A DNA stretch of 50,756 nucleotides from Fistulifera solaris (taxonomy: Eukaryota). The notes under the pieces were generated by a model that ran no database searches, was not told the origin of the DNA, and saw only the letters and a list, made by a program, of their open reading frames with translations. The translations under genes were made by a program, and so were the position numbers. Position 1 is the stretch's first letter. Each line of letters opens with the position of its first letter. Below, piece by piece: positions 1 through 50,756 of the stretch. The stretch spans positions 1,364,001-1,414,756 of the forward strand of contig AP026128.1 of assembly GCA_030295235.1 (NCBI GenBank), in the 5' to 3' direction.

Positions 1-48
1 GAGGACTTGAAGCGTCAAGCTGATGAAGAGTCTGATGAAGAGCTTTAA
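1..48 (+). CDS. Probable 3' end of an upstream gene (acidic C-terminus EDLKRQADEESDEEL*)
   Basis: Frame 1 reads EDLKRQADEESDEEL then TAA at 46-48, followed by AT-rich UTR-like sequence. Only 16 codons are visible. Confidence 0.3.
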   Translation, partial: EDLKRQADEESDEEL

Positions 49-139
49 GTAGTGCATACTATTAGGTAGAAAACACAGCAGCTAATAAAATAATTACTTC
101 CATTTTGCCGATACGTAGAGCTAATTTATTATTATCTTG

Positions 140-833
140 TTACCATGCTCGCTGACCTTGAGACGCCGCTACGTAAACTGGCTCGGGCATAGGAACTCCC
201 TGCGGTTCCGAACCTTTCGTTTGCGATTGAGGGCCTTTGTAGGGCAGGAAGTTGGGACCTTTTAACTTGTTTTCACTCTCTTGTTTCGACGAAGCCGAAA
301 GAGCATCCAAGTAACTCAGATACATGGCAGCTGCTTCCGCCTTTGACTCGATTGGCTCTCCCCTGCGCAGGAGGCAAGCTAGCAAAGATTTCTTGTTTAC
401 GGCGTTCCGCCATCGAGGGAGTCCCGATGAGCCAGTCATCTCCTCTCTTGTGAATGACAGGTGCATACGTTCCGATTTGAACCGTCTCCAAAACGTCGGC
501 AGGTAGCAACCACGTTGGAGGTTTGTAAGGGGAATCAGCCATAGCCAAAAGTCGCAACATGTTGGTAACGGCGATAGAAGGATAAATTCGAGGAGGGCCG
601 TCGTGCGTTCGTCGTCCATCTTTATCGGATCGGCCGATTTTGTGAGAGGTAATAACATCGGCGGGATAGAAAGAAGGATTCTTGGAAGATCTCTCATAGT
701 CGAAATTGTCTCCTACTTTAAGAAATTCATGTAGCGCGAACGATTTCTGCGACGATCTGATTTCCTGATTCATAAAGGCAGCAACGCTGCTAAAAGACGA
801 AACGGCGAAAGCGGTGAAAAGAAGTCGGAACAT
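140..833 (-). CDS. Motif-family protein 1: putative plastid-targeted orphan, one apparent frameshift near 360
   Basis: N-terminus MFRLLFTAFAVSSFSSVAA|FM is a signal peptide followed by F. It contains FYPADVITSHKI and LLPADVLETVQI. ORF 273..833 joins the 140..697 frame at a G-run near 360, giving the C-terminus YLSYLDALS...KGPNFLPYKGPQ, which matches the gene at 46886-48120. Confidence 0.75.
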
Positions 834-1442
834 CTTGATGATTTTCTTGATAATAACCTCGATCGATTCTTGCTGACAAGTGTTGTGAATAGCTTAATTG
901 AAGCTTGATTGCACACGCAAGAGTCTTCAACTTGTTATTGAAATAACAAAACAGGTGAACCTTTGAAAGATCTTGTGCTTGTTGGCTGCTGTCGACTGTC
1001 GATCGAAGTGCGCTTTCGTGATGCTTGCGTGATGGGTGGCCGGGTTCGCTTGCTGGATCCAAAACCGTTGCGGAGTTTCATTTTATTCAGAAATCGAAGC
1101 AGATGTTGCTAGGAACGAAACGTGTTCCGTCTACTCATTTTGAGTGAGGTTAGTTGCACCGGTACTGCAAGACGTAATTTACTTAACGGACTTAAGTCGG
1201 TCGCTGAAAACGACTTGATTCAAATGTGTGACGTGTGACGACGTGTGACACGCCACAGGGAATAAGGAATCATCATCCGTGAGCAACTTCAAAAACTCCG
1301 GATCCTACAAGCTAAGGTGCGTTCTATATTCCTTTAAAAACTTGTTTCATTCTACTGCAGTTTACGCAACAATCAACGTATAAAAAGTAGCCTAGATATG
1401 TAATTTAAATGCTCGACCATTTAACCAACTCATGGTAAAAGC

Positions 1443-3621
1443 TCATTGCCGATCCTGCAACAGTAGTTCCTTCAGAGTGAATAAGGCCATCTCTCGAACC
1501 TTTGTTGATGTTAGCTTGTCTTTTTCTGTTTCGTCCTCTTCATTGTCTGGTGTTTCGACTTTTAACAGAGCGATGTCTTGCGTCTCACTCGCACTCAGTT
1601 GTTCGTTTGTATCCAATGATTCGCTTTTATCCGTCGGTTCGCTGAGGCCGTTGCTCGAACTTTTAGCAACTTCGGCGACATTTTGAACGGAATCATCTTC
1701 TGTGACTCCAAAAGAATGTCCAAGAGTTTCTCTGTCGAAGGTGTGGCACTGTCACTCTTACCGTTGTGTAAACTTGTCACATCATCAACCGTGCGTTCCC
1801 CGTGATGACGATCCCCATTGACAAATGATGTTCCTTCTACCCCATTCAGCTTAGCAAGAACGGAAGAAGGATCGGCGAGATATTGACTGACCGTCTCGTC
1901 CGTCAACTGATCAGAACCATCGGGGCTCCCTGTAAACAAGTATTGCAAAAGTTCCTTAGTTGATGATTTGGCATTGATGGGTGCCGTGGATTCCATCGTT
2001 GTCTGATCTGAAACGCTGGGGAACTCTTGGGTGTCGGAAGAGATTTGGATGTCGTTCACATCGTCGGCGCCTGTTACTAAACTTGGTTGAGCAACATCAG
2101 AAGTGGAAGCGAGTTGGTCTTCCGGCTCGCCCGCATTATGATCTCCATTCAGGTGGACGCCTGATTCTAATTGTAGATGCTCCGCAATCGTTTCGACGTC
2201 AGCACTCGTTAACCCATTAGTGTGATCAGTTTCCGTTGAAATCGCTTCAGCTTTGTCATCAAACGCAGCCAGGTCGTGTTCTCCATTAACGCTGGTTGAT
2301 TCCATCGTTTCCTGTTCCGGTTCGTAACCTTCCACTACCGAAGGCTCAGAAAACGACGACTCCGTTGTTTTTAGATCCGCAATTTCCTCTACCTGATCTG
2401 CCTCTGTTATCGGTAAACTCGCCATTGACTCAGAGCTGACCTCATTTATTGCTGCATCTACCAACAAATCTTCCTCGTCCGTTACTGATGGAATTGCTTC
2501 GTTGTCCACGAATGTAGGGTTTTGTCCATCAAGCTGAGCTGCTTGAGCGTCATCAGAGCTGAGAGCGACATAGTCTTCAATTGTTTCCATTGTCGTTGGG
2601 TCGGTATTCAAGTTCATCTGCGCTGTCTCTAGATCAATAGACTCTACTCCTTCACCATTGACTGCCAAAGATGTCGAACGAAGACCTTGCACATCATTTT
2701 CATGCAATAAATTGTCGTCGCTCGACTCCATCAATGTGTTGTCCGAGATTGAAGACGATGATTCCTCCTCGTGGTGTGCCCCGTTGACACCATTGATAGA
2801 CGGTTCTTCTTTATCATCCTCTGTGACTTGCATTTCCGTGTTCTCCGTCAATGGCTTTCGAAATCCGTGACGATTGCGTGCCTCTTCTTGCTCATTCATG
2901 CGATCACGCCAGAACTGTACCTGAATGTCACCGACTACAGGTTGCTTCGAGAATGAGTTCCTTGTCGAAACCGTAGGGACAGGTACCGATTGTTGTTGTT
3001 TCGAGAGAGCATCCGTCGTCACAACGTCGCCGGCGTGTTCCTCAAGTGCAGCTTGGTCGCTTGCTACCGACTCGGAACTTGTTTCCGGTAACTCCTGAAT
3101 GTTTTCTTCGCTTATGTTTGCATGAAAAACAGAACTACTTGCTTGTTCCGTAGAAAACGCCGGTCGAAACCCTTTTTATTGCGCTCTTCTTCTTGCGCCG
3201 TCATGCGATCTCGCCAAAATAGAATGTTACGATCGTCTACCGAGGTAGCGGGCACAGAAGGACGCTGTGGAGCCGAAGGTCGTAGAGCACTCGGATGAGT
3301 CGTCGGGGCGGGAGGCCTGGAAACACTTGCCGCAGCTGAAATTAGAAACATGTCATCCTGATCGCTCGGCAAAGAAATTGCGGCAGTCGGTTCTTCAGGA
3401 GGTGTTGGGGGAACTGAAGACTGAAACGGCTGCACAATAAACGGCTGCGCAGTAGTAGGTTCCCAAGAAGGCTTCTTGAAAACATCTGCGGGCATGAGAT
3501 AATCTGGATCGTTTACAGCAGACGTTTTTACGGATCGAATTGACATTCGATGCGGACGAACAATCCAAGCATCTGTTGCAGTAAACACAAAGAATGAAAC
3601 TACTACAGATCGAATAATCAT
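1443..3621 (-). CDS. Motif-family protein 2: acidic low-complexity protein, apparent frameshifts near 3167 and 1712
   Basis: MIIRSVVVSFFVFTATDA|WIV, then YLMPADVF. Two copies of FWRDRMxxQEExRNxxGF, one in ORF 3112..3621 and one in 1595..3022. Restoring one base in each T-run gives a continuous reading GFRPAFSTEQ...ILFGVTEDD...LLQDRQ*, with the stop at 1443-1445. Confidence 0.75.
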
Positions 3622-3983
3622 GTTGACTTGATTTTTAGAGAATGAAAGGACTGAAATGGGATAAAACGACGTAATAAGTATCCAAGAGGAGAAACAAGAA
3701 GTCGCGTGCCCAAAGATTGCAATGCGTTCCTTTTTATTGTTGCAGAAAAAAGGTGCAGTTTTTGTTTTTGTTGGGGAATTTTCGGCTGTGGATTACGTTG
3801 AAGTGACGTCATGCTGCAAACGTCATCCACTCCCACGGATGACTTCAGATGAGGGACCCAGAGGACCGGAGCATCACGAACAGACTGCTAAGTCAGTTTC
3901 ATAGATTATGCCATGCTAAAACTCAACTACGTCAACCTAGCAATGTATTCTCACACTCATACGCACAAGCAAACAATATATAA

Positions 3984-4778
3984 CTACCTTACTTTCTTCC
4001 TTTTCGAGACGAGGGTGAATTGTTTTTCTTCCGACGGCTCGACTTGGCATTCTGCAGAGTCCTTGGTGTCCGTGGATTGCTTTATGGATGTGTCCTTGAT
4101 GTCGACAAGTTGCTTTTTAGATCTCCAGTGTGCATCCCTTCTTGCCGCTTCGTCCCATCGAAGCAATTCTTCTTTTGAAAAGCTTCTTTCTCTACCAGAC
4201 GCTCAAGTCTCTTTTGTTCAACAAGTCGCGCTGCTTCAGTCCATCGATCCATTTCGGCTTGTTGAAATGCAACTTGCTCGGGAGTCAATTCACGTGGCTC
4301 CGCTGTAGAAGTCGCTGCAGCTGCTGGTTGATAATTGACCGGGTAACTCACTGGAGGGGGAAATGGTTTGACGCCAACCACGAACGCCGACTTCGTCAGC
4401 CGGGTGTCCTCGTGTGACTGTTGATGCTGGTACTACTCGTGGCGTTGCAGGGACAGGTGGCGAAATAATCGCTTCTCGTTGCAGTGATGCAGAAGGGTCA
4501 ATGAGTTCTCCACGTGCCGTAAAAGGTTCTGTTGTCGACTGGTTGTTGTCCGACGAAGAAGAGCGACCAGCTGCTGTGGGATTGCTGTCATAATTTGAAT
4601 AAGTGATGCCGCTCACAGGTGCGCCTGTTCGACTAATAACATCGGCGGGCAGAAAGTGTGAATCAGAATGGAAGATACGAGTGTTCCGCCGATTCGTTGA
4701 TTGATTGGAGACAGTAATCCAGGCGCTTGTTGTTGACAGACAACAGATCGCAGCGAGTGATGCCGGTCGAATTTTCAT
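3984..4778 (-). CDS. Motif-family protein 3, two apparent frameshifts
   Basis: MKIRPASLAAICCLSTTSA|WIT, then HFLPADVIS. ORF fragments 4290..4784, 4082..4381 and 3984..4166 overlap and read on as a Pro-rich segment followed by two RWxEAA helices. Confidence 0.7.
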
Positions 4779-5930
4779 TTGCACTCTTCTGCTTGATCAG
4801 GTTATTTTCGATAATAGTTTCTTACTTTTTCAATGCTTCGTCCTTTAGTGCATCGATTGCACGAAATAAAGCGAGAAGAGGATGCTAATTCCTGAAGTTG
4901 TTTGCCCTTCAATAAGTCGAAATTATTTTTTTTTCTGCGGTTGTCTTTCTTTCCTTGGCATTTTCATTTTTGCAGACGTCAGTGAGCACTTCCTTCGAGA
5001 GTAGGCAACCATCCGGGACTGAATTCCCGATCAGTCGTCGGAATTTCGTCCGGACGAGTTTGCATTTATCCGAAAAATATCCAGAAATAAGTTCTCTACT
5101 GTAAAGCGTTGACAATCATCTGTCATCTGTCATCACTTTCCTGACAGCTTCGACCTGAAACTTGGAAACAGTTGAAGGCAATAACGCTTCCAATGTCTAC
5201 GCGCATTCAGCGTTGCCGCAGTAGGAATTTTATCGCAGTAGAGGGACCCGGATATGGCTATGTTGACCGGATACCATTAGTCGCTAGTAGTCGGTAATTT
5301 TTGCGGCACGGGTCAAAGAACACCGGTACCGCGTCCTTGTTCGATTTTGTTCTAGGCATTGCTTTGCACCTAACGTCGGGATAAATACTTCTTCGCTGCA
5401 CGCCAAAATTATACTCCGAAAAATGAGTAAGGATTCCAGAATTTCTGGAATTCGCACAAACAGGCTATAATTCTCAAAACCACTAGTTCCCGAATAGCAG
5501 GAACGTCCACAGCATTTTACATGATCCAATACAGCGATTCGAGAATATCTGGAACGTCCACGAAACGTCTGTTTTTGACTCGAAACAACTGGTTCAGAAT
5601 TTCTGGGTGACACGAAACCGCGAATTTCAGGCGCATTGATTTGGAGTACATTCTTTGCCGCGCAACATACTGAATGTCAAAAATTGTTAATCACGAACAT
5701 GTCAAAGAAAGCAGTTACTTTTCTACATTTACAGAAGACAATCTTCAATAACATAAAAGGTTTCGGCTACTTATTTAATTGGCAACGACCGAGAGAGTTC
5801 AACGAGTGGGCCTTGTCTATATTCTTGCCAGTGGCCGAGGATGCTTGTGCCTATTACTAATCGTATCAAGTTACATACACTCTTTGTCATTCGAGTCCGG
5901 TTATTGTGTGCCAGTATTTCCATCATTGTT

Positions 5931-7091
5931 TTATTCCAACTTCTCACCATCGGAAGGAGCCTCGTCGCTCCACTCTAATCCGTTGAGATCAATGCCTTCG
6001 TCATCTGGCCGATGGACGAAACAGTCGTCTTTCTTCGCTCTCCGAAGTGCGTCGCGTTTCGCAGCTTCCTCCCACCGCGCAAGCTCGCCATCTATAAATC
6101 CTATTTTGTCTGACAACGATTCGTTTTCATCAACACCTTCGTTCTTCACCTCTGGTGCGCCGTCTCGTAGCGACGCATTCAGTTCACTGTCAATTTCAAT
6201 AACCTCATTCTCGATCGTTTCACCAGTAGGTTTCGCCGAGTCTTCGGGTGTAGTTGTCGAACTGCTTTCATTACTTGTGAAAAAAGTTTCTTGTTGCTGA
6301 AATAGTTCCTTTTTGGCTTGTTCGACTTGCAGATTCCTCTGCGACTTTTCTTCCGCGAACTCGGCAATATTACCGTGCAGAATATGTTGCCCCGCATCTA
6401 AAAATGACATCATCTGGTACTCTGGGTACGGAAGAGGAATGTCTGGTATCGTAGTTGTGCTTGTCGTCGATGTTGTCGGTAGAGAATCGACCTCGGGGAC
6501 CGGTGCATCTGGTTCTTTGGGGAGTGTCGGTGGTTGTAGTTGAGGTGTCAGAGACGGCGTAATTGCTTCTGGGGGCGAAGTTTTCGGTGGAAGGGATTCA
6601 CCGGATGAAATCGGATAGTATGGAATGCGAATTTTTGTGGAAACGTCGGGATGCATCACATTGGAATTAGAAGGCACTGGCGAAAATGATGACAACGCTG
6701 GCTTTGGAGCTAGATTGCTCGAGGGTGAAGACCATGAAGGGCGCCCCGGTGAAGGCGACGAAAGCGCTGACTTGCGAGATAGCATAGACCCTGGTTCATT
6801 GTAGTACTGATTCGTTGAAGATTGCTGAGACGACACAGAAGGCACTTTTTCTGGCTTGAGCGTCGATGACCAGGACGCCGGATAGTAGCCCGAACGATGC
6901 GTTCTAGAAAGGTTCTCGAGCCATTGCGGACTACCCAAGATTTCCGGCGCTAGATCTGAGTAAAGGTCATCTTGAGCTCCCGATGCACCGAATTGTCGTG
7001 CCGTTGACGAACGTCGAATATAAGAGCGTGTAACCCATGCTTCTGACACAGAAAGCAGGCATACAGAGACTGCAGCAGCTCTCAAAAACAT
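5931..7091 (-). CDS. Motif-family protein 4: Ser/Pro-rich then acidic, intact ORF
   Basis: Likely start at 7091, MFLRAAAVSVCLLSVSEA|WVT. Contains MHPDVSTKIRI and ELARWEEAAKRDALRRAKK. Confidence 0.8.
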   Translation of the reverse strand: MFLRAAAVSVCLLSVSEAWVTRSYIRRSSTARQFGASGAQDDLYSDLAPEILGSPQWLENLSRTHRSGYYPASWSSTLKPEKVPSVSSQQSSTNQYYNEPGSMLSRKSALSSPSPGRPSWSSPSSNLAPKPALSSFSPVPSNSNVMHPDVSTKIRIPYYPISSGESLPPKTSPPEAITPSLTPQLQPPTLPKEPDAPVPEVDSLPTTSTTSTTTIPDIPLPYPEYQMMSFLDAGQHILHGNIAEFAEEKSQRNLQVEQAKKELFQQQETFFTSNESSSTTTPEDSAKPTGETIENEVIEIDSELNASLRDGAPEVKNEGVDENESLSDKIGFIDGELARWEEAAKRDALRRAKKDDCFVHRPDDEGIDLNGLEWSDEAPSDGEKLE

Positions 7092-8585
7092 TGTTTTCCA
7101 GTTCTGAAATAATAGGAATGATTTCGTTCTCAAGCGAATCGTATTGTGAACAAAGTATCTTTCAATTTGTTGTGATTGAGGCGACAATATTTTAAAGATG
7201 AGAGCGTTCCGATTTCTTCTGGTTGTTGTTTAAGATACCGTTCTTTCGATGTTGCACGAGTTTTCTAATCGAAACAAGTCAGGCTGCGAGAGATAAAGCT
7301 CAACGAGTCAAGATCTTTGTCACAAATAATACGATACACTACTTTTGTTCTGAAATCAACAGAAGCAAAGAAAAAAGGAAACAGCCGCGGTTTTCCTTGC
7401 GTCCTTGAGCGCGCGCGCCGCGTACGCTCGTGACAGCTGTTGTGTTACGTCATTACCACGTCACATGCAACGGCTCCAGTAAGGACCAAAGAGAAGAGAG
7501 AGAGGGTGCGACTTGAACTTCACTGCCAAACCCCGAACATCATGCGAGCTATAAACCGAACTGTACATTCGACGATCGACACTTCTCGTTCTAGGTTAGA
7601 GCTCGGGTTGTGGGTAAAACTCCAGGTTGCTAAGGGCTGGTTACACGCATGGACGCCCTGTCGCGATAGCACCGTGAAAGTACACTTTGTGCTACACTAA
7701 GCGTCGGAACGAAAATTTCACCATGGCAAAATACCGCATAAATCCAGGCTAAACATGGTGGGGCACCGATCAATTAAATAAAGCTCGATTGATATTCTTT
7801 TACTTTTATTGTATAATTAAGGAGAGGCGGTTCCAAAGGATGTTTAATTTTCATCAGAGGCGATCGAATTGCGGAGAAAAGGCGTGATTTGATTCTGCCC
7901 GTGCTTTTTCACCATAGAAAATCAACTCGAAAGCGAGTATCTCAGCAACAGAAGCGTCAAAATTGTGGATATCGCACAATAAGCCTTCTATAGCTAATAG
8001 CTATTAGATGGCCCAATTCCCACAATTTTGCAGGTCCCTGAACGAAGTTACAGCCTCATGAATCCTATTTCGCCATGGTCGTCGTGTTTTTATCGCGGTG
8101 GAGGTTAATCAATCAACGATAATTCGACTATACGCGTATAATGTAGTTACGTATAAATTCGTACCATTTGAACGAGGGGACGGTCGAAAAAGTAACCAGC
8201 CCTTACGGCTGTGGAGCAAGGGACGGATACAAGTACTGTACTAGTAATACGAAAAGCCTAGAATTTGCTTGAGCTTGGAGAGTCGCTCTGAAAATAGCAT
8301 CAAGCAAGTTGAGATGGACCAAAGCGAATTTAGTTGGGCAAAACAAAAAAGATTTAGTAGTTTCTCGTAGAATTCTGTGCACGAAAAGTGAATAGATACC
8401 ATGCATTACCATTACACTGCTCAATGAATAACAAGAATAGTGATAATATAAATGCGTTTTCCCATTTGGAAGAACATTGTTGCTGTGCGTTTTTGGAATT
8501 GATGTCAATCAGTGTCTTCGCAAGTCGCAAGCAGCTTGTATAATATTATAGCCCCAACAAGTTGGTAACAGAACAAAACTTCGCC

Positions 8586-11165
8586 TTATTCGTTCTTGCT
8601 TTCCTTAGCTTTTTTCTTTGCCAATTCGGCCAGCCCGTTGCCATCGTCAACAATTTCTGCGTCAATAATTCCGTTAACTGACTTGCCCTGAAGTAACGCC
8701 TCTTTTTTCTTTTGATCTCCTCCAGCTTTGCTTTCTGTTTTTGAAGAGCTGCTTCGGCTTCTTTCTTTATTTCGGCTTCTTCGCGAGCTATTTCCGCCAA
8801 GATTGCGGCTTCTTTCTCAGCTGCTTCCTTCCTTATACGCGCTTCTGCTTGAAGTCTTGCCGCTTCTTTCAAAGCAGCATCAACCTTGTTTTCACTATCA
8901 TCTGTAACACCCTCCGCTGTTTCCTTCTTTACGGGTTCGTCTGTCTTTTTCTGACTTGCCTTTTCCGCCCACCGAGCTTGTTGTGCTAATCGCTCTTCTT
9001 CAGCTTTGCGCGCTTCTTCTGCCCACCGAGCTTGTTCCGCTTTACGAGCTTCTTCAGCTTTCTTTGATTCTTCCAACCATCGAGCCTGTTCTGCTTGTCG
9101 AGCCTCTTCGGCTTTACGAGATTCCTCCGCCCAACGAAGTTGCTCCGCTTGGCGGGCTTCTTCTGCTTTTCGGGCTTCTTCCAGCCAGCGCGCATGTTCT
9201 GCTTTGCGTGCTTCTTCCGCCCAACGAGCTTGTTCAGCTATTCGATTCTCCTCTGCTTTCCGAGCCTCTTGTTCCATCCGGGCTATTTCTGCAAGACGGG
9301 CTTCTTCTGCTTTTCGAGCCTGTTCGACAAGTCGCGCTTCTTCAGCTTTTCGTGCTTCCTCTACAAGTCGTGCTTGTTTCGCAGCTTCCCGAGCCTCTTC
9401 GGCGAGTCGGGTTTGCTCGGCCAAACGCGCTTCTTCCGCTAGGCGAGCTTCCTCTGCTAAACGGGCCTGTTCAAGTCTACGCGCTTCTTCAGCTTTTCTT
9501 GCCTCCTCCGCAAGGCGCATTTCCTCGGCGATACGAGCCGCCTCTGCTATACGAGCTTCCTCCGCCAAACGCGCCTGTTCAGCCAATCTTGCTTGCTCCG
9601 CCAAACGAGCTTCTTCTGCCTTACGTGCCTCTTCCGCCAAACGTGCTTCTTCTGCTTTACGCGCCTCTTCCGCTAAACGTGCTTCCTCTGCAAGTCGTGC
9701 TTGCTCCGCCAAACGAGCTTCTTCCGCTTTACGCGCCTCTTCCGCTAAACGAGCTTCCTCTGCAAGTCGTGCTTGCTCCGCCAAACGAGCTTCCTCTGCT
9801 TTACGTGCCTCTTCCGCCAAACGAGCTTCCTCCGCTTTACGCGCCTCTTCCGCCAAGCGAGCTTCTTCAGCTTTACGCGCTTCTTCCGCTAAACGAGCTT
9901 CTTCGGCAATTCGTGCTTCCTCTGCCTTTCGAGCCTCTTCTGCGAGACGTGCTTCTTCCAGACGAAGTGCCTCTTCTTCTTTCCGCGCTTTCTCCATGAG
10001 CTGCCTTGCCTCCTGTTCTGCTTTCTGGAGCTCCTCGTACTGCTTTTGCGCAAGTTTTGCAGTTTCTATTGCCTTTAGCGTAGCCTGGTGCGCCGCTTCA
10101 GCCGCTTCGGCTGCTTTCTTTGCGACTTCCGCCTCCTTTGTAGCTTTTGTACTAGCCAACTGTGCAGCCGCTGACATTTTTGAATGAATTGTGTCGGCAC
10201 CATTTATCGATCCCTTGATGATTTTGGAAGTAATGCGAATCTCGTCTTCGACATTCTTGCCAATGTAGTCATCGTACTGATCTGGACTAGCAGCGGGCCA
10301 TTTTCCGGTTCCCGTAGGCTTGGACGCAATCAAGGGCTTATTCTCCGGCATATCCGGTGCTCCCAAGGCCTCGCTACCCAGTTGTCGAACCCAAGTTTGA
10401 CGCGGAGCAGGTGGAGGCTGAACGCGAATTTTGTTCATGACATCTGGTTGAATGTCATCTGCAGGGGTCGCTGTGGAATAGGACCAGCTGGACGTCCACA
10501 CACTTTTCCCCATGTTTTTCCGAGTCTCCATGTATTGTTCTCTCGCAGCTTCGGCTGCTGCGTCACTGTCGAGTGCATCCGTGCCCAACTCGTTAACCCA
10601 GGTTTTCTTTCGAGGTTTCTCTTCGGCAATTCGAATACCTTTAGTGATATCAGTTCCAATCTCGTCATCGTTGTGGGACTTTTGTATGCCATGAGCTCGA
10701 CCAAACAGTCTTTGGCTCTGTTTTCGTTCGAATCACTCCTTGTTCGTCGACTTTATAAGATTGCGTCGGTGTCGCGGGCACAGGCTGATCAAATGTCCCT
10801 GGTGCTTGTTGAGTGATGCGTATTTTATTGAGGACTTCTGAGCTGAATTCATTATCAAAGGAGGAACTGGACGGCGTCGGTAGAGGATTGATAGGCGCCC
10901 CATTCTTTGGCTTTGAGTTTTCTTCTGTACTTGAATCAATTCGAATACTCCTAAGATTCTCTTTACTGATGTAATCTTTATCATTTGAAGAGGCTGACCA
11001 CGATGCTCTCGGCGATTCCTGATGCAAAAGCGCACGCGTTAAATGTTTTGTATTCGTCGAACGATGCAGCGAAGCAGGAACAAAAGCAGCTGCTCCTGGG
11101 AAAGCTTGACTGGAAGCGAACAGCGCAGCAACTACAGCAGCCGAGTATTTAAATGAAAGACCCAT
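8586..11165 (-). CDS. Motif-family protein 5 with a long (EEARKA/EEARLA)n charged helix, apparent frameshifts near 10685 and 8705
   Basis: MGLSFKYSAAVVAALFASSQA|FP. Repeated VW[ST]SSW, EVLNKIRI / DITKGIRI / PDVMNKIRV and TWVxxLGx[DE]AL. About 330 aa of 6-residue E/A/R/K repeats. An alternative frame at an A-run gives the C-terminus EKEALLQGKSVNG...KESKNE* ending at 8586. Confidence 0.8.
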
Positions 11166-11757
11166 ATTGTACTAGTTACTCTTTCTCTGGTATTTTGATG
11201 TGATGAAGCTGAAAGAGAACAGCAGCGTCAATGCAAATTATCGTGAAAGTAGTTTTTATTTACTTCAAAACGGAACATCAACAACGTTCGGTGGTGGTGA
11301 TGTTCGGTTGTCGCGGCGAGAAATTTGAAGCGTAAAGCGAAGACAACCTTTACGCTGCGACATATAATTTCGCTAATTTCTACTAAACGGTTTGATTACT
11401 TAGGATCTTTTCGTCTATCTATCCATGTGTTATGCGAAAATGTGACCGTACATATCTGTACCCTACTATAGAAGTGCATACAAGTTACGGAGTACTTACT
11501 TTCTGAGGAAGAGTAATTATGACGTACGTCACTTCTTACTTAGCGACGACTCGTGACTTATTTCGTGACATCGAGATTAGTGACTGACTGCGGTCCGTCT
11601 GTCAGACGTTGTATGGGGCATTTTTCGTTTTTGCTATAATTATTGCGACGATAAAAAATAAATCCGCTCCTCATTATATACAATTTAACCATCATTATTC
11701 GTAGTTTTTCCTTTTTGTTTCTTGCGAATTGCCTTTCTGTTACTTAGATACAATCAC

Positions 11758-13231
11758 ATGAGTGAAGTTGGGATGGTGAAGCGCCCATTGGAATCGGATG
11801 ATATGGTAAGAAATAAAAGATGAAGATCGTGTAGCAAACCTTGAAAAATGCGGCTTGACTTGCACTCAATTGCATGGATAATTTGCCTTTTTACCATCCT
11901 CACCTTCACTTTGCAAATATACACTACGTTAGGTCATAGACTCGTCAGATCAGCAACAACGCATTAGTTTAAACACTTTATTGTCCCGTCCTTCGGAATT
12001 CGGTAATGAAACGGGTCCTCTCGCGTGCGGTGAATTTGATCCTTCGACTCCTCCGCAATCGAAAAAGGTTCTAGTAGTCGGAGCAGGAGGTCTCGGTTGT
12101 GAGATACTCAAAGATTTGGCTCTCAGCAGCATTCCCTTGAATGTGCACGTCATTGATTTGGATACGATTGATGTGACAAATTTGAATCGACAATTTTTAT
12201 TTCGTCAAAAAGACGTTGGAAAAAGTAAAGCAGAAACCGCAGCCGCTTTCATTCGACAACGTTGTCCGTGGATTCAAGTTACACCGCATGTTGGGAATAT
12301 TCAGGACAAAAACTTGGATTTCTATCGGCAGTTTGATGCGGTTATTTCGGGTCTCGACAATATTGAAGCGCGACGCTGGTTGAATGCGACGATAGTAGGA
12401 CTCGTTGATACCGATGACGACGGAGATTTGGATCCTTCCACCATTATTCCCATTGTGGATGGAGGTACGGAAGGATTTAGTGGCCAAGCGCGGTTGATTT
12501 TGCCCAAAATCACGTCGTGCTTCGAATGCACCATCGACAGCTTCCCGCCGCCACGTGCCTTTCCTCTTTGCACCATTGCGGAAACACCCCGACGGCCCGA
12601 ACATTGTATTGCATATGCGTATATTCTACAGTTTCCCCGTGAATTCCCCGACACGGTCCTGGACAAGGACAGTCCTGAACACCTGCAGTGGATTTATCAG
12701 CAAGCGGCAAAACGCGCCGAACAGTACGGTATCGCGGGTGTGACCTACATGATGACCATGGGTGTCGTCAAGAACATTATTCCTGCGGTTGCAAGTACCA
12801 ACGCGATCATTGCTGCAGCATGTGTCAATGAAGCCATCAAATATTTGACATTCTTTAGTCAAAACATGAACTCTTACATGATGTACATGGGAGCGCAAAG
12901 CATTCATTCGCACACTTTTGCCTACGAGCCATCGGAAGACTGTCCTGTCTGCTCCGCTTCGGTCCGCAAAATGACAGTTCCTGCTACCATCACATTGAAT
13001 CAATTCATTCAAACACATCTCAAAGACAGCTCGCTGCGCTTATCGTCTCCCAGCTTGGTGTCACCCAGTCAGACGTTGTACATGGTCAAACCAGCAGCAC
13101 TAGAGCTGGCCACCCGACCTAATCTCGACAAATTGCTGAGTACTCTCATCCAACCCGGCGAAGAAATCACAGTCACCGATCCGACGTTGCATGGCATTCA
13201 TGTTGGTTTGGCCATTACATTTGAAAACTAG
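11758..13231 (+). CDS. UBA3: NEDD8-activating enzyme E1 catalytic subunit; exons 11758-11805 and 11933-13231
   Basis: VLVVGAGGLGCE, DLDTIDVTNLNRQFLF, LDNIEARRWLN, DGGTEGF, catalytic PLCTIAETPR, VKNIIPAVASTNA. A GTAAG...TTAG intron at 11806-11932 joins in frame. Confidence 0.93.
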
Positions 13232-13937
13232 AGGAAAGCGTAATTCAATACGATCCTTAATAGTCCTAAACTAAAAATAGTTGTCGAGAAAGATGCTGTG
13301 TAGGCTATTTGTGGGTGAAGGAAACTTACAAACCATTTCATGATTACAAACGGGGAATTGAATGTTGTTGGACTTAAAGGATTGACGTTAAATGTAACGC
13401 GTAGTTCTATATACGAAATTAGGCCTAAAGATTAAAATAAAAACCTTGGAAGAGAACGTTTCGCTGCAATTACCCCGACAAAGCACTTCTAATGATCACG
13501 GAATGCGTTGCCTTTGATTGATAACACATTGCAAAACTATGGACTGTGTCACATTTTTCACTTCACATGATGCACTTGCAACAAGTTGACAATGTAGACC
13601 CCAATAAAAGAGGCCGCATACAGTTTCTGAATTCAGGACAAACCGTGGCCTGTCAAAAGTAAGCAGCAGAGCCTTGTGAGAGGATATAATGTATGCTTCG
13701 TAACTGTCCAGTGCGCGAATTGCCTTTATCAGACCAGGTATATCGAAAAGCATGATTTGTATTTGTATACGGAACGGCATGAAATCAAGAGAGCAACGCA
13801 CTTATTTCGTCAGGCAAGACCTCTCTGTCTCTCTGGGCCTCTCACATCACACAATGTGATGTACCCAGTAAATTCCATTCCAAACTCCTCGAACAAGCAC
13901 AAAAACACTCACCCTTATCGGTCTCATTCTGTCGCCA

Positions 13938-14162
13938 TTATCCTTGACGCTTCACTTTTGCACTCGCTCCTTGTCCAGCACCTCCAGAGGCATATTTTGA
14001 ATCATCTCGATATCCTAACTGTTTGCGCAATTGTACCTTACGCAGTTGAAACCATCTTCGCAAGCCTACAGCATTCGGGCTGTAGAGTACTATGCGCAAT
14101 ATTATGAAGGCCACAATCAACAGCAAGGGCCACCAAGATCCTTCGGAGGATGTCATGTTCAT
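13938..14162 (-). CDS. Possible small single-pass membrane protein (74 aa)
   Basis: ATG start, one hydrophobic segment (WWPLLLIVAFIILRIVLY), then a basic, Gly-rich tail. No family recognised. Confidence 0.45.
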   Translation of the reverse strand: MNMTSSEGSWWPLLLIVAFIILRIVLYSPNAVGLRRWFQLRKVQLRKQLGYRDDSKYASGGAGQGASAKVKRQG

Positions 14163-14647
14163 ATTGTTTGTAAAAGATCGAACTATGAGAGAGTCGTTTT
14201 ATTTCACAGAATGAACAAATGCAGCACATACTTTCATTATTATTCTATTGTTCGTCTTTTGCCTTTTGCCTTTCACAAGGGATAAGGGTGAACAGGGTTG
14301 TTCTACAGCGCGGCGCGCCGACCCACGTCACCTTACAATTCCTAAATAAATTTTTATTAGGTGGCTTTCAAGTTCAGTATTATGTAACTAGTCCTTGTGA
14401 GCGCGCCAGGCGGACATTTACGAGACACCAGACTACAAATTATTAGATAGTAACGCGCCGACACCCCCACAAACTTTTGATCGATCATCGAGCGACAATC
14501 GACACAAAATTAATGAGAAAACTGAGTTCGGTTCATCATCTTTCATCTCCCTTGCTTCTCATAATCTCTGACCATTAAAGAAAGTAAAAGACGTGAAACA
14601 AGAAATAAATTTTCATTGTCAGTCACTAAATTGAGAAAATAGAGAAA

Positions 14648-16078
14648 ATGTACTTCCGAAAGTTCGCTTTAGTGCTTCTAAGTGCATCAAGCGCCTCGGC
14701 TGCGTTCGTAGCGAGTCAACCCTCATTCGCCGATTCTTCACGTGCATCGACAGCACAAAACATGTATGCCGATGGCTTTCTTATGCCACAAGATGTCATC
14801 TCTTGGAGAGATCAACAAACAACGTCTTGTTATACCGCTCCTGTGTATGCCGATCCGAACAACTCGGTGCGTGAACCTCCCTCACCGTGGCCTGAATCGC
14901 GCGGCGATCGGCCAACACCTGCGTTCTTTGAAGAAACAAAGAAACAAGAGGACAAAAAGATTCACATGTTTGACTATTGGATGCAACCTTCGTCTTACAT
15001 GGAAGAGCTGAAGAAATCTGGCCGAAGATCTGAGTCACAATGGACTCCCGATGCCACGCCACCATTCTTTACAACCGGTTCTTTGAGCACGCCCGAGTCT
15101 CGATGGGCACGTGTCGATCCGGGCTTTACGCAATCGACTCCTTCTTTCAATCAGTACACATCTTCTTCTTATGCTACTGGGCGCTGGACTTCAATTTATG
15201 AATCCGATGCGATGAAATACCGTCAGATGCACAATTACATGGATGTCGAGGTTCAACAAGCACCTCAAGAGGCCGTTATAACCGCACCTGTCATTGAAGA
15301 GACACCCATCGCTTTGAATGAGCCGGATATTCGAGTGGAAGAACCAACGCTACAAGAAGTTTCTGCTTCAGTCAGCGAACCCGAACCGGTCTACCTTTCC
15401 GAACCAGTTATGGAGCAACCTATCGCACCGTGGAGCCAGCCGGAACCTGTAGTCGAGACGGCAAGTATTATTGAGGACATAATAATGGAAATGCCTAGTC
15501 CAGAGCCAGTGAGTACGATTTCGAAAGATCTTGCTGAAAAGATTTCCGCGTACGAGAAAAAGATCGAAGAAATGCGAGAAGTCGAAGCTGAATTCGTCGA
15601 TATTTTGAACCAGTCACGCAGTCGCTACGTCAACGACTTGAATGACATCCTGACAGTCGAATCAAGTTCGGATTATGTCGAAGAAGAAGAGTTCACCAGT
15701 GAGACCCAAAAGGAAGACGCACAACTATCTAGCAGCTTTGAAGAGCATCCTGGTGCGGAGACTTCCGTTGAATCGGCAGCAGCAACAACCACTGCCAGCT
15801 ACACCAATACCATCGATGTATTGGAAGAAGAGCTAGGCGAGGAGATCATGAGTACAATTCGTCGCGAATCTCATGTTAACACACCAGATGCTTACTTGAG
15901 CGCGGGTTCGAGTATGTACCAAAGCAGCTATTACGGTAGCCCAGGCCCGCAATATTCAACTGCAGGACGTTCTGGCCCCAACGTTTACCATAATTCCTAC
16001 CAAAACGCGGCACCCCATTACTCGAACGTGTACGATCGCCCTCTGAGCGAACGAAATCACTGGGACCGTATCTTTTAG
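14648..16078 (+). CDS. Motif-family protein 6: putative plastid-targeted disordered protein, intact ORF
   Basis: MYFRKFALVLLSASSASAA|FVA is a classic ASAF-like site. Contains GFLMPQDVIS, a Glu/Pro-rich middle, SRYVNDLNDILTVES and a Tyr-rich C-terminus. Confidence 0.85.
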   Translation: MYFRKFALVLLSASSASAAFVASQPSFADSSRASTAQNMYADGFLMPQDVISWRDQQTTSCYTAPVYADPNNSVREPPSPWPESRGDRPTPAFFEETKKQEDKKIHMFDYWMQPSSYMEELKKSGRRSESQWTPDATPPFFTTGSLSTPESRWARVDPGFTQSTPSFNQYTSSSYATGRWTSIYESDAMKYRQMHNYMDVEVQQAPQEAVITAPVIEETPIALNEPDIRVEEPTLQEVSASVSEPEPVYLSEPVMEQPIAPWSQPEPVVETASIIEDIIMEMPSPEPVSTISKDLAEKISAYEKKIEEMREVEAEFVDILNQSRSRYVNDLNDILTVESSSDYVEEEEFTSETQKEDAQLSSSFEEHPGAETSVESAAATTTASYTNTIDVLEEELGEEIMSTIRRESHVNTPDAYLSAGSSMYQSSYYGSPGPQYSTAGRSGPNVYHNSYQNAAPHYSNVYDRPLSERNHWDRIF

Positions 16079-16308
16079 GAGGTAACTCGATGCAGAAGCA
16101 TTCATCAACATCTCACCACGAACTCGGACACAGGCTGCACCCCTTTCCCAACCTAGCCGTCTAATATAATCACCAAAGCGCACAATATATTGATTCCTAA
16201 TCTACATCTGTTGATAGCTTCACTATTTTTATTTTAAAGAACTATGCTAGCAAAAGAAAATGTTGGTGAGGTTATTGACTCATGACTGAAATATTTGTGT
16301 CCATAAAG

Positions 16309-16397
16309 TAATACTATAAAGGACAAGTTTCAAAAAAAAAAAAAAAAAAATAATAACTATAAAGGACAAGTTTCAAAAAAAAAAAAAAAAAATAATA
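16309..16397 (+). repeat. Tandem duplicate of a ~22-nt unit plus a 17-19 nt A-tract
   Basis: TAAT(A)ACTATAAAGGACAAGTTTC followed by an A-run occurs twice in tandem. Confidence 0.85.
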
Positions 16398-16579
16398 AGT
16401 AAGCCGTACGGAAGACAAAGGTTCGCGAAATGGTTTGACGTCAAAGTATCATAATGTGCAACGCAAACGCTGTTTATCTGATAAGACAAATGCATCACAA
16501 CAAAGATAAACAGAGCTCAAGAATTTGGGCGAACGAACGCATCGTAGGTAACATTGCGGCGCTCAAAAGAATTTGGATT

Positions 16580-16600
16580 CATGACTGAAGTCCAGTCGTG
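16580..16600. promoter_or_regulatory. Spaced dyad CATGACTG-N5-CAGTCGTG (further copies at 16771-16791 and 22157-22177)
   Basis: Three near-identical imperfect inverted repeats with a fixed 5-nt spacer, all upstream of genes. Function is inferred only. Confidence 0.45.
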
Positions 16601-17002
16601 ACGAAATACGAAGTAAACTTTGGTCTAGACGGAGTAGTTAATACGTAGACGACGCTTCGCAGTTTTTCGACGTACAAATAATTAGGGCCGACAAAGTCTA
16701 GTCTTCAAAAAAGCAACAAAGGCAAATGAAGCTCAAGAAGAGTTAGACAAACGAACAAAGTGTGGGCAGCAATGACTGAATGTCAGTCGTGAATCATCGT
16801 TGACATTACACTTTGTATGAAAATATAGACGGCTTTCGGTAATATGTGTCTGACGGAAATGCTGTCTGACACAAAATTTTTACGCGGACTTGAATTTTAT
16901 CGGATATACATTGATGATGATGATGATGATGATGAGTCTCATTTTCCATCGTTCTAGCTTATTGTCATTCATCTTCACTTCTTTGACGATACTTAATGAA
17001 AG

Positions 17003-18613
17003 ATGCATGTTTGTTTACTAAGATTTGTGCCGGCGGTGCTGTTACTTCTTCCCTTTACGGCTTACGCTTGGATTTCACAAAGAACGACGCCACGACAACG
17101 CCTTCTCTTCAACGGATCAACAAAACAAAGATCAAGCAATCCTCGTCTTTCCGGCGAACTACTTCCTCAGGGAATTGTTGATTCATCAACTGTGTATCGG
17201 GGTGGCCTCATTGAAAAGCCGCAATGGAACGGTGCTCCTGCTGAAGGATTTCGCGAAGCTCAGTCGATCCAAAATATGTATTATGCTCTATCTACTTTTC
17301 CAGAAAAAGAGACAAAGGACGAACGCGATGAAATAGAGACCAACACACCTTCTTTGTTGGAAGAAAAGAATATTCTTGACGATGAAAACGAGGTTCCTTC
17401 GGAAGCCAGCGAGCTAGATCACACTGATACATTTACGGAGGAAACAATCGAAGCCGTTGTGAAAGATGACTCTTTTGCAACGAAAATAACTGACTTATTC
17501 GAAACAAATGATCAAATTCTGAGTGCCTCAGATGAACTTTTCGCCGAGGAAGACGGCAGCCAAGTTAGTGGAGAAACTACGACGGACGAAAGTGCGGAAG
17601 AGGATGAAATATTCTATGATTACTCTCTGGAAAATATGGAAGCCCCATTCGAAAGCACTGATGGTGACCCAATAGCTATAAACGACAGCCGAGATCTATA
17701 TGTTGCAAGAACGGAGGAAATGGATGAAACAGAGGATGATAGAGGGATTGACGAAAGTCTTTTATCGCCTGACGAAAGCGGAGCAATCGATACAGAATCA
17801 GAAGACGGCGGTCTGCAGCTCTTATCGTTACAATCGATTACTGACAACGAAGTTGCTGATGAGATACAGACAAGCATGGAAGCAGAAGAAGATACGATAA
17901 CATCGGCTGAAAGCGACTTGTTGACAGAAGCCGAAAATGTAGATGGGACATTCCGAGACGAATTAGTCGAGGAACTTGGAGCAACGCTGACGGAGGACGC
18001 AAAAGAGCATGAAATTGTTAACGGCTCACGTGACGCTATTGTAGAGAGCTCGATAAATGAATTGACACAGCCGGAGCTAAGTGCAGAACCGATGAATCTG
18101 GAAAATCAACAGCAACTCGGTGAAGAAACAACAATACTTAGTTTGAAAGCTGATGGTCATCATGAAAGCGATTTGACATCTAGCGAATTCTTCGGTGAAA
18201 AGCAACAAAGTGTCGAATCTCGCGCAATTAGTGGCGCGTCAACATTGCAGATTGTCGAAGCTTCTACGACCATGAATTCCATTGCACTGTCGAAGAGACC
18301 ACTGAAGAGAATACCACTGTTCCAAAAGATGAATATTGACGCTGCTAAAGAGTCAGCTTTTTTACGAGTCGTTCGGAGGTATACCGAGGCGGACAAGCGC
18401 CGACGAAAACTGCTTGAAGAGCGACGAATGGCTGAGTCTATCAACGGACTTGAAGATGTAGACGCATTGAATGACCTGTTTAAGAAACTGACTTCGGCGG
18501 GTATTATTCCGAGGGTAAAAATGTATGGGAAGCGTTTTACATTGGATGATGGGACCACGGCTATAGGGAAGAGACGCAAACTATGCATTGAACTAGAATG
18601 GGAAATGGAATGA
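17003..18613 (+). CDS. Motif-family protein 7: highly acidic putative plastid protein, intact ORF
   Basis: MHVCLLRFVPAVLLLLPFTAYA|WIS. Contains SGELLPQGIV...WNGAPAEGFREAQSIQNM and C-terminal AGIIPRVKMYGKRF, both matching the neighbouring gene. Confidence 0.85.
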   Translation: MHVCLLRFVPAVLLLLPFTAYAWISQRTTPRQRLLFNGSTKQRSSNPRLSGELLPQGIVDSSTVYRGGLIEKPQWNGAPAEGFREAQSIQNMYYALSTFPEKETKDERDEIETNTPSLLEEKNILDDENEVPSEASELDHTDTFTEETIEAVVKDDSFATKITDLFETNDQILSASDELFAEEDGSQVSGETTTDESAEEDEIFYDYSLENMEAPFESTDGDPIAINDSRDLYVARTEEMDETEDDRGIDESLLSPDESGAIDTESEDGGLQLLSLQSITDNEVADEIQTSMEAEEDTITSAESDLLTEAENVDGTFRDELVEELGATLTEDAKEHEIVNGSRDAIVESSINELTQPELSAEPMNLENQQQLGEETTILSLKADGHHESDLTSSEFFGEKQQSVESRAISGASTLQIVEASTTMNSIALSKRPLKRIPLFQKMNIDAAKESAFLRVVRRYTEADKRRRKLLEERRMAESINGLEDVDALNDLFKKLTSAGIIPRVKMYGKRFTLDDGTTAIGKRRKLCIELEWEME

Positions 18614-19113
18614 ACATGGACGCTTTTGCTTTAAATTACGCTTGTGTCTCTTGCTACTTATAGGTAAAGCTAAAGTAAGTATAGTAACCTTTAATTTGTT
18701 GCTGAGACCTAATTCAAACTAGACCGGCCGAAGAGATGATAATACTTTCATTATATTATAGTGTTGGGGAGCAGCCGTAGTTTTTAACGTCGCACCGTAA
18801 TAACCACATTGAAGTTCAAATCCGCTGTTGCACACGTCACTTGGGCTATAAAAATGTGTGTAGAGGACTGTCTTGCGACCGGTTCTTTTCCGTTGACAAC
18901 AAGATCTGGATTTTGATTGGATCGTGTCGTCGTCGAACGTTGCACGCACGGAGTGCCATTTTGAGGAGTGTTGACGACGTTTGCGACATCAACACAAAAA
19001 ATGCATCTTGAAAGATTTGGCGAGTGTTTATTGCTTCATTATTGCTTCGTTTTCATTGCTTTCTGCTGTATTTGAATAAAGCAATCTCTGTCCTCAAACT
19101 ATAGCCCTAAAAA

Positions 19114-21994
19114 ATGAGCGGAATCTTTTTCCTTGTTTTGTTAAGTTGCTTCGCAGAGACACAAGGCGCTTGGGTCAGCAACAGTCCCCTTGTGTTAACG
19201 ACAACTCAATCTGTACGATGCGCCTCTCAAGCATCAAGTTACAATGATCCTTTCGCTTTTTCGGGTCAGGTCTTACCTCAGGGTATTTTAGGAATGTTTC
19301 GTGAACCGTCAACGAACAAAATGCCGTGGAAAGGATCCGGTGCTGTAGGCTTTCAAGAACCAAACGCAATTCGAGAGATGTCTATTCTCGATAGAACCTC
19401 GCCAGCTCAAGCAAAGGCAGAGACTGAAAAGAGTCAACAATTCAAACTCTCTCAGGCATCGGAGCCTACCTCAAAGAGGAGCGAATTAGTCCCTTTCTTT
19501 CAGAGATCGGATCCTAATTTCATGTCACCGGATGTCATGGCATCTGTCAGGATCAACCAACAGCAGTATCAGCTTCCTCAATTAAAAAATACGGTGTCAA
19601 GCGATTCGGCGAGCCGAAAATTGCGTGATGCTGCCATTTTGCGATTCGAATCGAGTTCTTGGGCTGCGGCAAATCTCAAATCCGAAAAAGCATCCGCGGA
19701 TGTACTCACTCGAGTCAATATCGGTATTGGTGCTCCTATTGCGGGCAAGTCATCGGCCCGTGTCGAAAATGTTACCAAAGGAACACAAGAATGGACTACG
19801 GAAAAAACGATCAAGCCGTCCAAGGATTCTGCGGATGTGCTGGTCAAAGTGCAGATTCATGATGAGATTGTGAATGCACCCGCATCACAGCGTGTCCAGG
19901 CTACAATTGCTACAAAACCGGATCAACCCGATGTAATGGATAAGGTAAACATCAACGAAGGGAAAATAGCGAATAACTCGGGTGCTACGGCCAAACCAGC
20001 AAAGGCATCCGCCGATGTGCAAACGCCTGTCAAAATTCATGAGGATGTCAAGGTCGAGAAGGTTGCGGAGCCGACCAAGGAATCGACCAGTAGCCAGTCG
20101 AAGGGAGCTGCACCATCTCCAACAGTACAAATTAATGGTGACAAACAGGATGTCGTCAAACCGTTCAATAAGAGTAACTCTCAGCCACCCATCGAGCCTA
20201 TTCTCGTCGATAAGTTACCGGAAAGCAAATACAAAAACGACTTGGATGATATTATTACTGTGGATTCACAAGTGGACACTCCTCCTACGAACACCCCATC
20301 CACCACGCAGGAGGCAACAGCAAATAATTCATCGGATTTGAAACCACCGGCCGACAAGCAGGAACCTACCGGTCCCTCTGTGCCGGTTGCAAAAACATCA
20401 GCGGAGTCTAAAGAGTTACTGAGTTCCGTTCAAATCACTAAGGATGCCAACCCTGCTCAAATTGCGAAACCAGACAAAGATTCTGCCGATGTTCTTACGT
20501 CCGTCAAGATTCATGCAGAGACAACGCCGACTCCAGTGGCTAAGCCGACAAAGGAATCTGCCGATGTCTTGACGCCCGTCAAGATTCATGCCGAAGAAAA
20601 GTCACCTCCTTTGGCAACCCCTACGAAGGAGTCTGCCGACGTTCTTACACCCGTTAAGATTCACGCTGAAAAGAAGCCGGTACAGGTAGCAACACCGCTG
20701 AAAGACTCCGCTGATGTTCTAACTCCAGTGAAAATCCACTCAGACACGAAGCCGACTTCATCATTTGCCAAACCATCTAAAGAGTCTGCTGATGTTCTCA
20801 CGCCGGTCAAAATTCACGACGATAAGCCACCCGTACGAACCGTCACAGCGGTGAAAAAGTCTGCCGATGTTCAAACTTCGGTTAAGATTCATTCAGACAA
20901 AAGACCTTCTCAAACGGCCAAACCCAGCAAGGCCTCTGCTGATGTTCAAACGCCTGTCAAAATTCACGAAGATGTAAAGCCGGCCCCAAGAGGAACGCCA
21001 CTGAAGGACTCCGCCGATGTATTAACTCATGTTAAGATTCACGCAGAAGAAAAAACCTGTCCGAGCAGTTGCGCCGGTCAAAGATTCGGCCGATGTTCTC
21101 ACGCCAGTCAAAATTCATGCAGACGAAAGGCCTAAACAGACTCCAACACCTCTGAAAGATTCTGCTGATGTTCTCACGCCCGTCAAAATTCACGCAGATG
21201 AGAAACCTGTGTTGGCGGCTACCCCGGTAAAGAAGTTAGCCGATGTTCAAACGCCAGTGAAGATTCACGCAGAAGACAAGCCGAGAAAACCTGTTACACC
21301 ACTAAAAGACTCCGCCGACGTCCAAACGCCAGTTAAAATTCATGCTGAGGAGAAACCGAGACAGACTGTTACACCGCTGAAAGACTCCGCTGATGTTCTC
21401 ACACCTGTGAAAATCCATGCAGAGGAGAAACCGAGACAGACTCTTACACCGCTGAAAGACTCTGCGGACGTCCAAACGTCTGTCAAAATTCATGCAGCAG
21501 AGAAGCCAAGACAAGCTCCTACACCGTTGAAGGACTCTGCAGATGTTCTCACGCCGGTCAAAATTCATGCTGAGACGGTATCGAAACCACTTACTAGACC
21601 TTCCAAAGATTCGGCCAATGTTCAGACTCCAGTCAAAATACATAGTGAAGACCAGTCAGCGACAAAAGAAAGTCCGACTGATTCGCACATCACCAAGTCG
21701 GCTGTAAAGTCGAAAGCGAAAAACGTAAACGGCATCAAAGACACTGCTCCTGTCACAGCAACTACGCAAGCATCATCGAGCGAATCGGCAACAACGGATG
21801 TTACTGTCGGAGGCATTCAGAACGATTCCGTCAAAGATTTGTTTGCGAGTAGCGTGATTGCAGATGTTATAACGAATGTTAAAATGTACGGGGACCGGAT
21901 ACCAGCGGCAAGCGCGGCCGAGTCAAAGTCGCAGAGCGGTCTGAAATGGAAATCCGATTTTGATCCGAATCGATGGGCCCCGCTTAGCTATTAA
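19114..21994 (+). CDS. Motif-family protein 8: multivalent repeat protein with 16 tandem K[DE]SADV[LQ]TPVKIH units, one apparent frameshift near 21052
   Basis: MSGIFFLVLLSCFAETQGA|WVS. The ~26-27 aa repeats continue unchanged from ORF 19114..21135 into 21029..21994 across an A-run. Confidence 0.88.
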
Positions 21995-22255
21995 GCTGTG
22001 ACCCCATTGCTGCTCCATATCTTGCTAAACTGATTGAGAGGGTTGTAAATGAGTCGTTCTTGTTCTGTCCCAGGCTGAAGATTTCGTAATTCGTATGATT
22101 AACTAACTACAACTGTACCCCGTACCAAATACATCATGCATTCATGTTATTTTGTTCATGACTGAATTCCAGTCGTGGTGACATGTTTCGTTGCGCTCAT
22201 ATCGACAACCAAGACGATTTCAATGGCTTTTCTTATTCCTTTTATTATCACTAAA

Positions 22256-23251
22256 ATGTCACGCAAAGTAATTCTAACAAACTCAAGAGGGGTTCAAGTC
22301 AATATCTTGTCGTTGGGGGCGACAATACAGTCGTGGACGTACAATGGCTTTGATATTGTGTTAGGTTACGATACAGAAAAGGAGTATCGCGAAGGAGATT
22401 TGTATTTTGGCGCAGTTGTAGGACGTGTAGCAAACCGAATCGCCCATGGGAAGTTTCGCCTAAATGATCAAGACTATCAACTAGCTTGTAATAACGGATC
22501 GCATCATCTTCACGGAGGACCGAAAGGCTTTCACAGAGTTATGTGGGAAATCGAGGAAGCGGACGAATTGTCAGTTCGTTTTTCTTACGAAAGTCAAGAT
22601 GGGGAAGAAGGCTATCCAGCTCACTTGATCGTCTATGTGAAGTATTCTTTGCATCCCCAACTAAATGAATTAAGCGTGGAGTACGAAGCAAGAGTGCTAG
22701 ACAACGAAAAATCGACGCACATCAATCTAAGTCAGCACTCTTACTTCAATTTGTCGTCCGATCCTACTGTGGAAAACCATGTTATCACCATTCATGCCGA
22801 TTCATTTACTCCTACAGACGCGACTTCAATTCCCACCGGAAAAATTCGTTCTGTGCAAGGCACTGCCATGGATTTTCGTAGCCCCCGTCTCATTCGAGAA
22901 GCTTTGGAGCAGAGCCATAACGATGATCAAATACAGTGGGCGGGTGGCTTCGATCACAACTTTTGTTGCAACAAGGCCCCGAATGTGTTTGCTTTAGTTG
23001 CAAAAGTAGCGTGCGGTCCCCGTACACTTGAAGTCTGGACGACCGAGCCCGGGGTGCAGTTTTATACAGGCAATTATTTGCAAGGCAAGGGCAAAGGCGG
23101 TAGGAAATATGAAAAGCGAGCGGGACTGTGTTTGGAAACGCAGCACTTTCCAGATTCACCCAATCAACCCGATTTTCCCTCAACGCGCTTGAATCCAGGA
23201 GAGACATTTTATAGCAAAAGTATGTATCGCTGGTTGGAAAACAGCGCGTGA
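22256..23251 (+). CDS. galM: Aldose 1-epimerase (galactose mutarotase)
   Basis: YFGAVVGRVANRIA, HHLHGG, EEGYP, NLSQHSYFNL, GFDHNF, GVQFYTGN, CLETQHFPDSPN. Likely start is MSRKV at 22256. Confidence 0.93.
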   Translation: MSRKVILTNSRGVQVNILSLGATIQSWTYNGFDIVLGYDTEKEYREGDLYFGAVVGRVANRIAHGKFRLNDQDYQLACNNGSHHLHGGPKGFHRVMWEIEEADELSVRFSYESQDGEEGYPAHLIVYVKYSLHPQLNELSVEYEARVLDNEKSTHINLSQHSYFNLSSDPTVENHVITIHADSFTPTDATSIPTGKIRSVQGTAMDFRSPRLIREALEQSHNDDQIQWAGGFDHNFCCNKAPNVFALVAKVACGPRTLEVWTTEPGVQFYTGNYLQGKGKGGRKYEKRAGLCLETQHFPDSPNQPDFPSTRLNPGETFYSKSMYRWLENSA

Positions 23252-23297
23252 GAAAAGACCGCGCTCCTCCTAGGGTGCTTAAGAGAAATTGGTGATT

Positions 23298-23768
23298 TTA
23301 TCGATTCGGGGGGCGTCGGATGAAGTTTCTCAAATCGCCCACAAATTGATGACGAATGATTTTACGTGCTTGGACTCCGTGCGATCTTATGTAAGCGCGT
23401 GACTCGTAAACTGCAAAACGCAGTGCCAACTGAGCCAGAGCCATTTTCATCCTTCCGTACTTTCCGGAAAGCAGATCCCGGTATTCTTGCATCACAACAC
23501 GAAAGTAACCTCGGCAGAACTTTACGAACAAATCATATTGCGGGTCTGTGCGAACATATTGGATCCATTTGCTGCCTATTTTACCGAGTTGTAGCAAGAG
23601 GAGAAACGATACGCCGTGCAGTATCCTGCCTTGCCGTAGGAGGGCCGATATCAGAACTGTTGCGTATATATAAAATGCATTAGAACTGGACCAAAACTGG
23701 TAGTTATTACCAGCTGTTTGCATTCTTACGTTCCCCGTCCATTTGTAATGTAGAGAAACCATTGTCAT
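23298..23768 (-). CDS. Hypothetical small membrane protein, paralog of 26317-26838
   Basis: Two hydrophobic segments, then KWIQYVRTDPQY...FRVVMQEY...GKYG, colinear with 26317..26838. Confidence 0.7.
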   Translation of the reverse strand: MTMVSLHYKWTGNVRMQTAGNNYQFWSSSNAFYIYATVLISALLRQGRILHGVSFLLLLQLGKIGSKWIQYVRTDPQYDLFVKFCRGYFRVVMQEYRDLLSGKYGRMKMALAQLALRFAVYESRAYIRSHGVQARKIIRHQFVGDLRNFIRRPPNR

Positions 23769-24136
23769 GTTGGTCGGTTTGGTTGAATTTTCGAGCCATT
23801 ACTCGTGTAATTGTGGGAAAAATGTGGGATGTAAACTTGCCCTCTATTGACACAAGATTTGTCTAAATAAAGGGCAAGTACAGTAACAGTATAGCCCTAA
23901 AGAAGAAATTCTACATCAAGATGCTATTCGAAATCCGATGAGTCGTCCCTCATCGGATTCGAAAATAAGCATCGATGTTCGAAGAAGGTACCGGTACCAT
24001 AAGTTCCACTATCAACTCGTGTAGATGCATCGACGTGACACAATGGGAAGAGTAATTGGAATCCTTACCTCGACTAAACAATGAAATAGACTTGAAAACG
24101 GAGGATTATACGCATTAAAATAACCACGAGTATTGT

Positions 24137-25430
24137 TTAGACCCCCGACGTGATTTTCTGTGTCTGAAGTAACAGTCCAGTGGTCCTCCTGGCCCGGAAG
24201 AAACGAGCAATTCGACGAAAGGGTAGCAATTTTCTTGGAAAGTAAACGGCATCGACTGCGTCATCTCGCATAGCATTCCAAACTTGATCAGGTGTCCAGT
24301 CTGGATTGGCTTGCAAGTAGAGAGCGGCGGCTCCTGCCACGGCGGGAGCTGCCATGCTGGTTCCACTTAAAATTGCGTATGCGTCGTTGTCGAACCAGTA
24401 AGCAGAGTAAATATCTGCTCCTGGCGCGAATATGTCCACGCAAGAGCCATGGTTGGAAAAAACAGCAACCGCATCAAAGATATCACTAGCCCCGACGGTT
24501 ATCCCAGAAGGAACAAAAGAGGGAGAAGAATTACAGGCTTGCGTTGCTTCGTTGCCAGCAGCTACCACCACAACAATACCCGCTGCCACAGCGTCATCGA
24601 TAACCTCTTCGAATTCCGTAAATCGTCCTGGCCCACCCAATGACATGTTGATGACCTTAAGCGAGCCAGGGCTGTCTGCAATAACAAACTCTATCGCGTC
24701 AATGATAGTAGAGAATTCGGCAGTGCCGTCGACACCGAAAACCTTGACGGTCACCAAGTCGACATTCTTAGCAACGCCCACGTTCAAGCCTCCCACTGTC
24801 CCGGCAACATGGGTGCCGTGACCGTTTAGGTCTCCACAATCTTCGCCCACGACGAAGTTTTGTCCACAAGTGACTCTGCCCACAAGCTCTTGGTGAGTCG
24901 AACGAATGCCTGTGTCAAGGATGTATACCTTGACTCCTGTTCCGTCATAATCGTATTCGTAGCTGCCATCGAGTGGGAGAGAGGTCTGATCGACTCGGTC
25001 GAGTCCCCAAGTCGGATCTGTTTGCACTGTATCGATCGTGACAATAAAATCCTGCGACAGCGGCGTATGTAAGCAACATGCTGCGTGATCATGACGGCGA
25101 TTGAACACAGGTAAGTCGTCGGGCACTTACTTGAATGACTTTTTTGACACCCTTATCCTCCTTTAAAGCTGCCACCAGTTCCTCACTGATTCCTGCAACA
25201 GCGATTGCTTTCTGAAGTTCGCGAACAACACGGAAGGATTCGGAAGAAGCCACAGTCGATTCGGATGAGAAGAAGAGACGTTCATTTGTTGCTGTACGAT
25301 CGGCATCTTCATTGTAGTAAACGATGTATTGACCTGGAACCATCTGGGGTTCCTTCTTTGCCGCATGGACTCCATGATATGATGATACCACGAAGAGACA
25401 GAGAAAAAAGCTATGAATAGATCGGACCAT
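24137..25430 (-). CDS. Secreted subtilisin / proteinase K-like S8 peptidase with I9 prodomain; exons 25131-25430 and 24137-25051
   Basis: Signal peptide, PGQYIV prodomain, TWGLDRVDQ, ILDTG, GHGTHVAG, VAAGN, SGTSMAAP. A 79-nt GTAAG...GCAG intron at 25052-25130 joins in frame. Confidence 0.93.
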
Positions 25431-26316
25431 GATAACGAAGCACTCCTTTAGAGAGAAATTGTTGCTTTTTCCTCGTGCTCGTCGTGGTTTCGTCGAAAAT
25501 TATGAGAGGTTGAAACTCCGTGAAAGTCTTTTCGAGCTGAAGTCGCCAACTCCGAGATCCGAGATCGATGTTCCGCAGCCCGCAGCCCGCAGCCCGCAGC
25601 CAAAACCAAAACGCCCAATGTTGGACATTCGACACTTTTGCTTATTGTCACTAGTTAAGCAAACGTCAAACGTCAAAATAGTTAGCACACAAAAGCATTA
25701 CACTACTTTGGTGGCAGATATAACGATGTACGCCGGAATGACCACGAAACACGAAACTTGACACTTCATGACCAGAATCAGGCAAGAGGCAAGATGCCAG
25801 TTCTGCGACGTTTCTTAATCAGCCTTACTGCGACGCTGCGACGATTAGGTGCTAGCTAGAGCTAGAGAGTACGGTACTGGTAGTTGCGAGTTGCAAGTTG
25901 CGAGTTGCGAGTGTTGTGCGGGTTATCTATATGGTGGGAGTTGGGAGTTGTACGTTTAAGGTTATAGTTCGTGACTCAGAAATTCCCGCGATCTGAGACT
26001 GAGACACGCGACCTGGAAACGTGTTGCAACGATTGTGTCTGTACTTCGTAGTCTGTACCTGGTACAATGTACTACTACGGTACCTTGTACATTATTGCAA
26101 GGTTAGGTACCGGTAGGTCTACCGTACCTGGTACTTAATGATTTCAACGGACGGACCGCAGTTTCTGGTTCTCGAATATCGCAGAAACGATCGACCGCTG
26201 TTGTTCTTGTTATTGACGGCTGACCATAATAATAATATAATACGACATGCGACTCCTTCATTCCTGCAACTTTCATCACAATCAATCGTGTTGCTTATAC
26301 ATTCCTTGCCAACATA

Positions 26317-26838
26317 ATGCTTGCCGATTCTCCTCTTGTTCAAAGCAACAACGACCTTCGTTTCTGGACGAGTCGGATTGCCTTATGCATATATAGCAAT
26401 ATACTTCTCGCCTTGTTCTTTCGTCAGTTTTGGGTTCTTTACGGCGTAGCTTTCATTCTTACAACGCAAATCGCTATGGTGCTGCGAAAATGGGTAGCTT
26501 TCGTTGAATCAGATCCCCAATATAGTGAATTCCAAAAATTTATGCATCAAAATTTCCGTGTCGTGTTAGATGAATACGATAAACTAACAAACGGACGCTA
26601 CGGTTCCGCCAAGCTTGCGGCTGGACGCCTTGCGGCGGAAGTCGGCCTAAAAGTCATGATGGAAAAGCTTGTAAGAGCGCAAGGAAATTTTCGATCGATT
26701 CGAGACGCACTGGAAAATCAGTTGAACGAACATCGAATTTCGTTATCAAGGTATCAAGCAACTCAGCGTCGGTTGTCGTTTGCTACAGACGACTCGTCTT
26801 CCTCGTCATCTTTAACGTTTCGGGAAACAGATGCTTAA
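26317..26838 (+). CDS. Hypothetical small membrane protein, paralog of 23298-23768
   Basis: Two hydrophobic segments, then KWVAFVESDPQY...FRVVLDEY...GRYG. Confidence 0.72.
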   Translation: MLADSPLVQSNNDLRFWTSRIALCIYSNILLALFFRQFWVLYGVAFILTTQIAMVLRKWVAFVESDPQYSEFQKFMHQNFRVVLDEYDKLTNGRYGSAKLAAGRLAAEVGLKVMMEKLVRAQGNFRSIRDALENQLNEHRISLSRYQATQRRLSFATDDSSSSSSLTFRETDA

Positions 26839-27130
26839 AGTGACATCATCTTTGTACATATGCAGACGTGAAATCGTCTCTGGAAAGTCGACGTGAAGAC
26901 TTTCCAGAAGGTTAAATCAGTCTCGACATTGCTTTACTTTGGTCAACAAAACGAATGGTCTTCAATTGGGCTACATGTTTGTGTCCATTTTTTGACGATG
27001 AAGTGCGTCGTAGTTCGACACATTTTGCTTGATTGCTGGAAATCGTTGGCAACAATGGCTTGTAATTTATTTGTAAGTTCGTTTCAAGAGAAAATATTTG
27101 ATTCTTTCATCAGTTATTGTTATTTAACCT

Positions 27131-28219
27131 CTATCGCGAACGTATGCGGTCCGTCCAACTGGATGCTTTTCGTATTCGTCCTGCCAATTGGAGTAAATTA
27201 CTTTTCCATACAGGTGTGGCTTGTGCATCTTCATCTGTGATACGCAGAAGCAAGGATTCCTGCGAAAACGACTGCATAACCTTCTCGTCATCTTCGATAG
27301 GGCCATGTGTCGACCAGAATCCGGGAATTCGCTGCGAAAGACTCATTAAAGCGGAGGGAATAATCGCAGCTGGCTTCCCTCTCAATTGTAATGTGCAATA
27401 GCGACCATACCACACCGGTCCTTCTCCGTAACGTGTGTAATCTACGGTAGATGTATTTGCTGATGAGTCTCGCGCTAGGGTATACCGATAAGTTTCTTGT
27501 GCTCCAAATCGTTTCTCTGTCACACTATTTCCACCAAACTGAATGAGTTGTCGTCTTGGTGTCGGCGTCGCCGATGTCGAAGAAGAGGAAGATGGCTGAT
27601 TATTGAGCTGCCAAGGTGGTAGCATGGCCTCGTGTGGCTTCGAACGAGGACGCGCAAACGTCGTGATTCGCAAGATGTTGTCGGTAGAATGATCTACACT
27701 TGCAGCCGACCATAAAGATTGACCCTCCGGCCACTGCGCATGAATATACCATTTCGATTCATCGTTTCCCGCAGGATCCGGAACGTAAGTCACGGCCATA
27801 TCATAAACAGTTGCCGCTTGATCGAGAGGAATGATTCGTTTCGGACTTGTTGGCCTCAACTTGAAGAACTGAAGCCATCCTTCTTCTTTCTCCAGATCAC
27901 GATAAGCAAATAATCGACGAATTAAGGCGGATTCCGCTTTCGTTGGCGCTGATATCAAGGGCCTAGAAAGTCGACGGATCAATTCTAAACCTTCTACAGC
28001 AGCAATAGGCTGTCCTGTCATCGGATCATACAACGTTCCTTCATAGACCCATACTCCGTTTTTGCCACCATTTTGATTGCATCGGGTTTCAAGAAAATCA
28101 CTTAAATGACAATGACTTTTCCGGCTGTGCTCGGGAAGCGCAGAATATATCAGTTGAGAGTGATAGAATGATAAAATAGCAAAAAGAGCTATCCTTTGAC
28201 GATAGTTGATTGCTTTCAT
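27131..28219 (-). CDS. Hypothetical protein with signal peptide and a globular, beta-rich appearance
   Basis: Intact 362-aa ORF with an N-terminal hydrophobic stretch and conserved-looking blocks WVYEGTLYDP, VEGLELIR, FGAQETYRY and YTRYGEGPVWYG. No confident family. Confidence 0.7.
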   Translation of the reverse strand: MKAINYRQRIALFAILSFYHSQLIYSALPEHSRKSHCHLSDFLETRCNQNGGKNGVWVYEGTLYDPMTGQPIAAVEGLELIRRLSRPLISAPTKAESALIRRLFAYRDLEKEEGWLQFFKLRPTSPKRIIPLDQAATVYDMAVTYVPDPAGNDESKWYIHAQWPEGQSLWSAASVDHSTDNILRITTFARPRSKPHEAMLPPWQLNNQPSSSSSTSATPTPRRQLIQFGGNSVTEKRFGAQETYRYTLARDSSANTSTVDYTRYGEGPVWYGRYCTLQLRGKPAAIIPSALMSLSQRIPGFWSTHGPIEDDEKVMQSFSQESLLLRITDEDAQATPVWKSNLLQLAGRIRKASSWTDRIRSR

Positions 28220-28448
28220 CGTTTAAGAGACGCTTTGTTGGTTATAAACTATAATGGAAAGACGAAGGCATTCGTCTGGTTCTTCACAAACAATGAGTTA
28301 TCAGTACGATTGCAACTAGAACAGTCAACAACTGCAAGATTGATTTGAATTTGTGGTGACCGACGATCTTCAGCGAAAAGGATGGCCACATTTTCATCGT
28401 CGTCGTCCGCACTCCGCACTAGAAAAAATACGGCTACATTATTATTCA

Positions 28449-29548
<1,100 letters not shown>

Positions 29549-29589
29549 TTATGTGGCAGGCGCCCGTGAGAGGCGGAAAAGAAGTTAAG

Positions 29590-29862
29590 GTTAAGGGCAT
29601 GGAAAACCATTACAGTAAGGCTTACCAGTAGACTCGCTAGGTCTCTAGATTTCTACTCCGTATTATTGATTAAACAAATTTGGAATCATCGGTGTCTGGC
29701 GACATAAGGATAACAGAGATTCTGTCGTTAAGGGCATGGAAAACCATTACAGTAAGGCTTACCAGTAGACTCGCTAGGTCTCTAGATTTCTACTCCGTAT
29801 TATTGATTAAACAAATTTGGAATCATCGGTGTCTGGCGACATAAGGATAACAGAGATTCTGT
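29590..29862. repeat. Tandem duplication, two copies of about 136 bp (period 137)
   Basis: GTTAAGGGCATGGAAAACC...ACAGAGATTCTGT at 29590-29725 and 29727-29862. Confidence 0.92.
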
Positions 29863-29873
29863 ATAGATTACAT

Positions 29874-30478
29874 CAAACAAAGATACTATGGTCGTTCCAG
29901 AAATTCTGGAATCAGTAATTTGGGTCATACAAAAGTCTGTGTTCGTTCCAGAAATTTTGGAATCTATACTTTAGAACAAACAGAGATTCTGTGGTCGTTC
30001 CAGAAATCCTGGACCCATTGGTTTGCGTCAAACAGAGATTCTGTGCCCGGTCCAAAAATTCTGGAATTGTTGTGTTGGGTCAAACAGAGATTCTTTGATC
30101 GTTCCAGAAATTCTGTAATCGAAGCTTTGGATCAACCAGAGATTCTGTGGTCGTTCCAGAAACTCTGGAAAATGTGTTTTGGAACCAACAGAGATTCTGG
30201 GGTCGTTCGGAAATTCTGGACCCGTTTTTGGGTTCAGACATAGATTCTGTGATCGTTCCAGAAATTCTGGAATAGTTGTTTTGGGTCAAACAGAGATTCT
30301 GTGGTCATTCCAGAAATTCTGGAATCTATATTTTGGATCATAGAGAGATTCTGTGCCCGTTTAAGAAATTCTGGAATTGTTGTATTGGGTCATACGAAAG
30401 TCTGTGGTCGTTCAAGAAATTCTGGAATCTATATTTTAAATCCAACAGATATTCTGTGGTCGTTCCAGAAATTCTGAC
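29874..30478. repeat. Degenerate ~52-bp minisatellite, about 12 copies
   Basis: Consensus is close to CAAACAGAGATTCTGTGGTCGTTCCAGAAATTCTGGAATxxxxxTTTTGGGT, with the internal dyad TTCCAGAA-A-TTCTGGAA. Confidence 0.9.
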
Positions 30479-31572
30479 GGAAAGCCCCGATCTTTAACAA
30501 AAAATGAAATCGTCCACCGAATCTCTGTGCCATCCCCGTCACTTAATCCATAATATTTGCAAGTGTCGCACAACTTGTGTTCGAGCCAATGCACTCGGGT
30601 CCAGAATAATTGGACCTATCGCAGAATTTCTGTGTGACGAAGATACCTGTGCCAGAATTTCTGGAATTAGGAAAAGGATATCTTACACGGAACATTCATG
30701 CAACACCATCACACGTGGCAAATATGGTGTTCTGCTTTAATTTCCGCCGTTTACACAACGCTTCTACTGGGTTGAGGATCTGCTGTCTGCTGGGAGCTGG
30801 GCGAATGGATTTCCGTAGTAATGTAGTATAATCAATTTAGTAGTAATGAGGCTAGATGGGTCGATGTTGTCAGTCTGCAGACGTCCCCGCAACGCAAGGG
30901 TTGATATCTCTGGTCTGGCATCGCCCGTTGGAGCCAGGTTGACACACACACATTCATGCAAACGCGACGCGCTCGTCGCTATTCTCGCCCATGTTCACCA
31001 TGAAACTTTGTATATTCCGATTGCATTGCAAAGGCAGCTATCTTTTTTGGTATAGGTAACCTTTAATAGGATACCTGGTATGTTGACACCTTGCAACGCG
31101 TCCCCGTAAATGGCCAGCTGGCAATGAGGACTCCCACGAGAAAAACGACACCCACAATCCACAACAGCGACACACTTCCTTCAAAAGAGCACTAGGCCAA
31201 AGAGAAAAAAAGGATTCTTGCGGGAAAGATGATCTATATCGTATGTCAGTAGCTGAAAGAGTGAAGGGATTATGTGAGAACACTGTTGTTTTTTAATCAA
31301 ATGTACAACCAGATCAAAAAATGAAGGACAAAACGCTTCCACTGCACACTTCCTCGTACACTTCAATATGCTTTCTAATCTTGAAAGGACTCCCACGGTA
31401 CATGACGTGTGAGTAAAAAGAGAAACAACCTTCTCTGGGCATTTTTATTTGACGAGAGACCTTTTCATTCGTCTCACAATTTCAGCTTTGATCAAGAATC
31501 GACGCAACTTCTTTTCGGAATACCTGGTATCTGATTCTTCGTTAACCTCTTCTCCTTTCATTCTGTTTCATC

Positions 31573-32519
31573 ATGCAACTCTCTGCTGCTTTGTTGAGTC
31601 TTTTTGAGTCAGAAGGCAACTGCTGAACCTTCTTCCGTTGCCATCGGCTTGCAGTGCAACAACGTGCCGATGGATCGCCTTAGCCATCGCGCGCATCTCA
31701 TTGTTGCTCAGGCTTTGCAAGATGCTTATCCGGCAGCTGCAAAGAGCGACGACTTCCTTTCTGATGTTCGTTTTGATCGTTCGCATGCGACCAAAGAGGA
31801 TGCTTTGACTTGGAATGGCACCTGGAACTATGGCTGCCGTCTCTGCCCTAACGACGATGATACTATGAGTGCGATACCTGTGGGCGCCTACATTGCCAAT
31901 TTGGGAGGTGACATCTCGCCGGCTGGTCTTCAAGCGTGGGAAACTGCTTTGGCGTCTGTGTTCCGCGCTACCGGGTATCCTGAATTGAAGAATGCTCGTG
32001 CCTGTCAGATCTCCTTGTATGATCAGAAGAATGAAGAGGAGGCCATGACGGACGTGTCCATCGGTGTTCTTTGCGGTGGTGTCGATGCAGGTGCGCTCGG
32101 TGCTGGGGTCTCGGCTCGCGCTCTGGAAGTTGCGTACAACAAAGTGCATGAAGCATTCAATGGCGGCGATAATCTCCTTTCTGGTGTTCACTTTGATCAA
32201 ATGCAGGCAGGCAGGCAAGGAAGCGAAACTCAAGTGGAACGGAACCTGGAACTATGGCTGCCGCTTGTGCCCCAACGACGATGATTCTATGGCCGGTAAG
32301 GTCTCGGAAGCACCCGTGGCTGAGTTCTTGGGCCAAATCGGATGCGCCTTTTGCGACCCTGAAGACAATATCTTGTTGACGGACGACGCGGCATTGCGTG
32401 CCTGGGAAGCCGAGTACACGGCAGCTTTGCTCGAAACTCATAGCGAGATCTTCGCCAACGTCGACGACTGCGTGATTGATATTATTCCCAGCACTGACGG
32501 TGCCACTTCCAAGGCCTAA
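31573..32519 (+). CDS. Putative secreted protein with two homologous Cys-containing domains, apparent frameshifts near 31603 and 32210
   Basis: The ATG at 31573 gives MQLSAALLSL..SQKATA|EP. Two copies of WNGTWNYGCRLCPNDDD, each followed by L[QR]AWE and a late Cys, lie in ORFs 31604..32284 and 32064..32519. Confidence 0.75.
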
Positions 32520-32700
32520 ACAAGGAGTTATAAAGAGTATGTCTCTAATACATCTATGAATTGATTCCTGATACATGTCTTTACTATGAGTAGACCAATT
32601 TTCACAATATGCCTTGGTGTGGGCTAGCTTCCAAACCTTATTTACAAGACAAACACAGCAAAACGTCGTCGACACACGGGGAATCGCTTGACAGAATCCT

Positions 32701-33839
32701 TCATGGTGATATGCTTCGATAGTTCCTCCTAGCTGGTGAATCTTCATCGCTGCTACAGCATTCAACAGTAAGTGTTGTGTATTCACTGCCGTGCTTGACG
32801 AGGGGAAAGAGCGTTTTGCCGTCAACAAACTCTGTTTCTTCATTCTCGTCACTGTCGTCGTCATCAAAAGATCACCGTATACCATGTCGTAGATTTGCTG
32901 GCATCGCCGTTTGCCGTACATTAGAAAAAGTGCCAATATGCAGACTAGACCCCCAACAAGTGACCACAATCGAACTCGACTATTATCTTCCACCAGCTCA
33001 GGAAAGCATCCAAAGTCCTTGGGAGGGTCTTCTGATATTTCGCATACTGTGGCGTCGATCCAGTCCGCAACAGCGCTAACACGTGCATTGATGGCCGGTA
33101 GATCCGGATCCGCGCATCCCACTCCCCAAGAAACGAGTCCCACCAACACTTCCTTGCCATGCTCATCCGTAGCTATAATAGGACCCCCACTATCGTAGTC
33201 GCATGCATCCTTGAGAGGCGTATGTGTACACAGGTTTGTTTCATGAATGCGCCCCTCGTAACTCGTCTCGCCATTGCTGGAAGCATTACAAGCAGCGTTC
33301 GACATAGTTTGCAATGTAACTTGCTGCAAGACATCCGGTCTCTCATCTGTGTCATCTCCTAAAACTCCCAAGCCCAACACGACGACATCTTGATGCTCAC
33401 TCGGAAATTCGTTGTTGCGATTGATTGCCAAGTAAGGCATTTTGGAAGAGCCTTGCAATTTGATGATCGTAAAATCAAATACCATGTCTTCAAAATCATC
33501 ATTTCGGTCAAATAGAGGATGCCGAAAGGCATGCTGCAATCGAAACGACTCTTGATAATCGTCATAGGAGTAGGCGCCGACATGTGGATGCACCCGATGC
33601 ATGTGCTCGCCTTTGCAATGACCGGCCGTCAAGATGATATCCGGAGCAATTAGAACTCCACCACAGTAGTCTTCCAGAGTACAAAAATACGGAAATTGAG
33701 TTGGATCAGCGTCGGCTCCGTTCACAATTAACGAGCGGTGCTCAGTATCGACTAATTGTTGCGTCGTTGCGAATGATGATGATGAAGAAGAAAGCGAAAA
33801 TTGCATCAACGCAAACAAGAAAATTGATGATTTGTTCAT
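32701..33839 (-). CDS. Membrane-anchored trypsin-like (S1) serine protease, apparent frameshift near 32875 in the tail
   Basis: Signal peptide, R-S-L-IVNG activation site, CGGVLI, LTAGHC, DFTIIKL, DACDYDSGGP, GLVSWGVGC, and a C-terminal TM helix. An acidic tail in the alternative frame ends at TGA 32701-32703. Confidence 0.9.
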
Positions 33840-34632
33840 CGCCTTGATGTAAAGAGCAGATTTGTACAAAGACAAGCGAGGGAATGAGGGCTTGAAGAGA
33901 AAGTTTGCGGATCAACTGTCTTTCGTAGCAGTTTGTGATCGTAATGCGTCAACTCGTTGACGACGACTCCTCGTTGACTCGTTGAGCCGATGAAATCTTC
34001 TATCAGTGACACAAAACTCAAAAACCCGACACGCTCGAGCATCGGCACGCAAGAAAGCAGCGTGATTGATGGCTTGTGACCGCGAAAGTGAAAATTGTTA
34101 TCGGCTTTGCGTTAGATGTTTGACAACAAAAGACCTTCAAGGTGTCAACAAACGAGTGAGAGCGTGTGAACTTTTTCTTTCCATTTCTCCTCCGGTGTCA
34201 AAGTTCTCACGCCAAACACAGTAGAATTTACTGTACTATCTGTTTAGAATTTTACCATTGACAATGCTGTACGTCATTCGAAAACAATTCTCAGTATCAT
34301 GCCAAGTGTATAAAGAATCGAATTTCTGACCAAATTCGGCAAATTGGCGAGCCCGTCGACGTTGTACCGTTGTACCACATTGACATTTTACATTTAATTA
34401 ACAAGCTCGGAGCGACGTTTTACGGCACTGAGCACCTCTTTCCGTCTGTCCTTGCCGCATTCGCCGAAAGTTGAAAGTCGGCCGCAAAGACGAAAAAAAA
34501 GATCCGATGAACTTTCGTGACGCTTTTTGGCGTCGGCATTCGTTTAGTTCGTAGACCTTTTCGCATTGCATGTCAAATAAACCTTCCATTTTATCAGTAA
34601 TATACGACTTCCCTTCACATAACATACAAACA

Positions 34633-36320
34633 ATGATGAATTTTACAAAGGAAGAATTCTTCGTACAGGGTTTGGAAAACATTCAAGCCGCTTACGCCGA
34701 GTTTGACGGTCACATGTACGCCGGAATGTTGCCCGCCGATAATGGCGATCGCATCAATCTTCAGACCATGTTTTGGCTTTTTGAGCCCACTACGCAAGAG
34801 ATACCCAATTCTATGATTCTCTGGTTGAATGGAGGACCGGGTTGTAGTAGTTTTAATTGCGGAGTCATGATGGAACACTCGCCCGTCACGCAGCCTTTAC
34901 ATGCTGCTGGCTATTGCTGCTTGCAGCCGGATCCGGAGTTACATGTCAACCCGCACGCTTGGACGAAAGGAACGACTGTTTTGTATGTCGAACATCCCAT
35001 CGGAACGGGATTTTCACACGGAACGTATCCTTCGAATGAGACGGAAGCGTCAGCCGATTTGGACGCTTTCTTGCAAAACTTTCTTGCCGTCTTTGATCAT
35101 TTGCAAGAATACGAATTTTTCGTCATGGGAGAGAGCTACGCTGGAATGTTTGGTAAGTCAAGAGGGGGATTGATAGAAAGGGATATTCTTTTGTCGTTCC
35201 GTTGTGTTGGCCTCATTTCTTTATTACTGATAATTCATGTTAATATTCCGCAGTTCCTTCCGTCGCAAGAGAGATTCATTTGAACAATAAGAAAAATAAG
35301 GCGGGCCGCATTCCTATCAAACTAGGAGGTGCTGCGTTAGGCAACGGATGGATTGATGGTATGATTCAAGGACCCGCGACGATTGATTATTCCTGGTGGC
35401 ATGGGTTGATCGATCAACCCACGCGCGATGCCTTGCATGATATCTTCCAGGTATGCATGTCGGCACCAGAAAAATTGTCAGCCCCCTTTCATCCATACAC
35501 GGTGCAAGACGATTGTGGTATCATGTGGGGCATTTTGCAGGCTGCCGGGAATCCGAACGCGTACGATATCACGACATGGGATCCGAACGTCGATCAAGTA
35601 ACGTTTACATCGGAAGCCTTCTTCAACACTCCCCAAGTCAAAGAGTTGCTGCATGTACTTAATCCGGAGCATATCTGGCACGGTTGTCAAGCTGGAAGTG
35701 GTCGTCGTCGACAACTGGCACGTCAGTTGTACATGGACAACGACCGTCCCTTGTCAGTGGTTCCGTACATTGCAGAGTTGCTTGATGCGGATATCCCCAT
35801 CGTCGTTTACAATGGTGACCGCGATATGACCACCAATATGGTAGGAACGGAGCTTTGTTTGAATGGAATGAAATGGAAAGGTGCCGATAACTGGATGGAT
35901 GCTCCCCGTGGCTTGTGGAAAGTAAACGACTATCCGGCGGGTTGGGCGAAAGAATATAAGAGTCTGCAGTATGTTGTAGTTTACAACAGTGGTCACATGG
36001 TACCCTACAACGTCCCCGAAAGTGCGTACGACTTGTTGAAACGGCTGCTGACCAAAAAGTCCTTTATCGATGATGAAGCACCGGTCATCCGCGCCCCAAA
36101 ATCGGTATCTGATCATATGTCAATGTCCAAGCACATGGCCGGAACTACCACTACAACCACCATGTCCTTATCGGCTCCCGCATTGCCCAGTGGAATGGCG
36201 AGCAATGTTGCCGGCGAAGGATTTACGATGATGAGTTTGCTTGTGGCAGTCGCGATTGGAATGATGCTGGGTGGTCTTTGGACACCTGGTACCACTCCCA
36301 GATCTTATGAAGACGTCTAA
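34633..36320 (+). CDS. Serine carboxypeptidase S10 with a C-terminal hydrophobic anchor; intron 35153-35253
   Basis: LWLNGGPGCSS, HPIGTGFS, GESYAG, LGNGWID, YNGDRD, SGHMVP. A GTAAGT...GCAG intron joins the two ORFs in frame. The start is uncertain because no signal peptide is visible. Confidence 0.92.
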
Positions 36321-36487
36321 AAATTACTGATCCAGATTTTATGGAGACGCTAAATACCAATTACCCAGATTTTATGGACATGTCGAAATACCACTCGCCC
36401 AGATTTCATGGACAACTCGAAATACCACACCCCCAGATTTGATGGACACGTCTAATAAATACGACTCCCCCCTGATTTTTATGGAGA
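36288..36487 (+). repeat. Degenerate ~33-nt tandem repeat, about 6 copies, starting in the last codons of the carboxypeptidase
   Basis: Recurring TACCAC..CCCAGATTTTATGGA-like units. Confidence 0.75.
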
Positions 36488-36803
36488 GGTGTCAAGCAAA
36501 GTTTTCAAGACTACAAGTACCTAAAATGGTACAGTGTTTTCTTCTATGGAACAGAATGAACAAAGCATGACATCATCGGGTCGCAAGCGTTCTGCACGAG
36601 AACAGCACGAGGAAAATCCTTTCAACCGTTACGTAGCTACACCGTAGAAATAAGTACTGTGCGCGATGTTGCCTTATTGGCGGGGTGGATTGTTATTTCG
36701 TTTGATCGATGCTTTCTGCACTTTCCTGGAAAGGAATGCGTTTCAAAAAAGACTTTGTTTGTCAATCTCTATCGGGTTTAAAAAATATCTTCATTGCTTG
36801 TTA

Positions 36804-38512
36804 ATGATGAACAAGCAACTAAGAAGACTTTCAGTTGTCGTTGCTGCGATAGTAATTTCGCTGTCAAAAATTGATGCATTCTCGTCATCTTTTGTGCAAC
36901 GACCCGCGCTCACAAAATTGACTTTTTCATCCTATTCTTCGCAACGGGCGATTTCTATGCACATGGGGCATAGTCATAGTCATCATCATCACGATCATGC
37001 TTCGTCGACGTCGCCTTTAGTATCGCAAGAAGGCTCGACTTTTCTTTCTCGAATCCTCCGTTTTGCAACACGACGAGTTGCTCGATTTTCTTTGCCGGAG
37101 CTGCTGTAGCTGGAGCTGTTTATTTGCAAAAGCGCCGTGTGCGTCCGAGTGACATTGGGTTATTTCTGGTTACTGCTCTTTCGCTGAGTGTTCTGGATAA
37201 AATTAAAGAACAAGTCAAAGATTGGAATGTTCGCTTTCAGGAATTTACAAAAACGCTAGAAAAACATGCTACGCCGCTTTTTGCAGGAGATGAGGAAGAA
37301 CGAAAGTCACGAGAACTGCATCGTGCTGCAGATCAGGTCACATACTTAGGAGTTGTTATTAATTTGGTGCTCAGTGTTGGCAAGGCTGTCACAGGTGTGC
37401 TATGCCATTCGACTGCTCTGATTGCCGATGCCGGTCATTCTTTGTCGGATCTATTTTCTGATTTCATTACTTTATACGCGGTGCAGCTCGGTCGCTTACC
37501 GCCCGATGACGATCATCCTTATGGTCACGGCAAGTTTGAAGCAGTTGGGAGCTTATTTCTTGCTCTGACTTTGATCGCAACGGGTCTTTCAGTCGGGGCT
37601 ACGAGCGCGCAGAAACTCTCAGAAATTCTCACATTATCATCATCGACGATTGCCGCACCTGCTATTCTGCCGAAGCGACCTGCATTGATCATGGCGGCAC
37701 TTTCGATTGTGTCGAAAGAATGGCTCTATCGCATCACAAAACGCGTGGGTGAGGCACTCAATTCACAAGTCGTCATCGCAAATGCCTGGCACCATCGCAG
37801 CGACGCCTACTCCAGTATTCTCGCCTTGTTCTCTATTGCATTAGCGATAAATGGCTGGCTAGCGGCGGATGCCGGTGCCGGATTGATCGTTGCAGGGATG
37901 ATTGCACTCACTGGAGTGGAAATCATGGGAGAATCAATCAAGCAGCTAACCGACACGGTCGATGAAACTCTTGTTCAGCGCGTTGAAATGGTCCTCCATC
38001 AAGCCAAACATCACTACGGAAATCGTGTGATTTCTGGAATACAACGTGTTAGAGCACGACAAGTCGGTTCCAGTTCTTTGGTCGATGTTTCAATTGTGAC
38101 ACCACCGAATGTCACGAATCCTCGAGCATTGGAAGATGAATTGCGCTCAAAAATTATGAAACAATTACCTTGTGTTATTGACGCCGAGGTACGGGTAGTC
38201 CCCAAAGAAGAGAATGAACATGATCCCGCCGCATCACAGTCCACGACACCTCAATCTGTAGTAGAGCAGGATGTTCGAGGTGAAATACAGAAGCATGCAT
38301 CTGTCGTGAGTGTTGGGGAGGTTCGCGTCGGTAGTAGTGGTAATGTGGATGTTACAATCCGTGTAGACCCCTCATCAACCGTACAAGAAGCCAATGGATT
38401 GGCCTTGCAACTCATTGATTCGCTGCAGAGTTACGAGACTATAGAGTCTGCACGAATTTATCTCGATTTGAATGAACACATTTCCATGCCTATCGTCAAC
38501 AGCTCCAATTAA
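36804..38512 (+). CDS. Cation diffusion facilitator (FieF/MMT-like) metal transporter, putatively plastid-targeted, apparent frameshift near 37087
   Basis: Signal ...SKIDA|FSS, His-rich HMGHSHSHHHHDH, ALIADAGHSLSD, PPDDDHPYGHGKFE, ANAWHHRSD, and two C-terminal dimerisation-like domains. Confidence 0.9.
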
Positions 38513-38600
38513 ACGCGGGTACTGATACTAGTAATATAGAAATAAAATTGATTCACTAAGACACGTGCCTCTCTTTGTACAAATCTTATCATTTCGATAC

Positions 38601-39566
38601 TCAGCGGGAAATATGTTTTAGGACGATCGCTAAATGATTGACCATGATGTTCAGCTTCTCGACACATGCCTCATCTAAACCCTCATCTCCTGTTATTTGT
38701 AGAATCGCCAAGACAGCATGCTGATTTGGAGCTAGAATAGGAGCCAGCAGAACACGCTGTTGATTGTTCTCGGACGAGCAAATGATTTGCCGCGAAGCCA
38801 AACAGTCTTGCACGGCATTGTTTCCGTGGGATAACATTTCTATTCGCGTCCGTGAAGATGATCCCTGCGTTTGTGCATGTATTCGATCGAAATCCTTACT
38901 GAAAGGCATATAAATGGTACATCTGGTATGCAGTGGAAATACCGATCCAGCATCCATCATATCCTCTACGATATTCTTCAATTGCTTGACCCGCTCGACT
39001 CGATCACGAGCATCTAAATCGACCAGCAGCAAGGTTGTTGCTCCTAAAGCGCAACCAAAAATCACCCCTACAACGGCTCCTAACATGCTAACATTGCGAC
39101 AAATAGGCAATTGCCGTTGCGCAGGTGTCAATTGAGGAGGTGTAATCCAGCGTGCTTTCGTCAAGAAACGTTCTAAAGAACCCCCAAAAACGACCCCTGA
39201 AACGTCACTAACAACTTGCCCCGCTGCAGCCGCAGTCATCGTTGCAAGACCCAAAGTAACTCCTAGCGTGCTATCGATGTATTGTCCTGCTTGAATCATA
39301 ACGACATTATCCATAAAGCCGAAACCAACCATCGGAATAGCGCTGGCTAGAAACAATTGCTGCAGTGCGGTTTGTGTAGGCTTCGGAGTTGCTGTAAATA
39401 TACTATTTGTTAGCGTTGAAGGATCGAGGGAATGAATGGGAGCGCTCGGGAGCTTCGATGATTCGTTCTTTCGACTCGAACGGCAGGTAATTACGGCGGT
39501 CGATTTCGAGCGACTGCGAAGCACGCGCAATCGCTGCATTGCCGATGCAAAGGATTTTGTTCTCAT
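38601..39566 (-). CDS. TMEM65: TMEM65-family membrane protein with a C-terminal GAF-like domain
   Basis: AIPMVGFGFMDNVVMIQAGQYID...MTAAAAGQVVSDVSG is the TMEM65 signature. The Arg/Ser-rich N-terminus resembles a mitochondrial presequence. The start is uncertain (39566 or 39539). Confidence 0.8.
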   Translation of the reverse strand: MRTKSFASAMQRLRVLRSRSKSTAVITCRSSRKNESSKLPSAPIHSLDPSTLTNSIFTATPKPTQTALQQLFLASAIPMVGFGFMDNVVMIQAGQYIDSTLGVTLGLATMTAAAAGQVVSDVSGVVFGGSLERFLTKARWITPPQLTPAQRQLPICRNVSMLGAVVGVIFGCALGATTLLLVDLDARDRVERVKQLKNIVEDMMDAGSVFPLHTRCTIYMPFSKDFDRIHAQTQGSSSRTRIEMLSHGNNAVQDCLASRQIICSSENNQQRVLLAPILAPNQHAVLAILQITGDEGLDEACVEKLNIMVNHLAIVLKHISR

Positions 39567-39971
39567 GATATGAAAGAAGGTGAAATTATAGAGAAAATGA
39601 GCACAAAATCTGTAATACATTGCGCTCTCGCAAACTCCGGGATGACTGGTGGCTGGGAATAAATAAATAGCGACGAGCGCGAGACGCGACGACGACAAAA
39701 TACGAACTGGAAACCCAAAACGCCGACGGAAGACGAAACACAAAACTGTACCAGTAACGGATAAAGCGCAGAAAGTTCTCTACATCCTCCGGAAGAATGT
39801 ATACTATGCACTGTAGAGTATCTTATACTGGTGCGACACTAAATGAGGCACAGAACCAAGTCGACTTTGACTAGGTACGGGAAAGAGGAAAGAGACAATG
39901 CTATCAATTGTTTGATTTGAAATACATTATACATATTAATACTTGAAAGGGCTGCACCTCAGAACTCAGAA

Positions 39972-42900
39972 TCAATTGCTTTGCCCGTCGTCCCATCTTC
40001 TCTGAGACATGGAATCAAGATACGAGCCACCACCAAACCAGCTGTTCTTCACTTCAGGATACACTTGAGTGCCTCGTCTGGGCTTGGAGGAAGACGTATC
40101 GCTATCCGACTTAGTTTCCGTGTAAATATCGACATTCTCGTTGTTGTTGACATCGCGGTAACTAGATTCAGAAACAGAAACATCTGCCGATGACCGATCG
40201 TCTTGCAAGTTAGAGTCTCCGTAGCCATAGCGGGCAAAAGGATTTTGGTTGGGATCGGCTCCTTCTTTCGGATTCCATTCCGGGTTTGGAAACAAAGAGG
40301 GGGGCTGCACTGAGAATTCCTCTTGTTCGAGAAATGCTGAAGAAAGAGGTTGTTCGTCGTCGGCCATAGACTGCTCTTGTGGCAACTGCGCCTCGAATTC
40401 TGAAAGAGGGTCCTCTTGTACAGAATATCCATTTGTCTGACTAGATTTATACAAAGAATCCAGATACGAGCGCATTTGAGGCCGGGAAGCCTCTGCAAAA
40501 CTGATAGCAGGGGGATAGTCATCGCGCTCTGAATCGTACATGGTCTGAGTCTCTGTGTAATAGCCACCTGGATCGATTCCAGGAAAGTCAAGAGAAGGCA
40601 CAGGCTCGCTACCGTTCTGTTCTGTGACGTAAGAACCCCAATCAAAGACGCTATTTCTTTCTTTCGACTCCTCATCAGGCCGTCGCATAGAATCAAGATA
40701 TGATTTTCCGTTTTGCCAGCTAGAGGACTGAGCGTCATTTATTGCCGCAGGGCGCTCATTTAAATCTTCGACACCTAAAGGTGGAACACCGCGGTACTCT
40801 CCAAAAATATCATTCTCTCCTTGATAACCGTCTTCAAACAATGCATCGGACTGAAATGGAGAAAAATCGCCGTACGAATCTGAGAAAGGGACTTCGCTCG
40901 AGGGAAAATCGCGGGCTTCGAAGGCAGAACTTTCGCCGAAAGAACCAGGAGCATAATTATCGCTCTCAAAAGGGGAGGAATCACCGTAGGGGCTCGGAGG
41001 AAACTGTTCTTGACGTTGCTCTTCTTCGCTAGGCAAATCTATAAACACGCTCTCGGCAGGATTGTCCTGGTACTGAGGCGGCCTGCCCCATCCTCCTTGA
41101 AACGGTCCAAACCCTCTATTTGCAGTGTTGTCAATGTACTCTGGTTGCCTTGTCGTAGGCAGACCAAAGAGATTTTCGGGAATATCCAAACGGAGACTAC
41201 CGGGCTGGTAATTGCTCCTCAAAAACTCTGTGAAAATACCGCCACGATTGCTACTATTGCGATCAGCGCCAACACGATCTCTGTTAAGCTTTCGTTCTGG
41301 AGTGTTCTCGAATTCAGGGCCAGTAACTGGTCGTCTTGGAGGAGAAGAAGCATCAGTACCCCTCGTGGCTTGGGTTGAAGGAACTAGGGGCGTGCTAGTT
41401 ACGCTTGGACTGCTAGTTTGTCTTGGCGAAGGCCGTTTCATGTTCCTGAAAATCGCTTCTCGGCTAGAATCGCCATCGTAAATGGTGGCGGAGGAGCGCT
41501 CTTCATTTTGTTCAAATAGATCGGCAAAAAACTTTTTCCTATCCACATTAGCGTCATTCGCGTTGCTGGAAGTTTGTTCAGCATTTTTCGCCGGGACTGA
41601 CGATGTAGGAGATTGTCGAGTGGGTTGGACTTTCTTCTGCCTTGATGTCTGTCCAACTACAGCGGGCGCGACGGATACTTGTTGTTGCTTCGATGGCGGA
41701 GCAATTTCGGACTTAGATGTAGCTTCGACCGGCTTTCCAGTCCCCTGTTCGACCCAGGTTTCCCTTTCCGGATCCCAGTGAAGTGGAGCAGCTTCCCCGT
41801 CAATATTTTAAAACGGCTTTCCGAATAATCGCCCGAGATCTGACTGTTCTGAACAGGAAAAGAATCTTCGTCGGCAGTGGGAGCGTCTCCGAAGTGGGCT
41901 CTCGTTGCGTCTTGTAGATACGAGGTGACTCCCGATTTATAAGCCGGATCGAAAACACCATTCGGTTGTGTGTAATCAGTAATTGAACCCGAATTAGTTG
42001 TACTAGAAGCCGAGTTCCAGGACGAAACAGAACCTTGATTTACGCCTTGAACTCTTCCACCTCCGGACAAACTACCGCTAGGATCGAAAGTACCAGAAAC
42101 TGTTCGTGGTCGATTAAAAACGCCCTGTGGACTGTATGTTGAGGATGAAGGACCGAGCGGAGACGTAGGACGAGAATCCTGAGACGACGCGAACCAATCG
42201 TTTCCGGAGCCACCATCACCGCCACTTGAGAAGTCCTGTGGAGTGGACGAAGGAAAAATTGTCGATTTGCCCAAAGTTTGTTTGAGTACATCAAAAGCCC
42301 ATGGATCCCATTTCTCTGCACGACTAAAAGAATTGGAGGACAAAGAATCCGAAGATCGTGAAGAATCGTTCCCCCACGAAGGTTCGTTTGATGGCGGTGA
42401 TGGTGGCTCCGGAGCAGGAAATGACGTTGATTTACCCAAAGTTTGACTCAGTACGTTGAAAGTCCGCGGATCCCACGTTTCGGTCTTTTCATACGAAATC
42501 ATGCGTTGCCCAGGCTGTGGTGTCGGAGAATCCTCCACTTGATCACGACCCGTGGAAAAGTCTTGCGGAGCAGACGATGGAAAGTGCGTCGATTTCCCGA
42601 GTGTTTGACTTAAGACATCAAACTTCCAAGGATCCCATGTTTCTGCGCGTTGAAAGGATGACCGAGGAGAAGAGTCTCTCGTTGACCCCGATGCCTCATT
42701 TGTTGACGACAACGAAATGCCTGTGTTGGCAAAATCTTCGGGAGAGGACGACGGAAACATAGTGGATTTTCCCAGAGTCTGGCTCATAACGTCAAATTTC
42801 CAAGGATCCCAGCTTTTCGCACGATCAAATGATGGATCCGATGATGCCTGGCTACCAACACTAAGGAATGAAGCATCTTGGTTGCCACTGGAATCAGAAG

Positions 42901-45900
42901 ACGCTTCATCGGATGCATAATCGGCTGGAGAGGTCGAAGGAAAAATTGTTGATTTTCCCAAAGTCTGACTCATAACGTCGAATTTCCAAGGATCCCAGGT
43001 CTCTGCTCTTTCGAATGCGCCTCGACTTGGAGAAGGCGCTCTGGCCCTAAGAGAAGTCTCTAGCCCCGATCCGGCAAAATCTTCCAGGGTGGACGATGGA
43101 AACTGTGAAGATTTTCCTAGTGTCTGACTCATTACATCGAATTTCCAAGGATCCCACGTTTCTGCTCGATCATAGGCATTAGTAGAGCGCTGACTGGAAC
43201 TAGCACCACCACCGTCCGCCGAGTAATCCTGTTTCGCGTCGCCTGACTCTGAATAAGAATCCGATCCAGCAAAAGTGTAGTCCCAACCTTGATCATCCTG
43301 CTGAGTGTCGAGTATCACATTTTCCGATTCAGAACCGCCCCCTTCACCAGACATCTTTGACTTCGCTAACTGATTCACAAAAGAACCAAAAATTACTTGG
43401 TGGCTTTCTTGGGTCCCAGTCCTCAGCGACTGAATCGCTCCTTATTTCGTCATCGACTATGACAGTAGGATTGGAAGCCGTACCGCCTTGCACTGGCTCC
43501 TTGGGTAAGCTATCATTCGCAACAGCTTCCACATATGCGCCAAAATCACTAGCGACCTTAGGCGTGCCGTCCGCTCTAGTATCTTCTACCGGCATGCTTC
43601 CTTTCGCTACCTCTTTCACAAAAGAACCAAACTCCTCTACCGGCTTCGCGGATCCACCACCAAAATCCGGCATCATATCCTTCGCGATTTCTTGTACAAA
43701 AGCGCCGAAATTTGTCGGCGGCTTAGTTGGATCGAATTCGATGCTGCTAAGAGGTGCCTCGGACTTATAAGAGCTGGGTGGACTAAACGTATCTTTTGGT
43801 AATAGAGGAGCGGGAGGGGATCCGGGCTCAAATGACGGACTTCCTGGAGCAAGACTGTCGTTCGGCAATAATGGTGCAGGAGGCGAGCGGGCTTTGAAGG
43901 CTTGGACGGTAGTGCCGGTATTCACATCGGGAACAAGTGGAGCTGGCGGAGATTCTGACGCAAAATTTTCGCGAGCAGTAGCATTGCTCTCGTCAGATAT
44001 CAGCTGCAACGGCAGAGATGTAGTATTTTTGAAACAGACAACGCGGCTGTTGCAGAATCCAATTGCGTGGCAGCATCAGAGCTTTCTGGCGTGCTTATTG
44101 TCGTCTCATTTTGCAAGATGTCGACCTTAATCGTGACGTCAGCTTTATCACCATCTACTGGCATGCTTCCTTTGGCCACCTGCTTTACAAAGAGCCAAAC
44201 TCCTCTACCGGCTTCACGGATCCACCACCAAAATCGGGCATCGTATCCTTCGCGATCTCTTGTACAAAAGAGCCGAAATTTGTCGGCGGCTTAGTTGGAT
44301 CGAATTCGTTGCTGCTTAGAGGTGCGTCGGACTTATAAGAGCTGAGTGGACTAAACGTATCTTTTGGTAATAGAGGAGCGGGAGGGGATCCGGGCTCAAA
44401 TGACGGACTTCCTGGAGCAAGACTGTCGTTCGGCAGTAATGGTGCAGGAGGCGAGCGGGCTTCAAATGCTGGGACGGTAGTGCCGGTATTCACATCGGGA
44501 ACAAGTGGAGCTGGTGGAGATCCAGGCTCAAACTTGGGACTTACTAATGAACCACTCTCTTTCGGTAGCAACGGCGCAGGAGGGGGGCCGGGCTCAAAGG
44601 TTACGCTATAAGGTGTAAAGTTGTCGTCGGGCATGAGCGGCGTGGTACGAGACGAGGACACGATCGGAAAAGGGGGTGCGGCGTCTACATCAATATCATC
44701 GAGCGGTTTGGAAGCTTCGAGATCCACCGATGGGGAAGGCGCGATTGGAGAAGAAAGTGTGGCATTCTCCTCTGAGGTACTATCGAGTGTGTCCAATCGC
44801 TTAGTCTCGTTGCTGGAAATCATGCTAATGACCGAAGATGCAACGTCCGCTGCACTTGTGCTAGCCAAACTGAAAGATTCGTTTTTAGCAGACTCAAAAC
44901 TTTGATCGAGAGAAGTAAGGTTCGACTTGCGCTCAATAGGCGGCACAGAAGTTGACCGTTTTCGATCCGACTTGGCGGGTTCATCCAACCACGTCACCTT
45001 CATCTTTGGTATCTTCTTGATTAGCCGCTTAGGCGTAATTTGCTCCCCCTTTTCCTAGCTCATTTGGCTGCGATTCAGAAGTCTTCAATACAGGCGTTGT
45101 ACTGTTCGATAGCGTCACGTCTATCGACGACGATGGCAGCGACCTCTCTTCTTTACAAATAGTTGAAATGTCTGAAACGACGTCCGTTGCATTTGTTGCG
45201 TTCGCTATTCCGGCATCCACAGCTATAGTGGTATTTTTCGCAAGAAAACTCGTTGATTTTTTCGACGGAAAAGGAGAATCTGTGTCGACCGGGACGGCAG
45301 CTTCAAAAGTCGGGTTGTCCCTTGAAATTGATAAATAAGCCTGAACCAAGGAATCATTTGAACCTACGGTAGACACAAGCGTCCTGGTCAAATTAGTTGA
45401 CGGCCTTTTCTCGAGTTGGTTCTTTTGCAACGAGTTAGCCGGTAAATTCGATTTCGTTGCCGTCGGCTGCGTCGCATTCAAATCGCCAAAAAATCCCGCC
45501 AAAGCCCTCGCTACCGAGGATATCGGTTTCTTGTCAACACCAGATTTTGTGTCATTAAATGTTGAACTGTTTGTATTATTCAGTAAATAACTGTTTCGAC
45601 CAGTCGGTTCGTTTTTGAGAACGGTGCTGTTGGTGTTTTCTTTGTGAATGAAACCTTTCGTATCAGTTGTAGCTGTTGAGTTTCTTTCGCTAAATTCATC
45701 TGGCTTCCGCTGTGCGAAAAGCGAAGTTGTCCACCGTCGACCTTCTTTCATTCTGGTACTGCCATGTCGCTTATCGAAACGAATCCGGGAAAGTGGTCCG
45801 ACTACCGTTGCCTTGTCATCTTTCTCTGAAGTCGATTGTTTGCTGTTCGCTTTTCTGCGTTTGCCGATCGCTCGACTAAGATCCTCATCTTCAATGTCGA

Positions 45901-46062
45901 TATCTCTCTTGTTAGTGCTCTCTGGAAGGGAATGAAATGTAATTGTAGGGCGCCGCAATCGAGATGGTGCAAAGGGACGGTGACCCATCCCTCCGCATCG
46001 ATCACAAGATGAATAAGAAGGATAGGAAGGCAGTAAATCGCTCGTTTCCGTGTTTGTCGCAT
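39972..46062 (-). CDS. Motif-family protein 9: ~2000-aa disordered multi-repeat protein split by about six apparent frameshifts
   Basis: MRQTRKRAIYCLPILLIHLVIDAEG|WVT. ORFs 45802..46062, 45029..45988, 44185..45003, 43344..44009, 41657..43378 and 39972..41546 abut or overlap, mostly at homopolymer runs. Repeats are PPAPL[LV]P, FG[SA]FVx[EQ]xAK, 6x WDPWKFDVMSQTLGKS-like and 3x SYLDS[ML]. Confidence 0.75.
43585..44521. repeat. Intragenic direct duplication: 43585-43953 and 44154-44521
   Basis: Two highly similar ~368-bp blocks encoding the PPAPLLP and FGSFV repeats. Confidence 0.9.
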
Positions 46063-46885
46063 TCTTTGTGTGAGTTTATATCAACAATTCGAAGTAAATT
46101 AGCATTGAAGCCCCATGTCCTTATTTATTTGTCCGAATGAAAAGGCTTCGCACTTCGCACTGTTCATTCATTCGTTTTTGTTTTGCTGCGACGATTGCCA
46201 TCACGATGCAACACGAAAACGAGACACGAGACGACACGAGCGCTTGGAACTCGGCGAGCAGATCTTTCGTCAAAGTTGCAGTTCTACACTTCAGTCTTAT
46301 ACAGTGAGCAGCAGGTAAGAACAGATGGCTGTTTTGATTAGTAGACTGAGTACCACACTCAGTACTTCAACTTGTATAGTTCATCGATCGGATCGCCATT
46401 TTTGAAGATTTTCGTTGCTTTTAAGTAAGCGCATGTTCAACGCCGTATCATGGATTGTATTATAACCAACCGAAACTATCTTTTTATAAACTAGTACGCG
46501 TCTGTATAAAAAGATTCCTGATGGCAGACAGCACAATCCCGAAAGGACTGATGTCATCGATGTGTCTCTCCGTAGAATATCTACGCGTTTGTCGTAGAGA
46601 AAAAAATGGAAACACAAGGTGACGTGTCCTGTCCGCCACTCATGGAAAACGCAACGTTCAAGTCTGAGTACACTAAGGCTGTATATAACATACATTACGT
46701 CTGTCGCTCTCTTTCTCGTGCGTTTCATTCTCAACTCGCAAATCCGCCGACAACCATCACAAAACAACAACAGTCGACGATCGACAATCAACAACGTACA
46801 GTAAACAAACAGCCGCTTTTGTCCCTCTTGCAGTTGCAATCACGCTCCTCGCTTGATATTGTTTAGAAAGGCAGCCTCACTGATA

Positions 46886-50756: not shown

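Follow-up and report, generated by a model that had tools for sequence, protein, structure and literature searches.

Do the signal-peptide proteins encoded side by side near one chromosome end of the diatom Fistulifera solaris form a working set, and in which compartment would such a set act? The window, that is the whole stretch of 50,756 nucleotides analysed here, is diatom nuclear DNA whose end is a telomere. In the reading that we prefer, and to which we give an even chance, the cluster at 140-21994 is a lineage-private tandem array of eight diverged paralogues, encoding a disordered scaffold and clients that dock to one putative partner, most likely in the plastid. Tandem duplication followed by divergence would have given rise to the eight paralogues. 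Bipartite presequences of the diatom type would take their products into the endoplasmic reticulum, and the sequences would have drifted overall, with few short linear motifs retained. We infer that the basic, 959-aa g09 protein would act as a multivalent scaffold, with the motif as its binding site, and that the mostly acidic other members would be clients or adaptors docking to the putative partner of g09, most likely inside the plastid.

Gene content of the locus

Comparison with the DNA contigs of run X1 revealed at least 12 indels of 1-2 bases in 1995-21994 (12 listed and 4 more), and all 12 listed ones fall in homopolymer or GC-repeat runs. Single-base homopolymer errors break several cluster genes apart. 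The X1 corrections were applied by script, yielding read-through proteins. This frameshift check with reads, which the earlier note had advised, fuses the ORF pairs of g03, g06 and g09 and extends g04. The interval therefore holds eight signal-peptide genes and one ThiF/E2_bind gene, which supersedes an earlier count of eight low-complexity genes among ten:

140..833, minus strand: g01, signal peptide VAA/F (ORF 273-833), two main-motif copies (FYPADVITSHKIG and LLPADVLETVQIG)
1595..3621, minus strand: g03, 675 aa, fused from ORFs 3112-3621 and 1595-2899, signal peptide TDA/W
4082..4778, minus strand: g04, ORF 4290-4778 lengthened to 231 aa by correcting one base at 4356, signal peptide TSA/W
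5931..7091, minus strand: g05, 386 aa, signal peptide SEA/W, one main motif (HPDVSTKIRIP)
8586..11165, minus strand: g06, 859 aa, fused from ORFs 10665-11165 and 8546-10531, signal peptide SQA/F
11805..13231, plus strand: NEDD8-activating-enzyme-like gene with ThiF and E2_bind (intron 11805-11932, exon 11933-13231), unrelated to the cluster, whose two arms it separates
14648..16078, plus strand: g07, 476 aa, signal peptide SAA/F, FLMPQDVI at residue 47, pI 4.4
17003..18613, plus strand: g08, 536 aa, signal peptide AYA/W, LPQGI module in common with g09
19114..21994, plus strand: g09, 959 aa, fused from ORFs 19114-21135 and 21029-21994, signal peptide QGA/W, pI 9.0 (8.98)

The g03 fusion follows from a T inserted behind 3172 in the X1 contigs, that of g09 from the loss of one base from the A run at 21050. 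The g04 correction has an X1 depth of 23.9/36.3, and X3 agrees. For g06, X1, X2 and X3 all lack one base at 10680, and X1 and X2 also carry an extra T at 8709. After homopolymer correction the frames are open; the exception is g01, with a frame change within 273-697, outside read coverage, and a second frame that ends ...MYLSYLD...QRAW. The gene separating the arms has an open frame and gave Pfam E-values of 1.4e-53 (ThiF) and 1.8e-20 (E2_bind), and its GT..AG joint is present in X2, where the short side comprises 29 letters.

Contigs of X2 and X3 occupy 22/30 and 17/30 bins, versus 30/30 for DNA run X1. The X2 and X3 contigs cover parts of g03-g08, overlie g05 in both cases, span the junction in g06 and include the 3' end of g09. 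The relatives P0016 and P0013 are found on contigs of 2,811 and 1,649 bases. Together, the coverage pattern and these two contigs are suggestive of expression of cluster genes.

Clustering of such genes had been thought unusual. It is, on the contrary, unsurprising, because tandem duplication and divergence are expected to yield clusters and the telomere is 28-50 kb away. Secreted-type protease genes and an aldose epimerase gene, which encodes a folded enzyme, adjoin the locus.

Disorder and composition

The proteins had been described as low in complexity and without recognised domains, and this description stands: none of 18 ORF pieces matched a Pfam family, save for compositional matches in the coiled-coil piece, and four models with pLDDT of 34-44 are without fold. 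Mean pLDDT was 33.8 for part of g09 and 44.1 for g05 (AF2, with shallow alignments of 3-4 rows), and 0.41 for g07 and 0.37 for g08 (Atlas). As modelled, the cluster proteins are largely disordered and lack a fold. The g09 repeats form neither helix nor strand in the AF2 model. The g05 model has helices at 223-273 and 326-352, the second of which carries ARWEEAAKRDALRR, and both motif and helices are kept in the g05 orthologues (89, 81 and 69% identity). A C-terminal helix motif, DRWTEAARLVEQ, is found in g04.

Six of the eight proteins are acidic and of S/T/P/E-rich composition; g03 has an acidic tail and g08 an acidic middle (pI 4.2 each). Residues 360-826 of g06 make up a 467-residue A/E/R/K-rich stretch with five RW.E[AE][AS] matches, the DNA of this gene showing periods of 36/72/108 bp, and g03 contains two FWRDRM..QEE.RN units. 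Five of the eight proteins have a tryptophan at most 15 residues from the C-terminus (NHW 8 residues before it in g03 and 7 in g07, NRW 8 residues from the end of g09, LEW close to the C-terminus of g05 and at the end of g08).

A shared short motif

What the earlier note saw as a mosaic of motifs is largely one motif, [SP][AP]DV[LMQI]xx[VI][KRNQ][IM], which has 22 copies in g09, one or two in each of g01, g05 and g06, and a degenerate one in g08; VKMYG, quoted separately, is a copy of it. In g09, 16 copies follow each other at 25-26 residues, in repeat DNA with a 75-bp period and matches of 73-77%, and a C-terminal copy reads ADVITNVKMYG. A PSSM was trained on g09 and its two orthologues alone, which supplied 23 distinct instances of the motif. 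It gave scores of 18.2 and 14.3 for the copies in g01, 11.3 for g05, 14.7 and 8.8 for g06 (QPDVMNKIRVQ and SSEVLNKIRIT; g06 has weaker ..IRI. units besides) and 7.6 for the degenerate C-terminal copy of g08 (AGIIPRVKMYG). As background, the top score among 294 control frames was 8.0, and 800 shuffled proteins had a 99th percentile of 7.4 and a maximum of 15.1. A half motif, P[AQ]DV[IF], lies directly behind the presumed transit peptide of g01, g03 (YLMPADVF at residue 44), g04 (FLPADVI at residue 44) and g07. In g03, g04 and g07 it is the only form present, and every PSSM score there is at most 6. Several motifs are pairwise: LPQGI and VKMYG are common to g08 and g09, and NDL.DI.TV islands to g07 (NDLNDILTV) and g09 (NDLDDIITV).

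Shuffles, control frames and a 5-mer count agree that short motifs are shared beyond chance, as had been claimed. None of 300 shuffles of the eight proteins matched the observed protein counts for six motifs whose regexes were composed after data inspection (PADV[ILF], DV...[VI][KRNQ]I and RW.E[AE][AS] in 3 proteins each; NDL.DI.TV, VKMYG and LPQGI in 2 each). The window's 294 other frames (29,518 aa) contain none of the six, save for one RW.E match. The unbiased count, exact 5-mers in at least two proteins, was 18, whereas 200 shuffles averaged 9.2, peaked at 16 and never reached 18.

The motifs are also not general to diatom plastid-targeted proteins. In 4,214 proteins of Phaeodactylum (the first 400 aa at most of each, 1,421,034 aa in total, of which 895 are plastid predictions at high and 713 at low confidence), the main motif is less dense than in the family by a factor of about 48. 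There, PSSM scores of at least 8 were reached by 44 matches, never two per protein, and PADV[ILF] occurred 0 times; the seven members besides g09 have 5 such PSSM matches in their 3,349 aa. SYLD, which had been included among the shared motifs, is at chance level: it does not occur in the eight core frames and is present in 18 of the 4,214 Phaeodactylum proteins.

Presequences and compartment

All ten signal-peptide junctions quoted earlier are present in the sequence (ORF translations and a search for AEGW). In the cluster, the residue at +1 is F in three proteins and W in five. An aromatic +1 had been equated with a plastid signature; by the published ASAFind matrix (transit-peptide cut-off 2), this carries over to the F-type proteins g01 (4.24), g06 and g07 (4.91), which range from 4.2 to 4.9, and not to the five W-type proteins, which at 1.40-1.83 would fall in the 'low confidence' class. 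The ASAFind reference has 44 plastid versus 1 non-plastid proteins in the class of g01, g06 and g07, and 7 versus 13 in the 'low confidence' class; F or W is at +1 in 9/56 of its non-plastid signal-peptide proteins. An aromatic +1 is necessary, not sufficient, for a plastid import call. Scores for +2 to +20 are 0.99-1.68, with reference medians of 1.17 (non-plastid) and 2.15 (plastid), and an acid-free stretch after the cleavage site did not discriminate (20/55 plastid versus 15/56 non-plastid). By this matrix, plastid targeting is solidly predicted for the three F-type proteins only. Each W-type member has a motif in common with an F-type member, and the family is probably plastid-located.

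Alternatively, the proteins may stop short of the stroma and remain in the secretory pathway (periplastidal space, endoplasmic reticulum, cell surface, mucilage or silica-associated matrix). We consider this unlikely. The five W-type proteins have transit scores below 2, and the three W-type reference proteins in that range are periplastidal, extracellular and ER-located, with 0/3 in the plastid. Diatom secretory proteins include fast-evolving, clustered, disordered classes with signal peptides, and the acidic S/T/P/E-rich composition, the lineage-private family, the nearby telomere and the adjacent protease genes would suit such an origin. Against it stand the three canonical AxA/F junctions with their high transit scores and the aromatic +1, which is constant in all eight proteins (8/8) despite the divergence of the signal peptides themselves. 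Elsewhere in the window, a subtilase, a trypsin-like protein and ORF 27131-28219, all ordinary proteins with signal peptides, appear on inspection by eye to have A, T or A after the likely cleavage site. Diatom biosilica and cell-surface proteins such as silaffins and cingulins combine a signal peptide with low complexity, repeats, rapid evolution and lineage restriction. The cluster resembles them in all these features, but keeps F/W at +1, with three members passing ASAFind, and silaffin-like features are lacking in the eight proteins: none of their 100-aa windows combines at least 18 S with at least 10 K, R.L follows the signal peptide in 2/8 without regularity, and cysteines number 0-2.

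Comparison with pyrenoid systems

Within the plastid, the set might build the pyrenoid, with g09 as Rubisco linker or as a tether that joins the Rubisco matrix to the PyShell, and the others as motif-recruited pyrenoid proteins. By analogy such a role is possible, but we hold it to be improbable. PYCO1 is the pyrenoid linker of Phaeodactylum tricornutum, with measured Rubisco binding according to Oh et al. 2023 (PMC10288592). Like PYCO1, g09 is a nuclear-encoded, mostly disordered, basic tandem-repeat protein of a diatom (pI 9.0, versus 10.0 for PYCO1) with short stickers and low-complexity spacers. Both presequences are non-canonical, W-type in g09 and with H at +1 in PYCO1, which is itself 'not plastid' by ASAFind (transit 1.0); weak presequence scores are therefore compatible with a pyrenoid protein. 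PYCO1 is reportedly not widely conserved, so other diatoms may use different linkers. No sequence relation of g09 to PYCO1 was detected, however, its searches having returned only Fistulifera-type proteins, and the PYCO1-type stickers KWSPR (also as KWSP) and GTGYNP do not occur in the proteins of the window. The g09 sticker is aliphatic and charged, without tryptophan, and its 22 copies in 25-residue units contrast sharply with known linkers, which have 5-6 stickers, and with the PYCO1 repeat of about 80 residues.

FLIPPer, as described by Barrett et al. 2024 (PMC11570498), seeks largely disordered proteins with repeats 20-120 residues apart and repeating structured (helical) elements, and linker criteria are restated in an Ulva preprint as at least 3 repeats and a pI above 8. 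Compared by these criteria, g09 agrees in disorder (pLDDT 33.8), in spacing (25-26 residues) and in pI (8.98), but its repeats are modelled without the secondary structure that is sought. FLIPPer-type screens reportedly yield 8-13 candidates per genome with one true linker among them, and the prior is therefore low.

A repeat protein accompanied by other proteins with a common motif is the arrangement reported from Chlamydomonas and Ulva. In Chlamydomonas, EPYC1 reportedly belongs to a network with a shared Rubisco-binding motif, said to be the subject of Meyer et al. 2020. As described, a disordered repeat protein carries many copies of the motif, and otherwise unrelated proteins of the same compartment carry one to a few. 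From sequence alone the layout is the same here, for g09 versus g01, g05, g06 and g08, and g09 and the others look like a scaffold with clients. In these descriptions the EPYC1 network differs from the cluster in its green lineage, its other Rubisco form and its helical, W-containing motif. The Chlamydomonas-type regex [DN]W[RK]xx[LIVA] had 0 matches in the eight proteins. R or K flanks 19/47 family tryptophans, which would fit a pyrenoid role, as would the C-terminal tryptophans noted above. The Rubisco-binding-motif genes of Chlamydomonas are not known to be clustered; the cluster genes, by contrast, are neighbours and probably paralogues.

Selection and descent

The preferred reading of a scaffold with clients draws on the conservation of the g09 motif copies. 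Across the regular array of 15 units, nine motif positions are 100% residue-conserved, yet synonymous differences occur there in 26-68 of 105 unit pairs; at positions 20-23, in the spacer, the residue itself varies in 83-91 of the 105 pairs. In the 46% identical relative P0016, 41/55 motif columns and 165/315 other columns are identical to g09, and the first five spacings between motifs are the same. These comparisons show purifying selection on the motif copies of g09 at the level of sequence. The proposed sticker-and-spacer organisation fits the layout of one member, g09, and in the preferred reading the family as a whole would be of this type.

Two colinear segments of g08 match g09 by BLASTP, with E = 3e-5 for the N-terminal one and 1e-3 for the C-terminal one. 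For g07 and g09, BLASTP gave E = 1e-3 and hhalign E = 0.0023 over 55 columns, at a probability of 12.6%; the profile alignment of g05 with g09 spans 17 columns only (probability 0.9%). Global homology across the eight thus finds little support from profile comparison, and we therefore infer the paralogy of all eight from their position and from the N-terminal plan common to these neighbouring genes. Homologues of the cluster proteins were found in close relatives only, with none in Phaeodactylum; by these searches, the family is restricted to Fistulifera and its nearest relatives. There are versions of g07 at 92-94% identity, and homeologue identity is 89% for g05 and 92% for g07, versus 89% for the neighbouring aldose epimerase.

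That the motifs are only inherited from a shared ancestor, in recent and rapidly decaying duplicates close to the chromosome end, without a partner in common and with little function, if any, would accord with the tandem order, the very close relatives, the modest 5-mer excess and the three motifs that each link one pair, but is improbable given the invariant residues with synonymous variation over 15 units, the motif islands and spacings retained at 46% identity, the g05/g07 homeologue identity matching a folded enzyme, and the open frames once homopolymer errors are corrected.

Distal genes

Further low-complexity genes lie on the far side of the window:

39972..46100, minus strand: distal low-complexity gene or genes, signal peptide ...DAEG/W, then overlapping open frames, as in the assembly
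45029-46075, 44185-45054, 43344-44075, 41657-43441 and 39972-41807, minus strand: the overlapping frames behind DAEG/W
46886..48124, plus strand: second distal low-complexity gene, signal peptide INA/W (ORF 46886-47350), three frames

They had been counted with the cluster. The W-type signal is indeed common to both, but strong cluster motifs were absent from the distal ORFs at 39972-48124 (motif search and PSSM), and a PSSM scan of the 39972-46100 frames did not find the main motif. The INA/W protein has an ASAFind transit score of 1.14. The AEG/W signal near 46000 (minus strand) is in a different frame from ORF 45029-45988 behind it. Repeats of its own kind fill 39972-46100, namely ETWDPWKFDV..QTLGKS six times, FEPGSPPAPLLP and FGSFV.E.AK.

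Gene models at a chromosome end

The window is eukaryotic nuclear DNA with a G+C content of 41-50% and short introns. It closes with (TTAGGG)x102 at 50140-50756, up to the window end. This repeat is a telomere and the window is hence the end of a chromosome, which places the cluster 28-50 kb from the chromosome end and makes the distal low-complexity genes (39972-48124) subtelomeric. F. solaris is an allodiploid whose assembly rests on reads in which homopolymer errors are frequent.

The region is covered by three public sequencing runs, X1, X2 and X3. X1 covers it evenly (30 of 30 bins, depth 14-48) and so behaves as genomic DNA. X2 covers 22 and X3 17 of the 30 bins; these two show a single GT..AG joint from 11804 to 11932, with a short side of 29 letters, directly preceding the ThiF/E2_bind open frame at 11933-13231. 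They leave 18670-20670 uncovered, which is the 5' two-thirds of g09, along with several other bins. Both behave like RNA-derived contigs, from libraries of unrecorded type. Relative to the window, X1 has at least 16 small indels in 1995-21994; all 12 of those listed lie in homopolymer or GC-repeat runs, and indels of this type probably occur in the remainder of the window too. Comparison with the X1 contigs showed that several indels cut real genes into two ORFs.

The earlier note had asked for frameshift correction with reads. Applying the X1 indels to the window by script and reading through fused or extended g03, g04, g06 and g09. These read-through models cover g03-g09, and the frameshifts of g01 (140-833) and of the distal genes stand as in the assembly. 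Eight of ten complete genes in the cluster had been described as encoding signal-peptide-bearing, low-complexity proteins. Eight genes of that kind are present (g01 and g03-g09, "the family"), five on the minus and three on the plus strand, flanking one NEDD8-E1-like gene; after correction the count is eight plus this one rather than ten.

Corrected genes of the cluster and the gene between its arms
3112-3621 and 1595-2899, minus strand: g03, ORFs fused by X1 correction, 675 aa
4290-4778 (ORF, extended), minus strand: g04, by X1 correction, 231 aa
10665-11165 and 8546-10531, minus strand: g06, indel in X1, X2 and X3, 859 aa; X2/X3 contigs span the ORF junction
11933-13231 (frame), plus strand: NEDD8-E1-like gene (ThiF/E2_bind), between the cluster arms
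19114-21135 and 21029-21994, plus strand: g09, ORFs fused by X1 correction, 959 aa

Between g05 and g06, X1 depth doubles at 7331-7997 (47.7 against ~20), with differences clustered at 7689-7739. A repeated element, or homeologous sequence that has collapsed, is the probable cause.

One short motif, multivalent in g09

The family proteins had been described as sharing a mosaic of short motifs. These are not random: for six of the seven listed, the number of proteins sharing the motif was not attained in any of 300 shuffles, and 294 unrelated frames of the window gave no match except one RW.E. An unbiased count of exact 5-mers common to at least two proteins yields 18; shuffles average 9.2, and 0 of 200 gave as many, so the excess is modest. 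Most of the mosaic reduces to one motif, [SP][AP]DV[LMQ]xx[VI][KRN]I, here called the sticker. FYPADVI/LLPADVL and PDVxxx[IV]R[IV] coincide in g01 (LLPADVLETVQIG), and VKMYG is part of a C-terminal motif copy, ADVITNVKMYG, which reads ADVLSAVKLHG in a relative 46% identical to g09.

In g09 the sticker is present in 22 copies, with 16 consecutive spacings of 25-26 residues. The repeat units are 73-77% alike as DNA. Within the regular array of 15 units, K2, A5, D6, V7, T9, V11, K12, I13 and H14 are invariant as residues, their codons differ in 26-68 of 105 unit pairs, and in spacer columns 20-23 the residues themselves differ in 83-91 of 105. Selection therefore maintains every sticker individually. 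The g09 homeologue and a third version carry 20 copies each and the 46% relative 8. In this last protein the first five spacings are conserved, and 41 of 55 motif columns are identical to g09, compared with 165 of 315 other columns.

A gapless PSSM, built from 23 distinct motif instances of g09 and its two orthologues only, extends the sticker to other members: it scored 18.2 and 14.3 in g01, 14.7 and 8.8 in g06, 11.3 in g05 and 7.6 in g08, against a control-frame maximum of 8.0 and a 99th percentile of 7.4 for 800 shuffles, one of which reached 15.1. No score above 6 was obtained in g03, g04, g07 or any distal ORF, which removes the distal genes from the motif-sharing set to which they had been assigned. 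A short HMM of the g09 repeat (hmmsearch) was abandoned, as its best real match (1.7 bits) lay below the best control (4.5) and family, control and shuffled sequences were unseparated.

The earlier note had named equal frequency of the motifs in plastid-targeted proteins as grounds against its proposal; in Phaeodactylum they are instead rare or absent, SYLD excepted. Here, 4,214 proteins were searched, with at most the first 400 residues of each (1.42 million residues in total); they include essentially all of the ASAFind plastid predictions. PADV[ILF], NDL.DI.TV and VKMYG had 0 matches each; the PSSM gave 44 matches at ≥8, with no protein holding two. SYLD occurred 18 times and is worthless as a family motif. 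A text search of the 4.0 million characters of the Phaeodactylum table found PADVI/L/F three times, always in proteins without a signal peptide, and none of the matches resembles the family.

Smaller modules also recur. RW.E[AE][AS] is common to g04, g05 and g06, where it lies on a predicted helix, LPQGI to g08 and g09, and NDL.DI.TV to g07 and g09. Absent from the original list is N[HR]W, found 7-8 residues from the C-terminus in g03, g07 and g09; LEW lies near the C-terminus of g05 and g08. Both are retained in distant relatives, and a C-terminal tryptophan is thus found in five of the eight proteins (binomial p 0.003, post hoc).

Relatives, constraint and predicted structure

Exact look-ups and searches retrieved database entries identical to the window proteins. 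Versions 74-93% identical over the whole length are named in the sources as hypothetical proteins of Fistulifera solaris (FisN_23Lh010, 011, 013 and 017), and their order matches that of the window. A third version is 79-93% identical, and a more distant one 46% (g09) or 67-69% (g05). Word-based searches with g07, g05 and g09 residues 40-215 found Fistulifera-type versions alone (for g09, four matches, all of the same family). A HMMER search of 1.84 billion representatives with g09 residues 1-673 found two true relatives, both Fistulifera-type, and 13 weaker matches to the array (E 1.8e-10 to 9.6e-4). The one of these that was inspected, the database protein P0019, was rejected because it is a C2H2 zinc-finger array that mimics the period. 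Metagenome scans gave 81 pattern stretches for g07 and 189 for the g09 alignment, none confirmed by tblastn. No paper on this protein family was found by title or abstract opening, nor any mention of six homeologue gene identifiers in the papers searched.

Identity between homeologues is 89% for g05 and 92% for g07, and 89% over 235 residues for the adjoining folded aldose 1-epimerase. Conservation equal to that of a folded enzyme is rarely seen in low-complexity proteins and speaks for a function. Sequence comparison directly supports paralogy for g08 and g09 only and, more weakly, for g07 and g09. g05 and g09 align over the motif only; that the remaining members are paralogues as well is suggested by where they lie, how they are oriented and the N-terminal plan they have in common. 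Clustering of such a set, which the earlier note regarded as unusual, needs no special explanation, since duplication suffices.

The AF2 predictions were based on alignments of 3-4 rows. For g09 residues 1-673, the shallow alignment gave a mean pLDDT of 33.8 and no secondary structure in the repeats; DSSP on this model assigned neither helix nor strand in residues 440-673, a weak result given the same shallow alignment. The g05 model has a mean pLDDT of 44.1, with two helices at pLDDT 70-84. ESM Atlas models of g07 and g08 (pLDDT 0.41 and 0.37) gave no usable feature matches, and all structure rows had TM <0.3. The composition of a 467-residue stretch of g06 (27% A, 26% E, 13% R, 9% K, a single P and a single G) suggests a long single or coiled helix. 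Complex prediction for three copies of a four-repeat g09 piece scored 0.00 against a mark of 0.32, in a run without controls.

Presequences and destination

All ten signal-peptide junctions quoted in the earlier note were found in the sequence. By a signal-peptide proxy, each cluster N-terminus has an 18-22-residue segment with a small residue at -1 and a best 11-residue Kyte-Doolittle mean of 1.8-2.9. The ASAFind rule calls for F, W, Y or L at transit-peptide +1 (Gruber et al. 2015, PMC4329603). All eight cluster proteins have such a residue at the assumed cleavage site, F being found in g01, g06 and g07 (F-type) and W in g03, g04, g05, g08 and g09 (W-type).

Targeting scores come from the ASAFind matrix of Gruber et al. 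2015 (PMC4329603), which gives a 20-residue transit score with a cut-off of 2 for 'high confidence'. The F-type proteins lie above it (g01 4.24, g06 4.24, g07 4.91) and the W-type proteins below (g03 1.46, g04 1.42, g05 1.83, g08 1.40, g09 1.80); g14, a distal gene, scores 1.14. Of the eight cluster proteins, three therefore pass this cut-off and five stay below it. As a reference we used the experimentally localised Phaeodactylum proteins of PMC4329603 (134 rows, 2 marked unused left out), in which the 'high confidence' class holds 44 plastid proteins and 1 non-plastid protein, and the 'low confidence' class 7 and 13. Two further signals were discarded. A stretch free of acidic residues follows the cleavage site in 6 of 8 cluster proteins, but also in 20 of 55 plastid and 15 of 56 non-plastid reference proteins; a free search for the best ASAFind cleavage site picks any F and is meaningless without SignalP.

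A serious rival to a plastid location, which we nevertheless consider rather unlikely, is a non-stromal secretory destination. The low W-type scores point that way: of the six reference proteins that carry W at +1, three are plastid proteins, each scoring >2, and the three scoring <2 are periplastidal, ER and 'extracellular'. Against it, F or W at +1 occurs in just 9 of 56 non-plastid signal-peptide reference proteins and is retained in 8 of 8 cluster proteins despite diverged signal peptides. If the proteins were secreted, they would be an ordinary lineage-private family of low-complexity proteins. PYCO1 (Phatr2a_49957), whose pyrenoid location is shown by experiment, is itself classed 'not plastid, SignalP positive', with H at +1 and a transit score of 1.0 (PMC4329603 table), so presequence predictors can miss disordered pyrenoid proteins. 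We assign the F-type members to the plastid with high probability. For the W-type members the chance is somewhat better than even, mainly because each shares motifs with an F-type member. As ASAFind misses PYCO1 too, a family-wide F-to-W switch at the import-critical +1 position bears on the reliability of diatom targeting predictors.

An internal example of an F-type presequence is the cation-efflux (CDF) transporter at 36666-38512, plus strand, which combines a canonical IDA|F junction with an ASAFind transit score of 4.83, and is likely a plastid membrane protein.

Comparison with known systems

Silaffins and cingulins are characterised by K/S-rich domains, KxxK clusters and an R.L propeptide site behind the signal peptide. 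The best 100-aa window in the family has S 17 with K 11 (g09), short of such domains, and R.L within residues 19-70 occurs in only two of the eight cluster proteins.

PYCO1 has six repeats of ~80 residues, a pI of 10 and KWSPR and GTGYNP stickers (PMC10288592). It is reported not to be widely conserved and to be lacking in centric diatoms; in a 2026 review it is the only diatom linker, and Thalassiosira is without a known equivalent. KWSP and GTGYNP are absent from 17 ORF pieces of the window; the positive control, Phaeodactylum entry 49957, gave 5 and 3 matches within its first 400 residues. The g09 database searches (HMMER, residues 1-673; word-based, residues 40-215) found no homology to PYCO1.

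Criteria of the FLIPPer type, as set out in PMC11570498 and an Ulva preprint, are disorder, ≥3 repeats spaced 20-120 residues, pI >8 and structured repeat elements. At sequence level g09 has the first three of these properties (the pLDDT of 33.8, 16 spacings of 25-26 residues, pI 8.98), but structured (helical) repeat elements are missing from its predicted model. The other seven proteins fall outside: six have a pI of 4.2-6.4, and g01 (pI 9.2, first frame) carries two motif copies only. Nor does g09 resemble known pyrenoid linkers in valency and spacing, which are far off. The family does have the same layout as the Rubisco-binding-motif networks of Chlamydomonas and Ulva, with many copies in one protein and 1-2 in others. 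A pyrenoid role for a scaffold-and-client set is a minority possibility, and an improbable one.

A proposed scaffold and its clients from one gene cluster

The original observation is confirmed, in a sharper form than in the earlier note: the eight presequence-bearing disordered proteins are a tandem, lineage-private family that keeps a single short motif under strong selection, and one member carries this motif in multivalent form. The best reading is a scaffold-and-client set in the plastid, to which we give about an even chance.

A more specific and decidedly long-shot proposal is that Fistulifera-type naviculoid diatoms assemble a plastid body via a PYCO1-independent scaffold/client system from one tandem cluster. 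Most interestingly, this body would be the pyrenoid matrix or its attachment to PyShell or thylakoids. The basic scaffold g09, with 22 aliphatic, probably strand-forming stickers (SADVLTPVKIH) at 25-residue spacing, would bind a periodic partner. Acidic clients (g01, g05, g06 and g08) would be recruited by one or two copies of the g09 sticker. If true, it would add a third sticker chemistry of independent origin to those that organise carbon fixation; it would also be the first example of scaffold and clients visibly derived from each other by duplication. The locus offers a compact candidate set: a 22-valent basic repeat protein with individually selected stickers, its sticker-carrying neighbours and three members with canonical plastid presequences. 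Even without a pyrenoid role, it would illustrate how tandem duplication of one gene can give rise to both a sticker-and-spacer scaffold and its clients.

Other features of the window

bZIP factors bind a TGACGT core in diatoms. TGACGT/ACGTCA occurs 12 times in 3,960 bp upstream of family genes, for example at 3804-3929, 7447-7458 and 11520-11526, whereas the remaining 46.8 kb hold 26 such sites. As evidence of co-regulation these sites were set aside, since ten other upstream regions hold 6 in ~4.4 kb and the excess is merely ~2-fold.

The distal gene at 41657-44075 encodes stickers that contain W and are set in S-rich spacers; they have no relation to the main motif. Three secretory-type serine peptidase genes lie close together in 24137-36320. 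The subtilase gene is flanked by two small ORFs in opposite orientation, 23298-23768 (minus) and 26317-26838 (plus); they have no Pfam family, are mutually similar by eye and both carry ...SDPQY..F.KF....FRVV..EY..L..G.YG...

Distal repeats and the peptidase group
41657-44075, minus strand: ETWDPWKFDV(M/L)SQTLGKS, six copies ~55-75 residues apart
41657-44075, minus strand: further repeat families FEPGSPPAPLLP and DPTKPPTNFGSFVQEIAK
24137-25430, minus strand: subtilase S8
32157-33839: trypsin-like protease
34570-36320: S10 carboxypeptidase, split

A gene-poor stretch at 28765-30476 contains an (AC)x106 microsatellite, a perfect 137-bp duplication and a 52-bp array of 11.7 copies.

Follow-up and report, generated by a model that had tools for sequence, protein, structure and literature searches.

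A short motif shared at different copy numbers by a cluster of predicted plastid proteins in the diatom Fistulifera solaris

Known repeat scaffolds and the Fistulifera locus

The carboxysome scaffold CsoS2 binds Rubisco and shell proteins through short repeated motifs, and the Rubisco-binding motif of green algae is built around tryptophan. As described for Chlamydomonas, a common Rubisco-binding motif is present in many copies in the disordered plastid scaffold EPYC1 and in one or a few copies in other proteins, with spacers that drift freely and proteins that are lineage-restricted (Meyer et al., 2020, PMC7673724). In diatoms, which are credited with about a fifth of global CO2 fixation, PYCO1 of the pennate species Phaeodactylum tricornutum is presented as the only known structural protein of the pyrenoid matrix; it is a plastid-targeted, disordered repeat protein with stickers and without homologues outside Phaeodactylum, and its authors report that, a short isoform aside, no other protein carries its small-subunit sticker (PMC10288592). 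The definition of linkers given for CsLinker and FLIPPer comprises largely disordered proteins with repeats 20-120 residues apart, and repeated structured (helical) elements are expected (PMC11570498). The available portions of the diatom pyrenoid literature report no common targeting motif.

The window analysed here, the whole stretch of 50,756 bases from Fistulifera solaris, an oil-rich diatom, contains a gene cluster with the pattern of the Chlamydomonas type: 22 copies of a motif in one protein versus one, two and three in others and one degenerate copy, a predicted common compartment, drifting spacers and lineage restriction. Unlike in the EPYC1 system, the motif has a different sequence without an aromatic residue, no helix is predicted, and the copies of the array are spaced by 25 aa instead of about 60. 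The 22-copy protein also resembles CsoS2 in being disordered, basic and multivalent, with short repeated motifs, but CsoS2 is bacterial and unrelated in sequence. With PYCO1 the protein has in common the origin in a pennate diatom, a predicted plastid location, disordered repeats with putative stickers and the restriction to its own lineage. The PYCO1 stickers KWSPR, GTGYNP and EW.SMN gave 0 matches each in the six frames of the window and, in contrast to the PYCO1 sticker, the Fistulifera motif is common to several genes. The 25-aa spacing falls inside the 20-120-residue linker criterion (PMC11570498) and is among the shortest of those in known Rubisco linkers, whereas the expected structured elements are not predicted in the array, for which the alignment is shallow.

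The window is subtelomeric, and the family genes lie side by side inside 22 kb, with a telomere repeat about 29 kb away. The cluster genes are tandem paralogues which, besides the motif, have in common the islands LPQGI, Y.NDL.DI.TV and VKMYG.R and their N-terminal architecture, so that part of the motif sharing reflects common descent and not independent use. These features would also be accounted for if the motif were a relic of paralogy, that is, the best-kept island of a fast-evolving tandem family, multiplied in one gene by slippage and maintained by a non-docking constraint. Such a constraint could be intramolecular or physicochemical, for example solubility, protease resistance or phosphorylation at T-P-x-K, a site present twice in each array unit. 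We regard this explanation as unlikely, since the core is kept in cluster proteins for which any other alignment has E>0.001, and in view of the codon data presented below. No Pfam family was found in 15 of the 16 window proteins, the single exception being a low-complexity match. Frame breaks in the cluster genes correspond to one-nucleotide differences from independent contigs: a base at 21050 in the gene at 19114-21994 is left out in contigs of runs X1 and X2, a one-nucleotide indel at 10679/10680 in the gene at 8546-11165 is seen with contigs of X1, X2 and X3, and further breaks of this kind lie at 4356, 4172 and 8709.

The motif in the 22-copy protein and in its neighbours

The multivalent gene (19114-21994, forward strand) encodes 959 aa as a single ORF when the one-nucleotide assembly error is skipped. 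Its product is GAX27520.1 (P0023), which corresponds exactly to 19114-21054 plus 21056-21994, an extra A at 21055 breaking the frame of the window. The protein combines a signal peptide and a transit-peptide-like stretch with 22 copies of [SP]-A/P-D-V-x3-V-x-[IM] and a conserved C-terminus; it contains 9.7% P, 19% S+T and 2.2% aromatic residues, and its pI is 9.0 (4.1-5.6 for most other cluster members). Five copies are dispersed over the N-terminal half (19525-20037, forward strand), namely SPDVMASVRI (19525-19554), SADVLTRVNI (19693-19722), SADVLVKVQI (19828-19857), QPDVMDKVNI (19924-19953) and SADVQTPVKI (20008-20037), four of which are matched, at the equivalent position of the distant orthologue P0007, by a copy of the strict pattern, SADVQTPVKI being the one without a clear counterpart. 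Sixteen copies form a tandem array of 25-aa (75-nt) units (20476-21679, forward strand) with the consensus K-D-S-A-D-V-[LQ]-T-P-V-K-I-H-A-E-E-K-P-x4-T-P-L, in which TRF detects a period of 75 with nucleotide matches of only 73-77%. The C-terminal copy, IADVITNVKM followed by YGDR (21857-21886, forward strand; 26.4 bits), is kept in P0005, P0006 and P0007.

GAX27520.1 is publicly named 'KRAB domain-containing zinc finger protein', and C2H2 zinc-finger proteins are indeed drawn into a profile search with E values from 5e-13 to 2e-4, because VKIHAEEKP resembles the finger linker H..IHTGEKP. That the gene encodes a zinc-finger or otherwise folded repeat protein is nevertheless extremely improbable: P0004 has 0.0% cysteine and no zinc ligand pairs, neither Pfam zf-C2H2 nor KRAB is matched, a signal peptide is present and the AlphaFold2 pLDDT remains below 50 throughout. 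The public name is wrong, and the analysis corrects this misleading annotation. The context of the motif is predicted to be disordered, with no predicted fold. AlphaFold2 assigns a pLDDT <50 to 899 of 899 residues in its model of P0006 and leaves the array devoid of helix or strand, an absence made weak by the shallow, four-sequence alignment; a single-sequence prediction for the gene at 273-833 (mean pLDDT 36.4) was uninformative. The complex predicted from four array repeats and the two-copy region of the latter gene scored 0.00, which speaks neither for nor against binding.

Across the cluster, the motif core can be written as D-V-h-x-x-[VI]-[KRNQ]-[IVM], mostly with [SP]-[AP] in front. The loose pattern [DE][VI]xxx[VI][KRQNH][IVM] matches 26 times in the six frames of the window, and all 26 matches lie in cluster genes (21 in 19114-21994, three in 8546-11165 and one each in 5931-7091 and 273-833). 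An earlier note on this DNA had described one motif used at different valencies, about 20 times in one gene. All the peptides it quoted were found in the genes stated, and its high count stands, the exact number being 22. It had also proposed scoring the other copies against shuffled sequences with a PSSM from gene 19114. When the matrix was trained on this gene only and each of the other proteins was shuffled 2000 times as background, four of the six full copies named passed at p<0.01: PADVITSHKI (19.0 bits, 0 of 2000 shuffles as high), PADVLETVQI (15.5 bits, p=0.0005), HPDVSTKIRI (13.0 bits, p=0.0075) and QPDVMNKIRV (11.0 bits, p=0.009). SSEVLNKIRI (6.2 bits, p=0.15) and GTDITKGIRI (-3.3 bits) failed; the latter is a diverged duplicate, in register with QPDVMNKIRV within an internal duplication (BLASTP E=1e-8). 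A fifth copy outside the training set, SAGIIPRVKM, scored 10.4 bits (p=0.037). The motif is non-random, and the view that a single short linear motif occurs across otherwise dissimilar, disordered proteins, with 22 copies in one gene against one, two or three elsewhere, was supported. Text searches of the literature returned no match for either the motif peptides or the F. solaris locus tags.

The low-copy neighbours are encoded on both strands. The two-copy gene (273-833, reverse strand), which probably continues to 140 in another frame, carries PADVITSHKI (636-665) and PADVLETVQI (474-503), and the one-copy gene (5931-7091, reverse strand) carries HPDVSTKIRI (6624-6653). In the three-copy gene (8546-11165, reverse strand), SSEVLNKIRI (10815-10844), GTDITKGIRI (10628-10657) and QPDVMNKIRV (10421-10450), of which only the third passes the PSSM, are followed by a long E/R/K/A-rich repeat region (approximately 8963-9995). 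A paralogue of gene 19114 (17003-18613, forward strand) has the degenerate C-terminal copy SAGIIPRVKM (18494-18523), followed by YGKR. A possible extra copy, KADVTIKVDI (44117-44146, reverse strand; 13.2 bits), is located in a neighbouring disordered gene beyond the range of the earlier note, in a frame that continues the gene at 44185-45003; the duplicated segment 43344-44075 is without it. The W-K-F-D-V-M-S-Q repeat of the gene at 41657-43354 was considered as the same motif and rejected (PSSM -0.2 and -15.8). A nearby gene contains six W-D-P-W repeats, 53-62 residues apart, and a PDB sequence search with its product gave a single chance match (E=1.2).

Constraint on the core and relatives of the family

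Positions K1, A4, V6, T8, V10, K11, I12 and H13 are invariant in all 16 array units, while the fraction of unit pairs that differ is 0.77-0.88 at positions 16, 19-22 and 25 of the spacer. Pairwise synonymous codon differences at the invariant positions (0.34-0.62) are in the same range as at spacer positions. Since the core is fixed though its codons vary like those of the spacers, the peptide itself is under purifying selection, and the motif is protected while the spacers drift. This combination of diverged spacers and eight core positions fixed despite synonymous turnover points to a constraint on a specific surface and argues against a relic of paralogy. Between homeologues, identity reaches 92% at motif positions (166/180) versus 83% elsewhere (541/654; p=0.0014), and with the distant orthologue P0007 the values are 51% and 41%, respectively (p=0.045). 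Likewise, 4 of 4 aligned sequences for the gene at 5931-7091, one of them at 67% identity, have an unchanged MHPDV.TKIRI. Copies of the strict pattern number 22 in P0004, 19 in P0005, 20 in P0006 and 8 in P0007.

Relatives were few. Homology searches returned three matches, all close, for the gene at 5931-7091, four for the C-terminal piece of gene 19114, and 0 among proteins of 392-1250 aa for the N-terminal 170 residues of the gene at 8546-10690. Orthologues of gene 14648 are 92-100% identical, too close to inform on its N-terminal element. A profile search of 1.84 billion representatives gave nine matches, two of them in the family; the other seven were four C2H2 zinc-finger proteins, one unrelated repeat protein, and P0010 and P0013, presumed unrelated by score. 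None of the 283 pattern stretches of a first metagenome scan was confirmed, a second scan returned 19 loci without any relative, most of them being bacterial ORFs or non-coding frames, and the best score in the ESM Atlas, 0.79, was in the noise range. The family thus appears to be lineage-restricted, with relatives found only in Fistulifera-like diatoms and, as these are few and close, conservation rests on a narrow clade.

Presequences, N-terminal element and putative function

Besides F, the residues W, Y and L are also accepted at position +1 after the signal peptide. A role in diatom plastid import has been described for this F (PMC4329603), and the diatom transit peptides reported as measured are 12-42 residues long, carrying Leu at -2 and Ala/Ser/Met at +1, with acidic residues thereafter (PMC3774753). 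By inspection, 8 of 8 cluster genes have W or F adjoining the predicted cut of the signal peptide, followed in 6 of 8 by an S/T/R-rich, acid-free stretch of 19-29 aa, early acidic residues being present in this region of the genes at 273-833 and 14648-16078; in gene 19114 the cut lies between A and W, and 26 residues without acidic side chains follow. The plastid-type presequences postulated earlier were therefore found by eye in every gene by the W/F rule, the acid-free stretch being clear in six, and we infer from them that the cluster proteins undergo import into the plastid. The products of the cluster, all of which have signal peptides, resemble diatom wall and adhesive proteins in being repetitive, P/S/T-rich and lineage-specific, and a motif for extracellular assembly can be envisaged in repeat proteins that are secreted or sit at the cell surface, in mucilage, in the adhesive trail or on the frustule. 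Such a location is very unlikely, as W/F at the cut and the basic, hydroxylated, acid-free stretch are hallmarks of plastid import (PMC4329603, PMC3774753), and no Cys-rich or known wall-protein domains are present.

Three further genes had been thought to carry shorter versions of the motif soon after the transit peptide: 1595-3621 (reverse strand; YLMPADVF, 3478-3498), in which the repeat FWRDRM..QEE.RN..GF occurs twice and the frame is broken near 3170; 4290-4778 (reverse strand; HFLPADVI, 4635-4655), whose extension towards 3984 is suggested by the indels at 4356 and 4172; and 14648-16078 (forward strand; FLMPQDVI, 14780-14800), which shares with gene 19114 the second island Y.NDL[ND]DI[IL]TV. 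The assignment of these versions to the full motif did not hold up, as PADVFKKPSW (3.0), PADVISRTGA (3.5) and PQDVISWRDQ (-2.4) score at PSSM background. Corresponding elements occur in gene 19114 (VLPQGIL, 19270-19290, forward strand; LPQGIL also in P0007), in its paralogue (LLPQGIV, 17159-17179) and in the one-copy gene (LAPEIL, 6936-6953). As an element in its own right it is non-random: the pattern hhP[AQE][DGE][VI]h has seven matches in the six frames of the window, all in cluster genes, six of these falling within the 3292 aa of the other signal-peptide genes versus 0.012 expected from shuffles, the p-value being inflated because the pattern was chosen after the data were seen. The short h-h-P-x-[DG]-[VI]-h is better read as a related but separate, position-fixed element at the putative junction between transit peptide and mature protein.

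The element proline lies 25-38 residues past the predicted signal-peptide cut in seven genes, and a cut in L-P-A-D between P and A would match part of the diatom transit-peptide rules (PMC3774753). Both would suit a processing signal in which h-h-P-A-D-V marks or follows the stromal cut after P, the array being a polyprotein of approximately 25-residue peptides or a protease decoy. We judge this to be decidedly improbable: the array has K-[DE]-S before A-D-V, with no hydrophobic residue at -2, just 7 of 16 units have Leu at position 25, the preferences given in PMC3774753 do not include Pro at -1, and copies are also found mid-protein and at the C-terminus.

We favour, with a probability of roughly 45%, a selected short linear sticker with a shared putative partner, in a plastid-imported disordered family composed of a 22-copy scaffold and low-copy tethered proteins. 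The core would most likely bind its partner in an extended conformation, and this partner could be either a second copy of the motif or a folded protein of the plastid. The role of multivalent scaffold would fall to the basic 959-aa protein, and the one- to three-copy proteins, most of them acidic, would attach to the same partner or network. This scaffold-and-client arrangement fits the anatomy of the cluster; binding as such, the nature of the partner and the compartment or sub-compartment are inferred. As the paralogues share other islands too, the shared motif alone does not require a shared partner.

The link of the cluster to the pyrenoid is a conjecture. The cluster may be a structural kit of the Fistulifera pyrenoid, with a 22-valent matrix linker or shell-to-matrix tether, a sticker that corresponds in diatoms to the common Rubisco-binding motif of Chlamydomonas and recruits the neighbours with one to three copies as clients, and the W-D-P-W gene as a second linker; we hold this to be quite unlikely. 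Its clients would include the protein with the charged repeat region of about 400 residues, possibly a spacer.

F. solaris is transformable, and a selected motif present in a multivalent putative scaffold and in low-valency neighbours with plastid presequences provides a cheap experimental handle, which could reveal how a diatom organises a plastid sub-compartment. If the pyrenoid conjecture were true, the motif would have no known precedent as a shared targeting motif in pyrenoids of the red lineage. Even if the partner is not Rubisco, the family represents a clean natural case of valency tuning, from 8 to 22 copies among close relatives, with selection on the sticker and not on the spacer.

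Locus and gene models

The window comes from the nuclear genome of Fistulifera solaris, a pennate diatom. Three ORFs in it match NCBI/UniRef/EukProt proteins exactly, these proteins being located on a 343,852-nt contig, and homeologous copies (FisN_23Lh011, 013 and 017) were found at 72-94% identity. Approximately 102 TTAGGG units extend from 50140 to the window end (50756), indicating a chromosome end and a subtelomeric position for this cluster of genes for disordered proteins. Intergenic DNA also contains an (AC)106 microsatellite and a 52-nt tandem repeat of 11.7 copies (28765-28976 and 29872-30476).

A frame change interrupts each of the long genes described in the earlier note. Direct reading detected an extra A at 21055, within GAAGAAAAAA|CCT, and another near 10680, within ACAAAAG; independent contigs from two or three runs have one base fewer at 21050 and 10679/10680. 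One-base differences from independent contigs were also found at 4356, 4172 and 8709, and differences of one or two bases from contigs of two to three runs at 13900 and 14307. The directly read differences sit in homopolymer runs, with false frame breaks in several genes; the break near 3170 has a homopolymer context and is absent from the contig differences displayed. Given the 1-nt contig differences, each gene model was treated as one ORF and the breaks were put down to assembly error. The 959-aa protein GAX27520.1 (P0023) is identical, letter for letter, to window positions 19114-21054 plus 21056-21994.

The full motif and selection on its core

Every peptide quoted in the earlier note was found in the window translation, and all 26 loose-pattern matches from a scan of the six frames fell within the genes it had named. 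The multivalent gene (19114-21994, forward strand), credited with about 20 copies, contains 22 of the form [SP]-A/P-D-V-x3-V-x-[IM]: a 25-residue tandem array (20476-21679) holds 16, five more are scattered over the N-terminal half, and the last is close to the C-terminus. Scores from a position-weighted matrix (PSSM) built from this gene alone were set against 2000 shuffles of every other protein, a comparison by which the earlier note had proposed to refute its own idea. The outcome was divided, since, of the six full copies that had been named, four scored above the shuffles (19.0, 15.5, 13.0 and 11.0 bits; p from <0.0005 to 0.009) and two failed, SSEVLNKIRI (6.2 bits, p = 0.15) and GTDITKGIRI (-3.3 bits). 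Nevertheless, an internal duplication of about 32-48 residues puts GTDITKGIRI in register with QPDVMNKIRV (E = 1e-8), and it is, on sequence grounds, a true, diverged copy despite its score. A fifth copy, degenerate and previously unnamed, lies at the C-terminus of the paralogue 17003-18613 (10.4 bits, p = 0.037). Outside the multivalent gene, the six-frame scan gave nine matches of at least 10 bits: the signal-peptide genes hold five in their coding frames, a disordered gene nearby holds one, and three fall elsewhere. The nearby match, KADVTIKVDI (44117-44146, reverse strand; 13.2 bits), is read in a frame extending the proline-rich gene 44185-45003, and is lost from the duplicated segment 43344-44075.

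Across the 16 tandem units, K1, A4, V6, T8, V10, K11, I12 and H13 are unvarying. Codons at these positions differ in 34-62% of unit pairs, just as spacer codons do, and the amino acids at spacer positions 16, 19-22 and 25 differ in 77-88% of pairs. The low DNA self-match of the array (only 73-77%), together with this codon turnover, shows that the repeats are old and that purifying selection, not recent duplication, has kept the core. Purifying selection on the peptide core, as read from these comparisons, is the strongest result of the analysis. Conservation in orthologues, whose absence the earlier note had named as a refutation, was also observed, with motif positions exceeding the remaining ones between homeologues (92 vs 83%, p = 0.0014) and in the distant orthologue P0007 (51 vs 41%, p = 0.045). 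Strict-pattern copies number 22, 19, 20 and 8 in P0004, P0005, P0006 and P0007, the last with two further degenerate copies. Because the motif is under selection and its valency differs among relatives, the original observation is real, and stronger than its author could have known.

Presequences and a position-fixed N-terminal element

All eight signal-peptide genes start with a hydrophobic signal peptide, after which comes W or F, and in six of them the next stretch is S/T/R-rich and free of acidic residues. By inspection, these presequences are predicted to be of the diatom bipartite plastid type, according to criteria in excerpts of two papers (PMC4329603; PMC3774753). The aromatic residue at +1 in 8/8 genes argues against a secreted, non-plastid family, which is quite improbable.

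The short N-terminal versions, which the earlier note had counted as motif copies, could not be upheld as such, their PSSM scores being at background (3.0, 3.5 and -2.4 bits). They are not random: h-h-P-[AQE]-[DGE]-[VI]-h has seven matches in six frames, all in these genes, and six element matches were found in 3292 aa against 0.012 expected, for a pattern chosen post hoc, after the data had been seen. In seven genes the proline lies 25-38 residues after the predicted signal-peptide cut. Measured diatom transit peptides, as excerpted from PMC3774753, span 12-42 residues, with Leu at -2, Ala/Ser/Met at +1 and acidic residues thereafter, so the element would lie at or just past the junction between transit peptide and mature protein. 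It partly resembles a transit-peptide cut site (L-P|A-D). A processing signal or polyprotein, improbable as an account of the motif, would suit this element more than it suits the array, in which A-D-V follows K-[DE]-S. The element is retained in both available distant orthologues (LPQGIL in P0007, L[AS]PEILG in P0002). The first full motif copy of gene 273-833 sits exactly where the element lies in the others, so the element may be a decayed first copy; as it stands, it appears as a separate, position-fixed feature.

Family range and a putative docking system

Beyond the presequence and the motif, gene-to-gene similarity is limited to a few islands (LPQGI, Y.NDL.DI.TV, VKMYG.R), and the genes are diverged tandem paralogues. 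That the motif is a relic of this paralogy, under some constraint other than docking, is rather unlikely. The Y.NDL[ND]DI[IL]TV island is found at ~15600-15660 and ~20230-20290, in the genes starting at 14648 and 19114. Other repeats include F-W-R-D-R-M..Q-E-E.R-N, twice in gene 1595-3621 (2897-2911 and 3202-3216), S-Y-L-D-S-[ML], three times in gene 39972-41441, and S-Y-L-D-A-L in an alternative frame (140-712) of gene 140-833. No Pfam domain was detected in the eight genes except a low-complexity match in gene 8546-11165, in an E/R/K/A-rich region (8963-9995, reverse strand) of ~400 residues of A-R-L-A-E-E-A-R-K-A-E-E type with 36/72/108-nt periods, which looks like a long charged helical spacer behind this gene's three motif copies. 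The AlphaFold2 model of P0006 has pLDDT <50 at 899/899 residues.

The family has a narrow range. Among 1.84 billion representatives, a profile search recovered just two members, the homeologue and a more distant diatom protein; of the other seven matches, the five inspected were C2H2 zinc-finger proteins in four cases and an unrelated repeat protein in one. No relatives were detected in two scans of metagenomes. A-D-V-x-T-x-V-K-I-H occurs there by chance in two unrelated bacterial families (L005, L010, L013, L014, L017; L015, L019), as W-E-F-A-D-V-G-T-x-V-K-I-H-V-L-E-V and Y-L-A-D-V-R-T-E-V-K-I-H. The public name of 19114-21994, 'KRAB domain-containing zinc finger protein', is wrong, since the protein lacks cysteine as well as any zinc-finger or KRAB domain; the C2H2 matches explain the name, VKIHAEEKP being a mimic of a zinc-finger linker. 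An annotated zinc finger or folded repeat has a negligible probability.

The family has the anatomy of a sticker-and-spacer system. Its constrained core, 8-13 residues long and with hydrophobics (V, h, V/I, I) placed as an extended strand would allow, is set in charged, proline-rich spacers that drift freely, with many copies in one basic protein (pI 9.0) and one to three in several acidic ones (most others, pI 4.1-5.6). The motif is read as a putative binding motif with a shared partner (probability roughly 0.45), which could be a folded plastid protein or another motif copy.

Known pyrenoid linkers are likewise plastid-targeted, disordered, repetitive and lineage-specific. This likeness makes a pyrenoid reading of the cluster attractive, as do the excerpted report that PYCO1 has no homologue beyond Phaeodactylum (PMC10288592) and the presence in the multivalent protein of two of the three features of the FLIPPer linker definition, as excerpted (PMC11570498). 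Against it, no PYCO1 stickers were found in six frames of the window and no repeated helix is predicted in the array, and the pyrenoid reading would be unlikely. A 565-aa S/T-rich disordered ORF (41657-43354, reverse strand) carries six E-T-W-D-P-W-K-F-D-V-[ML]-S-Q-T-L-G-K-S copies, 53-62 residues apart, a spacing like that typical of Rubisco linkers, with a degenerate upstream copy at 43407-43418; no PYCO1 motif occurs in it, and the PDB gave no sequence match. Unproven as it is, the scaffold-client model, in which the family members would use the motif at different valencies, offers a good working model.

Follow-up and report, generated by a model that had tools for sequence, protein, structure and literature searches.

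The window analyzed here, a stretch of 50,756 nucleotides, is the terminal part of contig C13 in the 51.7-Mb, 62-contig genome of Fistulifera solaris, and its end is the end of that contig. F. solaris is an allopolyploid diatom with two subgenomes (10.1101/2021.11.10.468027). Contig C14 is collinear with the window at about 80 to 90% identity across long blocks, and we treat the two contigs as homeologues, i.e., sister chromosomes. A row of 12 genes or gene pieces, all encoding low-complexity proteins, extends from just left of the window to position 48120 (Table 1). In all 10 cluster proteins with a readable N terminus, the sequence opens like a signal peptide and, as judged by eye, has F or W at the apparent +1 position.

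Short words recur along this row. SYLD.[LM] occurs five times in 3 of the 12 genes (shuffle mean, 0.002), and a PxDV-like word occurs eight times in 7 of them, mostly at residues 41 to 55 (shuffle mean, 0.03); since both patterns were derived from the cluster sequences themselves, these figures overstate their significance. The two genes on which this study centers, at the left edge of the window and next to the telomere, are members of this subtelomeric row, whose low-complexity products start with signal peptides and draw repeatedly on the same short motifs.

Table 1. Features of the window and of related genes elsewhere in the genome (positions are those of the window unless another contig is named)
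Feature	Position	Strand	Remarks
Left gene	140..833	-	230 aa; signal peptide ending VAA-F; no Pfam; intact C14 copy
Left half A, SYLDALS	316-296	-	Residues 173-179; six-frame translation
Left half B, KGPNFLPYKGPQ	262-227	-	Residues 191-202, 11 residues past half A; six-frame translation
Third cluster gene, C-terminal piece	39972..41807	-	Three half A copies, SYLDS[ML]; also in C14
Right gene	46886..48120	+	411 aa; signal peptide ending INA-W; Pro/Gly/Ser/aromatic-rich; corrected frame
Right half A, SYLDTLS	48031..48051	+	Residues 383-389; six-frame translation
Right half B, KGPNFMPYKGPQ	48079..48114	+	9 residues past half A, one residue ahead of stop
Stop codon of right gene, TAG	48118-48120	+	
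Probable poly(A) addition site	48155	+	35 bases past stop; one run X3 contig
Telomere, ~102 TTAGGG units	50140..50756	+	Nearest cluster gene is the right gene
C24 gene	C24, ~579,060-580,520 (L073:268-1725)	+	486-aa Ala/Ser/Pro-rich repeat protein; no Pfam
C25 gene	C25, ~312,100-314,000 (L063)		Plastid type, low complexity; copy on C26
C20 gene	C20, ~186,700-189,560 (L061)		Plastid type, low complexity; copy on C19

A two-part motif shared by the outermost genes

A preliminary description of this DNA had proposed that the two genes share a C-terminal signature, SYLDxLS followed by KGPNF[LM]PYKGPQ (here half A and half B), hidden behind frameshifts. Six-frame translation bears out the motif itself at 227-316, where the minus strand reads YLSYLDALS...KLKGPNFLPYKGPQ, and at 48031-48114, where the plus strand reads SYLDTLS...KGPNFMPYKGPQH and then the stop. 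The label "C-terminal" fits the right gene, in which the motif ends the protein; in the left gene 28 more residues follow, and the motif is not strictly C-terminal. Likewise, the motif of the right gene does lie in a short frame of the present assembly (47944-48117), whereas that of the left gene sits in an ordinary stop-to-stop open reading frame (ORF), 140-712.

Between the two genes, 11 of the 12 residues of half B match, 7 of these 11 by a different codon, as do 6 of the 7 residues of half A (different codon in 4 of the 6). The spacers differ in sequence as well as in length, and both halves are kept. A degenerate DNA pattern for the motif had no match in the reversed control and four in the 51.7-Mb genome, namely, both genes on each homeologue; a looser pattern returned the same four places. 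No 11-of-12 match occurred in any of five shuffled windows. The ungapped score of the left protein against the right was 74, compared with best scores of 41 and 46 in 30 shuffles of each, and BLASTP gave a single significant segment with 19 of 34 residues identical (E, 1e-7). Against 20 other proteins of the region (11 from the cluster and 9 controls), left and right were each other's only partner above the shuffle maximum. The two genes are the only carriers of this motif variant, in agreement with the suggestion that the telomere-proximal gene is tied to the left cluster.

Reading frames and assembly errors

The left gene is split in the present assembly by one surplus base in a C run at 360-363. 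Its C14 copy is an unbroken 230-aa ORF identical to the public record FisN_23Lu038 (GAX26495.1), and removal of any single base among 359-363 yields exactly protein P0014. In the right gene the assembly is wrong by a single base at each of three positions (47145, 47611, and 48027), as seen in short-read contigs from runs X1 to X4 (four runs from two studies). Relative to these contigs, the assembly lacks a T behind 47145 (or a C behind 47148 in the homeologue), has one surplus base at 47611, and lacks a C behind 48027. The extra C at 48027 is present at full depth in the three runs that cover it (36.8/36.8, 8.96/8.96, and 12.7/12.7). After the three corrections the frame is open from the ATG at 46886 for 411 codons; the product is identical to FisN_23Lh001 (GAX26477.1) at 377 of 411 residues, and it ends in the entire 367-aa record FisN_23Hh001 (GAX27529.1), which begins at a later Met and is without the presequence. 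A run X3 contig carries 22 untemplated A residues past 48155, which fits a transcript end, runs X1 to X3 being only guessed to be RNA. An intron at 48027 had been considered and was dropped once the contigs revealed the missing C.

Both frame corrections proposed earlier were therefore confirmed independently, the left one by the intact C14 copy and the public record and the right one by the short-read contigs and the public record. The frameshifts themselves mean less than had been claimed: they are sequencing or assembly errors without biological meaning, and the public annotations already have the correct frames. The three records, which represent the same genes or their homeologues, contain the motif in the correct frame; they are annotated as hypothetical only, and their names do not mention the shared motif.

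The 48027 frameshift, just ahead of the motif, is present in both C13 and C14, which could speak for real frameshifts, either programmed recoding or pseudogenes. However, the full-depth extra C in contigs of three runs and the open frames of the public records leave this reading with practically no probability, and the same applies to its companion, a match arising from recent gene conversion, which is excluded by the different codons at 7 of the 11 shared half B residues. A programmed ribosomal frameshift was not found either, the frame change not being present in the true DNA as represented by the C14 copy, the contigs, and the public records. Among the single-base indels of the assembly, one thus affects an identical position in C13 and C14, and agreement between homeologues is consequently no proof of a real frameshift.

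Conservation of the motif

The proposal that conservation acts at the protein level held up in the comparison of homeologues. Between 48028 and 48120 all seven substitutions are synonymous in the motif frame and all seven are nonsynonymous in each other frame; between 140 and 349, 9 of 10 are synonymous in the motif frame of the left gene. Across orthologues of the right protein, half A is invariant in all five aligned sequences (61 to 94% identity), and half B has an N>S change in P0008 and a K>R change in P0009. Residues 383-411 are 76% invariant over four orthologues, versus 45% for residues 33-339. In the left protein, half A is invariant in seven of seven aligned orthologues, and 11 of the 12 positions of half B are invariant across the same seven, the sixth position being L or M. 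This protein is conserved throughout, with 81% mean column identity over seven sequences; it may therefore be folded, and the motif is not conspicuous there. The motif pair is under purifying selection in two real, intact protein genes.

As a gauge of the disordered, prion-like composition typical of PYCO1-type Rubisco linkers, the P+G+S+Q+N fraction is 0.34 in the left protein and 0.48 in the right, which also has an aromatic fraction of 0.14. Atlas models have a mean pLDDT of 0.39 to 0.40 (right protein, 0.39), low values that come from shallow alignments and are no proof of disorder. An AlphaFold2 model of the left protein from seven sequences was uninformative (mean pLDDT, 34.6); half A falls within a helix predicted in a low-confidence model.

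Phylogenetic range

Built from 4 sequences over 44 positions, a motif profile matched eight proteins at E values up to 10 among 4418 candidates: three of the left type, four of the right type, and P0018, a PYKGPQ repeat protein without half A or a presequence that was taken as unrelated. The matches come from F. solaris and close relatives with 60 to 89% identity. A phmmer search with the left protein, unfiltered, against 1.84 billion representatives returned only the protein itself, and a metagenome pattern scan gave one match, in a short frame without half A, which was taken as chance. From the profile and phmmer results, and within the sensitivity of a word-filtered search, the exact motif seems restricted to F. 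solaris and its close relatives. Pfam has no family for either protein, a sequence search of the PDB with both gave nothing below an E value of 0.5, and Atlas searches gave no usable match. The literature searched, which covered few subscription papers, yielded nothing on the motif or the gene cluster; neither YLDSL, YLDAL, and YLxxL nor KGPNF, YSPFG, and FSPFG were among the matches listed. The motif thus appears to be undescribed, although of a kind already known, i.e., short motifs shared by disordered plastid proteins.

Related words in linked and unlinked genes

Half A also occurs in a third cluster gene, in copies starting near 40703, 40469, and 40025. No half B stands behind them, being absent after the two copies that could be tested. 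The C-terminal piece of this gene is one of five ORF pieces (window 39972-46075, minus strand, and L014:1253-6841) that overlap end to end with shifting frames in both homeologues. Together they probably make up a single gene, oriented head to head with the right gene, for a signal-peptide protein of about 2000 aa in which WDPWKFDV-type repeats and FEPGSPPAP repeats accompany the three SYLDS[ML] words.

Genome-wide, the half A (SYLD) pattern gave 69 matches, versus 52 in the control, so that most of them are chance. Among the 40 of these 69 loci that were examined, two, on C20 and C25, are low-complexity genes with several half A copies, a number of which have KKSFSPMG, KKPSFAPT, or similar words behind them. 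The half B pattern gave three matches versus three in the control, one of them in a gene on C24 whose product has a plastid-type start and seven [SNT][FY]SPFG...YL units, with B usually preceding A. Besides hydrophobic segments, the products of the C25 and C20 genes have recurrent SYL[DE]x[LI] words with K..[SN][FY][SA]P words behind them, and both genes are frameshift-broken in the present assembly. All three unlinked genes have a signal-like start with F at the apparent +1.

These genes were then used to score the window, each matrix being derived from the opposite search: that for half B exclusively from genes located with the half A pattern, and that for half A exclusively from the gene located with the half B pattern. 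By these matrices the two motifs rank second and third of about 62,000 window positions, the first being an antisense chance match, and their scores, 27.7 and 26.3, exceed 40 of 40 and 39 of 40 shuffled-window maxima. For half B placed behind half A, P is 0.018 and 0.022 in the two proteins, values that are not independent of each other. A hidden Markov model of the unlinked modules recovered half A only (E, 0.47 and 1.0) and missed half B, and the exact pattern KKS[FY]SP[FY]G had no match. The three unlinked genes were chosen by eye among 43 loci, and the patterns were made after the motif was known. With these qualifications, and at the level of sequence, the motif is likely, if only with modest confidence, akin to a pair YLxx[LM] plus K..[SN][FY]xP found in three unlinked plastid-type disordered genes. 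In contrast to the left and right genes, those on C20, C24, and C25 have several motif copies.

A putative docking motif

Short conserved blocks around a free spacer, in chains without a recognizable fold and in varied copy number, are the anatomy of a short linear docking motif. In the left and right proteins the similarity is limited to about 34 residues, with both halves kept over a changing spacer, and this points to a shared docking element. We consider it fairly probable that the motif, in its two parts, is such a short linear docking site and that both proteins use it to bind the same plastid partner. Both proteins would be imported by the ER route, most likely to the plastid, and would be largely disordered. 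SYLDxLS would form an amphipathic helix and, after a variable spacer of 9 to 11 residues, KGPNF[LM]PYKGP an extended aromatic-proline strand, the whole folding onto the surface of one partner common to both proteins. The motif may be a conserved special form of the pair that is repeated many times in other plastid-type disordered proteins of the same genome, and was probably inherited from a common ancestor inside the cluster. The one-copy left and right proteins could then be clients or adaptors, and the multicopy proteins the scaffolds, of the structure that recruits them.

The same match could be the last trace of an old gene duplication, in which the segment was kept for structural reasons of its own, such as self-association or folding back. 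We regard this as unlikely, though worth weighing. The first serines of the motif are encoded by AGY and the last by TCN in both genes, whereas the checked copy in the third gene has TCN first, and an SF[YF]P word lies near residue 50 to 55 of each protein, where other cluster genes have the PxDV-like motif. A tyrosine motif, that of the linker PYCO1, works in self-association (PMC10288592). Against duplication alone, nothing outside the motif aligns, the spacer has changed in both length and sequence while the two halves were retained, and half A recurs in linked and unlinked genes.

A signal read by an enzyme or sorting machinery (for phosphorylation, cleavage, degradation, or targeting to a subcompartment), as opposed to stable docking, would agree with the position of the motif at or near the C terminus of both proteins and with its S, Y, and K residues, which could be modified. 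Two blocks with about 19 conserved positions between them nevertheless exceed what most modification sites need, and the multicopy spacing in the unlinked genes better suits multivalent binding, which makes a signal improbable.

Location bears on the docking reading as well. Both the signal peptides and their cleavage sites, identified by eye, are kept in full-length orthologues. Subtelomeric rows of fast-evolving low-complexity genes often encode surface proteins. This counts for secreted or periplastid proteins (of cell wall, mucilage, or endomembrane) whose motif acts outside the stroma, as do the presequences, in which the signal peptide alone is certain in outline and the transit regions are atypical. 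The left transit region has E at +5 and the right one D at +9, the latter replaced in P0007 and P0009; such early acidic residues are atypical for plastid transit peptides, whose first 15 positions are almost without acidic residues (PMC12136025). For a high-confidence plastid prediction, ASAFind requires F, Y, W, or L at +1, a mark of plastid import that is absent in periplastid proteins (PMC12136025). With F or W at the apparent +1 in every readable cluster N terminus, an action outside the stroma has, in our judgment, a rather slim chance.

Comparison with pyrenoid linkers

If the motif does dock, its leading candidate partner is the pyrenoid (Rubisco or shell), a guess we offer only tentatively. 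PYCO1 (Phatr3_J49957), the Rubisco linker of the Phaeodactylum tricornutum pyrenoid, binds the small subunit of Rubisco via several KWSPRGGS stickers and the large subunit via an AAEWGSMNQ helix at its C terminus, and its self-association depends on repeated GTGYNP motifs (PMC10288592). It is the only Rubisco linker of diatom pyrenoids in the literature covered here; its conservation is not wide, and no linker was found in Thalassiosira pseudonana (10.1101/2023.10.26.564148). PYCO1 resembles the present proteins in its diatom origin, low-complexity chain, and short aromatic motifs and, going by the predicted features of the two, in a plastid-type presequence and a near-C-terminal helix as a binding element. 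By eye, and unscored, its KWSPRGG sticker and half B share an aromatic residue two places ahead of a proline, and its AAEWGSMNQ helix recalls SYLDSM.

The words themselves do not recur: KWSP[RQ], GTGYNP, and EW[GA]SMN are absent from the left and right proteins. The closest approach to GTGYNP is GAYDP, present once and conserved in the right protein, and half A is a near-C-terminal helix-like word, an AAEWGSMNQ-type sequence being absent in a by-eye comparison with the published motif. In the genome, a KWSPRG pattern gave five matches versus four in the control, and the two of the five that were examined lie in frames of 36 and 45 codons. No tandem array runs over the left or the right gene, each protein having one module. 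Lacking the PYCO1 words and tandem repeats, the two are not members of the PYCO1 type but may work in a like manner. The C24 protein may be, in outline, a better Rubisco-linker candidate than either of them. A complex prediction of the large and small Rubisco subunits encoded in this genome with right residues 372-411 scored 0.00 in two alignment-free runs and leaves binding undecided either way.

Pyrenoid proteins of Chlamydomonas, EPYC1 among them, provide a precedent in their common Rubisco-binding motif (PMC7673724), and the PYCO1 report gives a further one for a motif common to pyrenoid proteins (PMC10288592). One short motif reused in many or few copies by otherwise unrelated proteins is the working model here as it is there; the sequence differs, the plastid is green there and red here, and the present motif is in two parts with a partner that is only putative. 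A more far-reaching and rather doubtful extension is that YLxx[LM] plus K..[SN][FY]xP would be a general pyrenoid (Rubisco or shell) address code of this diatom lineage, in which the PYCO1 sticker was not found, with the C20, C24, and C25 proteins as scaffolds and the left and right proteins as high-specificity clients. The subtelomeric row would in that case be a gene cluster for the components of one plastid condensate. Diatom pyrenoids account for a large share of marine CO2 fixation. When several plastid-type disordered proteins have one short motif in common, that motif offers a handle like the one that organized the Chlamydomonas pyrenoid proteome. The motif yields two defined peptides of about 30 residues and, should the partner not be pyrenoidal, would still mark an unstudied family of lineage-specific plastid proteins.

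Other features of the region

Contig C60 is plastid DNA of 232,645 bases in which rbcL-rbcS is present twice, one rbcL copy being truncated by a frameshift. Within the row, a cluster gene at window positions 8546-11000 has a long AEEAR[KL] coiled-coil repeat, and its C14 copy encodes a single 878-aa protein with a signal-like start. A repeat gene at 19111-21994 contains many ADV[LQ]TPVKIH units spaced 25 residues apart and is split by a frameshift near 21030-21130. A noncoding island in the middle of the row (28765-30476) consists of an (AC)106 run, a 137-bp duplication, and 52-bp tandem repeats and partly resembles sequence near 48200-48430 and 49850. The right protein contains a second half B-like word, YGSSFAPMG, which is the top half B match of the window, and shares the word SPWPES (window 47400-47420) with a 476-aa cluster gene at 14630-16078, with a score inside the shuffle range.

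Follow-up and report, generated by a model that had tools for sequence, protein, structure and literature searches.

Gene structure and reading frame

The window analysed here is a 50,756-nucleotide stretch of the Fistulifera solaris genome, in which positions 39972..46062 of the reverse strand hold, with practical certainty, a single gene for a single product of 2,030 aa, located near a telomere. The 2,030-codon frame is recovered after allowing for six 1-base assembly errors, and no intron is seen in it. Contigs from four public runs, which come from two studies, differ from the assembly by one base at 45970, 45045, 44188, 44025, 43388 and 41794. Five of these differences are present in all four runs and that at 41794 in three (run X2: 0 of depth 10.5); in X2-X4 no more than a fraction of the depth supports the differences at 41794 and 43388. 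With all six applied, the frame runs stop-free from ATG at 46062 to TGA at 39972, and omission of any single one makes a stop appear. The breaks were judged to be neither introns nor programmed frameshifts, since no introns or joints in the gene are listed for the contigs of the four runs and the contigs themselves supply the missing or extra letter. Repair of the frame from the C14 copy of the gene alone was likewise rejected as misleading, because two of the six errors are common to both copies and C14 contains three further errors, the first error of the gene being masked by one of them. Contigs of X3 and X4 span the gene and leave its flanks empty; X2-X4 belong to one study whose RNA nature is a guess, and they were not counted as expression.

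The six breaks in the assembly, two of them recurring in the C14 copy, whose frame also ends at the equivalent of one more of them, would suit a set of short genes, or one gene in decay whose stops are genuine. Against this scarcely credible reading stand the frame-keeping letters in contigs of four runs and two studies, database proteins (P0001, P0002, P0006) that read through, and pN/pS ratios far below 1. The first-pass annotation had joined six ORF fragments into one hidden gene for a ~2000-aa protein, a proposal that separate short genes or genuine stops would have undone. At the DNA level these are refuted and the single long protein holds; the count of fragments becomes seven frame pieces with six breaks between them, and the gene is not hidden, being already in databases as a hypothetical protein.

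The public 'hypothetical protein' P0006 (2,022 aa) equals residues 9-2030 without gaps and with 18 substitutions. P0001 is FisN_23Hh002 of F. solaris (1,677 aa), equal to residues 354-2030 with 1 substitution (1,676/1,677 identical) and thus without residues 1-353; P0002 is shorter by ~190 aa in the region of repeat blocks A and B (below). FisN_23Lh002 is the sister copy, identical at 1,295 of 1,481 aligned residues. Both FisN models are filed as hypothetical proteins, carry no annotation and begin at residue 354 without the targeting leader, so that a screen for targeting signals would pass the gene over.

Leader, chain and motif layout

Residues 1-25 (45988..46062, reverse strand, as are all features of the gene below) form a signal peptide, judged by eye and hydropathy, that ends A-E-G; the only hydrophobic stretch of the chain is residues 7-32, and no membrane helix was found beyond the leader. 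W26 follows at +1 and opens a transit-peptide-like stretch, residues 26-47 (45923..45987), with three Arg and no acidic residue; the first assembly error (45970) falls within it. A-E-G and W26 are kept in P0006 and in the C14 copy, which both carry the leader, and the plastid-type signal peptide plus W seen by the first-pass annotation is supported. W at +1 is a weaker plastid signal than F. By plastid-leader criteria taken from PMC4329603, W26 is (by eye) one of the residues F/W/Y/L that follow the signal peptide at +1 in ASAFAP-type plastid proteins, and the composition of residues 26-47 fits the plastid type. The leader would therefore probably bring the protein into the plastid. A signal peptide is nevertheless common to all secretory routes, and the protein might stay outside the stroma, in the periplastid space, the ER, a silica vesicle or at the cell surface, and use its repeats to bind components of wall or matrix. 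Such a location would agree with the specificity of 0.82 listed for the low-confidence plastid rule in Table 1 of PMC4329603, with an acidic chain rich in Ser/Thr/Pro, and with a gene near a telomere. We regard it as improbable in view of the W at +1 and the 22 residues after it, which include three Arg and lack acids, of only 3 Cys in the whole chain, 1 or 2 of them past the leader region (0.1%), and of the occurrence of the SYLD word (below) with plastid-type leaders.

The chain is predicted to be disordered, as judged by a single-sequence fold (AlphaFold2 mean pLDDT 37 over the repeat region) and a simple index (FoldIndex <0 in 66% of windows). It matches no Pfam family. The mature chain is acidic (pI 4.59; repeat region 4.6), although residues 26-350 are basic (pI 9.8) and fall largely in a low-complexity N-terminal region, residues 48-488 (44599..45922). 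Block A (44171..44598) follows, with four PPAPL[LV]P repeats at 22-residue spacing, FDPTKPP and two FG[SA]FV helices; it is a recent copy of block B (43515..43964; 370 of 405 bases alike), which has three PPAPL[LV]P, FDPTKPP and three FG[SA][FY]V helices. An aromatic-DP turn and then an amphipathic helix make up the WDPRKPP plus sixth FG helix at 43361..43418, an element that appears to be built on the plan of the WDPW unit. Six such 26-aa units, [FY]x[RK]xxxWDP[WR]xFxV[ML]xQTLGKSxxFP, occupy 42251..43174 in Ser/Gly/Asp spacers, 53, 62, 58, 54 and 55 residues apart; 13 columns, including D, P, Q, T, G, K and S, are invariant across 11 aligned copies, and a short helix is predicted (pLDDT 66). 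The middle spacer (40995..42250) holds the single aromatic words YSP, FDP (twice) and WDP and a weak SYLQDA copy (41906-41923). The acidic Phe/Tyr-rich tail, residues 1691-2030 (39975..40994, pI 4.05), carries the helix motifs SYLDSM (40686..40703), SYLDSL (40452..40469) and the terminal GGGSYLDSMSQR (39999..40034), and over its final 30 residues P0001, P0002, P0003 and P0006 show no difference.

All the motifs named in the first-pass annotation are present and lie above chance in protein shuffles: aromatic-DP 12 vs 1.1, WDP 8 vs 0.2, FG helix 6 vs 0.02, PP.PL 7 vs 0.07 and SYLD 3 vs 0.04, with no shuffle reaching the observed count in any of the five classes. What does not hold is their succession, as PPAPL (four) and FG (two) are followed by PPAPL (three) and FG (three), then WDPR-FG, then WDPW (six); the types are interleaved. 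Between P0001 and P0002, 1 of 156 residues differs in WDPW units, 1 of 32 in SYL, 1 of 40 in FG and 2 of 48 in PPAP motifs, vs 180 of 1205 in spacers, and pN/pS amounts to 0.01, 0.06, 0.04, 0.25 and 0.46, respectively. By this sequence measure the motifs are shown to be under much stronger selection than the spacers. The sticker-and-spacer build proposed earlier is likewise supported.

No proteins other than those of Fistulifera type were found to carry the WDPW unit. A search with the WDPW region gave 3 homologues among 8,000 candidates of 596-2,000 aa and 3 matches among 1.84 billion representatives, where P0002 alone is real, one match is unrelated and the third is P0004. The latter has a 27-aa tandem repeat in five near-identical copies with a W-S-P-W...LGK-like register (E 4e-5), a likeness taken as chance, if not proven to be so. 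None of 560 pattern matches in metagenome contigs was confirmed, all 12 matches in the genome fall within the two gene copies, PDB sequences contained no homologue of the region, and the Atlas returned no usable match for repeats and tail. No homologue of shorter length was found for the tail; these searches covered the WDPW region, the repeats and the tail. The literature search found no paper on gene or motif, a weak negative given the many unrelated words that match the letters of the motif. Giant basic-looking repeat proteins are also encoded elsewhere in the genome, for example by the C40 gene (17 FSP and 18 YLxxL in 1,122 aa).

The SYLD motif in the window, the genome and other algae

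Two neighbours in the window share the SYLD word. That at 46805..48120 on the forward strand has a signal peptide plus W and three aromatic-DP words and ends in SYLDTLS ... KGPNFMPYKGPQH, with three 1-base errors at 47145, 47611 and 48027; that at 140..893 on the reverse strand has a signal peptide plus F and SYLDALS ... KGPNFLPYKGPQ, in two frame pieces here and a single frame in the C14 copy. The link through SYLD, as first proposed, is above chance (2 vs 0.09 expected in 8,532 aa; 2/200 shuffles). The proposed aromatic-DP link is borne out for the forward-strand neighbour at 46805 (3 vs 0.27); for the gene at 19111-21994 it is near chance (1 vs 0.07; 20/300 shuffles). The neighbours and the 2,030-aa protein might form one system, and each repeat class might bind a partner of its own. 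The longer motif KGPNF.PYKGPQ is common to the two SYLD neighbours and absent from the 2,030-aa protein, which has no 5-mer in common with either. A 'hub' role for the protein may fairly be inferred from its sequence.

As a word common to several proteins SYLD is real, and wider than had been seen, since it recurs in other plastid-leader genes of the genome. Raw DNA-pattern counts do not exceed reversed controls (18 vs 9, 55 vs 49, 14 vs 16). For the single pattern SYLD[STA][LMI], 14 of 18 true matches lie in genes, 6 of these in the gene and its C14 copy, vs 0 of 16 true matches in a frame >161 aa for the scrambled control SLYD; with copies merged and the 2,030-aa gene excluded, the comparison is 4/8 vs 0/11 (p 0.018), or 3/7 (p 0.043) without the RelA/SpoT match (C23/C24). 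Both counts are given because that match sits, as we take it, at the enzymes' conserved helix before the TGS domain. True SYLD matches in short frames made up 4 of 18 and 4 of 9, and one match is in a helicase.

Among diatom-like CruP-type homologues, 11 of 42 rows carry the strict motif in the N-terminal arm (0.11 expected), or 9 once three near-identical rows are merged; the loose motif occurs 56 times in arms vs 5.8 expected and 5 times in enzyme cores vs 10.8. Two Nitzschia CruP-type homologues have no motif in their arms. A matrix trained on the arms, its seed being the motif defined in this same analysis, ranks the three SYLDS[ML] of the 2,030-aa protein first (terminal copy 22.5, SYLDSL 14.4, SYLDSM 11.4 bits; the best scores of shuffles have their 95th percentile at 11.1 bits). 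The idea that the FG helices are variants of the SYLD helix was rejected with this matrix (-0.4 to 2.1 bits, within chance).

The tag thus occurs on a CruP-type flavoenzyme and also on an LHC-like membrane protein with two LHC-type motifs (no Pfam match), a distribution that fits thylakoids or plastoglobules too. On this evidence the protein could be a plastid scaffold for a non-pyrenoid structure, its amphipathic SYLD and FG helices binding thylakoid or plastoglobule surfaces or a stromal protein assembly and gathering enzymes there. The acidic chain without the stickers of the pyrenoid linker PYCO1 and the absence of a direct match to the pyrenoid protein DPC2 agree with such a scaffold, which we consider unlikely though a serious candidate. 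It has to contend with the arms of P0011 and P0021, whose stretches of three SYLD-type helices match the DPC2 family of Pfam, PF25195 (E 2e-7 and 9e-7; scores of 31.8 and 29.8 bits fall well short of the cut-off of 70 bits, and no others of the 16 arm-bearing proteins scanned gave a match), and with the 13 invariant columns of the WDPW unit, which exceed the needs of membrane binding and suggest a protein pocket.

Comparison with pyrenoid proteins and proposed role

DPC2 is a component of the pyrenoid matrix in Thalassiosira and an interactor of RbcS, according to 10.1101/2023.10.26.564148. PF25195 gave no match at all to P0006 or to its SYLD tail fragments, and a search of the genome with it gave no match, the controls of that search being likewise silent. 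The profile appears, from matched coordinates, to place YLDxL-type helices ~22-24 positions apart; the 2,030-aa protein has three helices of what may be the same class, but 78 and 148 residues apart, whereas the whole profile has 105 positions.

With PYCO1 (Phatr3_J49957), the pyrenoid Rubisco linker of Phaeodactylum tricornutum as described in PMC10288592, the protein shares a plastid leader, a disordered chain, six repeats whose stickers centre on Trp, more than one class of sticker per chain, a helical motif near the C-terminus and no detectable homologues in other algae. PYCO1 differs in size and charge (592 aa, pI 10.03, vs 2,030 aa and 4.6 here) and in its 80-aa tandem repeats, in place of which we find 26-aa units in unrelated spacers and four motif classes. 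The 2,030-aa protein has neither the small-subunit sticker KWSP[RQ] (nearest, WDPR at residues 883 and 1197) nor the self-association sticker GTGYNP, and lacks AAEWGSM and the large-subunit helix A[AS]EW[GA]SMN (nearest, DWGSY at 1808; the terminal SYLDSMSQ differs in register). On sequence, it appears to be a member of neither the PYCO1 nor the DPC2 family. The Chlamydomonas Rubisco-binding motif has the pattern [DN]W[RK]xx[LIVA], which is absent from the 2,030-aa protein. In that system (EPYC1, SAGA1/2, RBMP1/2; PMC10473226), a short helical motif recurs in a repeat protein, in a membrane protein and in enzymes, as SYLDxL does here; its sequence is another, and binding and targeting were shown there whereas for SYLDxL they are putative. 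The same review allows that common motifs particular to other lineages may exist.

Like the linker class (EPYC1, CsLinker, PYCO1), the chain is predicted to be largely disordered, and its repeated elements, 53-62 residues apart, lie within the 20-120 residues given in PMC11570498 for the structured elements of linkers. A main Rubisco linker, a functional PYCO1 analogue with WDPW as the Rubisco sticker, would accord with six Trp-centred units at this spacing, the strongest selection falling on WDPW, an aromatic-[SDN]-P form (by eye) common to WDP[WR] and the KWSPR and GYNP of PYCO1, and a distribution narrow like that of PYCO1 (PMC10288592); PYCO1 is not widely conserved and a linker in Thalassiosira was not found, according to 10.1101/2023.10.26.564148. 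We hold such a linker to be quite improbable, considering a repeat region of pI 4.6, WDPW units that make up only 15% of the 2,030-aa chain, and other basic-looking giant repeat proteins in the genome such as that of the C40 gene. PYCO1 and EPYC1 are positively charged (PMC10288592); a positive net charge is not found here (pI 4.59 vs ~10), and this charge, opposite to that of known linkers, also speaks against the pyrenoid reading in general. The acidic chain makes an adaptor more likely than the main Rubisco condenser.

Our tentative preference, held at less than even confidence, is a nucleus-encoded, plastid-imported disordered scaffold that would serve as an accessory multi-partner organiser of the pyrenoid network. 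Once imported by way of its leader, the unfolded chain would present short conserved motifs that fold upon binding. The three SYLDS[ML] helices would act as a docking tag common to many diatom plastid proteins and may dock on the surface used by helices of DPC2 type, with Rubisco, or a matrix protein bound to it, as the likeliest site. The RbcL and RbcS encoded by this genome were located and aligned. Six WDPW units at linker spacing might bind six copies of a single abundant partner, FG helices and PPAPL runs could contribute weaker contacts, and the protein would thereby tether the WDPW partner to the matrix. A bolder version, in which SYLD[SATN][LM] is the common diatom pyrenoid address, equivalent to the Rubisco-binding motif of Chlamydomonas, and the working part of DPC2, and the protein a four-motif adaptor that brings a six-fold WDPW partner, perhaps a shell protein, a thylakoid protein or an enzyme, to the Rubisco matrix, we consider unlikely.

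The 26-aa WDPW repeat appears to be new. The gene bears on the question of how diatoms pack Rubisco and deliver proteins to the pyrenoid, and it yields two testable short peptides: one is the shared helix, tied indirectly to DPC2, and the other the 26-aa unit private to this protein, on which selection is very strong.

One gene beside a telomere

The minus-strand gene at 46062-39972 of the window, which the assembly as given splits into seven pieces and the first-pass annotation had joined from six fragments, encodes one product in the corrected sequence. Contigs from four public sequencing runs (two studies), with no joints listed in the compared interval of 39600-48300, differ from the assembly by one base at six places within the gene: 45970, 45045, 44188, 44025, 43388 and 41794. 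Five of these differences occur in all four runs and that at 41794 in three of four; in runs X2-X4, the variants at 41794 and 43388 are carried by only part of the depth. With all six corrections, each of them needed, 46062-39972 becomes a single frame of 2,030 codons, hereafter the giant. The frame breaks are assembly errors. Among database proteins, the closest of which carry the name of the diatom Fistulifera solaris, P0001 (FisN_23Hh002) corresponds to residues 354-2030 with one residue different, P0006 (a hypothetical protein of 2,022 aa) to residues 9-2030 with 18 substitutions and zero gaps, and P0002 (FisN_23Lh002) runs uninterrupted through the sister copy. The case of real stops, which the first-pass annotation had set against its own proposal, is excluded for the DNA by the run contigs together with the reading through of these three proteins. 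The region is present twice in the host genome (51.7 Mb, 62 contigs), the second copy lying on contig C14 at 91% identity; because that copy has two of the same six errors, a comparison restricted to this pair would have been misleading.

About 102 copies of TTAGGG at 50140-50756 close the window, which is a chromosome end, and so place the gene 4-10 kb from the telomere. At 48197-48300, two runs show loose ends and a jump in depth to about 370, the mark of a multi-copy element beside the telomere. Three further copies of a 16-base unit from near 48358 stand at 29477-29524, and 29590-30476, beside an (AC)106 run, holds tandem repeats with periods of 137 (2 copies) and 52 (11.7 copies). At least eight more genes in 140-21994 and 46805-48120 begin with a signal peptide followed by W or F and have no telling Pfam family, five of them with W and then V or I; they would form a subtelomeric row of low-complexity, putatively plastid-addressed genes. 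One, at 19111-21994 in two frame pieces, carries many 25-aa repeats of type KDSADVLTPVKIH and ends KWKSDFDPNRW; another, at 8546-11171, is coiled-coil-like over a long series of EEARLA/EEARKA repeats, in part of which Trp recurs regularly.

Conserved motifs and a private repeat

By hydropathy, the sole hydrophobic stretch of the giant is residues 1-25, ending A-E-G; residue 26 is W, and the next 21 residues include three Arg and no acidic residue. The signal peptide plus W reported earlier is recognisable by eye, and the leader, judged likewise, fits the diatom plastid rule of F, W, Y or L at +1, which the consulted portion of PMC4329603 credits with a specificity of 0.82 at low confidence. 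That the giant is a non-plastid secretory protein appears improbable. Past the leader no Pfam families were found, and the chain is 15% Ser and 10% Pro with a pI of 4.6. AlphaFold2 gave pLDDT 37 for the repeat region alone, and a short helix at pLDDT 66 for one WDPW unit with 11 aligned copies.

A basic low-complexity region in the N-terminal part is followed by block A (four PPAPL[LV]P repeats, FDPTKPP and two FG[SA][FY]V helices), block B (three PPAPL repeats, FDPTKPP and three FG helices), WDPR-FG, six 26-aa WDPW units spaced 53-62 residues apart, a spacer, and an acidic tail with SYLDSM, SYLDSL and GGGSYLDSM. Blocks A and B are alike at 370 of 405 bases, A being a copy of B, and P0002 is without A. 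All four repeat classes claimed earlier are present; from this duplication and the block order, they are partly interleaved rather than successive.

The motifs are held far more tightly than their surroundings. Between P0001 and P0002, residues differ at 1/156 positions in WDPW units, 1/32 in SYL motifs, 1/40 in FG helices and 2/48 in PPAP repeats, against 180/1,205 in spacers; the counts against P0003, a further database match, are 0/156 (WDPW), 0/32 (SYL), 0/30 (FG) and 161/1,013 (spacers). The pN/pS values against the C14 copy are 0.01, 0.06, 0.04 and 0.25 for WDPW, SYL, FG and PPAP, and 0.46 for spacers. On these comparisons the giant consists of conserved short motifs set in fast-changing spacers. 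Codon pairs among the six WDPW units (145 silent differences, 97 residue changes, 148 the same) show them to be old repeats kept at the protein level.

In the host genome, all 12 matches of the WDPW unit fall in the giant's gene and its C14 copy; among database proteins it occurs in P0001-P0003 and P0006. The HMM search proposed in the first-pass annotation, run with HMMER in full on 1.84 billion representatives, recovered P0002 and two weak matches taken as chance, and the unit was not found in metagenome contigs, PDB sequences or the Atlas. The unit is a new, narrowly distributed motif. One of the two weak matches, the unnamed database protein P0004, has five near-identical 27-aa repeats (W-S-P-W...LGK) in the register of the WDPW unit (E 4e-5).

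The SYLD helix in the host and in other algae

The SYLD helix (SYLDS[ML]-type) recurs in two neighbours at 140-893 (minus strand) and 46805-48120 (plus strand), 2 against 0.09 expected, which upholds the link drawn earlier; no 5-mers are common to the giant and these neighbours. Lying 47 kb apart, both end SYLD[AT]LS and then KGPNF[LM]PYKGPQ, a motif pair that the giant is without, and they are likely sister genes; that at 46805-48120 has three 1-base assembly errors.

Genome-wide degenerate DNA patterns for SYLD gave no excess over reversed controls (18 vs 9, 55 vs 49, 14 vs 16), because chance matches dominate. One pattern has 18 true matches, 14 in genes and 4 in short frames. Six belong to the giant's gene and its copy; another lies on contig C40 (L170:4424-7099 and L148:1-3971), in a giant repeat protein that has an AFAP plastid leader, SYLESL helices near its start and many FSPVR and PYL[DA]xL modules. 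A CruP-type flavoenzyme (L147:2830-5999 on C40; copies on C41 and C49) carries a leader, SYLDSL and a long, floppy Pro/Asn-rich arm. The leader-bearing gene at L152:1886-4042 (C17; copy on C18) has introns, two motifs that we take to be LHC-type, no Pfam match and a disordered tail ending SYLDTL, and its product is a candidate thylakoid tether. The matches on C23 and C24 lie in a RelA/SpoT homologue, presumably in that enzyme's own helix. The scramble SLYD gave 0/16 true matches in any frame >161 aa. With copies merged and the giant's gene excluded, SYLD falls in genes in 4/8 cases against 0/11 for SLYD (p 0.018), or in 3/7 without the RelA/SpoT match (p 0.043). Of the nine true matches of a second pattern, four belong to the neighbour pair with its copies, one falls in a helicase and four fall in short frames.

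A search for long homologues of the flavoenzyme returned 75 matches: 42 at 48-73% identity, of which the minority with names are diatoms, three Fistulifera-type rows set apart, and 30 remaining. YL[DE][STAN][LM] occurs in the N-terminal arms of 11 of the 42 (9 with three near-identical rows merged) against 0.11 expected, and in one of the other 30; one motif-bearing cluster contains a Phaeodactylum tricornutum protein, and the arms of two Nitzschia homologues are without it. For a looser form the counts are 56 in arms, where 5.8 were expected, and 5 in enzyme cores against an expectation of 10.8. In homologues from other diatom-like genomes the helix persists, within arms 170-1,400 aa long and in many cases directly after the signal peptide. 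A matrix from 54 arm sites ranks the giant's three SYLDS[ML] first (22.5, 14.4 and 11.4 bits; 95th percentile of the best shuffled score, 11.1 bits), a ranking not fully independent because its seed is our own motif; the enrichment over shuffles is independent. FG helices scored at chance and were rejected as variants. These comparisons show a SYLD motif that the giant shares with plastid-leader proteins across diatoms.

Relation to the pyrenoid

Two flavoenzyme arms match PF25195, "Diatom pyrenoid component 2" (DPC2), at E 2e-7 and 9e-7, the matching stretches being three SYLD-class helices with tyrosines near profile positions 46, 70 and 90; the C40 giant matches weakly (E 0.044). Every match is below the 70-bit cut-off. 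The profile matched none of 14 other arm-bearing proteins scanned, nor the 2,030-aa giant, whole or in fragments, which rules out DPC2 membership for the latter; a family search of the host genome was silent, as were its controls. DPC2 is described, in the portion consulted, as located in the Thalassiosira pyrenoid matrix, interacting with RbcS and termed a hub (10.1101/2023.10.26.564148). Since PF25195 matches the arms and not the giant, the giant is tied to the pyrenoid by two indirect steps, via the class of motif. The genome's own RbcL and RbcS were located; the plastid contig C60 (232,645 bases), probably an over-assembled circle, has rbcS twice, in opposite directions, at 97003 and 210866.

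In outline, the giant resembles pyrenoid sticker-and-spacer proteins, sharing their disorder and the 20-120-residue spacing of repeated elements set out in the section consulted of PMC11570498. Its acidic chain differs from PYCO1, the Phaeodactylum Rubisco linker (pI 10.03), and from EPYC1, both positive according to an excerpt of PMC10288592, and, mainly on that account, a role as main Rubisco linker is improbable. PYCO1 membership is rejected, the giant having opposite charge and no KWSPR, GTGYNP or AAEWGSM (PMC10288592 and PMC13655443, in excerpt). That the giant is the scaffold of another plastid structure is rather unlikely, though not far behind the preferred reading in probability, since a flavoenzyme and a membrane protein bear the tag as well. 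The distribution of one helix across repeat protein, membrane protein and enzymes recalls the shared-motif system of Chlamydomonas; a review considers, in the passage available, that other lineages may have their own common motif (PMC10473226). No shared motif of SYLD type is named in the parts consulted of PMC13159521 or 10.1101/2023.10.25.564039. No literature on the gene was found, and absence from print is weakly tested because motif-letter searches were swamped.

Of the multi-partner hub proposed in the first-pass annotation, the single product, the conserved motifs and the shared SYLD helix stand; import, docking and partner binding are what we infer. In the reading that we tentatively prefer, the giant would be imported into the plastid, its SYLD helices would engage one shared docking surface, with Rubisco or a Rubisco-bound matrix protein as the most probable candidate, its six WDPW units may bind several copies of one partner, and the chain would tie the two together. 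That the SYLD tag is a diatom pyrenoid address is, taken by itself, doubtful. The giant is an acidic, four-motif protein, predicted to be disordered, in which a putative plastid address is combined with a new repeat of its own and with a tag that other proteins share.
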